Assembly: GCF_963921235.1 (NCBI RefSeq)
Contig: NC_086108.1
Location: 51,772,001 to 51,836,000, forward strand
Length of the DNA: 64,000 nucleotides
From: Mobula hypostoma
Taxonomy: Eukaryota
Reading direction: 5' to 3'
The notes beneath the pieces are model-generated. The model was not told where the DNA came from, made no database searches, and was given only the letters and a program-made list of their open reading frames with translations. The position numbers and the translations under genes are program-made. This document shows positions 1-64,000 of the stretch, piece by piece. Within the stretch, counting starts at the first letter, position 1; every line of letters starts with the position of its first letter.

Positions 1-111
1 GCTGCCACTAGCCCGACTCAAGGAATGAATATGGCCAACAGTATTGCCAACCTTCGCCTCAAAGCCAAAGAGTACAGCTTACAAAGAAATCAAGTGCCCA
101 CCGTGAACTGA
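1..111 (+). CDS. PRRX1: 3' end of last coding exon of paired-related homeobox 1 (OAR domain); gene continues upstream of the window
   Basis: Frame 1 reads AATSPTQGMNMANSIANLRLKAKEYSLQRNQVPTVN*. SIANLRLKAKEY is the OAR motif, and SLQRNQVPTVN matches the PRRX1 C-terminus rather than PRRX2 (EFSLHHSQVPTVN). Confidence 0.93.
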   Translation, partial: AATSPTQGMNMANSIANLRLKAKEYSLQRNQVPTVN

Positions 112-700
112 GTACCCCTCATGGACTATAGCAACCATGGGTCCATATATTCTCTGCAAACAGACATCATCAGAAACAGGTCTTAATGAAGGGAAAAGAA
201 TGAAAAACTACATACAACAACATAATCCCAGTGCAACAGGCTAATTAAATACACCGACGCACACAAATACTTGACCTGTATAGAGCCAGAATTGCTGACA
301 CGTTTCATCCCTGTGGATTTTTAAGTAAAAGCAAGAGTAAGTATATATTCCAGTTTTGTCAAATAAATGTTTTCCAACCCAGAATTAATATACTGGGACA
401 CAATTTTTCAAACTTTGGCTAGACCAATTACAAGATTTTTTTTGGTGTACGTTTAAAGGGACTTTTATTGGGTCTCCAACTGAGTGTTGTATTAAAGTTA
501 TATTGTATTGTTTCTATACAGATTTTACATTTTGTATCCATGACAAGGTTATTGTTAGCAATGCATTTTTTTCTATAGAGAAGCTTGGTAAGGCTATTTT
601 TTGTTGACCAAACATTTTCTTTCAAGATAAGGCAAATCTGATTTCCTGTTCTCTCCATGTCTGTAACAATCTTGACCAATTCTGAAAGGGAAAATGGTTC

Positions 701-766
701 TTTTGTACACAATAAACAAGCACTCAAAGACGTGGGATTATATCTGACCAGAAATACATCAATAAA
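701..766 (+). promoter_or_regulatory. Candidate polyadenylation signals of the PRRX1 3' UTR
   Basis: TGTA (704-707) directly before AATAAA (711-716), with a second AATAAA at 761-766. Others occur at 362 and 2198. Which one is used cannot be determined. Confidence 0.4.
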
Positions 767-2549
767 TTATTATGAAAATATTGCTGTTGACAAATGGGTC
801 TTTTTCAAAATTACTTTGCTAAATATTTTGTTGCAATGATGTACTATGCACATAAGTCACAGATGCAATAGGCACTAGTGCCTATTAGGTAGATTCATGC
901 ATATTCTAGACAAAAGCTGTTAACTGTTTAGTAGCTGGTTTGCTAAGTTTCAGTTGTGAATATCAGAGAATTAGTGAACAAAAATGAGCGGGATCCTTCC
1001 ATCCCATAATTCAACCTTCCCAAGGCACTTTCCCCAATATCCTACACCATTTCAGACCTCACTTTTCCACTTTTAAATATGCCATTAGCCACTATAAATG
1101 TTCCTGACTTAGTCTACAATGAATGATTTGTTTAAAGATTTAAATGTTGTCCAGAAACTGTAAATTTATACAGTATCTCAAGGATATATATCCAGATATA
1201 AAATAGAACAGTATTTAGGATTTATTAACAAATAATTGACAATATTTGAATATTATGGTACTCTCCTAAGAAAGATAGAAAAACTAAAACACCCCTGGTT
1301 TCACTCCTGTCCAGAAAATTTAAAATAGGCCTTTATGTTCACCATCAGTAACTGCTCTATGTGAAGATTCCTTTTTCTAAAATTAATGCAAATTCATTCG
1401 TTTTGGATATTTATTCATTTTCCTTTTGAACACAACAGTTAACTCTAGCTTCACTATTGCCCTCCGGGCAGTGCATTCCTGACTCCAACCACTGACTGTG
1501 TAAAAATATTTTTCATTATGATATTTCCATTAATGTCTATGGCAAATTATTGTCATTCAGTATATGTTGAGATAAATTGATCCACTGGCCATTTATAGCA
1601 AAGAAACACAACACGGGGTTCATCCTCTCTGTTAATTTATGTTTTTTTCTAGATTTCACTTTGATTTCTATGGCATTCACTTTAATTATTTCCTACATTT
1701 TGACCAACGTCTAGACAACGAAGATTTTAGTTTGCTTTTGTTGTAAGGCTGAAAGGTAATGAGTAGCAAGTGGTCCCAGGGAAGAAAGGAAGAAGTTGGA
1801 CTAGTTAAGTCATGGTGAAAGAATGAACTGAGGATACTGGTCTGGGGATACATTTTCCTGATAAAAGTAGTGCATGTGTGGAGAAGCTTCTGAAGTCATT
1901 TCAGTTGCATAGGATAGATTTTCAGGAACACTGCTCTAATATACAAATAGCATATTAGTAGAAGTGCAGACACCATTCTATGTAACTCAAACAGCTCTTG
2001 GACTTTCTTGAAGTGTTTGATTTCTAAATGAATTTGATTCAGGTGCACTGGAATTTTAAAAAGTGTAAAGCCATCGTCTCTCCAATGTGATGGAATGAAA
2101 TTACCTTATCTCACCCAACCCACTGTTTGAGGCAAACTCTGTTTAACTGTTAAAGTAAGAACAGAAAATGAGCCATCTTAAGAATCAGTTTAGCTGCAAT
2201 AAAAAAGGAATATTTTCAATTCCTTGGCCTTTTGCAAAGGTCCCTCAATAACATTTTAAGAATTAGAAATTGTAGAAAATGAACACTGACCCTTAAGTTT
2301 TAATCTTACCTGGGTCAGGGTTCAATGCTGAAGATTATCTTCTTTGTGCATTGACTTATCACTTTTGTAACTTGTAGCTCCTGCCATTTACTCATATGCT
2401 CATCATAGTTCCATCCTGGTGAAAAGATGGCTTTAGAATGAATTTCTTCCAAAGCTCTGGTCCTTTCCCCATTCACAGAAAGTACCATTCAACCATCACC
2501 CTTGTGTCTTGGCTGAAAAAAATTTTTTTTTAAAATCTGTTTTAACTCT

Positions 2550-2830
2550 GTCTGTTCCCTTGCTCTTCACTATCTCTGTGACTTCTTCCATCCTCTGCAC
2601 CTGCATCTCCAGCTCTGGCATCTTGCACATACTGTAATTACTCCATCTGAAGCCATGCTTTTGGTTGCATGCCTTATGCTCTGGAATGGTCTTCCTAATT
2701 GTTTCCACCTCCCTTGTCTTTCTTCCTTAAAGACAGCCCTTTAAGGATTATGTATTTGACCAGGCTTTTGCATATCTATCTTAATAGTTCCTTATGGGGC
2801 TTACTTTGTTTGATAGCATCTCTTGCCACA
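2550..2830 (+). mobile_element. Old L2-type LINE 3' fragment
   Basis: Decayed L2 3' end motifs (ctctggaatggtcttcctaa...ttaaagac...tatttgaccaggcttttg). Confidence 0.5.
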
Positions 2831-3374
2831 TTTTCCATTTAAATTGTTATTGTCATAATCTCTGAAAACAAGATAATAAATTATCAGAGCCAGATAGCAA
2901 CAGCTGATTGTATGCATGCAATGTGTTAGGACTACATGAGCAACTGCAGCAGCATTCTCTCCAGGGTACAATTAAAGTCCAATCAATGAGAAGCCATGCA
3001 GATGTGGAACATCTGAAATATGTAGGGACAGAAATGAGCAGTTCTCTTTCCACCATGGTGGTGACACTTTTGAGACCCACTGCTGATAACCCGTTTGTTG
3101 AACTATATAGACACAGTTTTGCATTTTCAGCAAAAGGCTTCCACAACATCCCAGCAGTAGAAATAATAATATAAGTTTTGCAGAGTTCTGCAAGATGGGT
3201 CATATGTTGATTAGCTTTGCTCCCATCATCTACTTATAACATTTAATATCTTTGATTTGTTTTAAGCCTCTTTCTGTTTGTCCATCTCTCCTTCTGTCTT
3301 TATAGACTTTCTTCCTATTCTAATATATTATTTTCCTGTCCATTTGAACTCTCCTTTTTTATACTTTGGAGATT

Positions 3375-3565
3375 AAGTTCGTAGTAACACCTTTACCTGT
3401 TAATCAGAAGGCCAAATGTTCAAACTGCATCTTGATGACCTGAGCACATGGTCTCAGTTGATATTCCAGTGCTTTACTGAGTGTGTGCTGTGCTAACTAT
3501 TGATGGGACAATAAACAGAAGATTTGCCTGTTTTTTTCAAATGGATAACTGGATCCCACATTTCA
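3375..3565 (+). mobile_element. Degenerate SacSINE1/DeuSINE-like tRNA-derived SINE (5' part)
   Basis: tRNA-like head (gtagtaacac...tcagaagg...gttcaaac) followed by tgagcacat...ccagtgc..tactgag, resembling shark SacSINE1. Confidence 0.5.
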
Positions 3566-3569
3566 GTGG

Positions 3570-4035
3570 AATAGAAACAGAAAATAATGTAAAGTGTTAC
3601 AAATCAGGCAGCATCTGTACAGAAACACAGTTAACATTTCAGATTAATGACCATCAAATCTGAAAATATGAAAAAAAACAAGTGTGTTTTATGTTGAAGA
3701 GAGAGTGAGAATTTTGAAGTGTGCCTTTGATTGGGCAGATGTCAATGCTGTCCAGGTGACAACTGCTTTTGCTACTGTGTAGTTAAGTAGGTGAATGAGA
3801 AAGAAAATGTGCTGGAACTTGAGAAGCAGAATGCAACAGCTGCTGGAAATCTGAAACACAAGTAAATATCAGAAATACCCATGGACTGTCACCATAAGTG
3901 GAGAGAGAAACCTGAGCTGATATTACAAGTGGATAACCCAGCGTCAGACATAGCCAATTCTGACATGCAGTAAACTAGAAAGGCTGGTTATCTGCATTTG
4001 TTGAATTCAGTACTGAATGCTGAGAGCTAGAAGAA
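3570..4035 (-). mobile_element. Highly decayed Penelope-like element 3' end with two tandem terminal-repeat remnants
   Basis: Two copies of the gctggaaat.../caggcagcatctgt...gaaac..ag type terminal unit, plus ttgttgaattcagtactga resembling the GIY-YIG C-terminal (LNIEFNN-like) coding sequence. Confidence 0.4.
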
Positions 4036-5094
4036 TTATTTGAGTCCCAAGACAGTGGGAAGGGATAAGGGAAGATCCATTCAGATGATGCAGTTATTGA
4101 CTTGCATTTTTTCCTAATGTATTGCATTTAGTATTCATGATGTGGTTTCCCTCTAAAATACTTTTCAAAACACCTTCAATTCAGCCTTTGAGGCCAACCT
4201 TGACTTGTGTAGCTTTTTAATGTCTTAATTTTCCCTGTTTTCTTGATCAAGATGCATCTGCATCAACATCAACAAAATAGGTTATGTGGTTACCATCTTG
4301 TTGCAGATTATGACATCTTGTTATATGCAGTATGATTGTTGTGTTTAAAGCATTATTACAGGTATTATCCTCCCTCTCTCCTCTCTTTCCTGCTCCCTGA
4401 CACTAATTCTATCTTGGCCTCTATTAATCTCTGCCTCACTTTCCCTTTCTTCTATCCAACTCACTTATTGTCCTTTGCTCCCTTGTCTCACTCTCTCTAC
4501 TTAAGTACATACATATAATCTCTCTGTATCTAACCATTTCCTTGTATTTTAAATATTTTCTGCTATTTTATTCTCTCCATCTTTTCCTTGCCTTGAAAGC
4601 TTCCATACCACAATTCCTCGGCTGTCTCTCTGCCTTTAAGCCCCATCCTTCTGAGCCTTTCAAGGAAGTGCACATTACTGCTTAAAGTGGGAAGGAGTTT
4701 TGTGAGCTGTTAGCCTTGGGAACGGCACAGCTACAGAATTATACTACTTCTATGTTATCTCACATTGGATAGAAACAAAAACTTTATTTGGTATTAACTG
4801 TGGATGATTCTTTTCACCAAATGGAAACAAGAGTCTTCAGAACAGAATGAGTAACATTCATACATGTTACATGAACAATGTGGAGAACAGATTACCGTAA
4901 CAGCACTGGAGAGGTCAGTCCAACAGTGAGGGCAAGGAGGGATTTAGTGGCAACATGGTGTGTTGAATGTGGCTGCAGATGATGGTATGACCTAGAATTT
5001 GGGAAAAGTTACTCTGGAGTTTATGCATCCCATATGTAAGTTGCAACCAAAAAATTCCCAGAAAATCCTCTTGTCCATGCAAGATGTCATCTTG

Positions 5095-5430
5095 GTTAAG
5101 AGGTAATACTTCTACTTCTGAGTCAGAAGACTGCAGTTTGAAGTACAGTCCAGGGTGGCACTTCAGAGCAGTACCGTATGAGTGTTAGGCCTCTCATGGA
5201 AAGCTCATTTAAGATTAAATCCAAGGCATACTGCAAGTTTAAAAAAATGGAGAGTTTTCCAGAAGTCGTGGCTTATACTTAACCTTTGAATAGTATTACC
5301 GTGGTAGACATCTAGTTTTATCACAGATTTTTTTGTGAGATCTTGCTGTGTGCAAATTAGCAACATATTTCCTTATATTACCATGATAACAATTCTAAAC
5401 AAATACATACTGGATGAAACATCTTGAGGC
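5095..5430 (+). mobile_element. Degenerate SacSINE1/DeuSINE-like SINE
   Basis: Head ggtaatacttctacttctgagtcagaag; Deu-domain-like core gagatcttgctgtgtgcaaattagcaac..tttcctt..atta. Confidence 0.6.
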
Positions 5431-5490
5431 TATTAATTGATTTATTAGTGGGATGCGGATATATCTGCAAAGGCTGAATTTATATTCCAA

Positions 5491-5565
5491 CCCTAAATGC
5501 CCATTGAAATTAGTTTAGAATTTATAGTCCAGCCCTAACTGCCCATTGAAATTAGTTTAGAATTT
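5491..5565. repeat. Tandem duplication of a ~33-bp unit
   Basis: ccctaa(a/c)tgcccattgaaattagtttagaattt at 5491-5523 and 5533-5565. Confidence 0.85.
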
Positions 5566-7079
5566 TTTAGTTGATGAATTCAATTAAGAATCAATCACAT
5601 GCAGAGGTGTGTGGTTGTGGTCTGGATCACAAATAGGACTAAACAGGTAATGACAACAGATCTCTTTCTATGAAGGACAATAACAAACACATTGAGCTTT
5701 ACAACAATCCACAACTGCTAATATTCTTTTTTTAAATTCCTAAATGATTTAATAACGAAAACATTTATCAGATGCCAGGTTGGGATAGGAACTCAGTTCT
5801 GGATGAATCATCAAAGATTCTGGATACAAGCACAGTAACTTAACCACCAGATTCTCAAACCCAATTCTTTTTGCAAGTAGAGCTTGCATTTCTGGATTTT
5901 GAAAATTAGATTTTTAAAATTTGTATTATATCCAACAAAATCTGTTAATTTTAATTATTACAAGGCGACATCAATGAGATGCATAAATTGTCAGTCTGAC
6001 GTTTAAGTTTAATTAAGTTGGAATAACATGTCGATATTAAAATTCACATTTTATTAAAGTGTATTTGATTCTTTACCTGTGCCTTGATAATTTTCTTCCA
6101 TAAATGTTTCTCCTAAAGTAACAAGTAATTAATATATATATATATATAAGGGATAATAAATCATTTAAATATATATACATCCAACTGTAAATATGAAGAC
6201 CAGAGATGAAGCGAGGGTGTCCACATTTAACATTAAGAAAATCCAGAAAAAAATACTTTGGTAAGTCATGGCAGACATTATTAAAGAGACATTGATGACT
6301 TCTTTACACTCATTGATGGCACTGAGGGGCAATACTTCATGTTTACACAAGCTGTGGCCACTGCTGCAGTATGTGGCTTTAAGGTGGATAGATCGACCAA
6401 GCATGGAGATGTTTATGGAGGGCCATCCAAATGCTTCTGAAGGCTATTCACATTATTTGTACCGTTCATAAGTAGATGACATTTTTAGTCATGTTTAAAG
6501 ATACAAGTGCCACAGTGCTCTCAGCATTTTCCTGCTGTCCTACTACTGCCTCTTGCTGCTTCATTCACTATTGCATCACTGAGTGTCTCATTGTCCTCCA
6601 TACGGTCAGCTCCCATGTCTGCTGTGGTCCCCTATCTTGTCTGAACGAAGCCCTTCAGCACTGTACCCATTGTACAGTCATGGAGTAAAATGTCATAGAT
6701 AAGCCTGGCATACCTGGGTCTGTACATGGAACCCAGAAGGTTAAACCAGGATCCAAAAGTGTCTCAGGTTCTCTCTCTGATCCCTGTAAGCCTATTCCCA
6801 GGCTTAGACATTCCTGGACACAGCCCAATTTTGTTCTTTGTCTCCAGGACACTAAAGTTCCATGCTGGGAAGACTCCAAGATGTTACGTCAGGAGGGCCC
6901 TGAGCTCAAATTAGGAGGGGGTGGGGTTGGACCTGATGAGTGCATCAGAAGTCTCCAGGAATAGAGAAACTGGGCCAGATGTGGCCTGAGGGCCAGAGGT
7001 TCATATATCCTGGGGTTAAAGTAAGCATGCATTCCTTTAACTAATTCCACAGAAGCTTTTGATCTTCTTCCCACATGTT

Positions 7080-7360
7080 GTTGCCATCAGTCTAATTCCC
7101 CTGGCTTTATTCCTCCATAGCCTTGCAACTGATACGACTATCAACTAGCCTTTTTTTGCACTGACATCAATTTATAGTAACCAATTATCTTACTAGCACA
7201 CCTTTGGAATGAGGGAGCAAACCAGAGGACTCAGAGGTAAACTATGCAATCATCAGCAGAGCATGTAACCAGTACACAGGAATGCCCTAAGTTCTGAATA
7301 GGACCTGGTCCTTGAAGCTATGAGACAACAGCTCCAACTGTGATGGCACTGTGCTACCCA
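7080..7360 (-). mobile_element. Degenerate V-SINE (HE1-like)
   Basis: ctttggaatgagggagcaaaccagag core; the head reads gggtagcacagtg... on the minus strand. Confidence 0.5.
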
Positions 7361-7634
7361 CGGGGACATCTGTTCAACACCAAAGGCTGAGACTGGATTT
7401 TTACATTTTACATGGCTTATATGGCAATGGATGCTCTAAAATCTGACAAGTTGCTTTTTCCAATAACCACACCTCTGCAAGTCTTCCTTTAATTATATCT
7501 CTGGCAAAATCTTCACTGTCTTTTATGACTATGCATTTCTTTGATATCTTGCCCATGATTTTGTTTTCTTATTTGGTTTCCTCCATCTCGCCAGAGAGCA
7601 ATCATTCCCAGGATAAATGGCATTAGTCATCAGT

Positions 7635-7888
7635 TTATTTTTACTTGGAGATACAGCACAAACAGGCCCTTCTGGCCCAACGAGCTTCTGCTGCACAGTT
7701 TTCTACCCATGTGACCAATTGACCTAACCAATACATCCTTGGAATGTGGGAGGAAAACAGAGCACCTGGATAAAACCTACATGGTCACCGGGAGAATGTA
7801 CAAGCTTCTTACAGATAACGGCGGAACTGAATTGGGGTCGCTGGTGCTGCGATGGCATTACACTAACCACACTGCCACCGTGCAGCCC
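7635..7888 (-). mobile_element. HE1-like V-SINE (tRNA head, CR1-derived tail)
   Basis: Minus strand begins gggctgcacggtggcagtgtggttag (A box); V-domain ttggaatgtgggaggaaaacagagcac; CR1-like tail atacagcacaaacaggcccttctggccc. Confidence 0.8.
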
Positions 7889-9448
7889 ATGTGTGGTTTT
7901 ATGCAATGTGCATTTTAAAAGCCATATGTAAAAGTCTGAAAACAAACTAAATTCTGTATGGCTCCCATTTTTTGCCAGATTTAATCGCTGGGGGAGAAAT
8001 CCCCACTTTTCTAATTAGGCCTTAGGGTTTTTTGTTTTTGTTAGTTAAAACCTTTTTTAAAAAGTATCATTTTATTTAAAAGAACATTTATTATAACTAT
8101 TTTGATATGGTATCCTGTTATTCCACTGCCTTATGCATTTCTTGCCTTCTTTCCAAAGGCTTTTATGTTTAATTATTGAAATAGTTTATAACAGCAATGT
8201 TACCTTTTCAATCACATGGTATGAAGGAGACAGCAAAAGGAAACAGCTCTAATACAGTATGATATCAAAAGTTATAAGGTGTTAGTGACTGGCTAACTTT
8301 GTTCTTAATTAAAACAGCACTACTCACTAAACAAGCTCCAAACCCAATAGCTGCATGACCTTGCCTCACTGTTCTCTTTATTTGCTAAATTGTTGCTTCA
8401 TCGTTTCAAGGAATTTCCTAGTACTTTTCTTCTCTACACTGCCACCAACTAAAGCTCCCTCCCGTTCCTCCCCAAGCAACCAAATGCTGATTCTTGCCGA
8501 TCTAACAATCAAAAGGAATTTGAACCATAGAACCATAGAACATTACAGCACAGAAACAGGCCTTTTGGCCCCTCTTGGCTGTGCCGAACCATTTTTCTGC
8601 CTAGTCCCACTGACATGCTCCTGGACCATATCCTTCCATACACCCCTCATCTATGTACCTTTCCAAGTTTTTCTTAAATGTTAAAAGTGAACCTGCATTT
8701 ACCACTTCATCTGGCAGCTCATTCCACACTCCCACCACTCTCTGTGGGAAGAAGCACCCCCCTCAATGTTCCCTTTAAACTTTTCCCCCTTCACCTTTAA
8801 CCCATGTCCTCTGGTTTTTTTCTCCCCTAGCCTCAGTGGAAAAAGCCTGCTTGCATTCACTCTATCTATACCCATCATAATTTTATATACCTCTATCAAA
8901 TCTCCCCTCATTCTTCTACGCCACAGGGAATAAAGTCCTAACCTATTCAACCTTTCTCTGTAACTCACTTTCTCAAGATCCGGCAACATCCTTGTAAACC
9001 TTCTTTGCACCCTTTCAATCTTATTAATATCCTTCCTGCAATTTGGTGACCAAATCGGCACACAATACTCCAAATTCAGCCTCACCAATGCCTTATACAA
9101 CCTCACCATAACATTCCAAGTACTTTGATTAATAAAGGCCAATGTACCAAAAGCTCTCTTTACGACCCTATCTACCTGTGACACCACTTTTAGGGAATTT
9201 TGTGTCTGTATTCCCAGATCCCTCTGTTCTACTGCACTCCTCAGTGCCTTACCATTTACCCTGTATGTTCCACCTTGGTTTGTCCTTCCAAAGTGCAATA
9301 CCTCACACTTGTCTGTATTAAACTCCATCTGCCATTTTTCAGCCCATTTTTCCAACTGGTCCAAATCCTTCTGCAAGCTTTGAAAACCTTCCTCACTGTC
9401 CACTACACCTCCAGTCTTTGTATCATCAGCAAATTTGCTGATCCAACT

Positions 9449-9684
9449 TGTTGTAATGTGAGCGTAATTAAAAGTAAGTTAATACTAATTAGGATATCGC
9501 GGGGGGGGGGGGTAGTCTACTTCAGTTTTTGTTCTTCCGGTGGCCCTCGGTACCTAGAGTCCCCGCCATGCTGTACGGGCTGTGAAACCCCCTGTATATA
9601 CGTAACGTTTTGAAGTTCGAGATAAAGTTGTTTCTTTGGCATGAAGTTGTCGGGTGTGCCTTTTTCAAAGTAGAAGATACCACA
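9449..9684 (+). mobile_element. Solo LTR-like insert (236 bp) within the CR1 RT
   Basis: Termini TGTTGTA...TACCACA (6/7 inverted match), internal TATATA and GATAAA, CpG-rich. It interrupts CR1 just beside the ISKFADD codons. Confidence 0.65.
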
Positions 9685-11175
9685 TTATCATCCAGATCAT
9701 TGATATAGATGACAAATAAAATGGACCCAGCACTGATCCCTGTGGCACACCATTAGTCACAGGCCTCCACTCAGAGAAGCAATCCTCCACTACCAATCTC
9801 TGGCTTCTTCCATTGAGCCAATGTCTAATCCAATTTACTACCTCTCCATGTATACCTAGCGACTGAATCTTCCTAACTAACCTCCCATGCTGGACCTTGT
9901 CAAAGGCCTTACCGAAGTCCATGTAGACAACATCCACTGCCTTCCCTTCATCCACTTTCTTGGTATCCACTTTCTGGTAGCCTCCTCGAAAAACTCTAAT
10001 AGATTTGTTAAACATGACCTACCACGCACAAAGCCATGTTGACTCTCCCTAATAAGTCCCTGTCTATCCAAATACTTGTAGATCCTATCTCTTAGTACTC
10101 CTTCCAATAATTTACTTACTACTGACATCAAACTTACTGGCCTATAATTTCGCGGAATACTTTTAGGGCCTTTTTTAAACAACGGAACAACATGAGCTAC
10201 CCTCCAATCCTCCGGCACCTCACCTGTAGATACCGACATTTTAAATATATCTGCCAGGGCCCCTGCAATTTCAACACTAGTCTCCTTCAAGGTCCAAGGG
10301 AATACCCTGTCAGCTCCTGGGGATTTATCTACTCTGATTTGCCTCAAGATATCAAGCACCTCCTCCTCTTCAATCTGTATAAGTTCCATGACCTCACTAA
10401 TTGTTTACCTTATTTCCATTGACTCCATGCCAGTTTCCTTAGTAAATACAGACACAAAAAAACCATTTAAGATCTCCACCATTTTTTTTGGTTCCATACA
10501 TAGCCGACCACTCTGATCTTCAAGAGGACCAATTTTATCCCTTACTGTCCTTTTGCTCTTAATATACCTGTAGAAGCTCTTTGGATTATCCTTTACCTTG
10601 ACCGCTAAAGCAACCTCATGTCTTCTTTTAGCCCTCCTGATTTCTTTCTTAAGTTTTTTTTGCACTTTTTATACTCCTCAAACACCTTATTTGCTCCCTG
10701 TTTCCTATACATGTCATACATCTCTCTTTTCTTCTTTATCAGAGTTCCAATATCTCTTGAGAACCAAGGTTCCTTATTCCTATTCACTTTGCCTTTCATC
10801 CTGACAGGAACATACAAGCTCTGCACTCTCAAAATTTCTCTTTTGAAGGCCTCCCATTTACCAATCAACTCCTTGCCAGAGAACAACTTGTCCCAATCCA
10901 CGCCTTTTAGATCCTTCCTTATTTCTTCAAATTTGGCCTTTTTCCAGTTTAGAACCTCAACCTGAGGACCAGATCTATCTTTATCCATGATCAAGTTGAA
11001 ACTAATGGTGTTATGATCACTGGAACAAAAGTGTTCCCCTACACACACTTCCGTCACCTGTCCTAACTTGTTTCCTAATAGGAGATCTAATATTGCATCC
11101 TCTCCAGTTGGTGCTTCTATATATTGATTTAGAAAACTTACCTGAATACATTTTACAAACTTTAACCCATCTAGA

Positions 11176-13009
11176 TATGTAAAAAGGAAAAGACTGGTAA
11201 AGACAAATGTAGGTCCCCTACAGACAGAAACAGGTGAATTGATTATGGGGAGCAAGGACATGGCAGACCAATTGAATAATTACTTTGGTTCTGTCATCAC
11301 TAAGGAGGACATAAATAATCTTCCAGAAATAGTAGGGGACAGAGGGTCCAGTGAGATGGAGGAACTGAGCGAAATACATGTTAGTAGGGAAGTGGTGTTA
11401 GGTAAATTGAAGGGATTGAAGGCAGATAAATCCCCAGGGCCAGATGGTCTGCATCCTAGAGTGCTTAAGGAAGTAGCCCAAGAAATAGTGGATGCACTAG
11501 TGATAATTTTTCAAAACTCGTTAGATTCTGGACTAGTTCCTGAGGATTGGAGGGTGGCTAATGTAACCCCACTTTTTAAAAAAGGAGGGAGAGAGAAACC
11601 GGGGAATTATAGACCGGTTAGCCTCACGTCGGTGGTGGGGAAACTGCTGGAGTCAGTTATCAAAGATGTGATAACAGCACATTTGGAAAGTGGTGAAATC
11701 ATCGGACAAAGTCAGCATGGATTTGTGAAAGGAAAATCATGTCTGACGAATCTCATAGAATTTTTTGAGGATGTAACGTAGAGTGGATAGGGGAGAGCCA
11801 GTGGATGTGGTATATTTGGATTTTCAAAAGGCTTTTGACAAGGTCCCACACAGGAGATTAGTGTGCAAACTTAAAGCACACGGTATTGGGGGTAAGGTAT
11901 TGAGGTGGATAAAGAATTGGTTAGCAGACAGGAAGCAAAGAGTGGAAATAAATGGGACCTTTTCAGAATGGCAGGCGGCGACTAGTGGGGTACCGCAAGG
12001 CTCAGTGCTGGGACCCCAGTTGTTTACAATATATATTAATGACTTGGATGAGGGAATTAAATGCAGCATCTCCAAGTTTGCGGATGACACGAAGCTGGGT
12101 GGCAGTGTTAGCTGTGAGGAGGATGCTAAGAGGATGCAGGGTGACTTGGATAGGTTGGGTGAGTGGGCAAATTCATGGCAGATGCAATTTAATGTGGATA
12201 AATGTGAAGTTATCCACTTTGGTGGCAAAAATAGGAAAACAGATTATTATCTGAATGGTGGCCGATTAGGAAAAGGGGAGGTGCAACGAGACCTGGGTGT
12301 CATTATACACCAGTCATTGAAAGTGGGCATGCAGGTACAGCAGGCGGTGAAAAAGGCGAATGGTATGCTGGCATTTATAGCGAGAGGATTCGAGTACAGG
12401 AGCAGGGAGGTACTACTGCAGTTGTACAAGGCCTTGGTGAGACCACACCTGGAGTATTGTGTGCAGTTTTGGCCCCCTAATCTGAGGAAAGACATCCTTG
12501 CCATAGGGGGAGTACAAAGAAGGTTCACCAGATTGGTTCCTGGGATGGCAGGACTTTCATATGAAGAAAGACTGGATGAACTGGGCTTGTACTCGTTGGA
12601 ATTTAGAAGATTGAGGGGGGATCTGATTGAAACGTATAAAATCCTAAAGGGATTGGACAGGCTAGATACAGGAAGATTGTTCCCGATGTTGGAGAAGTCC
12701 AGAACAAGGGGTCACAGTTTGAGGATAAAGCGGAAGCCTTTTAGGACCGAGATTAGGAAAAACTTCTTCACACAGAGAGTGGTGAATCTGTGGAATTCTC
12801 TGCCACAGGAAACAGTTGAGGCCAGTTCATTGGCTATATTTAAGAGGGAGTTAGATATGGCCCTTGTGGCTACGGGGATCAGGGGGTATGGAGGGAAGGC
12901 TGGGGCAGGGTTCTGAGTTGGATGATCAGCCATGATCATAATAAATGGCGGTGCAGGCTCGAAGGGCCGAATGGCCTACTCCTGCACCTATTTTCTATGT
13001 TTCTATGTT
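11176..13009 (+). mobile_element. CR1 LINE (family B), young, 5'-truncated, nested in family A
   Basis: ORFs 11239-11781 and 11783-12916 (RT, FADD) are split by a 2-bp deletion; (ttctatgt)n tail; TCTAGA TSD at 11170-11175 and 13010-13015. Confidence 0.95.
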
Positions 13010-14338
13010 TCTAGACCTTTAACAGTATGGGAATCCCAATCAATATGTGGAAATTTGCTTAGTAATCTTTTTCATTTGTTGACTTGGACAATAAATAGTG
13101 GCTGGCTACTATGATGGTGTACAGTAGCACACGCCGAGACTTCATCTAAAACCCTTCAACGTACCTTTCATGAGGATACCAATTGGGAATTGTGGGATTC
13201 AGAGTTATAAAGTTATGGAATAATACAGCACGGAAACAGACCCTCCATCCCATCTAGTCATGCCAGCTACAGCATCCACAGTTGCCTGTTTTCAGCCCAT
13301 AACTCTCTATGTACCTATCTAAATGCCTCTTAAATGTTGCATTTGTATCTAACTCAACAACTTCCTCTGGAAGCTCAGTCCAGGTACTCATTACCCTATG
13401 TGTAAAGAAGTTACCTCTCAGGTCTTTACAAAATCTCTCCCTTCTTGTATCTGTGCCCTCTCGTTTTGGACTCACCAACCTTGGAGAAAAAGCTATGACA
13501 GTCCACCTTATTCATGCCCTTCATGAATTTATAACATTCTATGAGGTCACTCCTCATTTGCCTGTAAAGATACAGCATGGCCAACCTCTCCCTATAACTC
13601 AAGCCCTCTGGTCCATCCACCATCCCCATTAATCTCTTCTGCGCCCTCTCCAGCTTGACAATTTCAGATATTTTCAGCAGACTGTGCTTGTACTCCCTGG
13701 TCCCTCTGTTCCACTACATTTGACAGTGCCCTGCCATTTACTATATATGTCTTACCCTAGTTTGACAAGAATCAGCATTTATGAAAGTTGAAATCAATTT
13801 GCCATTCCTCAGACCCTCTCCTTAACTGATCAAGATTTCATTGTAACCTATTTCACTATCAACAAGACCCCCTAATTTTATATCATCAACAAACTTACTA
13901 ATAATGCTGTGTACATTCATATCAAAATCATTTACATAAATAATGAATAACAGAGGTCTCAATACTGACTCCCAGGCACTTCACCAGTCACAGGCATCCA
14001 GTCAGAGAACTGAGTTTCAGCCATCACTGTCTTTCAACTCTTAAGTCCCCCTGAATCCCATGCCACCTAACCTTCCAGATCTGTTTGCCATGTGGGCCTT
14101 TGTTGAAGACCTAAAGTTCATATAGACAACATCCATTGCCCCATGTTCATCTCTCCCTTTGCCTATCCCTGCTACCATTCTTCAACACTCCTCTGGAACA
14201 TCAGCAATGGCTAATGAAGCAAATTCCTCCAGAAGGGCCTCCGCAATTGCTTCTCAGGTTCCCATAATGTCTGATGGTGCACTTGGTCATGCCGCTTAGA
14301 TTTGCCCACCTAAATGTACTGCAAGGCTTCAAATACCT

Positions 14339-14473
14339 GATGTCTTGATGAAGGGTCACAGCCGGAAACTTCGATTGTTTACTCTTTTCCATAGATGCTG
14401 CCTGGCCAGCTGAGTTCCTCCAGTATTTTGTGTGTGTTGCTTGGATTTCCAGCATCTGCAGATTTTCTCTTGT
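14339..14473 (+). mobile_element. 135-bp Penelope-derived mini-element with decayed hammerhead
   Basis: gtc-TTGATGA-agggtcacagccg-GAAAC-ttc-gatt followed by the PLE terminal sequence; 11-bp TSD ttcaaatacct (14328-14338 / 14474-14484). Confidence 0.8.
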
Positions 14474-14848
14474 TTCAAATACCTCCTTCCTTGCACAATG
14501 CATATGATCTAAAATGTCACTCCTTATCCGTCTCATTTTGTTGGCATCCATGTTATTCTTCATAGTAAACACTGGGGAGGAGTGAACAGTAAAAATCTCA
14601 GCTACCTCCTCCAGCTCTGCAACTAGTTTAGCTCCTCTGACAGTTTTTAAGAGGACCTATTCTCTCCCTCATCAGGCTTATAATTTAAGAACCTCTTGGG
14701 ATTATTTTATTTTATTTAATTTATCTTTAACCCTGCCTGCCAAATCCATCTCACACCCTTTTTTAACCTTCTGAGATCCCTCTTATGGTTTAAACTTTTT
14801 ATATTTATCAAGGGATTAATTTTTACTAGTTACCTAAATGTGATGTAT

Positions 14849-15673
14849 AAACACAAGCAATTCGGCAGATGCTGAAAATCTTGAGCAACACATACAAAAT
14901 GCTGGAGGAACTCAGCGAGTTAGGCAGCAACTATGGAGAGGAATAAACAGGTCCACTACATGGTCCACTAACACCACAACAATAGTTAAGAAAGCACAGC
15001 AATGTTTGTTTTTCCTCAGGATGCTGAAGAAAGCTGGTCTACCTGAACAGATGCTGGTGACCTTTTACCGCTGCACCATAGAGAGCATCTTAACATACTG
15101 CATCACTGTGTGGTATCTCAGTTGTACAGCAGCTGATAGGAAAGCACTTCAGCGGGTCATCTCTAGCGCACAGAAGATTATCGGGACACAGCTCCCAGCC
15201 CTGAAGGACACTTAAAGCTCACGCTGCCTAAGGAATGTTACAAGCATCTGTAAGGACAATACACACTCATGCAATCACCTGTTTGAACTTCTTCCATCCG
15301 GCAGACGTTATAAGATTTTCTATGCCTGCACTTCCAGACTGAAAAATAGCTTTTTCCCCAGAGCTATAATTGCTCTGAATCAATGGATCAAGCATCATCC
15401 ATAAATTTGTTGTATTGCTACTTTAATACTGATTTTTTGGCTGTCATGCATCTGAGTTGCGCTTTTGTACTGCTGGACATTGCTTGTACTGGCTGGTTAC
15501 TTGATTTTATTTATTGTTTATTTATTTTATTTGTTGTTTTATAGCATTGAGTACGAGAGATGCAAACTCGTTTTCACTGTATTGGTGCATGACAAATTGT
15601 ACTATGCAATGACAATAAAGATATTTCATTTCAAAACAGTCAATGTTTTAGGTCAAGCCCCTTCATATGGACT
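14849..15673 (-). mobile_element. ~136-bp Penelope-derived mini-element split by a Rex1 insertion
   Basis: PLE terminal sequence at 14849-14950 continues at 15640-15673 (decayed hammerhead agtccatatgaagggg...aaaacattgact); 8-bp TSD tgatgtat (14841-14848 / 15674-15681). Confidence 0.75.
14951..15633 (+). mobile_element. Rex1/Babar-type LINE 3' fragment
   Basis: FFLRMLKK...TFYRCTIESILTYCITVWY...RKALQRVI is a typical Rex1 C-terminal region; (tttca)n tail; AAACAG TSD (14945-14950 / 15634-15639). Confidence 0.85.
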
Positions 15674-16699
15674 TGATGTATGCTTCCTTCTTTTTCCTTA
15701 CCAGAGGCTTGATATCCCTGGCAGCCAGAGTTCCCTGAACTTGGTATGTCTGCTTTTCAACCTAAAAGGAACATGCTGCCTTGGATCCTTGAGGTGATCC
15801 TTTTAAAAACGTCCCACCTGCCAATTATCCATTGGCTTTTAAATAGAGTCACCCTGTTGAACACAGCTAGGTCCTGCCTAATGCCTTCAAAATTGGCTCT
15901 GCTCCAATTCAGGACTTTAACCTGTGGATTTGTTCTGTCTTTCACTATAACCCAATGTTTTTCCCAACTGACACTCTAGTTATTTGGCCCGTCTCATTAC
16001 CTAAGTGAAGGTCCAGTATTGCTCAGTTCTGGATAGATTATCTATATATGCAAAAGAAAACTGTCTTGGATGCACTGCACAAATTTTGCCTCATTTAAGC
16101 CCTTCACACTCTGTGCGGCTCAGTCAATATTGGAGAAATTCAAATCTCTCACCAGCACTAGCCTACCATTCTCACAACTGTGTGCAATTTCTCAACACAT
16201 CTGCTCCTCACCTGCTCTTCCTTTTGAACCTCTTTTGTAGAAGCATCCTGATCCACTTATTACAAGCAGTTACGTATCAGCTGAATACTTTTATCTTGCT
16301 CTTTACTGGAACTGGCTTCCTTGATATGATTTACATATCAGAGTGATCCCACATAATCAAGAAGGGGATCACTCTTGTTATTTTTTATATGGTGTGAAAT
16401 TGTACTTTAAAATTTTTAAGCTGCTGTTGAATTTTGGACAATGCATCTACTCACTTTTTCTGTTTACATACCTCTAGACTATTTACGTATTCTACTTTTG
16501 TCTGTGCTTACCAATGCCTTGATCCTTTGCTGAATTTTGAAACTCTCTCAACCCTTAAGCTTCCTGATATTTTTGGAAACACATGTATATCTTTTGATCC
16601 AATACCATCTTTAAAATCTCTAGACTAAGAATAAGCCTACTATTTAAAAGAGGGAGAGAAACTATAAATCAGTAAGCCTGATGTTAATAGAAAGGAATC

Positions 16700-17750
16700 A
16701 TAGAATGGTTATAGAACTGAAGTAAGCCACGAGATCCATTGTGTCCATGTAGGTTCTTGACCAGAGCAAATCAATAGTTCCGCCCCTGACTCTCTCTGTA
16801 GTCTTGCAAAACCTTCTCCAGTATCTATTTATCCAGCTCCCTTTTGAAGGCTAACATGGAACCTGCCTCCATCACTGTAAGCAATGTGTTCTGGACTCCA
16901 AACATATGCTGCAATGAATCATTTCTTTTATCCTTCATTTTTTCCTGTAACCTTCAAGACTCAAGTCCTCCACAGACAGACTCCCACTATTCACTCTGTC
17001 CAGGCCCTTCGTTATTTTATATATAGCTATCTGGTCTCTCCTCAGCCATCTTTAAAGAAAACAATACCAGCTCTCTAATTTGGATTTATAACTGTGGATC
17101 CTCATCGAAGGAAACATTTATATGAATCTTTTCCAAACTCTTCCTAATGCCTTCATTCCTTTAATGAAATAATCAAAATTAAAGAGAATACTCCAGATGA
17201 GACCAGAATATTTTAATAGATATTCATTATGACTTTGCTACTTCTATACTTTGTGCCTCACTTAATAAACTTAATTTGTGCTTGACTTATTAACTGCTTT
17301 CTCAACTTATCCTGCCGCTTTCAATAACTTGTGAACCATATCCTCAGATTCTTTCACTCCATACCTCTTATAATATTCAATAATTTTCCTACCAAAATCA
17401 TCACCGTGCATTTCTTCATACTAACTTTCTTCTACCATTTCTCTGCTTCTTCCACATGTTTGTATCTTGCTGCAGCTTATCACATCCTCTTTGCTGATCA
17501 TAATACTTTCAAGTTAATGCCATCCACTAATTTAGCAACTGTGGCTTGCACCACCAAGTTTAGGGCATTAATAGAGATCAAAACAAGCACTGATGCCCTT
17601 AAAGAACTTCAATTCACTGCCTTTGAATCCAATAAACAACCATTCACCATGATCCTTGATTGTCCATTACTTAGGCAACTTTGTGTCCATGGTATCTATG
17701 AACGCTTTATGCTATGTGCTTCTGGATGTCAATATACACATGTCAACTAC
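16700..17750 (-). mobile_element. Old degraded CR1 LINE
   Basis: aatcatagaat tail and decayed CR1 3' and RT sequence. Confidence 0.55.
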
Positions 17751-18576
17751 ATTGATAAAGAATAGAATTGATGAAAGCAAAGAAATTCTCAAATTGGTTA
17801 AACACAATTTTACCTTTAACAAATTCATGCTTGTTCACCTTATTTAACCCACTATCCTCCAGACTATTAATCCTCCCCTCGATCAAGGTTTCTAAAACCT
17901 TTCCTACTATTAGGTTAAACTGGTTGAACTTTTTTGGAGCACATACTAATTCTTTAGCACCATTGCATTTGAAAGATTATTGGTAATTTGCTCAGAATTT
18001 TTTTTCATAATTTTCTTCAAAATCCCATCCTGTCTTTTTGATGTACCTACTATATATTGAACCAAGTTTTCTAATATCTTCATGCTATCACTTTCTAGAA
18101 TGGATAAGCCAGGTAATTTCAAGGATGAGTTCAACATCAGTGGAAGGGAAGTTAGAAGAAGCCCCGGAAGACAGGGTTAACTTACACGTAGAAAGGGAAG
18201 AATTAAGCAAAGATTATAACTATGGCTTTGATAGAGAGATACAGTCTGACTGATTTAATAGAATTATTTCAGAGGTGACTAAGAATATTGATGAGGAAAG
18301 TGATTCTGTTGTAATCTACATGGATTTCAGTAAAGCCTCTGACAAGTGTCCACATGGGAGAATGATCCAGAAAGTTTGCACCCATGGGATCTACAGCAAG
18401 TTGGGAAACTGGGTTTGAAATTAACTTGGTAATAGGAAGCAGTGTGAGATAGTGGAACATTGTTTTTATATGGGACGCTTGCTGTTCATCATTTACATTA
18501 ATATCCAGAACATGATCAGTAAGAAGGAAGGTTAGGTTACAGTGCAATATTGGTAAAATGGTCAGAGAAAGACAGG

Positions 18577-21163
18577 GCAACACACAAAATGCTGGTGGAA
18601 TGCAGCAGGCCAGGCAGCATCTACTGGAAGAGGTACAGTCAACATTTTGGGCTGAGACCTTTCATTGGGACTAACTGAAAGAAGAGATAGCAAGAGATTT
18701 GAAGGTGGGAGGGGGAGGGGAGATCTGAAATGATAGGAGAAGACAGAGGGGGAGGGATAGAGCTAAGAGCTGGAAAGTTGATTGGCAAAAGGGATACAAG
18801 GCTGGAAAAAGGGGAGGATCATGGGATGGGAGGCCTAGGGAGAAAGAAAGGGGAGAGGAGCACCAGAGGAAGATGGAGAGCAGGCGAAGAGTTATTATGA
18901 GAGGGACAGAGAGAGAAAAGAGAGAGAGAGAGAAAAAAGGGGAAAAATAATAAATAAATAAATAAATAAATAAATAAATGGATAAGAAGGGGAGGAGGGG
19001 CATTAATGGAAGTTAGAGAAGGCAATGTTCATGCCATCAGGTTGGAGGCTACCCAGATGGAATATAAGGTGTTGTTCCTCCAACCTGAGTGTGGCTTCAT
19101 CTTGACAGTAGAGGAGGCCGTGGATAGACATATCAGAATGGGAACGGGACGTAGAATTAAAATGTGTGGCCACTGGGAGATCCTGTTTTCTCTGGCAGAC
19201 AGAGCGTAGGTGTTCAGCGAAACGGTCTCCCAGTCTGCGTCGGGTCTTGCCGATATATAGAAGTCCTCACCTGGAGCACCGGATGCAGTATATCACACCA
19301 GCTGACTCACAGGTGAAGTATCGCTTCACCTGGAAGGACTGTCTGGGGCCCTGAATGGTGGTGAGGGAGGAAGTGTACGGGTATGTGTAGCATTTGTCCC
19401 GCTTACAAGGATAAGTGCCGGGAGGGAGATCGGTGGGAAGGGATGGGGGAGACAAATGGACAAGGGAGTCGCGTAGGTAGCGATTCCTGCAGAAAGCAGA
19501 AACAGCGGGGAGGGAAAGATGTGCTTGGTGGTGGGATCCTGTTGGAGGTGGTGGAAGTTGCGGAGAATTATATGTTGGACCTGGAGGCTGGTGGGGTGGC
19601 AGGTGAGGACAAGTGAAACCCTGTTCATATATAACCATATAACAATTACAGCACGGAAACAGGCCATCTCGGCCCTCCTAGTCCGTGCCGAACTCTTACC
19701 CTATCCTATTCCCATCGATCTGCACTCAGCCCACAACCCTCCATTCCATTCCTGTCCATATATCTATCCAATTTAACTTTAAATGACAACATAGAACCTG
19801 TCTCAACCACTTCTGCTGGAAGCTCGTTCCACACAGCTACCACTCTCTGAGTAAAGAAGTTCCCCCTCATGTTACCCCTAATTTTGTCCTCTAATTCTCA
19901 ACTCATGCCCTCTTGTTTGAATCTTCCCCACTCTCAATGGAAAAAGTCTAACCACGTCAACTCTAACAATCCCCCTCATAATTTTAAACACCTCTATCAA
20001 GTCTCCCCTCAACCTTCTACGCTCCAAAGAATAAAGACCTAACTTGTTCAACCTTTCTCTGCAACTTTGGAGATTAAACCCAGGCAACATTTTAGTAAAC
20101 CTCCTCTGTACTCTCTCAATTTTATTGACATCTTTCCTATAATTCGGTGACCAGAACTGTACACAATACTCCAGATTTGGCTTTACCAATGCCTTATACA
20201 ATTTCAACATTATATCCCAACTCCTATACTCAATGTTCTGATTAATAAAGGCCAGCAAACCAAAAGTATTCTTCACCACCCTATCCACATGAGATTCCAT
20301 CTTCAGGGAACTATGCACCATTATTCCTAGATCCCTCTGTTCGAAAGCATTCTTTAATGCCCTACCATTTACCATGTATGTCCTATTTTGATTAGTTCTA
20401 TCAAAATGTAGCACCTCACATTTTTCAGCATTAAACTCCATCTGCCATCTTTCAGCCCACTCTTCTAACTGTCCTAAATCTCTCTGCAAGTTTTGAAAAC
20501 CTACCTCATCATCCACAGCACCACCTATCTTAGTATCATCTGCATACTTACTAATCCAATTTACCACCCCATCATCCAGATCATTAATATATATATTACA
20601 AACAACACTGGACCCAGTACAGATCCCTGAGGCACACTGCTACACACCGTCCTCTAATCTGACACACAGTTATCCACCACTACTCTCTGGTGTCTCCCAT
20701 CTAGTCACTGCTGAATCCATTTTACCACTTCCATATTAATGCCTAATTAATCAATTAATTAATTCTTAATCAATTATTAATTAATTAACTAATTAATTAT
20801 TCCTAGTGGGGTGGCGGGAGGATGGGGTAAGAGCAGATGTGTGTGAAATGGGAGATGCATTTGAGAGTAGTGTTGATGGTGGAGGAAGGGAAGTCCCTTT
20901 CTTTAAAAAAAGGAAGACATCCCCTTCGTCCTGGAATGAAAAGCCTCATCCTGAGAGCAGATGCGGCAGAGACAGAGGAATTGCAAGAAGGGGATGGCAT
21001 TTTTGCAAGAGACAAGTTGGGAAGAGGAATAGTCCAGGTAGCTGTGAGAGTCCATAGGCTTATAGTAGACATCAGTAGATAAGCTGTCTCCAGAGATAGA
21101 GACAGAAAGATCAAGAAAGGGGAGGGAGGTGTCGGAAATGGACCAGGTAAATTTAAAGGCAGG
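18577..21163 (-). mobile_element. Penelope-like element (Neptune-like): RT C-terminus and GIY-YIG endonuclease, split by a CR1
   Basis: Minus strand encodes LKFTWSISDTSLPFLDL...YYKP.DSHSYL (RT C-terminus) and PGTYPCKRDKCYT...FTCESAGVIYCIRCSR..LYIGKTRRRLGDRFAEH (Cys linker plus GIY-YIG). Decayed hammerhead at ~18637-18672. Confidence 0.88.
19626..20746 (-). mobile_element. CR1 LINE (family C) 3' fragment nested in the Penelope element
   Basis: ORF 19878-20567 (ISKYADDTK...LEYCVQFWSP); (catataac)n tail. Confidence 0.92.
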
Positions 21164-21869
21164 AGTTGTTTAATCCTGATAAGTATGAAATGATGCACTT
21201 TAAGAGGACTAATTGAGCTAGGACACGTATAATCAGTATCAGTATTGAGGAACAAATGGACCTTGAGATATATGTCCTAAGATCACAGAACTTTGCAGCA
21301 CAGGTAGATATAGCTATGAAGGTAAATGGATAATTACCTTCATTAAATAGAGCAAAGAACATCAAAACAGAGGTGCTATAGTACAAGTGTATAAACCATA
21401 AGCGTGTCCTATCTGGGCTACTGTGTTGAGTTCTGATCTTCACCCGACAAGGGAGTGTGCAGAGTAGATTCATTGGGATGTTGAACGGGATGGAGGATTT
21501 TATTTATGAGGAGACACCAGATAGTCTAACTTTGTTTTTCTTGGAGTGGAGGAAGCTAAAGAGATAGCTAATTAATATGTAGAAATTTAGGAGGGACATA
21601 GATAGGGTATGTAATACGTAACATTTCTCCATAGTACAGATGTACAAAACCAGAAAGCATAGGTTTAAGATCTGGATCTACAGGGGATCTGAGGAAGAAA
21701 CTTTTATCAAGAAAGTAGTTGGAATCAAGAATGCTCTGCCCAACAGGGTGGTGCAGATAAGGTCTCATAATATGAATTGCCAAGAAATAGAAGACTAAGT
21801 GATGGAAAATGAGTGAGGATAGAGAACACTCAATGGTCAGCATGGATGTGATGTGCTGAATATCCTCTT

Positions 21870-22035
21870 AACAACACAGATAAAATGGAGGAACTCAGCA
21901 GGCCTGGCAGTGGCTATGAAAGATCGCAGCCTAAAACATCAACTGTTTACTCTTTTCTATAGGCCTGCTGAGTTCCTCCAGCATTTTGATGTGTTGCTTG
22001 GATTTCCAGCATCTGCAGATTTTCCCATGTTTGTA
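21870..22035. mobile_element. 166-bp fold-back Penelope-derived mini-element
   Basis: Perfect 20-bp inverted repeat (21886-21905 / 21961-21980); the forward copy starts at a decayed hammerhead; 11-bp TSD aat(a/g)tcctctt (21859-21869 / 22036-22046). Confidence 0.75.
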
Positions 22036-23514
22036 AATGTCCTCTTTCTGTGCTATCTAATGTTATGACTCTGGAAGATTTGAGGACAGGAGTATAGAGG
22101 TCTTATTGTAATTATTTATTTACCATGGAGGCAGTGCAGTAACAGTTTGCTGAACTGCTTACTGGAAATGGTGGGGTTGCTGAATGAGGCAAGATCGAGT
22201 AAACCAAGCTCATGTTCTCTAAATTTTGGAAGAATGGAAGGATATCTCATCAAAAATTACAGCATTCTAACAGGGCTCAACAGAATGGGTTCAGAGAGGG
22301 TGTCTTTTTTTGTTGAGAAGTCTAAAACTAGGATCACAGACTGAAAGTGGTGAACCATTTTGGACTGAGATGCATTTGGAATAAGTTCTAAAAATTACAG
22401 AAAAGAGATTAGCCAAATACTTTGTAAGTCCTTAACAGTAGGATAAAACACATTCCCATTGAAGCAGATTTGATGGGCTGAACAACCTAATTCTGCTCCT
22501 GTCTTAATAATACATGCCTTCACTGGTATGTCATACTTCTTTTAAACTAATAAGTACCTATTAAAATTAGAAAGAATCCACATTACTGCCATGGATCATT
22601 TACCTGATCCAACAAAAAATTTAAACCCAAGGTTAGAATTCTGGGAATGGGCATCACAGCCCATTGTCTAGAATTCCTTTTCCAAGCATAACATTGTAAA
22701 AATTCTGTTCCAAATGTGTAATACTCCCTTATTATCAGAGATCTTCTGCTATGCATATTAAATTACACAATTCATTGCCAAACAAGTCTTACATTTTGAA
22801 CTTTGACCAATTCATATGAAAATGGCCTCTTTACTTCTTTGGTGAAGTCATTAACCCATTTATTTTAAAACAGTTTAATTCCTTGTGAAAGTAAGAGTAC
22901 CCAACATTTTGGTTCCACCATTCTCCAAAGACTTGTCAAAGTTTACCGAGTGCTCCTGTCAGTATGCTTATTAACTTTGTTTTCTTATTAACAGACTTCT
23001 AGTTAACAGTGCAATTCCCATCCTTGTTTTCAAATCACTTCCTTTCATTGCCCCTCCTCATCTCACTAATCTCCCCAACCACCCTTAAATGTCTGTCTTT
23101 CTCTGGTTTTGGCAAACTGTATATCCCTGTTTATTATTATTACTCCACCATTAGCAATTCCGATTCACATGCTTTGAACCTGATGCATGACAGCATAGAA
23201 TGCGTGCTGTTGGTGTTTCAAATGAAAAATAATCATGAAACTTCCATTAACAGTGAGGAACAATCTCAACAACAACATTCTGAACAAAGACTTTATGAGT
23301 AACCCTTTGTATCCAGTACTTCAATTTGATCTTTCACACACATATGGACAATCCTATGCTGTATATAAAATTGGACAAAGATGACGTGGCCATCTTTTAC
23401 ATTGATTTAGGCACAAATCATATTCTGGTTCTAACACATATACAATCAAAATCCAAACTTATTATTAAAGTTCAAATTTCAAAGTAAATTTATTATTAAA
23501 GTACATATATGTTA

Positions 23515-26500
23515 CCATAGTACGCCATAAGATCCTGAAGCAGAAATAAGCCATCTGGCCCATCAAGTCTGCTTCGCCATTTCATTTTGGCTGATCCAAT
23601 TTTCCTCTCAGCCCCAATCTCCTGCCTTCTCCACATATCCTTTCATGCCCTGACCAATTAGGAATCAGGAATCTATCAACCTCTGCCTTAAGTATACATA
23701 AAGACTTGGCCTCCACAGCTGCCTGTGGCAAAGAATTCCACAGATTCACCAACCTCTGGCTGAAGAAATTCCTCCTCATCTCCATTCTAAAAGGACACCC
23801 ACTATTCTAAGGCTGTGTCCTCTGGTGTTAAGCTCTCCCGCCATAGGAAACATCCTCTCCACATCCACTCTATCAAGGCCTTTCACCATCTGATAGGTTT
23901 CAATGATGACACCGCTCATTCTTCTGAATTCTACTGAATACAGGCTCAGAGCCTTCAAACACTCTTCACATGACAAGCCATTCAATCCTGGAATTATTTT
24001 CATGAATCTCCTTTGAATCTTCAGTTTCAGCACATTCTTTCTAAGATAAGGGGTCAAAACCTGCTCACAATACTTCAAGTGAGGTCTCACCAGTGCTTTA
24101 TAAAGATTCAACATTATATCCTTGCTTTTATATTCTAGTCCTCTTGAAATGAATACTAACATCGCATTTGCCTTCCTCACCACTGACTCAACCTGCAAAT
24201 TAACCTTTAGGGAATCCTGCACAAGGATTCCCAAGTCCCTTTGCACCTCAGTTATATTGTATTTTCTCTCTACTTAGAAAATAGTCAACCCTTTCATTTC
24301 TTCTACCAAAGTGCATGATCATACACTTCCCATTACTGTATTCCATCTGACACTTCTTTGCCCATTCTCTTAATCTGTCTAAGTCCTTCTGTGGCCTCTC
24401 TACTTACTCAAAACTACCTGCTCTGCCACCTGTCTTCACATCGTCTACAAACTTTTCAACAAAGCTATCAATTCCATCATCGAAATGACTGACATATAAT
24501 GTTGTCAAGAGGCAGTTGGCTCACAAATAGAGAAAGCTTGGAGACAGTGTGAGAGGGGGGATAGGCAGGTGATAGAGAAGGGACATGCTCAGACTGACGG
24601 CTTGAGATGTGTCTACTGTAATGCAAGGAGTATTATGAATAAAACAGATGAGCTAAGAGCGTGGATCAGTACTTGGAGCTATGATGTTGTGGCCATTACA
24701 GAGTCTTGGATGGTGCAGGGGCGGGTATGGTTACTTTGAGTGCCAGGCTTTATATGTTTCAGAAAGGACAGGAAGGGAGGCAAAAGAGGTGGGGGTGTGG
24801 CACTGTTGATCAGAGATAGTGTCACAGCTGTAGAAAAGGAGGAAGACATGGAGGGATTGTCTACGGAGTCTCTGTGGGTGGAAGTTAGGAACAGGTAAGG
24901 GTCAATAACTCTAGTGGGTGTTTTTTTATAGACCATCCAATAGTAACAGGGACATTGAGAAGCAGATAGGGAGACAGATTCTGGAAAGGTGTAATAATAA
25001 TAGGGTTGTCATGGTGGGAGATTTTAATTTCCCAAATATCGATTGGCATGTCCCTGGAGCGAAGGGTTTAGATGGGGTGGAGTTTGTTAGGTGTGTTCAA
25101 AAGGGTTTCTTGACCCAATATGTAGATAAGCCTACAAGAGGAGGGCTGTACTTGATCTGGTATTGGGAAATGAACCTGGTCAGGTGTCAGATCTCTCAGT
25201 GGGAGAGCATTTTGGAGATAGTGATCACAATTCTATCTCCTTTACCACAGCATTGGAGAGGGGTAGGAACAGACAAGTTAGCAAAGCGTTTAATTGGAGT
25301 AAAGGGAAATATGAGGCTATCAGGCAGGAACTTGGAAGCATAAATTGGGAACAGATGTTCTCAGGGAAATGTACGGAAGAAATGTTGCAAATGTTCAGGG
25401 AATATTTGCATGGAGTTCTGCATAGGTACGTTCCAATGAGTCAGGGAAAGGATGGTAGGGTACAGGAACCATGGTGTACAAAGGCTGTTGTAAATCTAGT
25501 CAAGAAGAAAAGAAGGCTTATGAAAGGACTAGATAATGATAGAGATCCAGAAGATTACAAGGCTAGCAGGAAGGAGCCTAGGAAGGAAATTAGGAGAGCC
25601 AGAAGGGGCCATGAGAAGGCCTCGGTGGACAGGATTAAGGAAAATCCCAAGGCATTCTGCAAGTATGTGAAGAGCAAAAGGATAAGATGTGAGAGAATAG
25701 GACCAATCAAGTGTGACAGTGGAAAAGTATGTATGGAACCAGAGGAGATTGCAGAGGTACTTAATGAGTATATTGCTTCAGTATTCATTACGGAAAAGAA
25801 TCTTGGTGATTATAGGGATGACTTAAAGCGAACTGAAAGCTTGAGCTTGTAGATATTAAGAAAGAGGATGTGCTGGAGCTTTTGGAAAGCATCAAGTTAG
25901 ATAAGTCACTCGGACTGGGTGAGATGTACCCCAGTCTACTGTAGGAGGTGAGAGAGGAGACTGCTGAGCCTCTGGCGATGATCTTTGCATCATCAATTGG
26001 GGACGGGAGAGGTTCCAGAGGATTGGAGTGTTGCATATGTTGTTCCATTATTCAAGAAAGGGAGTAGAGATGGCTCAGGAAATTATAGACAAGTGAGTCT
26101 TACTTCAGTGGTTGGTAAGTTGATGGAGAAGATCCTGAGAGGCAGGATTTATGAACAGTTGGAGAGGGATAATATGATTAGGAATAGTCAGCATGGCTTT
26201 GTCAAAGGCAGGTCATGCCTTATGAGCCTGATTCAATTTTCTGAGGATGTGACTAAACACATGATGAAGGTAGAGCAGTAGACATAGTGTATAATGGATT
26301 TCAGTAAGGCATTTGACAAGGTACCCCATGCAAGGCTTATTGAGAAAGTAAGGAGGCATGGGATCCAAGTGGACATTGCTTCGTGGATCCAGAACTGGCT
26401 TGCCCACAGAAGGCAAAGGGTGGTTGTAGATCGATCATATTCTGCATGGAGGTCAGTCACCAGTGGTGTGCCTCAGAGATCTGTACTGAGACTCCTACTC

Positions 26501-27582
26501 TTCGTGATTTTTATAAATGACCCAGGTGAAGAAGTGGAGGGATGGCTTAGTAATTTTGCTGATGACGACACAAAGGTGGGAGGTGTTGTGGATAGTATGG
26601 AGGGCTGTCAGAGGTTACAGCAGGACATTGATAGGATGCAAAATTGGGCTGAGAAGTGGCAGATGGAGTTCAACCCAGAAAAGTGTGAGGTGGTTCATTT
26701 TGGTAGATCAAGTACGATGACAGAATATAGTATTAATGGTAAGACTCTTGGTAGTGTGGAGGATCAGAGGGATCTTGGGGTCCGAGTCCACAGGACACTC
26801 AAAGTTGCTACACAGGTTGACTCTGTGGTTAAGAAAGCATACAGTGCATTGGCCTTCATCAATCATGGGGTTGAGGTTTGGAGCCGAGAGGTAATGTTGC
26901 AGCTATATAGGACCGCAGTGAGACCCCACTTGGAGTACTGTGCACAGTTCTGGTCGCCTCACTATAGGAAGGGTGCAGAGGAAATTTACAAGGATGTTGC
27001 TTGGATTGGGGAGCATGCCTTATGAAAATAGATTGAGTGTACTCGGCTTTTTTTCCTTGGAGCGATGGAGGAAGAGAGGTGACCTGATAGAGCTATATAA
27101 GATGATGAGAGACATTGATCATGTGGATAGTCAGAGGTTTTCTCCCCAGGGTGAAATGGCTAGAATGAGAGGGCGCAGTTTTAAGGTGCTTGGAAGTAGG
27201 TACAGAGGAGATGTCAGGGGTAAGTAGTTTTTTTTCCCACGCAGAGTGTGGTGAGTGTGTGGAATGGGCTGCCGGCGACAGTGGTGGAGGGAGATACGAT
27301 AGGGTCTTAAAAGAGACTCCTGGACAGGTACATGGAGATCAGAAAACTAGAGGGCTATGGGTAACCCTAGGTAATTTCTAAGGTAAGGACTTGTTCAGCA
27401 TAGCTTTGTGGGCCGAAGGGCCTGTTTTTTGCTGTGGGTTTTCTATGTTTGTAACGTAAAAAGAATCAGTCCCAATACATATCCCTGTGCAACACAACTA
27501 ACCACTGGCAGTCGGCCAGAAAAGGCTTCCTTTATTCCCACTCATTGCCTCCTGCCAATCAGCCACTGATTTATCCATCCTG
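23515..27582 (-). mobile_element. CR1 LINE 3' fragment (23515-24502 plus 27452-27582) interrupted by another CR1
   Basis: ORFs 23582-23785 and 23776-24246; RT sequence resumes after 27452. Confidence 0.85.
24503..27451 (+). mobile_element. CR1 LINE (family D), near-complete ORF2 pseudogene
   Basis: APE (YCNARSIMNK, GDFNFP, SDH) and RT fragments; ttctatgttt tail; TSD taa(t/c)gt (24497-24502 / 27452-27457). Confidence 0.9.
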
Positions 27583-28129
27583 ATGTACTACCTTGAGTTT
27601 TATTTTCTTGCTGACAATTACGGGGAAAAAAAACAATCGAGATTACAAAAAAAAATACATAAACAGACAAGACTGATAAACAAACAATGTACAAAAGACA
27701 CACAAAATAAAACAAGAATAATAACGAGAAACATGAGTTTTAAAGATTCATTGAAAGTGAGTCTGTAGGTCATAGAATCAGCTCCAAGTAGTGGTGTTTC
27801 AAGTTATCCATTGAATCAGTTGAAGCAAGCAGCTGAGAAGAAGGGAGTGAAGAAATCGGGTACAAGAAGTCCTTTTTTTTTTAAAATAACTGCTCGGGGA
27901 GAAGGGTCTGCACTGCGCAGGCGCGTGATGTAGCGCGCCAAGGTTTAAAAAGAGAAATTTTCAACGGTTCTTGTTTCCATGTCCCCTGTGGCCATTCCCC
28001 TCAACAAGTATACCGCATTGGATACTGTTGGGGGGGGGGGGGGGAGGACTTACCTGGGACAAGCTGCAGCAGCCAGATCTCTGGCAGTGAGTCTGGTTCT
28101 GCAGTGCAGAAGGGAGGGTGGAAAAAGAG

Positions 28130-28636
28130 GAGAGCAGTAGTGATAGGGGACTCGATAGTTAGAGGTACAGATAGAAGGTTCTGTGGTCGTGACAGAGAAT
28201 CCAGGATGGTTTGTTGCCTCTTGGGTGCCAGGGTGATGTCTCTGATCGCTTGCATGACATTCTGAAGTGGGAGGGTGATCAGCCAGATGTCGTGGTGCAT
28301 ATCGGTACCAATGACATAGCAAGGAAGAGTGAGGAGGTCCTGGACAATGAGTATAGAGAGCTTGGTAGGAAGTTGAAAAGCAAGACCTTGAGGGTGGTAA
28401 TCTCAGGATTGCTACCTGTGCTACGTGCCAGTGAGGGTAGGAATAGGATGCTCTGGAGGATGATCAAGTGGCTGAGGAACTGGTATAGGGGACAGGGTTT
28501 CAGATTTCAGGATCATTGGGACCTCTTCTGGGGCAGGTGGGACCTGTACAAGAGAGATGGGTTACACTTGAACTACAAGGGGACCAATATCCTTTCAGGG
28601 AGGTTTGTTAGTGCTATTGGGGAGGCTTTAAACTAG
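28130..28636 (+). pseudogene. CR1 ORF1 SGNH/GDSL esterase domain (frameshifted)
   Basis: VVIGDSIVR (block I), CLLGAR (II), VVHIGTNDI (III), VVISGLLPV, DGLHLN (V). Confidence 0.85.
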
Positions 28637-28902
28637 ATTTGCAGGGGGATGGGAACCAGAGTGCCAGAGCTGACAGTGTGGCTGGGGTGAAAATAAATGA
28701 TGTTAAAAGTTCAAGCAAATCCGCTAATAGAAAGGTTGTGAGTGGTGGTAAAAATCTTCTGAGGTGTATATATTTCAATGCTAGGAGTATTGTGGGGAAG
28801 GCAGACAAGTTGAGGGCATGGATTAACACATGGAATTATGACGTTATAGCAATTAGTGAAACTTGGCTACGGGAGGGGCAGGACTGGCAGCTTAATATTC
28901 CA

Positions 28903-29529
28903 GGGAGACCACTTTGCTGAACACCTACGCTCTGTCCACCAGAGAAAGCAGGATCTCTCAGTGGCCACACGTTTTAATTCCACATCCTATTCCCATTCTG
29001 ACATGTCAATCCACGGCCTCCTCCACTGTAAAGATGAAGCCACACTCAGGTTGGAGGAACAACACCTTATATTCCATCTGGGTAGCCTCCAACCTGATGG
29101 CATGAACATCAACTTCTCTAACTTCCACTAATGCCCCACCTCCCCCTCGTACCCCATCCGTTATTTATTTTTATACACACATTCTTTCTCTCTCTCCTTT
29201 TTCTCCCTCTGTCCCTCTGACTATACCCCTTGCCCATCGTCTGGTTCCCCCCCCCCACAGTCTTTCTCCCTGGGCCTCCTGTCCCATGATCTTCTCATAT
29301 CCCCTTTGCCAATCACCCGTTCAGCTCTTGGCTCCATTCCTCCCCCTCCTGTCTTCTCCTACTTTCAAATCTCTTACTAGCTCTTCCTTCAGTTAGTCCT
29401 GACGAAGGGTCTTGGCCTGAAACGTCGACTGTACCTCTTCCTAGAGATGCTGCCTGGCCTGCTGCGTTCACCAGCAACTTTGATGTGTGTTGCTTGTATT
29501 TCCAGTATCTGCAGAATTCCTGTCATTTG
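28903..29529 (+). mobile_element. Penelope-like element 3' fragment replacing part of the CR1 endonuclease
   Basis: GDHFAEHLRSV...VATRFNS..HS...RLEEQHLIFHLGSLQPDGMN (GIY-YIG C-terminus), pyrimidine-rich UTR, hammerhead and tail. Confidence 0.9.
29395..29430 (+). ncRNA. Minimal type I hammerhead ribozyme motif
   Basis: AGTC-CTGACGA-AGG(gtcttgg)CCT-GAAA-CG-TC-GACT: stem I AGTC/GACT, intact core, stem II, and palindromic ACGT mini stem III. Predicted cleavage after GUC (29426). Confidence 0.82.
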
Positions 29530-31699
29530 TGTTCTCTGGCAAGGATGTGATTGGTAAGTGGGAAGCCTTCAAAGGAGAAATTTTGAGAGTGCAGAGCTTG
29601 TACGTTCCTGTCAGGATTAAAAGCAAAGTGAATAGGAATAAGGAACCTTGGTTCTCAAGGGATATTGCAACTCTGATAATGAAGAAGAGAGAGTTGTATG
29701 ACATGTACAGGAAACAGGGAGTAAATAAGGTGCTTGAGGAGTATAAAAAGTGCAAGAAAATACATAAGGAAATCAGGAGGGCTAAAAGAAGACATGAGGT
29801 TGCCTTGGCAGTCAAAGTGAAGGATAATCCAAAGAGCTTTTACAGGTATATTAAGAGTAAAAGGATTGTAAGGGATAAAATTGGTCCTCTTGAAGATCAG
29901 AGTGGTCGGCTATGTGTTGAACCAAAAGAAATGGAGGAGATCTTAAATAGGTTTTTTGCATCTGTATTTACTAAGGAAATTGGCATGAAGTCTATGGAAT
30001 TAAGGGAAACAAGTAGTGAGATCATGGAAACTGTACAGATTGAAAAGGAGGAGGTGCTTGCTATCTTGAGGCAAATTAAAGTGGATAAATCCCCAGGACC
30101 TGACAGGGTATTCCCTCGGACCTTGAAGGAGACTAGTGTTGAAATTGCAGGGGCCCTGGCAGATATATTTAAAATGTCGGTGTCTACGGGTGAGGTGCCG
30201 GAGGATTGGAGAATGGCTCACGTTGTTCCGTTGTTTAAAAAAGGATCAAAAAGTAATTTGGGAAATTATAGGATGGTAAGTTTGACGTTGGTAGTGGGTA
30301 AGTTATTGGCGGGAGTACTAAGAGACAGAATCTACAAGCATTTGGATAGACAGGGACTTATTAGGGAGAGTCAACATGGCTTTGTGTGTGGTAGGTCATG
30401 TTTGACCAATCTATTGGAGTTTTTCGAGGAGGTTACCAAGAAAGTGGATGAAGGGAAGGCAGTGGATGTTGTCTACATGGACTTCGGTAAGGCCTTTGAC
30501 AAGGTCCCGCATGGGAGGTTAGTTAGGAAAATTCAGTCACTAGGTATACATGGAGAGGTAGTAAATTGGATTAGACATTGGCTCAATGGAAGAAGCCAAA
30601 GAGTGGTAGTAGAGAATTGCTTCTTAGAGTTGTGGCCTGTGACTAGTGGTGTGCCACAGGGATCAGTGCTGGGTCCATTGTTATTTGTCATCTATATCAA
30701 TGATCTGGATGATAATGTGGTAAATTGGATCAGCAAATTTGCTGATGATACAAAGATTGGAAGTGTTGTGGACAGTGAGGAAGGTTTTCAAAGCTTGCAG
30801 AGGGATTTGGACCAGCTGGAAAAATGGGCTGAAAAATGGCAGATGGAGTTTAATACAGACAAGTGTGAGGTATTGCACTTTGGAAGGACAAACCAAGGTA
30901 GAACATACAGGGTAAATGAGGAGTGCAGTAGAACAGAGGGATCTGGGAATACAGATACAAAATTCCCTAAAAGTGTCGTCACAGGTAGATAGGGTCGTAA
31001 AGAGAGCTTTTGGTACATTGGCCTTTATTAATCAAAGTACTGAGTATAAGAGCTGGAATGTTATGATGAGCTTGTATAAGGCATTGGTGAGGCTGAATCT
31101 GGAGTATTGTGTTCAGTTTTGGTCACCAAATTACAGGAAGGATATTAATAAGGTTGAAAGAGTGCAGAGAAGGTTTACAAGGATGTTGCCGGGACTTGAG
31201 AAACTCAGTTACAGAGAAAGGTTGAATAGTTTAGGACTTTATTCCCTGGAGTGTAGAAGAACGAAGGGAGATTTGATAGAGGTATATAAAATTATGATGG
31301 GTATAGATAGAGTGAATGCAAGCAGGCTTTTTCCACTGAGGCAAGGGGAGAAAAAAAACCAGAGGACATGGGTTAAGGATGAGGGGGGGAAAGTTTAAAG
31401 GGAACATTGTGGGGGGCTTCTTCACACAGAGAGTGGTGGGAGTTTGGAATGAGCTGCCAGACGAGGTCGTAAATGCGGGTTCTTTTTTAACATTTAAGAA
31501 TAAATTGGACAGATACATGGATGGGAGGTGTATGGAGGGATATGGTCAGTGTGCAGGTCAGTGGGACTAGGCAGAAAATGGTTCGGCACAGCCAAGAAGG
31601 TCCAAAAGGCTTATTTCTGTGCTGTAGTTTTTCTATGGTTTCTATGGTTTTCTAATCCATTATAATACATTATATTAGTTGTAACAAGTTGATGGTCAT

Positions 31700-32745
31700 G
31701 CCTTTACAGAGATGGCACTTACCAAAATTGTCAGTAGCCTTAGGCTCAGCACTGATACCAACAGGATCTCAGTTCTAATTCTCCTAGATTTAATTGTTAA
31801 TTGACCACAACATTTTTCTAGATCATCTTGAGAACTGGGTTGGCCTCTCTGGTAGTGCCCAGAATTGGTTTCACTCATACAGTATATCTTAGAAAGGAAT
31901 TTTTTTGTCTTTTTTGGAGACCAGTTTTCTGAGAGATACGATGTACCTTGGTATTGCTTGGGGTAGCTGTCTTTGTCCCCTGCTCTTCTTATAGATGCTC
32001 CAAATTATTAGATAGTATAAACCTGATTTTCACAGTTTTGCCGATGACACAAAACTGTACATCTCCGTTGAGCCTGAAGATAACACCCTATCTTCTCTGA
32101 CTTCTGGTATGGCAGCAATATGCAAATGAATGAGCAATAATTTCCTAAAATTAAATGAAGATAAAACTGAAATACACTTAGCTGGTGCCAAAGACAAAAG
32201 AGATAAACTTGGGATCTTGGCTGTCCTTGTAAAATCTGACGTAACAAACCAAGTCTTATCCTAGATCCAGATTTGAATTTTTAATCCCACAAAGAAAGTG
32301 GCCAGAGCAGCGATTCTACACTTACAAAATATTGCAAAGGCACATCTGTTTCTTTCATGTAATGATGCTGAAAAACTAATTCATGCCTTTATATTGAATA
32401 GACTACATTACTGCAATGCACTTTTTACTAGCCTTCCAAAGCAATCTACTGACAAATGTCAACTCATTCAGAACGCCACTGCTTGACATTTAACTAAAAC
32501 AAAGATGAGGGAACATATCACTCCTGTCCTAGCTACTCTGCATTGACTTCTGTATTTTTTACAATTCATTTTAAAGTTCTCTTACTTACTTTTAAAGCCT
32601 TCAATGGTCTGGGATTGGAATACACCACAGAATCATGGAACCCCTTTCATTTTATAATCCTGCTCAAGCTCTCAGGTCTTCTTCCATCGGTCTCCTAAAT
32701 TTAAGCAATCTCCCTCAAAAAGCAATTGGCAGGTCAGCTTTTTTG
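31700..32745 (+). mobile_element. Degraded L2 LINE
   Basis: ALTKIVS...SVLILLDL, FADDTKLYIS, LQNIAK...DAEKLIHAFI..RLHYCNAL...QLIQNA. Confidence 0.8.
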
Positions 32746-32754
32746 AAATACGTT

Positions 32755-33350
32755 TCTGCTTTCTTCCCTCTCCTCCTTCCTGATTTAGCGCTCCAAGAGG
32801 ACTTTGTCCTGCAACACCCTGATTCACTATTCCATCTTCACCAGCACCCAGCACCTTTCTGTGATCTGCAGGAAATGCAACACTTGCTCTTTTACCTCAT
32901 TCCTTCCTACCAGCCAGAGAGTCAAAACATTCCTTTGAGATGATGCAGACAATTTATGGTATTCCATTTGGTATTCACAGTGCGGTGACCTCTAATTTGG
33001 AGAAACCAAACACAGATTGGAAGACCACTCTGAAGAACACGTCTGTTCAGTTCACAAGAATAACTCTGAGCTTCAAATTGACTGACATCAATTCTTTACC
33101 TCACTCTTTATTGTTGCACACTGTTCCAAAAAAGAGACTGGAGAATATAAACTTCCAAAAGTGAGAAACCGCATCTCATCCTCTGACTAAGCATGCTACA
33201 GCCTCAGTATTCAACAGCAACTTCAATCCAGTTTGTACCAGAAATGGACGATTCTGATGAAAGGTCATCAACTTGTTATGCCAATTTGATTTGTTTCTGC
33301 AGAAAAAAGGCTGACTGACCTGCTGGGTATTTCCAGCATTCTCTTCTATT
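32755..33350 (+). mobile_element. Old degraded Penelope-like fragment
   Basis: Decayed Cys-linker/GIY-YIG sequence; ctgatgaaaggtc hammerhead remnant (~33254) and terminal ctgacctgctgggtatttccagcatt. Confidence 0.6.
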
Positions 33351-34353
33351 GAAAATTTGCAGAGACTGTAATGTATTAGCTCTCTCCCAGTATTGTTCAC
33401 ATTTTTCCCTTTCTTCTGTACTCATTTATCTACTTTTCTTTACAACTCCCTCTTGCTTCAACAACCATGCAATAAGCTTGACATCATCCAGGACCATGCA
33501 GCCTGCTTGATTGACACCCCAAAAGAACATTAGGAAAACAAGCAGGAGCAGGTCAATTGCCACTTAGCACCACCAACCGAGTCCACATCCCTTCTTCACC
33601 ATTCAATAAGATCATACCTGATTCAGTGACATCTTCCAGCACTAATTCCAAATCCCTTGATTCTGTCAAAATTTAAAAATATATTAATCTCTCCATGAAT
33701 ATATTCAATAACCGAGTCTCCACAACCCTCTTGGATGAATAATCCTAAAGCTTCATCATGCTTTGTTTGAAAACAATTCTCTTTGTCATTGTCCTGAATA
33801 GCAGATCCTCAATTTTGTAAAATTGTGACTGCTAGTTCTAGACATCACAGCTGAGGAGCATAAATTCTGCATGTACCCTGTCAAGCTTCTAAGACTTTAG
33901 TTTGTTTCAAGAGGATCACTTCTCATTCACTTAAATTTGAGAGCGTACAATCCAGTCTGCTTAATTTCCTTGGGAGGACAAACTCAGAATCCCAGGAAAC
34001 AAGCTGACGAACATTCTCTGTATGGTAAAAACTTCCATTCTCTCCAAGGCTGCAGTAGGTGCTGTCCACAAAATATACTACACTTCCATGCCTAAGCCAC
34101 TGCAGAAGTATGTCTCAAAGCTGCAACACATGGAAACACCACCTGCTTCAGAATCAGAATGAGAATCAGAATAAGGTTTAATATCACTGGCATATGTCAT
34201 GAAATTTGTTGCTTTGCGGCAGCAATACCCTACAATACATTATAAAAAACTATAAATGACGATAAAAAGTATATAAAAAATAAAATTAAATTAGTGATGC
34301 CGAAAGAGAGGGAGAGAAAAAGTAGTGGCATAGTGTTCATAGTCCGTTCAGAA

Positions 34354-34609
34354 ATTTATTTATGCATCTATTGAGACACAGTGTGAAGGACCTTCCAGCC
34401 CTTCAAGCCATGCTGCTCATCAACTCACCAATTTAACGCTAGCCTCATCACAAGACAATTTACGACGGGCAATTAATCTGTCAGCTGGTACAAGGAAACA
34501 CTTGGTCACAGGAAGAACATACAAATTCCTTACAGTCAGCATCAGGAACTGAACCCGGGTCACCAGTACTGTAAAGCGTTCTGCTAAACACTATGCTGCT
34601 GTGCCACCC
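34354..34609 (-). mobile_element. V-SINE (HE1-like) inserted in the Rex1 3' region
   Basis: Minus head gggtggcacagcagcatagtgtttagc with B box cccgggttcagttcc. Confidence 0.7.
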
Positions 34610-36499
34610 TGATGGCGGAAGGGAAGAAGCTGTTCCTGAAATACTGACTGAGTATGTTCAAGCTTTTGCACCACTTCCCCAGTGGCAGCTATGAGAAGAG
34701 GGCATGTCCTAGGCGATGGAGGTCCTTGATAATGGAGGCCGCCTTTTTGAAGCATCGCATTTTGAAGGTGTCCTTTATGCTGGGGAGGCTAGTGACCATG
34801 ATGGAGCTGGATGAGTTTTTGATTTTCTGCAGCCTTTTCCAATCCAGTCAGTGACCCCTTTATAGCACAGTGATACAGTCAGTTAGAATGCTCTCCACAG
34901 TACATCTGTGGAAAGTTGTGAAAGTCTTTGGTGACATATCAGTCTCCTCAAACTCCTAATAAAACATAGCTGCTGTCATGTCTTCTTTATAATTGCATCA
35001 ATATGTTGAGCCCAGGATAGATCTTCAGAGATGCTGATACACAGGAGCTTGAAACTATTCACTCTTTCCACTGCGAATCCCTTGATGAGAACAAGTATGT
35101 GTTCCCTCAATGAGAACTAGTGTGTGTTCCCTCAACTTACCCTTTCTGAGGTCCACAATTAATTGCTTGACCTTACTGACACTGAGTGCAAGGTTGTTGC
35201 TGTAACACCAATCAACCAACTGATCTATCTCACTTCTGTATGCTTCCTCATTGCTATCTGAAATTCTGCGAACAACAGTTGTGTTATCAGCAAATTTATA
35301 GATGGGGTTTGAACTCTGCCTAGCCACACAGTTGTGGGTGTAGAGAGAGCAGAACCGGAGGCTAAGCACACATCCTTGAGGTGTGCCATGTTGATTGTCA
35401 GTGAGGAGTAGATGTTATTTCCTATCCACCCAGACTCCTGTGAGGAAGTCAATGGTCCAGTTACAGAGGGAGGTACAAAGGTTTTGGAGCTTGTTGGTTA
35501 GAACAAAGAGTATGATTGTGTTTAACACTGAGCTTTAATTAATAAAGCGTTCCTCTGCTTCCCTTGACCATATCTTCTTGGTCCTCACCACTGGTGCTGT
35601 GGTCTTTAGTCTCTGCCAAAACACCAGGTGTAGAAGTACAGCCAAGTGATCAGATTTTCCGATGTGTAGGCTTGGGATGGCGCAGTAAGCATTCATGACG
35701 GTGGTATAAAAGTGGTCAAGTGTGCTGGCTCCTCTGGTGGTAGTTGTTCAAAGGCTTCTTCAAACTGGCCTGGCTGAAATCCCCAGCAATGAAAGGGAAG
35801 GCATAAGGGTGTGCTGTTTCATGACAGCTCTTCCAGTGCCTGCCTGACATTGCCCTGGGGAGGAATGTGCACTGCTACCAGGATGATGGTGGAAAACTCT
35901 CTTGGCAGATAAAATGGACAACATTTGACTGCTAGATGTCACAGGTCAGGTGGGTAGGATTAGCATTAGATGAGTTACTCATAGAGTACACTTCACTTCC
36001 TCTATTTGTCTTTTCAGACTTTGGTAAAGCCATCTGGCTGCAGTGCTGAGTCTAAAATGGCAAGTGCACCCTATCCTCGTTATATGCGGGGGATATGTTC
36101 CTCACAGTTGATGCATAGTATGGAAAATGCATAATGTGAATAATTATTTAAATGGAGAAAATAGGGATGTGTTCTGGGGGGCTTACTAGATATGTTTTAT
36201 CTGTAGTTTATTCACATTTTCATACCAATACAACACAAAAGCAGTACCATAAGGCAACATTCATATTATATTTAATCAATCTAAGGTAATATTCAACGTA
36301 ATACATCATAGAAAGTTAACATACTAGGGTATACAGTACTCACCAACAGTGGCCGGTGTGTTGGCTCCAGGAGATGAATGGACGTGCAGTTGTGTCAGGC
36401 AGCTTTACATGGTTGAGGCAGATGGTTGTGGGTCATCAGGATCATCAAGGACAGCAAGGGGTAAAGGAAGACTCACAGAGCTGCCGGCAGCAGGAGATG

Positions 36500-37300
36500 A
36501 CACTGGTTTGAAGAAAGTGGTGAGCGTTGTTTGCTTGGCAGCTGCCCAGTGGACAGGAAGCATATTCTTACTCAAACTCTTAAGAGCACTGGGGTTTAGT
36601 GAATGCTAAACTAAGAGGCTTTATTTTACAGTCTCTTTCAGCATTGGAACACATAAGCAGAGTCAACCTATCCTTTGCTGTCTTGAAACCTGACACAGGT
36701 TTTTCATCCTTACTTATATAAGTGCATTTCAGCATACGTTTCCAAAAAAGCCCGTTCTCGTCTGCATTAAACACCCGCTTTGGCGTGATGCCTAACTCAG
36801 CTATCATAGCCCGCAACTGCAAAGAGTAGCGTTTAGCAGCTTTGTGGTCAGCACTAGCTTGCTCACCACGCACAGCTAAGTTGTGAAGCCTGTGACAATT
36901 AACAAACTTAGAAAACCATCCCCTACTTGCATTAAAGTTAACAATATCACTTGACACTTCCTCACTAGCCTCTGAACAAAGGCAACCATAAATTTCCAAA
37001 GCTTTCACACGAAGACGATCGGAATTGAGTGTTGTTTTTTTCTTTATTTCATGCTCAACGTACAAACTCAACATTTTCTCCATTTTTGTCATAATCAACT
37101 TATGCACTTTGGTAACAATCTTTGAAGACACTTGTGATGAATCAATCACTGCACTTTTTATTTTCTCAGCATTTTTCTTTATGTTTCTGATCATGGACTC
37201 ACCCAGGCCGAAGTAGCATCCCAGAGCTGTGTTATCTTCACCTGACACAGCTCTGTTTATAATTTCCAACTTTTTTTTCAAGTGTTAAAGCGGTTCTCTG
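36500..37300 (-). pseudogene. pogo/Tigger transposase (two HTH domains and first catalytic D; rest deleted)
   Basis: RTALTLEKKLEII...ESMIRNIKKN (psq HTH), FNASRGWFSKF (CENP-B HTH), GEQASAD, VFNADENGLFWK, KDRLTLLMCSNA; MLPVHW is joined directly to C-terminal KQTTLTTFFKP. Confidence 0.9.
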
Positions 37301-37302
37301 CC

Positions 37303-37821
37303 AGAAGGGACAGAACCAACCACAGGGTAACAGCAATCGGCCTGGCTTACCTGATGGAGGCAAGGGACAGGAAGGGACAGAACCAACTGCAGGGTAACGG
37401 CAATTACGGCCTGGCTTACCCAACAGAGGCAAGGACAGGAAAGGAGCTCAATCCAGGGCGGCTCTGAGTCTCGGGGCAGCCAGCAACCATGGCTGGCTAC
37501 AGAAATGGCCAAATCCATACCATGATGTCTGCTCCGACAAGTGGCAACAAGGATCCATGAAGCGGTGGTCCTCCAACCAGGCCTAGAGATCACGAAAGGT
37601 TTCACTAGCCTTCCATCAGCAGGTTGCTCCAAGGGGGACTGATGAGACAAACCAGCAGCATACACTCAACCCTGAGGCTACATATATTCCAAGCCCAAAG
37701 ATGGGAATCAGGTGCCTATGATTAACTCAATCAAATGAGGGACAGCTGGAAGACACGGAGTCCTGAGTCCACGGGCCGGACCGTGAACTGGAATGCGGAC
37801 TTCACAGACCGGACCATGACA
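37303..37821 (-). mobile_element. Truncated LTR-like element inside the pogo transposon
   Basis: Ends in ccggaccatgaca like the 59166-60853 element. Contains a ~67-bp tandem repeat (aacggcaa..cggcctggcttacc...gaggcaagg) related to that element's 72-bp repeat. Confidence 0.65.
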
Positions 37822-38478
37822 GAGGCGTGCGCACATGATTTGTATTGGCGGGAAAGCGGTGTTTCTCGTCCCAACAGCCTCACATAACTGTGAGTTTTGG
37901 ATATACATAAGGAGAAGTTGGTAGAAATAGGTTCGACGCATAACTGTGAATCCGCATTGTCTGAGGACGCATATAACGAGGATAGAGTGCGTTAGCCATC
38001 CTTCTGTGAAGAAAATTACACAACAGTCCCTGATGTCCCTCTGGTACTGAAATCTTGCTCTGAGGTCATCACTCATCAGTTTTATTTTCCAGAGACTGTA
38101 CATTCACCAGCAGGATATCCTACTGCAGCTTCCCCTCCAGTTTGACTATCCTGAGTTGTACATAATTATATCACAAGTCCTTCATGATTGCTGAGCTCAA
38201 ATCCTGGAACTCTGTATTTGCAATTATTCCACATTACCCTAATCTCCAACCTCTCGCTCAAGCCAGTGGCAATTTAAATTGATTAACCTAACATCTTCAA
38301 AAGGCAGTGCCTCAAGAAGACAACACCCATCACTAAGGACCTTCACTATCTGGGACATGCACTCTTCTTATTACTACCATCAGGGAGGAGATACAGGACC
38401 CTGAATGCTTGCACTCAAATAATCACAAACAGCTTCTTCCTCCCTGCCATCAAATTTCTGAATGGCATATGAACCCAT

Positions 38479-38741
38479 AACTCCACCACGGATGGTCCCA
38501 AGCCTGGTTGCAAAAGGAGGAGGTTTGGGCATGAGGTTAGCATCCCATTCCTGTAAAATCCCAGTGCTATAGAAACACCAACAGAGGTTCCCATGACCTC
38601 ATCCCTGGGAGAGGAAGGAAGAAGATGGGCTACACCTGGGGACAATGTGAAAGACTGGTCCAGGGCAGAGGACTCCGGTGAGCTGCTGTCAGAAGCCTAT
38701 GCCCCAATAGTCACGATGGGTAAGTAATAAGTCAGTAACTA
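38479..38741 (+). mobile_element. RTE-derived bipartite non-autonomous element
   Basis: RTE 5' motif ggtcccaagcc...ggtttgggcatgaggttagca...ctgtaaaa fused to an RTE 3' end (TWGQ..RLVQGRGL...LCP) and a (taag)n-like tail; 12-bp TSD atatgaa(c/a)ccat. Confidence 0.7.
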
Positions 38742-41194
38742 ATATGAAACCATGACCACAAGCTCATTATTCCTTTTGTACACTAATTAGTTTTGTACTT
38801 GAGAATGATTTTATGTCTTTGCTCTGTGAAAAGCAGAAGCAGGTCAATTGCCACTCAATACCCCAACCATACAGGCGAGAGTGGGGGTCAGAACTGTATC
38901 TGAACCACTGAAGCCATGAGACAGCTGGCATACTGTGCCATTCTGACAGTTTCTGAGAGTCAGCTATGCATAGATCAATGTAAGAGCAGAACTCCAGCTT
39001 GCAGCTGTGTGTGATTTTATTCTTCATAGGTTTTTTTTCTCTGGTGCCCCCTTTCCCTCTCACATCACAATGGCATAATAGTTGTACAGAATCAGAATCA
39101 TATTTACTACCATTGACTTAGATGATGTGAAATTTGTTTTGTGAGAAGAGGGTTTCGAGGCCCAGTTGCTGAAGATATTCATGGAGTGATGTTACTTTTC
39201 ATGTCTGCAGACATTTAACTTTCTGAACCGATGTTTAGTCCAGTGCCAAATAACAAATTGTGTCAGCTAACTCAACAAAGATGGTATTCTTTTCAGCTAA
39301 GTTCCTTCAAGCCTCTGCTTGGCTATTATGAACACCAGTCATAGAAACTATACTGATGCCTAGATCCTGCACAGAAGAAAAAAAACATGTAGAAACTTTA
39401 CTCTGGTGCTAAAAGCACCTATAAGCCACTCACAACAGCATGCCAGATTTGAGTGGGGGCAATGAGTAGAGGGGTGTTCCTTAATGGGAGAAAAGTGTGA
39501 TCTGCAAAGAAATTACATTCAAGATTTTTGAAGTGACAATGTTTCAAGATTCTGTCCACTCACTTGCATAAAACATGTAAAATTGTTATGAACAATTATC
39601 AAGAGCATTTTCAGGCATTTTGTTATCTTCCCATGCACTAACAGTATTGTGATGTTTTGTAGAGGGGGATCTGGTACAAATTTAATTACAGTTCATAGTG
39701 CACTAATCAGCTTCTTGGTAAATTAAATATTTTATTAATGTTTCAACATTTTTAAAAGGTGGCAATTGATGTTCTTGCACCTAATAAATAAAGTTATATT
39801 AATGGCCTCCTTGAAAGGCCCCAGTTGAGCATAATTAGTGGCAACTTATAACTTGATAGAACATAGCCAAATTTATGAGTGAGGCCTGCTTCAGTCGCAT
39901 TGGTTTTAAACAAGCAAATACATGATGGGCACTGGATATAAATTGCACTTGAAGTTCATGGGATTGGAACTCAGTTACAGATCACCAGTCCAGTCTGCTG
40001 GATTCTTTGTCCATGATGACAACTGCAGTGTTAGTATAATCCGTACAGAACAAAAATGAGTAATTCTGTGATCTTTCTATGATTGGTTGTTATCTTCTGG
40101 ATGAAACCATAAGAAATCTGTCCTGAAAATAAGTCTTAGACAAGATGAGCTCTGACCTTTGAATGTTTGCCCCTATTGTTTGATTTTCTACAAAGCTGTT
40201 TTCTTGATGCTCATGTTTCCGCAAGCCACTAAGCCAAACCAATTAAATCATTAAAATTCAAGAGCTAGTAATGAGAGGTTTCTGCAATCACTGTCCCCTA
40301 CCCAATCCGTCACCACTGAAGACAGTGATCACTGCAATGGTGCTATACCCCTAAGCTTCAGCTCTCTAGTATGTGTGCCTTGTGTCTATTTTCAAGCCAG
40401 ATTCTTCATAGAGATAATGACTAACTTATGTATCCTTACAGGATCTTAGTTCAGGGGCAGACTTTTCTGCTGTCACCAATGGATATTCATGTGTTTGAGA
40501 ACAGTTCATCACATGTCTGTTACTGACCTAAAGAAGTGATGGCACCAAAGTGGGACCCTTCTGACTTGCATGCCAAAATAAATGCCCGCTGTAAAATTTT
40601 GTATGTAATATAAATCAACCACTAAACAATAATTAAAACATTTATATAATGTGTAGCATAATGGCATTTCAATTTTATGCCTTGAATTTCTGTTGATTTT
40701 TGCCATATTATGACTGCAGAAAAAAACTATTATTTTTTGTTTCCCATCTCCCATTTTGAAACAATTTTTTAATATTGTGTCTGTCCTTTATCCTATTCCC
40801 AAGATTCCTTGATTACAATGGAGTAATTTCAGTCGTGACTGATTCAAAATTGGATACAAATGTTGAAATTAAAGCCAATATTGTCCTTCCTTACTCTGCT
40901 GCAGTGCCATTGAACTGAACTATTGTTTCTGTGGCCCCAAGAGATTCAAGAACCACCCCTTGTCTTGTTTTCGCTCTTTTTGGCTAGAAATAAATATTTC
41001 ATCAAAAATGCACAAACATTGAATTTAAGATATAAATTTCAATGAACCTTTTAGTTAATTTGTGCAGTCACAAATTTACTAATGCACATATTAAAAGGAC
41101 AACTGGATAAGGTGAAGAATTACTGACATTGATTCTCATCGCCATTCTCAATGCAGCCTGAATTACTGATGGATTTCTCTCTCTACCTGTCATA

Positions 41195-41510
41195 CAACAA
41201 CAAAAACTTGTATTCAGATAGAGCTTTTAATGATAAACATCTTGAGGTATTTCACAAATATGCTATTAAATTTCTCACAAGCCAGCTAAGATAATTGGTC
41301 TATGACCAAAATCTTGGATTTTACGGACCATCTTAATGGAGAGAAAAGAATTAGAAAAGTTTAGCGAAGGAACATCAGACTTTAGAGATTCAGCAGCTAA
41401 AGGCATAGGTACAATTAACATAAGCAACTAAATTAAGGAATGTTCTTGAGCCAGAATTGGAGGAGTGCAGTTATCTTTGTGTGAGTATAGGGCTAGAGAA
41501 ATGGAGATAC
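41195..41510 (-). mobile_element. Old L2 3' fragment
   Basis: (caa)n tail, aacttgtatt...gcttttaa, gccagaattggaggagtgcag. Confidence 0.5.
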
Positions 41511-44487
41511 AAATTATAGAATGGAATAATTTGTTTTAACATCCATCAGTCACTCACATTTTTGTAATATTCAGGAGTTAGTAGTCAAACATAATTTGTC
41601 ACCAGGCAATCTATAGTTGTTAAGACAAACACTCAAAAGCCTAGTCAGAAAAAAAAATACTTCTTTCTTAAGGGAAAATGTAGATCAGAGAGGAATAGGG
41701 GAAGTACCTCCATAGTTGGACAAGCCATTCATTATCACCATGTGAGGTCTTATTTGAAAGTTTTAAAGACTTGAGGGAAGAACTCCAGAATTTAGGCTTG
41801 GCTCAGTTGAAAATGGCCTAAGCCTGTCCCTGAGGCACTTCCTGTCTGATATCAATGGCATTTTTAAGAATGTTTCCCATCTCCCATTTTAACCTTTTGT
41901 TTTATATTTATGTCTGTCCTTTACTCCACTCCAGAGGTTATAGTTAAGATACAGAAAAATGAATCCACATCCTTGACTATCCTTGTAACCTGTTTCTACC
42001 TGAGGCATAAAGCACTATCCATGATGTTTCAGCCACCTAAAGTTTACAAATGTACAATTAAATTACAAGCATATCTTTTTAAATATCCTGATGTATAATT
42101 TCAGGAAATAAAATAGGCCTCACCAAGTAGACAGTGACAGTTATTTTATAAAATAGCCCTAAAACTGTAATATTGAACAAAAAATAAATTGACATCTTAA
42201 AAATTTCATAATATTACGACATAAGTTCATTGAAATAAAGGTGGTATAAAGATTTTCATCACCAAATACTTTGTTAATATCATGAATAACTTTAATAGCT
42301 GTAAACAGATAGCTGTTACAAATATAAACTGAACAGAGCTTGTGGGGATGCTCTTCCTAATATCATGGTTAGGAATTTTACATTACATACAAGTAGGCCT
42401 GATGACAGGCTTTTGAAATGCGAGGTCCTGACTGTTTTTGGAATGGTCTATTCAATAGCAGTGATTATAGAAACAGACAGAATGAGTCCACTGAGGATTT
42501 ATTCAAAGTTCTGCTTCAAATGGATGTGACAGCAGGAAATCCAAACGGGACACAATTATTACATTGATAGGAAAGGTTTCTTTTTCCAGTGATAGGACCA
42601 GCTGAATTTGTGAACTCTGTCCAGGAAGGACCAACTTTGTACTGGTGACAATAATCAACAAATTTTGACTGAAAACTTCACTGTTATGGTTAAAATTGTA
42701 TAAAACATTATTTTTCTGCAAATTTTACAGTGTCTCCCTCAAATGAGTCCAGGATTCTCATATCCAATATACTGGCTGGAAATCTATTCATTGCATTTAT
42801 TACTCTGTATGAAGAAAATATTCGAGATGTCTTAAATATGCCACCTTCTAGTTCGTACTCTTGTTCTAGACTCTCAGTTTAATGTAAAGTAATCATGTTA
42901 AGATATAACGTTGTAAATCTACTCCCATCTCAAACATATTTCAGGGCTCAGATTAACTTTGTAGTTCACTCTATATGTACATTCGTGGCTTTCCAACAGG
43001 CACAAAACAAAGCAGAAGTACATTGTACATTTCCTCAAGCCTGATTAAGCCTTTGTATACAATCATTTTTGAGTGAATATCTAATTGAAATTAAGTCTAT
43101 TTTTACCTGTAAGAGAATATCTAGAATTAAGTAATTTTTTTGCACCCAGCATCCAAGTCCTCTTTATCACTTACTTCACTGTGGTATTGTTTTCTGGATA
43201 TCAGCTCCATTCAGAAAGATGCTTGGAATTACTAAGAACTGTTGATTTAGGATGAACTGATCGAACAATGTGCAAATCCACTTGAATTCATTACAGTTAC
43301 ACATTTAGTTTCATAAAAACAATCCATTAGTTATAATGTCCTTTGAGTTATCCTGTGGATATGTAGTGCTATATACAGTTATGCAATTTGTTTCTTTCCA
43401 CTTATAACCCCTTATGTGGAATAGTTTGCCAATAGTCAAATGAAGGCATGCTGGCAGGATGTTGTTGGGAATATCAGATTTTGATTGCAGCCAGACCAGT
43501 TGAATTAAAATGAAATAGAAGCTGCAGAACTGTGTCCAAATAACCAGTTGCCAGACTTAAAGATTATTTCACATTTCATAGTTCACAATAATAATTTTCT
43601 TTGGATGGAAATGGCTTAAATTAATTGCCAAGATGATTGCAAAGAGCAGATTATATTCTTCTCATGAACCTTTTTTAGTGCTTAATGGCCACATTTCTTG
43701 TTTTTGTAATAAAAACAGCTTATTTTTGTAAACACATAGAGATCAATAAACAAATTGGGTTGATAAGAAAGTAAACTCTTTGTAGCACTTCCTTGATAAC
43801 TTGCATTCTATTTCTATTATGATTTATTTGAAAGATAACTGAAAGGAAAGCAGTGTTTAGGAATCCACAACATGATCTCAAGAACAATTACAACTCAGAA
43901 TCCCATGAAAATAAAATTTGATTTATTTAGTGAAAGGAACCCCCTGGCTCTAATTACAGCAGAGAGAAATGAAGAAAGTAATACTTAAAAGCTTGAAGCA
44001 TATTCCTTGCAACATGAGACGTGTACTTCCGGATTTAAGCCACTTACCCTCGGTACAGCCCAACTACAGGCATGGGTCTGTACTGAGCAATGTGCCAGGA
44101 AATAAAACACTTGAATTATGGAAGTGGTCGCAGAATACAAGAGTAAAGAAACAATAAACAATCTATTGCAAATGCAGATTCAGCCACACTTGGAATACGG
44201 GGTGCAGCTTTGGGCACTTCCATAGGACCAACAAATCATAGAAAATATATGAGCTGAGATAGGCCATTCAGCCCATTGTGTTGGTGTCAGTTGAAAGAGT
44301 ACTTAGCCTGCCTGATCCTATCTTCTAGCAATTGCACAGTACCCTTGGTCACAGCTCCTCAGGGTACTCTTCCAAGTACATTTAAGTGTGTTGAGAGTTT
44401 TTGCCTCATTTGGACAGCAAGTTCCAGACTTCTGTTATTTGAAGTAAATTGAAACTGAGTATAAAGATTCTCCGGGATGATGCTACA

Positions 44488-44870
44488 TAGTCATAGTCAT
44501 AGTCATACTTTATTGATCCCAGGGGAAATTGGTTTTCGTTACAGTTGCACCATAAATAATAAATAGTAATAAAACCATAAATAGTTAAATAGTAATATGT
44601 AAATTATGTCAGTAAATTATGAAATGTCCAGGACCAGCCTATTGGCTCAGGGTGTCTGACGCTCCAAGGGAGGAGTTGTAAAGTATGATGGCCACAGGCA
44701 GGAATGACTTCCTATGACGCTCTGTGTTGCATCACTGTGGAATGAGTCTCTGGCTGAATGTACTCCTGTGCCCACCCAGTACATTATGTAGTGGATGGGA
44801 GACACTGTCCAAGATGGCATGCAACTTAGACAGCATCCTCTTTTCCGACACCACCGTGAGAGAGTCCAAT
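44488..44870 (-). mobile_element. Rex1/Babar-type LINE 3' fragment
   Basis: (tagtca)n tail; LDSLTVVSEKRMLSKLHAILDSVSHPLH. Confidence 0.75.
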
Positions 44871-46348
44871 TTCTCCTTGTCATATTCCATAAATAAAAAG
44901 TCAAAATTTACTGAGGTCATTGTTTCTCAGTGAAACATACTCACCTGCCCCATACTTTTTATTCCGCAGCACCATGTCCAGCACTGTACTCTGTCTCATT
45001 GTTAAACATATTGATCAAAAACATCCCATTGTATTCATTTCAGAAAGTGATCACCCTCTTTTCAATTTCTAAAATCAAATTTCCCATTATTCCCATTCTC
45101 AAGTCTTTGCTTCATTCAGCAATCTGTCTGAAAGCACCTCACACTTCTTTTCTCTGTTTGAACACCTCTAATTATGGCACCTCTTTTCTTCTTCAATTCT
45201 GACCAAATAGAATATGTGCTTAAACCAAAGTTCATTACCCATTCACTTAGAAGTTCATTATCCCTTCTAGTTTGTGTGATCTTTAATTAATACCATCACC
45301 ATCTTCACTTTTCTTTCTTCCATCTTTTCTAAATATATTGTAGCCAATAATATAAAGTGCCTATTTTTTCCTTTATTTGAGTTGGATTTTCATTATTGCA
45401 CTCTATCATAATATTATGTGGCTATTTTTGTCTGCAGTTCACCAAGTTTACTTACCATGTGCTATAAATTTACACGTGTATTCTAATATCTTTGTCAGTA
45501 TCATATTTTGTGGCTTGTTGATCTGGGCTCAGAGGCCATGGTGTTATTGAAAGGAAAATTAAATACTTGAACTTCATACAGAAAGCAGGAAAGCGACATT
45601 AGTCTTGATCTGCACCAGGAAAGAGCTGACATTGGCACAATTTAAGGCATTTCAAAAATATAGTACGTGGGAAACAATTGACTCAGAACCAAGAAGTAAT
45701 AGTTTCCCCATAGGTCCTCTTAAGTTTAATTGAAATACAAAATAATTTCAAAATGTACTCAGTTGATAGCAGCCAATACACAGGTTGTCTGCCTGAGGGG
45801 TAGAAAAGCAGCTGGAGAGCAGTTATCTAGTAAGCCAGACAAGGCAAGATTGGGGTGATGGAAGATGAGAAGCATCACAGGCGTGACGTGTGGTCAGCAT
45901 TGTGGGAAACAGTGGCTGGAGAGGGATACTATTCACTGAAAAGTCAATCATTCAGTCATAGTGGGCATAGCCGAATGGCCAGATGAAATACCGTAGGTTA
46001 CTCATGGATTGTTTGAAAAGGAATTTGAGGATGAGGAGGTGACCTACCGTATGCATCTCCTCCTGCTTCATAAGCTCTACAATGATGGTTTTGACTCTCC
46101 CCTCCTTTCATCTGACTCAACTACCAGCAGTGTCGGCTAATTTCAATTTATAAATAAAGCTTTAGCTTAAGTGAAAACATGAACCATCAGAATATTTTAG
46201 GAACCCGAGGATGCCCATGACCCAACTTCCAATAAATCAGAAGGTTGAGGGTTGATGTCAGGCTTCTCTTTTTTATTTAAACGCCAACCATTTGACCACT
46301 ATTTCCAACGACCATTTTGAAATCCATCCTCACATCCTTCCAAAAGGA

Positions 46349-46562
46349 GGCCTTTGGCCGGTGGTGTAAGGGCATCCACACTGGACGCCTAGGTGAGTGG
46401 TCCTGGGTTTGAATCCAGCCAGCTTTTTACAAGCTTTCAATCCGTGCTGGGTTGAGCATCAAGCTTGCAACTCAGCCTTGTCAAAAACTAACAAGCATGT
46501 AAAAGAAATGGCAAGGAGTACCACCCGATATGCCACAAGGCGCAGAAAGGAACAATAACAAA
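46349..46562 (+). mobile_element. tRNA-derived SINE with RTE-like body
   Basis: A-box-like tggccggtggtgtaagg, B box gggtttgaatcc, RTE-like gggttgagcatcaagcttgcaactcagccttgtcaaaa, (aaca)n tail. Confidence 0.6.
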
Positions 46563-46820
46563 GGGTGGCTGTAAAGACACAAAATCAAATTTCAGAAGTA
46601 GCACATTACAATGCAGGGTTCTGATGCAGCTTGACCCTCTGAGATCCTCCAGCAGTTTGTTTTTTTCCCCAAATTCCAGCATCTTGAGTCTCTTGTGTCC
46701 AATTATAACATAATGTGTGTTAAGTATTTCAATGTAAATTGCATTCAGCAGAACTTACCTTATGCTGTATTCCCATTGACAGGGGAGGACTAGAAAATTC
46801 CAAGTCGCCTTGCAGTATTA

Positions 46821-47170
46821 TAGAACATAGAAATCTACAGTACATACAGGACCTTCGGCCCACAATGTTGTGCCGACCATGTAACTTACTTTAGAAACTG
46901 CCTAGAATTTCCCTAGTGCAGAGCCTTCTATTTTACTAAGCTCCAACCATTTAAAAGGCCCTAGGCTTTTAAAAGACCCTATTGTATCTGCTTCCATCAC
47001 TGCCACCAGCAGTGCACTCCACACACCCACCACTCTCTGTCTGAAAAACTTACCCCTGACATCCTCTCGGTACATATTTCCAAGCACCTTAAAACTATGC
47101 CCCCTCATGTTAGCTCTGGGAAAAAGCCTCTGGCTATCCACACGATCAATGCCTCTCATCATCTTATAAT
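46821..47170 (-). mobile_element. CR1 (family D-like) 3' fragment
   Basis: YKMMRGIDRVDSQRLFP...RGKFFRQRVV; tagaacatagaa tail. Confidence 0.85.
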
Positions 47171-47674
47171 GCCCCTCATCATCTATTCTGTGCTGTATCG
47201 CTTTAGATATATAGACAGAAATACAGACCAACCAGATTCAATCCTGGCCTCATGTGCCTTCCATGCAGAGTTTGCACATTTGCCCTGTGACAGTACAGGT
47301 TTCTTCTGTGTACAGGTTAGTACTATAAACTGTCCTTAATGTGTGGGTGAGTGGTAGAATTTGTGACAAGTTGATGAAAATATGGGGAGAATAAAATCTG
47401 GGATTAATACAGGATTGGTGCAAGTGGATAGTAGATGGTCAGTGCAATTTGATGCGGCCAAGTGACTGCTACTGTGCAAATTGCCCAAGAACTAAAAAGG
47501 TAGTTGAGTGTCATCCATACTGGGAATTGGGTTATTTATGGGTCAGTACAGGCAAGGACAGTGCACATTTTTCCCTTGAAGATCTTTAGTAAACCACAGG
47601 GATGTTTCTCTTCATAACTCCAAAAATGTTTAATACATTAGATAAATTGAATGTAAACTCCCAAGGTGATGTGA

Positions 47675-50182
47675 TGATGTTATAATGGGTGACTTCAATC
47701 TACATGTAGACTGGGTGAACCAAATTGGTAAAGGTGCTGAGGAAGAGGATTTCTTGGAATGTATGCGGGATGGTTTTTTGAACCAACATGTCGAGGAACC
47801 GACTAGAGAGCAGGCTATTCTGGACTGGGTTTTGAGCAATGAGGAAGGGTTAATTAGCGATCTTGTCGTGAGAGGCCCCTTGGGTAAGAGTGACCATAAT
47901 ATGGTGGAATTCTTCATTAACATGGAGAGTGACGTAGTTAATTCAGAAACAAAGGTTCTGAACTTAAAGAGGGGTAACTTTGAAGGTATGAGACGTGAAT
48001 TAGCTAAGATAGACTGGCAAATGACACTTCAAGGATTGACGGTGGATATGCAATGGCAGGCATTTAAAGGTTGCATGGATGAACTACAACAATTGTTCAT
48101 CCCAGTTTGGCAAAAGAATAAATCAAGGAAGGTAGTGCACCCGTGGCTGACAAGAGAAATTAGGGATAGTATCAATTCCAAAGAAGTAGCATACAAATTA
48201 GCCAGAGAAAGTGGCTCACCTGAGGACTGGGAGAAATTCAGAGTTCAGCAGAGGAGGACAAAGGGCTTAATTAGGAAGGGGAAAAAAGATTATGAGAGAA
48301 AACTGGCAGAGAACATAAAAACGGACTGTAAAAGCTTTTATAGATATGTAAAAAGGAAAAGACTGATAAAGACAAATGTAGGTCCCCTGCAAACAGAAAC
48401 AGGTGAATTGATTATGGGGAGCAAGGACATGGCAGACCAATTGAATAATTACTTTGGTTCTGTCTTCACTAAGGAGGACATAAATAATCTTCCAGAAATA
48501 GTAAGGGACAGAGGGTCCAGTGAGATGGAGGAACTGAGCGAAATACATGTTAGTAGGGAAGTGGTGTTAGGTAAATTGAAGGGATTGAAGGCAGATAAAT
48601 CCCCAGGGCCAGATGGTCTGCATCCCAGAGTGCTTAAGGAAGTGGCCCAAGAAATAGTGGATGCATTAGTGATAATTTTTCAAAACTCGTTAGATTCTGG
48701 ACTAGTTCCTGAGGATTGGAGGGTGGCTAATGTAACCCCACTTTTTAAAAAAGGAGGGAGAGAGAAACCGGGGAATTATAGGCCGGTTAGCCTAACGTCG
48801 GTGGTGGGGAAACTGCTGGAGTCAGTTATCAAGGATGTGATAACAGCACATTTGGAAAGCGGTGAAATGATCGGACAAAGTCAGCATGGATTTGTGAAAG
48901 GAAAATCATGTCTGACGAATCTCATAGAATTTTTTGAGGATATAACTAGTAGAGTGGATAGGGGAGAACCAGTGGATGTGGTATATTTGGATTTTCAAAA
49001 GGCTTTTGACAAGGTCCCACATAGGAGATTAGTGTGCAAACTTAAAGCACACGGTATTGGGGGTAAGGTATTGGTGTGGGTGGAGAATTGGTTAGCAGAC
49101 AGGAAGCAAAGAGTGGGAATAAACGGGACCTTTTCAGAATGGCAGGCGGTGACTAGTGGGGTACCGCAAGGCTCAGTGCTGGGACCCCAGTTGTTTACAA
49201 TATATATTAATGACTTGGATGAGGGAATTAAATGCAGCATCTCCAAGTTTGCGGATGACACGAAGCTGGGTGGCAGTGTTAGCAGTGAGGAGGATGCTAA
49301 GAGGATGCAGGGTGACTTGGATAGGTTGGGTGAGTGGGCAAACTCATGGCAGATGCAATTTAATGTGGATAAATGTGAAGTTATCCACTTTGGTGGCAAA
49401 AATAGGAAAACAGATTATTATCTGAATGGTGGCCGATTAGGAAAAGGGGAGGTGCAACGAGACCTGGGTGTCATTATACACCAGTCATTGAAAGTGGGCA
49501 TGCAGGTACAGCAGGCGGTGAAAAAGGCGAACGGTATGCTGGCATTTATAGCGAGAGGATTCGAGTACAGGAGCAGGGAGGTACTACTGCAGTTGTACAA
49601 GGCCTTGGTGAGACCACACCTGGAGTATTGTGTGCAGTTTTGGTCCCCTAATCTGAGGAAAGACATCTTTGCCATAGAGGGAGTACAAAGAAGGTTCACC
49701 AGATTGATTCCTGGGATGGCAGGTCTTTCATATGAAGAAAGACTGGATGAACTGGGCTTGTACTCGTTGGAATTTAGAAGATTGAGGGGGGATCTGATTG
49801 AAACGTATAAGATCCTAAAGGGATTGGACAGGCTAGATGCAGGAAGATTGTTCCCGATGTTGGGGAGGTCTAGAACGAGGGGTCACAGTTTGAGGATAGA
49901 GGGGAAGCCTTTTAGGACCGAGGTTAGGAAAAACTTCTTCACACAGAGAGTGGTGAATCTGTGGAATTCTCTGCCACAGCAAACTGTTGAGGCCAGTTCA
50001 TTAGCTATGTTTAAAAGGAAGTTAGATATGGCCCTTGTGGCTACAGGGGTCAGGGGGTATGGAGGGAAGGCTGGGTTCTGAGTTGGATGATCAGCCATGA
50101 TCATAATAAATGGCGGTGCAGGCTCGAAGGGCCGAATGGCCTACTCCTGCACCTATTTTCTATGTTTCTATGTTTCTATGTT
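47675..50182 (+). mobile_element. CR1 LINE (family B), young, 5'-truncated
   Basis: Near-identical to 11176-13009 over the shared part; (ttctatgt)n tail. Confidence 0.95.
47685..50081 (+). CDS. CR1 ORF2 (partial APE endonuclease plus reverse transcriptase), 798 aa, uninterrupted
   Basis: GDFN...SDH (APE C-half), KSPGPDG, NYRPVSL, QHGF, DFQKAFD, GVPQGSVLGP, FADD. N-terminus is truncated. Confidence 0.92.
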   Translation: MGDFNLHVDWVNQIGKGAEEEDFLECMRDGFLNQHVEEPTREQAILDWVLSNEEGLISDLVVRGPLGKSDHNMVEFFINMESDVVNSETKVLNLKRGNFEGMRRELAKIDWQMTLQGLTVDMQWQAFKGCMDELQQLFIPVWQKNKSRKVVHPWLTREIRDSINSKEVAYKLARESGSPEDWEKFRVQQRRTKGLIRKGKKDYERKLAENIKTDCKSFYRYVKRKRLIKTNVGPLQTETGELIMGSKDMADQLNNYFGSVFTKEDINNLPEIVRDRGSSEMEELSEIHVSREVVLGKLKGLKADKSPGPDGLHPRVLKEVAQEIVDALVIIFQNSLDSGLVPEDWRVANVTPLFKKGGREKPGNYRPVSLTSVVGKLLESVIKDVITAHLESGEMIGQSQHGFVKGKSCLTNLIEFFEDITSRVDRGEPVDVVYLDFQKAFDKVPHRRLVCKLKAHGIGGKVLVWVENWLADRKQRVGINGTFSEWQAVTSGVPQGSVLGPQLFTIYINDLDEGIKCSISKFADDTKLGGSVSSEEDAKRMQGDLDRLGEWANSWQMQFNVDKCEVIHFGGKNRKTDYYLNGGRLGKGEVQRDLGVIIHQSLKVGMQVQQAVKKANGMLAFIARGFEYRSREVLLQLYKALVRPHLEYCVQFWSPNLRKDIFAIEGVQRRFTRLIPGMAGLSYEERLDELGLYSLEFRRLRGDLIETYKILKGLDRLDAGRLFPMLGRSRTRGHSLRIEGKPFRTEVRKNFFTQRVVNLWNSLPQQTVEASSLAMFKRKLDMALVATGVRGYGGKAGF

Positions 50183-51874
50183 TGCATTTAAGTATCTGCA
50201 TCACCAATCCAATTCTCAAGCTGCTAGTTTTGCAGCTCCACAGCTAGGATCCAAATAAAAGTGACAAAATTGATGGAGCTAGGACTGAGGTTCTGCAAAG
50301 AGGGACTGAGGAACCAGGGTCAAACACAGATCCCAATGGTAAGCATCACAATTTCAGCCTCTGTTTTGGTCAAAGAGGTCAGAGTGTGGCTGAAAGTGTG
50401 GTTAGGATGAGAGGATTTCCAGTTACTAGGACTTCCTGCCATTCTGGGGAAAGGGGTCTGTTATGGTGGAATGTGCTCTATCCAAACTAGATACTCTAAT
50501 CCAACTCTGTCATGGGAAAAGGTAAAGATCCAATGAAGTCCTCAAAGAAGCTATAAAGGCAAACAGTGCATTTGCCTTTATTTCAAGAGGATTTGAATAC
50601 AAGTGTCTTGAGCCAAACATACAGAATACAGGGTAGATGGCATCAATGCCTTTTTGCTTCCTCCAAGCCTCCTCAAAGAACTGCAACATGCCCACTGCCC
50701 GCTGAGAATCCCTGGCTGTTGTTATGATCGAGAAAGACAATAACCCAAAGGCACTGGAATATTGTTAACTTTTAAGCATAGTAAGTATTAATTGGGATCA
50801 TGATCAAATCAAGATCCCACACAAAAGGAATATGACTGGAATTGCCTGTTGGAATATTATACTTGGAGTGATGACGTGTTTATCTGGGCTCCACTGTTAC
50901 TCAGCTCACCATTTGTTTTACACATTGAAAGGAGATACCAGGATTCTCTGAAAACTTTTCCTGTTCACATGCTCCTGGCAAGCTGGTCAGAAAAATTGAA
51001 ACCCCACAGGATCCAAGAGGGAGTGCTTCCAATTTGGAAATTCTGGTTTAATAGCAGGAAGCAAAGGGTGAATGTTGATAGGTGTCTTTGTGACAAGAAT
51101 GCTGCTATCAGTGAGTTTCCACAATGCTCATAACTCATTTCCCTACTTTTGCCGTATAATGACAGATTTAATTGTAGGGGACATGATAAAGAAATTTGCA
51201 GATGATACAAAAACTGACTAACTCATGGCCTGAAGGGATGTAGGGGGCTTTGTATTATAAAGTTTTTGGTTGTGTGGCCGAAGGGACATGACACGCAGAC
51301 CTTCCGAATAAACAATGAAGCATACAATTAGCTTGGCTAGTTCTTTTTTGATTGAAACTCCTGTGATGGGTTGAATTTTTTTTTCTATCTCTTAAGTTTT
51401 CTGTGATTATAAGGCATGTTTTTCACATTTGACTTTAAACATGGAAGTGAGACAAGTTGTTTTATGTGAAAAAAATCATATGTGCTTTCCTCAGAGTACA
51501 CTATTTTACTAGTCAATAAACAGTTTAAGTTAAACAATCAATAACAGTGTGGAAAAAGACACAAAGGAATTATATAGATATAATGAATGCTGCATGAATG
51601 AAAATTAAGCTGCAAGAACAATATTTGACACTTACAGTGTCATAGAACACTACAGCACAGAAATAGGCCCTTCAGTCCATCAAGTCAGTGCCGAACTATT
51701 AATCAGCCTATTGGCATTGACCTGCACCCAGATTATAGTCCTCGACACCCCTCCCATCCTTGTACCTATCCAAATTTCTCTTAAATACTGAAATCAAACT
51801 TGAATCTACCAGTTCCGTTAGCAACTCGTTCCGCACTCTCACAATCCTCCGAGTGAAGAAGTTCCCTCTAATCC

Positions 51875-52952
51875 TTACTACAAAATACTCTGCAGATGCT
51901 GGGGTCAAAGCAACACTCACAACCTGCTGGAGGAACTCAGCAGGTTGGGCAGCATCCGTGGAAATGATGAGTCGATATTTCGGGCCGGAACCCTTCGTCA
52001 GGACTGTAGAGGGAAGGGGCAGAGGCCCTATAAAGAAGATGGGGGGAGGGTGGGAAGGAGAAGGCTGGTAGGTTCCAGGTGAAAAACCAGCAAGGGGAAA
52101 GATAAAGGGGTGGGGGAGGGGAGGCAGGGAGGTGATAGGCAGGAAAGGTGAAGAAGGAATAGGGGAAAACACAATGGGTAGTAGAAGGAGGCGGAACAAT
52201 GAGGGAGGTGATAGGCAGCTGGGGGAGGGGGCAGAGTGAAATAGGGATAGAGGAAGGGAGGGGGAGGGAATTACCGGAAGTTGGAGAATTCTATGTTCCT
52301 ACCAAGGGGCTGGAGACTACCTAGACGGTATATGAGGAGGTTGCTCCTCCATCCTGAGTTTAGCCTCATCATGGCAGTAGCGGAGACCATGTATGAACAT
52401 ATCTGAATGGGAATGGGAAGCAGAATTGAAGTGGGTGGCAACTGGGAGATCCTGTCTGTTGTTGCGGACGGAGCAGAGGTGCTCGACGAAGCGGTCCCCC
52501 AGTCTGTTTCACCGATGTAGAGGTGGCCTTACCGGGAGCACCGGATGCAATAGATAACCCCAACAGACTCACAAGTGAAGTGTTGCCTCACCTGAAAGGA
52601 CTGTTTAGGGCCCTGAATGGTGGCAAGAGAGGAGGTGTAGGGACTGGCGTAGCACTTACACTTACGGGGATAAGTGCCGGGTGGGAGGTGTGGATCAGGG
52701 AGTTGCAGAGGGACCAATCTCTGCAGAAAGCAGCAAGGGGTGGAGAGGGAAAGATGTGCTTAGTGGTGGGGTCCTGTTGAAGGTGGCAGAAGTTGCGGAG
52801 GATAATGTGCAGGATCCGGAGGGTGGTGGGGTGGTAGGTGAGGACAAGGGGAACTTTGTCCCTGTTGTGGTGGCTGGAGGATGGGGTGAGGGCCCTTCTG
52901 CCGTCATCAATGATGTCCTCACCCGCATCTCCTCCACTTCCCGCACTTCGGC
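51875..52952 (-). mobile_element. Penelope-like element 3' fragment with inverted 5' segment
   Basis: PGTYPRKCKCY...FTCESVGVIYCIRCSR GIY-YIG region; 52893-52952 is the upstream continuation in the opposite orientation. Confidence 0.88.
51970..52005 (-). ncRNA. Minimal hammerhead ribozyme motif (variant)
   Basis: Minus strand: AGTC-CTGACGA-A-GGG(ttccgg)CCC-GAAA-TA-TC-GACT; stem III palindrome ATAT, AUC triplet. Confidence 0.72.
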
Positions 52953-53559
52953 ACCTCTAGCTCTAGTCCACCCAACTTCAGTGGAAAAAACTTGCTTGCA
53001 TTTACCCTATCTATACCCCTCAGAATTTTGTATACTTCTATCAAATCTCACCTCATTCTCCTACACTTGAAGGAATAAAGTCCCAGCCTATTCAACCTTT
53101 CTATATAACTCAGGTCCTCAAGTCCTGGCAATATCCTTGTAAATTTTCTCTACACTCTTTCAATCTTATTTACATCTTTCTTGTAGGCAGGTGACCAGAA
53201 CTGCACAAAATACTCCAAATTAGGCCTCACCAATGTCTTGTACAACAACGTAACATCTCAATTCCTGTACGCAATAATTTGATTTATGAAGGTCAATGTG
53301 CCAACAGCTCTCTTTAGGACCCTATCTACTTGCGACTGCACTTTCAAGGAATTATGTATCTGTATTCCCAGATCCATCTGTTCTACTGCATTGATCAGTG
53401 CCCTGCTGCTTACCATGTAAGCCCTATCCTGGTCTGTCCTCCAAAAGTGTAACATCTCACACTTGTCTACATTAAATTATATCTGCCATTTTTCAAGCAA
53501 CACACATAAAAGTTGCTGGTGAACGCAGCAGGCCAGGCAGCATCTCTAGGAAGAGGTGC

Positions 53560-53595
53560 AGTCGACGTTTCAGGCCGAGACCCTTCGTCAGGACT
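53560..53595 (-). ncRNA. Minimal type I hammerhead ribozyme motif
   Basis: Minus strand: AGTC-CTGACGA-AGG(gtctcgg)CCT-GAAA-CG-TC-GACT. Confidence 0.82.
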
Positions 53596-54430
53596 AACTG
53601 AAGGAAGAGTGAGTAAGGGATTTGAAAGTTGGAGGGGGAGGGGGAGATCCAAAATGATAGGAGAAGACAGGAGGGGGAGGGATGGAGCCAAGAGCTGGAC
53701 AGGTGATAGGCAAAAGGGATACGAGAGGATCATGGGACAGGAGGTCTGGGAAGAAAGACAAGGAGGTGGGGGGGGACCCAGAGGATGGGCAAGGGGTATA
53801 TTCAGAGGGACAGAGGGAGAAAAAGGAGAGTGAGAGAAAGTGTGTATAAAAATAAGTAACAGATGGGGTACGAGGGGGAGGTGGGGCATTAGCGGAAGTT
53901 AGAGAAGTTGATGTTCATGCCATCAGGTTGGAGGCTACCCAGACGGAATATAAGGTGTTGTTCCTCCAACCTGAGTGTGTCTTCATCTTTACAGTAGAGG
54001 AGGCCGTGGATAGACATGTCAGAATGGGAATGGGATGTGGAATTAAAATGTGTGGCCACTGGGAGATCCTGCTTATATTCCGTCTGGGTAGCCTCCAACC
54101 TGATGGCATGAATATCAACTTCTCTAACTTCCGCTAATGCCCCACCTCCCCCTCGTACCCCATCTGTTACTTATTTTTATACACACTTTCTCTCACTCTC
54201 CTTTTTCTCCCTCTGTCCCTCTGAATATACCCCTTGCCCATCCTCTGGGTCCCCCCCCACCTCCTTGTCTTTCTTCCCAGACCTCCTGTCCCATGATCCT
54301 CTCGTATCCCTTTTGCCTATCACCTGTCCAGCTCTTGGCTCCATCCCTCCCCCTCCTGTCTTCTCCTATCATTTTGGATCTCCCCCTCCCCCTCCAACTT
54401 TCAAATCCCTTACTCACTCTTCCTTCAGTT

Positions 54431-54466
54431 AGTCCTGACGAAGGGTCTCGGCCTGAAACGTCGACT
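54431..54466 (+). ncRNA. Minimal type I hammerhead ribozyme motif
   Basis: AGTC-CTGACGA-AGG(gtctcgg)CCT-GAAA-CG-TC-GACT; predicted cleavage after 54462. Confidence 0.82.
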
Positions 54467-55078
54467 GCACCTCTTCCTAGAGATGCTGCCTGGCCTGCTG
54501 CGTTCACCAGCAACTTTTATGTGTGTTGCTTGAATTTCCAGCATCTGCAGAATTCCTGTTGTCTGCCATTTTTCAGCCCATTTGTCCAGCAGGTCCAGAT
54601 CCCATTGCGAACTTTGATAGCCTTACTCACTATCCACCACACTCCCAGCCTTAGAGTCATCCAAAAAGCCACTTTGACAATCCCTAATCAGTCCCTGTCT
54701 ATCCAAATACTTATATATCCGGTCCGTTAGAATACCTTCCAATTACTTACCCATTACAGGCTCACCGGCCTATAATTTCCCAGCTTATTTTTAGAACCTT
54801 TGTTAAACAATGGAACAAATTAGCAATCGTCCAATCCTCTGGCATCTCACCCATTACCAAGGATGTTTTAAATATCTCTGCTAGGGCCCCTGCAATTTCC
54901 CTACTAGCCTCCCAGAAGGTCCAAAAGAATACCTTATCTGGTCCTGGGGATTTAGCCATCTTAATTTGCCTCAATATAGTCCATAACCTCCCTGCCATTT
55001 TGCCTTACGTCTACAGATTCTGTGTCCATCTCCTGAGTAAATACAGATGCATAAAATCTATTTAAGATCTCATCTATG

Positions 55079-55672
55079 TGTAACACGCTGCAAGATTTCA
55101 CTGCTAAGACTGAGACTAAAACTAGTGTAATGTTTCACTGCTAATGTAATGGTTTCTCTGTAGCAGCAATGTTTGGGTTATGACTAGAGATAACGGGACT
55201 TTAGAATGCGGGGTCTATCCAATGAGAAAATGTTATTCTTTCTTGTGTGTCTGGAAGCCGAGATTTTCAGGGTCTTTCATCAGGGAGCGATAAAGAGGGA
55301 ACACGAATGGAGAGAGTCAGAAGACCACCGGATGGAGTGGACTGAGGAGCAAGGGTTCCGAGGGCCGGCTACGCTTGGAGGTCGACGGGAATAAATGAAC
55401 AAACAGTGAGCTCCAATGATGTGCAATAGACTTTTTCCTTAATATGGGCCCTTCTACTTTTTATTTTCTTTACTAACTCTCTATCCAGATTAAGATTTAT
55501 AAAGTACAATCATTTAATTGCATATGGTGTACTGTCTGATATTTTGCAGTACGGATTTGTAACTGGGCAACACATCACGCAGCATCCACACAAACAAGAT
55601 TTCTCAGTTTGGCGGGGCCAGAAGTTGTTTTTCCCCTAGACTAACACATGCTGGCCAAGCCTAAGGGTTACA
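55079..55672. mobile_element. Solo LTR (594 bp)
   Basis: TGTAAC...GTTACA termini; 4-bp TSD (t/c)atg; interrupts CR1 family E. Confidence 0.8.
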
Positions 55673-55825
55673 CATGCCTAGATAACAACTCTGATATTGA
55701 AGAGGACCAATTTTGTCCCTCGCTTTTAATATATCTGTAGAAGCCCTTGGGTCCTTCACTTTTTCTGCTAGAGCAACCTCATGCCTTCTTTTATCCCTTC
55801 TGAACTGTTGTCTTGTATTTCTCAT

Positions 55826-56827
55826 TTCATTTTATTTTAAAATCTTTTTTATTAATTATTATTGAAAATCAACAAAAAATACATTAAAGTAATCAAGTCA
55901 ACATGCCAATACGTACAATAAGAATTAAATGATCACATAACTGATTAACAAAGCTAAAGAATATATCAATAATAATAAGAAAAAAATAAAATGTTAAAAC
56001 TTTTTTTTTGGAAAAAAGAAAGAAGGAAAAAAGAATCCCTACTAACTAAAACAAAAAAAACCCCTACTAACAAAAAAAAACCCATTGGGAGCACAACCCC
56101 GGAGCTATATACCGTACAAGCTTCCATAAAAGAGAAACATCAATCCACCAACTCAAATCCATTTACACAAGAATCAGAAGGGGACCATCTTAATTAACTC
56201 AAATCAAATGATAGTAGCGGGCAAAAGAACCCCATCTTTTCTCAAAGTCAAATCAAGGATCAAAAGTTCGACTTCTGATTTTCTCCAAACTAAGACATAA
56301 CATCACCTGAGAGAACTATTGTATCAAAGTGGGAGCAGAGGCATATTTGCATTTCAATAAAATAGCCCTTCTGGCCAGTAATGTGACAAATGCAATTACA
56401 TGTTGGTCTGATATAGAAATACCATGAATATATTGAGGGATTATACCGATGAAAACTGTCAATTTATTAGGTTGTAAATTAATTTTTGAAGCTTTAGAAA
56501 TTGTAGAGAAAATAGATTTCCAAAACTGTTTCAATACAGAACACGATCAAAACATATGTGTCAATGTGGCTGTCTCAGTTTTGCATCTATCACACTATCT
56601 ATCAACATTAGGAAATATTTTAGACAGTCTCTCCTTTGTCAAATAGTAATGATGTACAATTTTAAATTGATTTAAAGAGTGACTGACACAAATCAAAGAA
56701 GAGTTAACCAACTTCAAAATTCGCAATCAATCCTCTGTTATCAAGGTCATGTTAAGCTCTCTTTCCCAATCTTGCTTAATCTTAAGTAAAGGATAATTGT
56801 ACTGTTGTAATAGTAAATGTGAGTACA
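55826..56827 (-). mobile_element. L1-clade LINE 3' fragment
   Basis: CDRCKTETATLTHMF.SC (C-terminal CCHC), QFWKSIF...LLARRAILLK; A-rich tail; 15-bp TSD tcttg(t/c)atttctcat (55811-55825 / 56828-56842). Confidence 0.85.
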
Positions 56828-57858
56828 TCTTGCATTTCTCATACTCCTCAAATACCTCATTTGGTTCTTCATGTTTATACCTGCTATACACTTCTTTCTT
56901 CTCAATATCTCTCGAAAACCAAGGTTCCCTAAATCTCTTATTCTTGCCTTTTATTCTGACAGGAACATACAAACTCTGTACTCTCAAAATTTCACTTTTG
57001 AAGTCCTTCCACTTGCCAAACACACTTTTGGCTGTAAACAACCTGTCCCAGTCCACACTTGCCAAATAATTTCTGATACCATCAAAAATGGCCTTTTCCC
57101 AATTTAGAATCTCAGCCTGAGGACCAAAACTATCCTTCTTCATAATTATATTGAAACTAATGACATTATGATCACTATATGCAAAGTGTTCCCCTACACA
57201 AACTTCTGTCACCTGCCCTGTCTCATTCCCTAATAGGGGATCAAGTATCACACTCCCTCTGGTTGAAACCTCTATGTTTTGATTAAGGAAACTTTCCTGA
57301 ACACATCTGACAAACTCTTTCCCATCCAGCCCTTTTCTGGTATGGGAGTCCCAGTCAATATGAGGAAAATTAATATTACCTACTATCACAGCCTTATGTT
57401 TCTTGGAAGAGTCTGCAATCTCTCTACAAATTTGCTCCTCTAAATCACGTGGACTGTTGGGTGGTCTATAATATAATCCCATTACTGTGGTTATCTCTTT
57501 CTTATTCCTCAGTTCCGTCCATATAGCCTCAGTAGACCAGCTCTCCAGCCTGTCCTGTCTGAGCACTGCCGTAACATTTTCCCTGATTAGTAATGCCACC
57601 CATCCCCTTTTAAACCTTCTCACTCTATTACATCTGAAACAATGGGCTGCCAGTCCTGCCCCACCTACAACCAAGTCTCACTCGTGACTACAATGTCATA
57701 ATTCCATGTGCCCCTAGTTCATCTGCCTTTTGTATAATACTTAAGAATTATATTTTTGGCATGTTAAAATAGTCCCCTAACAAAGCACCAAAGAGGATCA
57801 GGAATATCTTGGAGGAAAACTGAATTCTGTCATCCCATCAGATTGGGCATTTTGATTG

Positions 57859-57985
57859 CTGACGAAGGGTCTCGGCCTGAAACGTCGACTGCGCCTCTTC
57901 CTATAGATGCTGCTTGGCCTGCTGCGTTCACCAGCAACTTTGATGTGTGTTGCTTGAATTTCCAGCATCTGCAGAATTCCTGTTG
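57859..57985 (+). mobile_element. ~125-bp Penelope-derived mini-element starting exactly at the hammerhead core
   Basis: CTGACGA-AGG(gtctcgg)CCT-GAAACGTC-GACT followed by terminal sequence; 9-bp TSD ttgattgct (57852-57860 / 57983-57991). The 5' strand of stem I is missing. Confidence 0.88.
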
Positions 57986-59555
57986 ATTGCTTTATCCTTC
58001 TTCATTAGTGAGATCACCCCAAATGCTCCCTAGCATGATTAATCCACTGAAGGCAACCTAATAGGGAACCTGATGTGGAAATTCACCAAAATGAGCAAAG
58101 GGAGGTCACAGGCGGCAACTGCAAAATTTTGAGGATGGTGTACACTGGAAACAAAATGTACAAGCAGTCTTACAATATAAGTTTGTTTACAAATGTACCA
58201 CATATTTTGCAAGTTCTGGGGGAACTTGTATGTTAAATTTTAAATATTGTATGGGTGATTAATGTTTACATGAATTTGTCATTCTGAACTTCAATTGCAG
58301 CTTCTCATCATTCAATTAGAGGGAGAATATCAAACACAAATGCACCCTGAGAACCATAAGCAAATAAATGAGATTTATTGTAAAAGTTCAGTGAGAATTT
58401 TTTTGTGTGAAACAGTCAAATTAATTAATAAATGGAATTCAGCTTTAAATTAGCAGAATGATTGAGAAGAGTGGTGAGTGAGTGAGAAAGAAACTGCAAA
58501 ACAATGAAATGTAAAGGGATCTATACACCTAATTCAAATTACTGTACATCAGCTCCCACACCACCCCCACTGACTCCAGTGGTAATTTCCTGAGATCTTT
58601 AACCTCTCACTTCACCAGTCTGGAGTACCCACAGGCTTCAATTATATCAGTGCCTAACAAGAACGTGGTGACCTTCCTCAATGACCATCACCCAGTAGCA
58701 CTTACATACACAGTGATGAAGTATTTTGAGAGGTTGGTGATGAAACATATCAAGTCCTGCCTGAGAAGAAACTTAGATTTGCTCCAATTTGCCTACTGGA
58801 GCAGCAGGTCCACCACAAATGCCATCTCATTAGCTGTTCACTCAACCCTGGAACATCTGGACAGCAAAGATGCATACAACAGGATGCTCTATATTGACTA
58901 CAGCTCAGAATTCAATACCATCATCTCTGCAAAACTAATCAATAAGCTCCAAGACCTCAGTCTGAATTCCTCTTTGTGCTATTGGATCCTTGATTTCCTC
59001 ACTTGCAGATCCCAGTCAGTTCGGATTGACAACAATATCTCTCCACGATCTCCATCAGCACAGGTGCACCAAAAGGCTGTGTGCTTGGTCCCCTGCTCTA
59101 CTCACTTTACACTTATGACTGTGTGGCTAAGCACTGCTCCAATACCATATTCTTTTGCTGATAACTGTCACAATGGCGGGGGCATTGGGAGCAAGGGTGG
59201 ACCCAAATGCAAGACACATCTTGTGAGGTTACTTAAATTTAGTTTATTGTTCGAAACCAGGAGAGCAAGGCAGGAGTAGGAATAGCGCACTGGACAAGGA
59301 CTGAGGACTACGACTAGGCTGGAATCAAGAGTTTGGGCTTGGACTCGGAATCGGCTCCCAGAACTAGAGGAGACATGGGGAGGCTAGGGTATGGACTCCG
59401 AGCCCGAGACTGGGCAAGGACCCAGTACCTGGGTCTTGCCTCGGGCTCGGACCCCAGAACCAGGCATGGACATGACATGGGCTAGGGAAGAGGAGGAACA
59501 TGGGAACACAGAGCCTCAGTCTCGGGAGAGCAGGTGCATGGAACCATGGACACAT

Positions 59556-59843
59556 ACACAGAATACAGAGTCGGGACCCCTCCTTGGGTACAGGACATAG
59601 GGCCGGGACTCGCACACAGAACAGAGAGCCGGGACCCCTCCTTGGGTACAGGACATAGGGCCGGGACTCGCACACAGAACAGAGAGCCAGGACCCCTCCT
59701 TGGGTAGAGGACATAGGGCCGGGACTCGCACACAGACCAGAGAGCCGGGACCCGTCCTTGGGTACAGGACATAGGGCCGGGACTCGCACACAGAACAGAG
59801 AGCCAGGACCCCTCCTTGGGTACAGGATATAGGGCCGGGACTC
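59556..59843. repeat. 58-bp tandem repeat, ~5 copies
   Basis: (g/a)ggaccc(c/g)tccttgggta recurs at 59573, 59631, 59689, 59747 and 59805. Confidence 0.95.
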
Positions 59844-60055
59844 ATGACCCTCCGGGGGACAACGGCAAGACGGCCTGACTTACCCCATGGAGGCCAGGAC
59901 AAGACACGACAAGACATGACCCCCCGCGGGGCAACGGCAAGACTGCCTGACTTACCCCACGGAGGCAAAGACAGGACAAGACATGACATGACTCCCCGTG
60001 GGGCAACGGCAAGACGGCCAGACTTACCCCACGGAGACGAGGTCAAGACAAGACC
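59843..60055. repeat. 72-bp tandem repeat, 3 copies
   Basis: catgac...caacggcaagac..cc.gacttacccca at 59843, 59915 and 59987. Confidence 0.92.
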
Positions 60056-60240
60056 AACACGAATGAACACCAGACAGTACCTATCTAGCTCCGGTGATGG
60101 AACTAGACCGAAGTGCAGGTGGGGGCTGCAGACGAGGGCTAGAGGTGAGAGGGGCAGAGAAGGGATTCAGACAAGGTGGTAGGACAGGAATCACAGACTG
60201 CCAGGGCCAGGACTAGACTCAGAACTGGGAAGCTGCCAGG

Positions 60241-60440
60241 GCCAGGACTTGACATGGTACTTGAACGCCACCAGGGAAAGGACTTGACATGGTACTTGAA
60301 TGCCGCCAGGACCAGGACATGGACGTAGTACTTGGATGCCACCAGAGCCAAGACGTGGACGTGGTACTTGGATGCCACCGGAGCCAGGACGTGGACATGG
60401 TACTTGGACGCCGCAGGAGCCAGGACGTGGTGCTTGGAAC
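60241..60440. repeat. ~36-bp tandem repeat, ~5.5 copies
   Basis: gtacttg(a/g)a(c/t)gcc recurs every 35-36 bp. Confidence 0.9.
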
Positions 60441-61795
60441 TTCCAGGTAGTGCCAAGTTCTTGACTCGGCCTGGGAAAAGTAGACAGCGGCTCTTGATTC
60501 TCTCTGGCGCGTTAACTGACGGACCCACCTTGATGAGCAAACTTTGCAGGCTCGCTTCGGCGAGGTAACTGGACAGGGTTGCTCCAGTGAGGAAAGGTGA
60601 ATTACCGGCACTCGCTTTGGGCGGAACAAGGCTTGCTCCGGCCAGATGACATTGGCACGCCGTGACTTTGCAGACTTTGCAGACGCTCCCGCCCCAAACG
60701 GCTGAAAGCCGGAGATTATAAACTACCGGTTCAGCCGAGTGTTAATTGCCTCTAATCACCAAAGTCGAGGAACACAGGAAAACAGGGAATCAACAGTCTG
60801 GATCGTAACATAAACAAGCTACATTTAAAGGGACCCCGATCCGGACCATGACAATAACACCATCGTCGTAGGCTGAACCAAAGATGGTGATGAATCAGCA
60901 CATGGGGGGAGATTGAAAATCTGGCCAAGTGGTGCCATAACAGCAAGCTGTTACTCGATGTCAGTAAGACCAAGGAGCTGATTATAGACTTCAGGAGAAG
61001 AAAACCAGAGGTCCATGAGCCATTCCTTATTGGAGAAACCAGAGGTGGAGAGGATTAGCAACTTCAAATCCCAAGGTATTATTATTTTGGAGAACCTGTC
61101 CTGAGCCCAGCCATGAACTGAAGAAAGCACCACAGCATCTTTACTTCCTTAGAAGTTTACAGAGATTCGGCATGACATCTAAAACACTGACAAACTTCTA
61201 TAGGTGTGTAATGGACAGTACATTGACTGGCTGCATTATATCCTAGTGTGGAAACAGCAGCGCCCTTAAATGGAAAATCCTACAAAAAAAATAGTGGATA
61301 CGGCCCAGTCCATCACAGGTAAAAGCCCTCTCCACCATTGAGCACATCTACATGAAGTGCTGTCATAGGAAAGCAGCATCCAAAGTCAGGGACCCCATCT
61401 CCCAGGGCATGTTCTCTTCCAGCTGCTGCCATCAGGAAGAAGCTACAGGAGCCTCAGGTCTCACACCATCCGGTTCAGAAACAGTTATTGCCCCTCAACT
61501 ATGAGGCTCTTGAACCAGAGGGGATAACTTCACTCATCTTCAATTGCCCCATCACTGAAATGTTCCGAGAACCAATGGACTCATTCTTAAAGGATTCTTC
61601 ATTTCATGTTCTCAATATTTATTTTTTATTTATTATTATTGCTACTTATTATATTTGCACAGTTTGTTGTCTTCTGCACTCTAGTTGGACGCCCCAGTTG
61701 GACAGTCTTTCACTGATTCTGTATGGTTATTATTCTATAGATTTATTGAGTATGTCCACAAGAAAATGAATCTCAGGGTTGTATATGGTGACATA

Positions 61796-63410
61796 CAGTG
61801 GTATGCAAAAGTTTGGGCACCCCTGGTCAAAATTTCTGTTACTGTGATTAGCTAAGCGAGTAAAAGATGAACTGATTTCCAAAAGGCATAAAGTTAAAGA
61901 TGACACATTTCTTTAATATTTTAAGCAAGATTAGTTTTTTATTTCCATCTTTTACAGTTCAAAATAACAGAAAAGGAAAAGGGCTTGAAGCAAAAGTTTG
62001 GGCACCCTGCATGGTCAGTACTTAGTAACAACCCCTTTGGCAAGTATCACAGCTTGTAAACGTTTTCTGTAGCCAGCTAAGAGTCTTTCAATTCTTGCTT
62101 GGGGGATATTTGCCCATTCTTCCTTACAAAAGGCTTCTAGTTCTGTGAGATTTTTGGGCGGTCTTGCATGCACTGCTCTTTTGAGGTCTATCCACAGATT
62201 TTCGATGATGTTTAGGTCAGGGGACTGTGAGGGCCATGGCAAAACCTTCAGCTTGCGCCTCTTGAGGTAGTCCATTGTGGATTTTGAGGTGTGTTTAGGA
62301 TCATTATCCTGTTGTAGAAGCCATCCTCTTTTCATCTTCAGCTTTTTTACAGATGGTGTGATGTTTGCTTCCAGAATTTGCTGGTATTTAATTGAATTCA
62401 TTCTACCCTCTAACAGTGAAAAGTTCCCTTTGCCATTGGATGCAACACAAGCCCAAAGCATGATCGATCCACCCCCATACTTAACAATTGGAGAGGTGTT
62501 CTTTTCATGAAATTCTGCACCCTTTTTTCTCCAAACATACCTTTGCTTATTGTGGCCAAAAAGTTTTATTTTAACGTCAGTCCACAGGACTTGTTTCCAA
62601 AATGCATCAGACTTGTTTAGATGTTCCTTTGCAAACTTCTGACACTGAATTTTTTGGTGAGGACGCAGGAAAGCTTTTTTCTGATGACTCTTCCATGAAG
62701 GTCATATTTGTGCAGGTGTCGCTGCACAGTAGAACAGTGCACCACCACTCCAGAGTCTGCTAAATCTTCCTGAAGGTCTTTTGCAGTCAAACGAGAGTTT
62801 CGATTTGCCTTTCTAGCAATCCTATGAGCAGTTCTCTTGGAAAGTTTTCTTGGTCTTCCAGACCTCAACTTGACCTCCACCATTCCTGCTAACTGCCATT
62901 TCTTCATTACATTACGAACTGAGGAAATGGCTACCTGAAAACCCTTTGCTATCTTCTAATAGCCTTCTCCTGCTTTGTGGGCATCATTTATTTTAATTTT
63001 CAAAGTGCTAGGCAGCTGCTTAGAGGAGCCCATGGCTGCTGATTGTTGGGACAAGGTTTGAGGAGTCAGGATATTTATAAAGCTTTGAAATTTGCAACAC
63101 CTGGCCTTTCCTAACGATTGTGAACAAGCCATAGCCCTAACAAGCTAATTAAGGTCTAAGATCTTGGTAAAAATTATCTGACAGCTCAAATCTCTTGGGG
63201 TGCCCAAACTTTTGCCTATTGCTCCGTTCCTTTTTTTCACTCTAAAATTGAACGAAACAAAAATAATACACTGAACTTGCTTAAAATGTTGAAAAGAATG
63301 TTTTATCTTTAACTTTATGACTTTTGGAGATCAGTTCATCTTCTACTCACTTAACTATTCACAGTAACAGAAATTTTGACCAGGGGTGCCTAAACTTTTG
63401 CATGCCTCTG
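61796..63410 (-). mobile_element. Tc1-family DNA transposon (IR/DR type), full length 1615 bp
   Basis: TA TSD; ~210-bp TIRs beginning CAGTGGTATGCAAAAGTTTGGGCACCCC, each with an internal direct repeat gcaaaagtttgggcaccc. Confidence 0.95.
62015..63033 (-). pseudogene. Tc1 transposase DD34E (stop and frameshifts)
   Basis: MGSSKQL...GY*KIA, RSGRPRK, GGSIMLW, QQDNDPKH...SPDLNIIENLW with 34 residues between D and E. Confidence 0.93.
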
Positions 63411-64000
63411 TATACGTACTTTGATAATAAATGTACTTTGAACTTTGAACTGAACTAAATCTCGGTATCTTCAAGGCATTACTGGACTTCTATCAACATA
63501 CCTCACAGTAATACATGAACAGTGTATTTCTGCACATGACAATTCTAATAGCAGAGGCATTTCAGATTTACCTACTTCCACCAACCACAATTAGTTCATC
63601 AACTCTGATCAGTTGCATTAACACCATTAGGACCAAACACAATGAACTGCAGAGAGTTCTGTTTAAGGTGATCCAAGTATAACTCTGCCCATGTCAGTAA
63701 TTTTGTCCACATCAGATGTGTTTGACTTGTTGATCAGAAGAAACTACAGTTAAATCAAGGACAGGAAGCATCCCAGACAAGTCAGTTGTCTTTGTTTCCC
63801 CCTTTCATGGACTCTATTATTGCTCTTGGATAATCTAATCAGCAACTGAATGTGGACAAAGGAAGCTTCAGGTAATGATCTGCTAAACCTGAGACTATTC
63901 TCAAACAAGTAGCCATTTGTTATGTAAAGAGAATGGACTCTATACTGATTCTTGACTCTGGGACAATTTAATCGGAGCAATCCTCAGAGACCATTCTCAG

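Follow-up and report, generated by a model that had tools for sequence, protein, structure and literature searches.

Four short insertions of about 130 bases, each bounded by a target-site duplication (TSD), are present in the window, the 64,000-nt stretch of Mobula hypostoma DNA analysed here, and are genuine, separate events. They derive from a Penelope-like element (PLE) of the Neptune type, of which they comprise the terminal 120-136 bp, and their 5' ends lie close together at the 5' edge of a hammerhead motif. A single smooth truncation model does not give both this cluster and the long copies of the element (P about 0.001-0.02). With a probability of about 0.45, the PLE RT starts within the RNA about 100 or 130 nt downstream and copies up to a capped 5' end at this edge, where it runs off the template. 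The front edge of the hammerhead may mark the RNA start, which would be a possible cause of the clustering.

Short and long copies of a Neptune-type element

The four short copies and the insert interrupting one of them are:

14339-14473, forward strand: short copy A, 135 bp, tailed, core mutated; TSD 14328-14338 / 14474-14484
14849-15673, reverse strand: short copy B (15640-15673 plus 14849-14950), core decayed; TSD 14841-14848 / 15674-15681
14951-15639, forward strand: insert in copy B, a later LINE 3' fragment with an ALKBH8_N (PF09004) match and its own AAACAG duplication
57859-57982, forward strand: short copy C, 122-124 bp, young subfamily; TSD 57852-57860 / 57983-57991
21870-22035, forward strand: short copy D, fold-back; TSD 21859-21869 / 22036-22046, 11 bp with 1 mismatch

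The TSD of copy A is exact over 11 bp (TTCAAATACCT), and those of copies B and C comprise 8 bp (TGATGTAT) and 9 bp (TTGATTGCT), respectively. In the search boxes, 0.0002 (A), 0.011 (B), 0.002 (C), and 0.005 (D) matches were expected by chance. Copy B amounts to 136 bp once the 689-bp Rex1-like insert is taken out, a LINE fragment which is presumably Rex1/Babar by name. In case of copy C, the TSD overlaps the CT of CUGA, which places the insert at 57859(61)-57982; the insertion recorded in the initial annotation at 57859-57985 is genuine, but its last 3 nt belong to the right TSD. Copy D is composed of a tail-less inverted arm (21870-21918) and a forward arm (21916-22035) with an ATG microhomology at the joint. 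The tailed 3' end is common to all four copies. No well-defined copy shorter than 120 bp was found in the window; two terminus remnants at 46623-46688 and 3604-3644 are too weak to score.

The window also contains five long copies that share this end with the short ones:

53496-54561, both orientations: long copy F, young, inverted tail-less arm to 54074 (reverse strand) plus forward arm 54072-54561
28903-29523, forward strand: long copy G, GIY-YIG C-terminus, 3' UTR, hammerhead, and tail
18577-19619, reverse strand: long copy H, tail-less, CxxxxCxxC-type linker and GIY-YIG remnants (Neptune-like)
51889-52950, reverse strand: long copy E, other subfamily, intact hammerhead, 5' limit approximate
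32985-33345, forward strand: long copy K, old, terminus by HMM (E 2e-4), upstream limit by eye, missing from the initial annotation

Copy F, whose arms are 99.8% identical and flanked by a 14-bp TSD (53482-53495 / 54562-54575), was used as the reference sequence, with the first base of hammerhead stem I (54431) as +1. By eye, the linker cysteines and motifs of the GIY-YIG region can be made out upstream of the same terminus in the translated sequences of H, E, and F; Pfam gave no match on the broken fragments, and the RT region is represented in the window by one short broken fragment at about 20800-21280. The Neptune clade name is based on this motif reading and on the available parts of PMC8557442. 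As is characteristic of EN+ PLEs, the terminus is continuous with a C-terminal GIY-YIG endonuclease behind a CX2-5CxxC linker, and an optional tail of about 30 bp, an inverted tail-less 5' copy, and a short TSD are found. Two 3' ends were observed: H and the inverted arms of D and F lack the tail, and the others have it; among the loose ends listed for contigs of relatives, ends occur at 54528/9 and 54557. The earlier observation of separate insertions, each with its own TSD, was confirmed, and the proposal of their mobilisation by PLE proteins is supported.

The hammerhead motif and the 5' ends of the short copies

The motif was called by the minimal hammerhead features given in the available parts of PMC4209133. 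All of them, i.e., the CUGAnGA / GAAA core, helices I and II, the bulged A, the palindromic 15.2-16.2, and NUH, were found in F, G, and E:

54431-54466, forward strand: hammerhead of F, intact minimal type I, with stem I AGTC/GACT, CUGAcGA, stem II, and GAAAC-GUC

Cleavage in F is predicted between 54462 and 54463 (+32/+33). Rfam returned no hammerhead match anywhere in the window, and motif scans of viral, metagenome, and prokaryote contigs gave no match. Across the copies, pairing in stems I and II amounts to 89%; the covariation test revealed no compensatory changes, so that the hammerhead structure is a prediction from the motif. When folded, the 51-nt hammerhead region is no more stable than its shuffled versions (z -0.24), and the cDNA hairpin reaches only -2.6 kcal/mol. 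None of the four short copies carries a complete hammerhead: the core is mutated in A and B, the stem I 5' strand is absent from C, and D lacks CUG. Concerning the earlier statement that the short copies keep the uncleaved ribozyme, all of them do span the cleavage site, but a complete ribozyme is retained in none.

The 5' ends are located at 0 (A), +1 (B), +5(+7) (C), and +8 (D), i.e., within 9 nt and 24-32 nt upstream of the cleavage site. Copy A starts with G+ATGTC, an extra G ahead of a stem I 5' strand that carries one inserted T, copy B exactly at +1 (AGTCC), copy C at CUGA, and the forward arm of copy D at +8. The probability of any 4 of the 9 ends falling within 9 nt is 0.00009-0.018 under exponential or log-uniform truncation and 0.0012 under a lognormal fitted to all nine ends, for n=4 short copies and a cluster spotted post hoc. 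Under these smooth models, the clustering beyond random truncation described in the initial annotation is upheld. A template cleaved by the ribozyme is ruled out for A-D, with none of the four starting at +33, and a spliced template is ruled out by the lack of a shared exon on the copies.

In the contigs of relatives, 3 of 22 joint ends fall into a 10-nt zone that was set beforehand from the window copies (P 0.018), whereas any 3 joint ends lie within 2 nt with P = 0.07. Two are the X5 joints 54504->54431 and 54541->54431, each with a single G in between, and the third is the joint 54432->54474 of X17, which connects opposite strands. The source of all three is organism B, a relative (0.41 of words), and they were among the joints listed as best supported. 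Of the 27 joints listed, 13 due to the inversion of F itself were omitted. A further X17 joint (54115->54431) was dropped and record 16 of X14 was left uncounted because the homology of other subfamilies to F also begins at 54431. The two X5 joints could be tandem units. Among the 24 loose ends listed of a longer list (2360 more), none is located at 54425-54440. Contig depth on F, which cannot rank parts of a stretch and is given no weight here, is 3.0x (X1) and 3.9x (X5) the upstream median in the bins after +1, only 1.3x (X1) and 1.1x (X5) the best upstream bin for young-type contigs, and without a step at the cleavage site (1.01 and 0.91; DNA runs). Of the protein searches for further breakpoints, one gave no candidate, one gave 6 matches with 2 relevant, and one gave a single match that stops before the hammerhead.

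Origin of the short copies

According to the run-off reading, the short copies would be by-products of the Neptune-type PLE, produced repeatedly by several subfamilies. The transcript would begin, capped, at or next to the A of AGTCC, the 5' edge of stem I. The PLE protein would nick AT-rich DNA and begin reverse transcription internally at one of two sites about 100 and 130 nt downstream; internal initiation was shown in vitro for the anole PLE in the available text of PMC11167929, and the window copies show the same two 3' ends as its initiation sites. [quoted passage not shown] The sequence shows a direct join of this end in A and B and, in C and D, a join with 2-3 nt of microhomology once a few bases had been lost; TSDs of 8-11 bp were left at A-D. 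The ribozyme sequence would be carried along because the template is uncleaved, and after insertion it would be free of selection.

In favour of run-off, the ends at 0, +1, +5, and +8 follow the front edge of the motif, with none at the cleavage site. Furthermore, the available text of PMC11167929 places internal initiation at 111-118 nt within an ORF whose start lies in the hammerhead and reports a shorter product upon 5' truncation of the template, and uncleaved RNA as the main substrate. At the 5' junctions of full-length L1, an additional G reflects the cap (PMC11702581), and an extra G was observed at three junctions, copy A and the two X5 joints. Against the cap reading, these three are the only such junctions, B is devoid of the G, and A requires an inserted T; the two X5 cases are from the same run and could have a subfamily variant as their source. 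The RNA 5' end at AGTCC is deduced from genomic DNA. Directly at this site, F contains a stretch with features of both an initiator and a splice acceptor:

54410-54432, forward strand: initiator/splice-like stretch of F, a pyrimidine tract plus CAG/TAG (3' splice-site-like) that overlaps the initiator-like TT-A-GTCC, with +1 = 54431

The same layout occurs in G and H, and in E the tract and CAG are present with a partial initiator match. The initiator match is weak, since YYANWYY occurs at 1.2% of positions; the splice-acceptor pattern, present in F, G, H, and E, is rarer (0.07%). The RNA 5' end and the adjacent 3' splice site are readings absent from the initial annotation. A start at +1 is at odds with D. 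virilis, in which the start site lies 46 nt plus a 75-nt intron upstream of the hammerhead.

The acceptor-like tract also allows for a different cause, namely that on an unspliced nuclear template splicing factors bound to the pyrimidine tract and AG stop the RT at +1 to +8, with the long copies as read-throughs. We consider this unlikely, although the tract and CAG directly upstream of stem I in F, G, H, and E are rare by chance, in D. virilis an intron reaches up to the 5' end of helix I (available parts of PMC4209133), and PLEs retain introns (available parts of PMC8557442). In addition, the element-derived part of two predicted ray gene models (P0001, P0002) begins with (S/T)V-SPDEG and includes the -2 bases, which fits a CAG|TTAGTCC acceptor. 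However, such a halt by splicing factors is itself conjectural and does not predict the extra G, no upstream exon is shared by any copy (A begins with GATG, B with AG), and no GT..AG joint to the 54431 site is found among the 27 joints listed. Equally doubtful is ordinary 5' truncation in which the protein, or length, sets a short mode near 130 bp and the agreement with the hammerhead edge is incidental. De novo insertions of Chlamys PLEs, which mostly lack a canonical hammerhead, have a median of 128 bp due to 5' truncation (available parts of PMC9977147), and a narrow mode makes the cluster of 4 ends in 9 nt less rare (0.04-0.13 for sigma 0.5-0.3); length and sequence are inseparable here because all four short copies share the tailed 3' end. 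Yet no single lognormal with a median of 128 gives the cluster together with the five long copies (at most 1e-5), the joints of the relatives lie at +1/+2, two of them with a G, and well-defined copies below 120 bp are missing from the window.

A stall of the RT at the folded ribozyme, or a snap-back of the cDNA once stem I is complete, is very improbable. The ends do match the edge of the paired stem I, and fold-back forms are seen (D and the X17 joint), but a structural stop is expected on the 3' side (+36) rather than at +1, and neither the RNA fold nor the cDNA hairpin is remarkable. A fold-induced stop fits poorly because the RT copied through the whole motif, passing stems I', III, and II and ending at the far edge; this explanation of the initial annotation was not borne out. 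Its other explanation, a single SINE- or retrozyme-like family, fared no better. Copy C matches the long copies F and G at 97% and 94% identity and clusters with them (100/97), in contrast to only 68-77% identity with A, B, and D, which form no supported clade; the window contains no array of at least two complete-hammerhead units and no intact ribozyme in a short copy. Judged from these sequence comparisons, the short copies arise from at least two subfamilies, and the four are not one new family. A lineage of its own is thereby rejected for C; A, B, and D, whose type has no long copy in the window, may form a separate lineage. For at least this older type, a SINE-like family that is independent and non-autonomous, is headed by the hammerhead, and has an internal promoter of its own would agree with the exclusive occurrence of short copies, the 87% identity of A and D, and the known existence of non-autonomous PLEs and of pLTRs acting in trans. 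We nevertheless regard it as improbable, due to the nesting of C, the unsupported clade, 5' ends that differ by up to 8 nt among A, B, and D, and a hammerhead decayed or incomplete in all four copies; moreover, a tRNA head is absent, with no tRNA gene in the window. Rfam gives no match at the 5' ends of the short copies.

Relation to known systems and implications

The element type, the minimal hammerhead, the tail, and very short insertions are all already described. The 5'-truncated, pLTR-bearing EN+ PLE insertions of PMC8557442 and PMC3846280, which have a 5' copy in inverted orientation and a 30-40 bp tail that is optional, resemble the window copies in the 3' terminus, the two 3' ends about 28 nt apart, the tail-less inverted arms (D, F), TSDs of 8-14 bp, and, in long copies, the C-terminal GIY-YIG, but the available parts of these papers describe no sharp class at the hammerhead 5' edge. 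With Poseidon PAc of Anolis (PMC11167929) they share a hammerhead about 120-130 nt upstream of RT initiation, an uncleaved template, and AT-rich targets; the element of the window differs in being Neptune-like, without a located ORF start, and the available text on PAc does not discuss genomic 5' breakpoints. Metazoan PLE minimal hammerheads (PMC4209133) are alike in the type I core, the short helix I, the bulged A before helix II, the palindromic 15.2-16.2, and the lack of helix III. In the available parts of that paper, the motifs are for the most part solitary, "probably related to truncated PLEs", and the ends of such copies are not mapped; the window's short copies are incomplete ribozymes.

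Non-LTR retrozymes (available parts of PMC7229834 and bioRxiv 10.64898/2026.07.22.740005) are likewise non-coding and PLE pLTR-related with a type I hammerhead, and monomers occur. They consist, however, of tandem arrays of at least 2 units with complete hammerheads that give rise to circles, whereas the window copies are solitary, TSD-flanked monomers with PLE termini. The Chlamys insertions (PMC9977147, available parts) are similarly short, but belong to an algal clade. In the open-access literature, no sharp class of copies beginning at the hammerhead 5' edge was found; supplementary Fig. S2 (genomic coverage) of PMC11167929 may bear on this.

It is tempting to speculate, if tentatively, that PLEs routinely make a strong-stop-like product, in which initiation near the capped 5' end gives rise to a discrete class of about 130 bp, with 5' ends that mark where transcription starts at the hammerhead edge. 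If so, genomic junctions alone would map the 5' end of the PLE template and would support, in vivo, the view that initiation is internal and uses uncleaved RNA. Pairs of these units of about 130 bp, arranged head to tail, could seed non-LTR retrozymes and thus offer a route from pLTR to retrozyme, and the strong-stop-like product could explain the solitary hammerheads that flood fish, amphibian, and elasmobranch genomes.

Short and long copies of the Penelope-like element terminus

The same terminus of a Penelope-like element (PLE) occurs in four short copies and, as found by BLAST and by an HMM built on it, in five long loci of the window, so that the short form accounts for 4/9 scorable loci; two old remnants were left out of this count. 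The 5' ends are counted from +1, the first base of hammerhead stem I (54431 in the reference copy F).

Copies of the PLE terminus
14339..14473, + strand: short copy A, TSD 11 bp, 5' end at 0 (G, then ATGTC)
14849..15673, - strand: short copy B, TSD 8 bp, 5' end at +1
57859..57982, + strand: short copy C, TSD 9 bp, 5' end at +5 to +7
21870..22035, + strand: short copy D, TSD 11 bp with 1 mismatch, 5' end at +8
53496-54561: long copy F
28903-29523: long copy G
18577-19619: long copy H
51889-about 52950: long copy E
about 32985-33345: old long copy K, limits set by eye
46623-46688, + strand: old remnant of a related PLE terminus, 5' end too decayed to score
3604-3644, - strand: old remnant of the same kind

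As the initial annotation had it for three of them, the short insertions carry their own TSDs, all four being present (chance expectation 0.0002-0.011). Upstream of the terminus, the long copies contain a pyrimidine-rich 3' UTR and then a C-terminal GIY-YIG part bearing a CX2-5CxxC linker, features tied to Neptune PLEs (PMC8557442). Two 3' ends approximately 28 nt apart were observed among the copies, and the tail is missing from H and from the inverted arm of each of D and F, a pattern characteristic of PLEs with their tail and inverted copy. The same family occurs in gene models labelled Mobula and Hemitrygon, which makes it a family of rays. Exons from this terminus are found in three ray gene models (P0001, P0002, and P0007, comprising a STARD3NL isoform, an uncharacterised protein, and CEP72), in sense in two and in antisense in one, possibly by exonisation or as an annotation artefact.

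In the membership tests run, the short copies behave as ordinary EN+ PLE insertions, and we regard them as PLE 3'-end products and not as retrozymes (probability about 0.85). Non-LTR retrozymes, as characterised in the sources cited, are tandem units, unlike the short copies (bioRxiv 10.64898/2026.07.22.740005; PMC7229834), and solitary minimal hammerheads have been on record as probable truncated PLEs since 2014 (PMC4209133). In X5, one set of relatives' contigs, the joints 54504->54431 and 54541->54431 would, if head-to-tail, form hammerhead-bearing tandem mini-units of approximately 75 and 112 bp, and thus candidate nascent retrozymes.

Other features of the window

Copy F is a very young insertion within a CR1-type LINE; its arms (463 bp, 99.8% identical) make up a long, perfect hairpin flanked by a TSD of 14 bp, and the insertion may be polymorphic. 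Two CR1-type LINE ORF2 stretches (47670-50081 and 11146-12916), one of them an 803-aa open frame, are 97-99% identical, which suggests recent activity.

20800-21280, - strand: internal PLE RT-region fragment without terminus, adjoining a TAAT microsatellite
62015-62701, - strand: 228-aa open frame between 122-bp inverted repeats (61793-61914 and 63292-63413), resembling a Tc1 transposase
36580-37284, - strand: 234-aa frame, which we take to resemble a Tigger/pogo transposase
59556-60430: neighbouring minisatellites with units of 58, 72, and 36 bp
38474-38528, + strand: weak twister-P1 match (28 bits vs gathering score 67, E 0.063), probably chance

The hammerhead and a probable preferred 5' end

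No hammerhead match was obtained with Rfam in the window. The minimal motif, with features taken from PMC4209133 (stem I AGTC/GACT, CUGAcGA, bulged A, stem II, GAAA-N-N-U-C), is present in F, G, and E, with predicted cleavage at +32/+33. Of the hammerhead pairs, 89% are standard; compensatory changes were not seen across the copies, and the CpG decay among the changes in B, D, and H would match expectation without selection. The ribozyme had been claimed to be retained, but a complete hammerhead is found in 0/4 short copies; likewise, 0/4 begin at the cleavage site.

The proposed clustering of 5' ends held against smooth truncation: the probability of any 4/9 ends falling in 9 nt is 0.018, 0.003, 0.0007, and 0.00009 under exponential truncation with means of 150, 300, 500, and 1000, respectively, 0.0025 under log-uniform truncation, and 0.0012 under a fitted lognormal. 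Outside the window, relatives' contigs were compared with F (best shares 0.56 and 0.41). Beyond the 27 joints listed there are 689 others; F's own inversion does not account for 14 of the 27, and one of these 14 was dropped as a probable subfamily boundary. Among the joints listed, 3/22 joint ends fall between +0 and +9 (P 0.018; 0.07 for any three within 2 nt). All three come from the relative sharing 0.41 of words, and two reach +1 via a single G matching neither flank of F; by contrast, none of the 24 loose contig ends listed, besides which there are 2360 others, lies at the +1 site.

A template RNA with its 5' end at +1 would yield exactly these short copies, an origin that we presume only tentatively, at somewhat below even odds. 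With the anole PLE protein, RT starts internally at either of two positions, 111-118 nt inside an ORF beginning in the hammerhead, a shorter template 5' end gives a shorter product, and uncleaved RNA is the main substrate (PMC11167929). The initiator-like TT-A-GTCC around +1 is weak evidence for an RNA start, and capped full-length L1 junctions are marked by an extra G (PMC11702581). The same few bases underlie the main rival, rather unlikely in our estimate, by which splicing factors on unspliced RNA block RT next to +1: a pyrimidine tract and CAG immediately precede +1 in F, G, H, and E, a D. virilis intron terminates at helix I (PMC4209133), and the element-derived stretch of two gene models begins at this site. 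A generic short truncation mode is equally doubtful; in its favour, algal PLE insertions that arose de novo measured 128 bp at the median (PMC9977147), and a bimodal distribution whose short mode is narrow gives a cluster P of 0.04-0.13. The RT stop at the folded ribozyme, initially proposed as one of two alternatives, is highly improbable, because the fold is weak and the 5' end does not lie on the side where such a stop would be expected.

One family or several

Mobilisation by PLEs and clustered ends stand from the earlier interpretation, the structural stop is not supported, and the single ribozyme-headed SINE/retrozyme family fails for C, which is 97% and 94% identical to the long copies F and G and groups with both at 100/97; A, B, and D stand among H and E without supported grouping. 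The spread of an independent SINE-like family of the older type may have occurred but is improbable. In the main texts of open-access papers, no peak of breakpoints at the edge of the hammerhead was found described; the element type is already known, and the preferred 5' end is probably real. At least two subfamilies gave the same short form, which suggests a shared mechanism more than a shared lineage.
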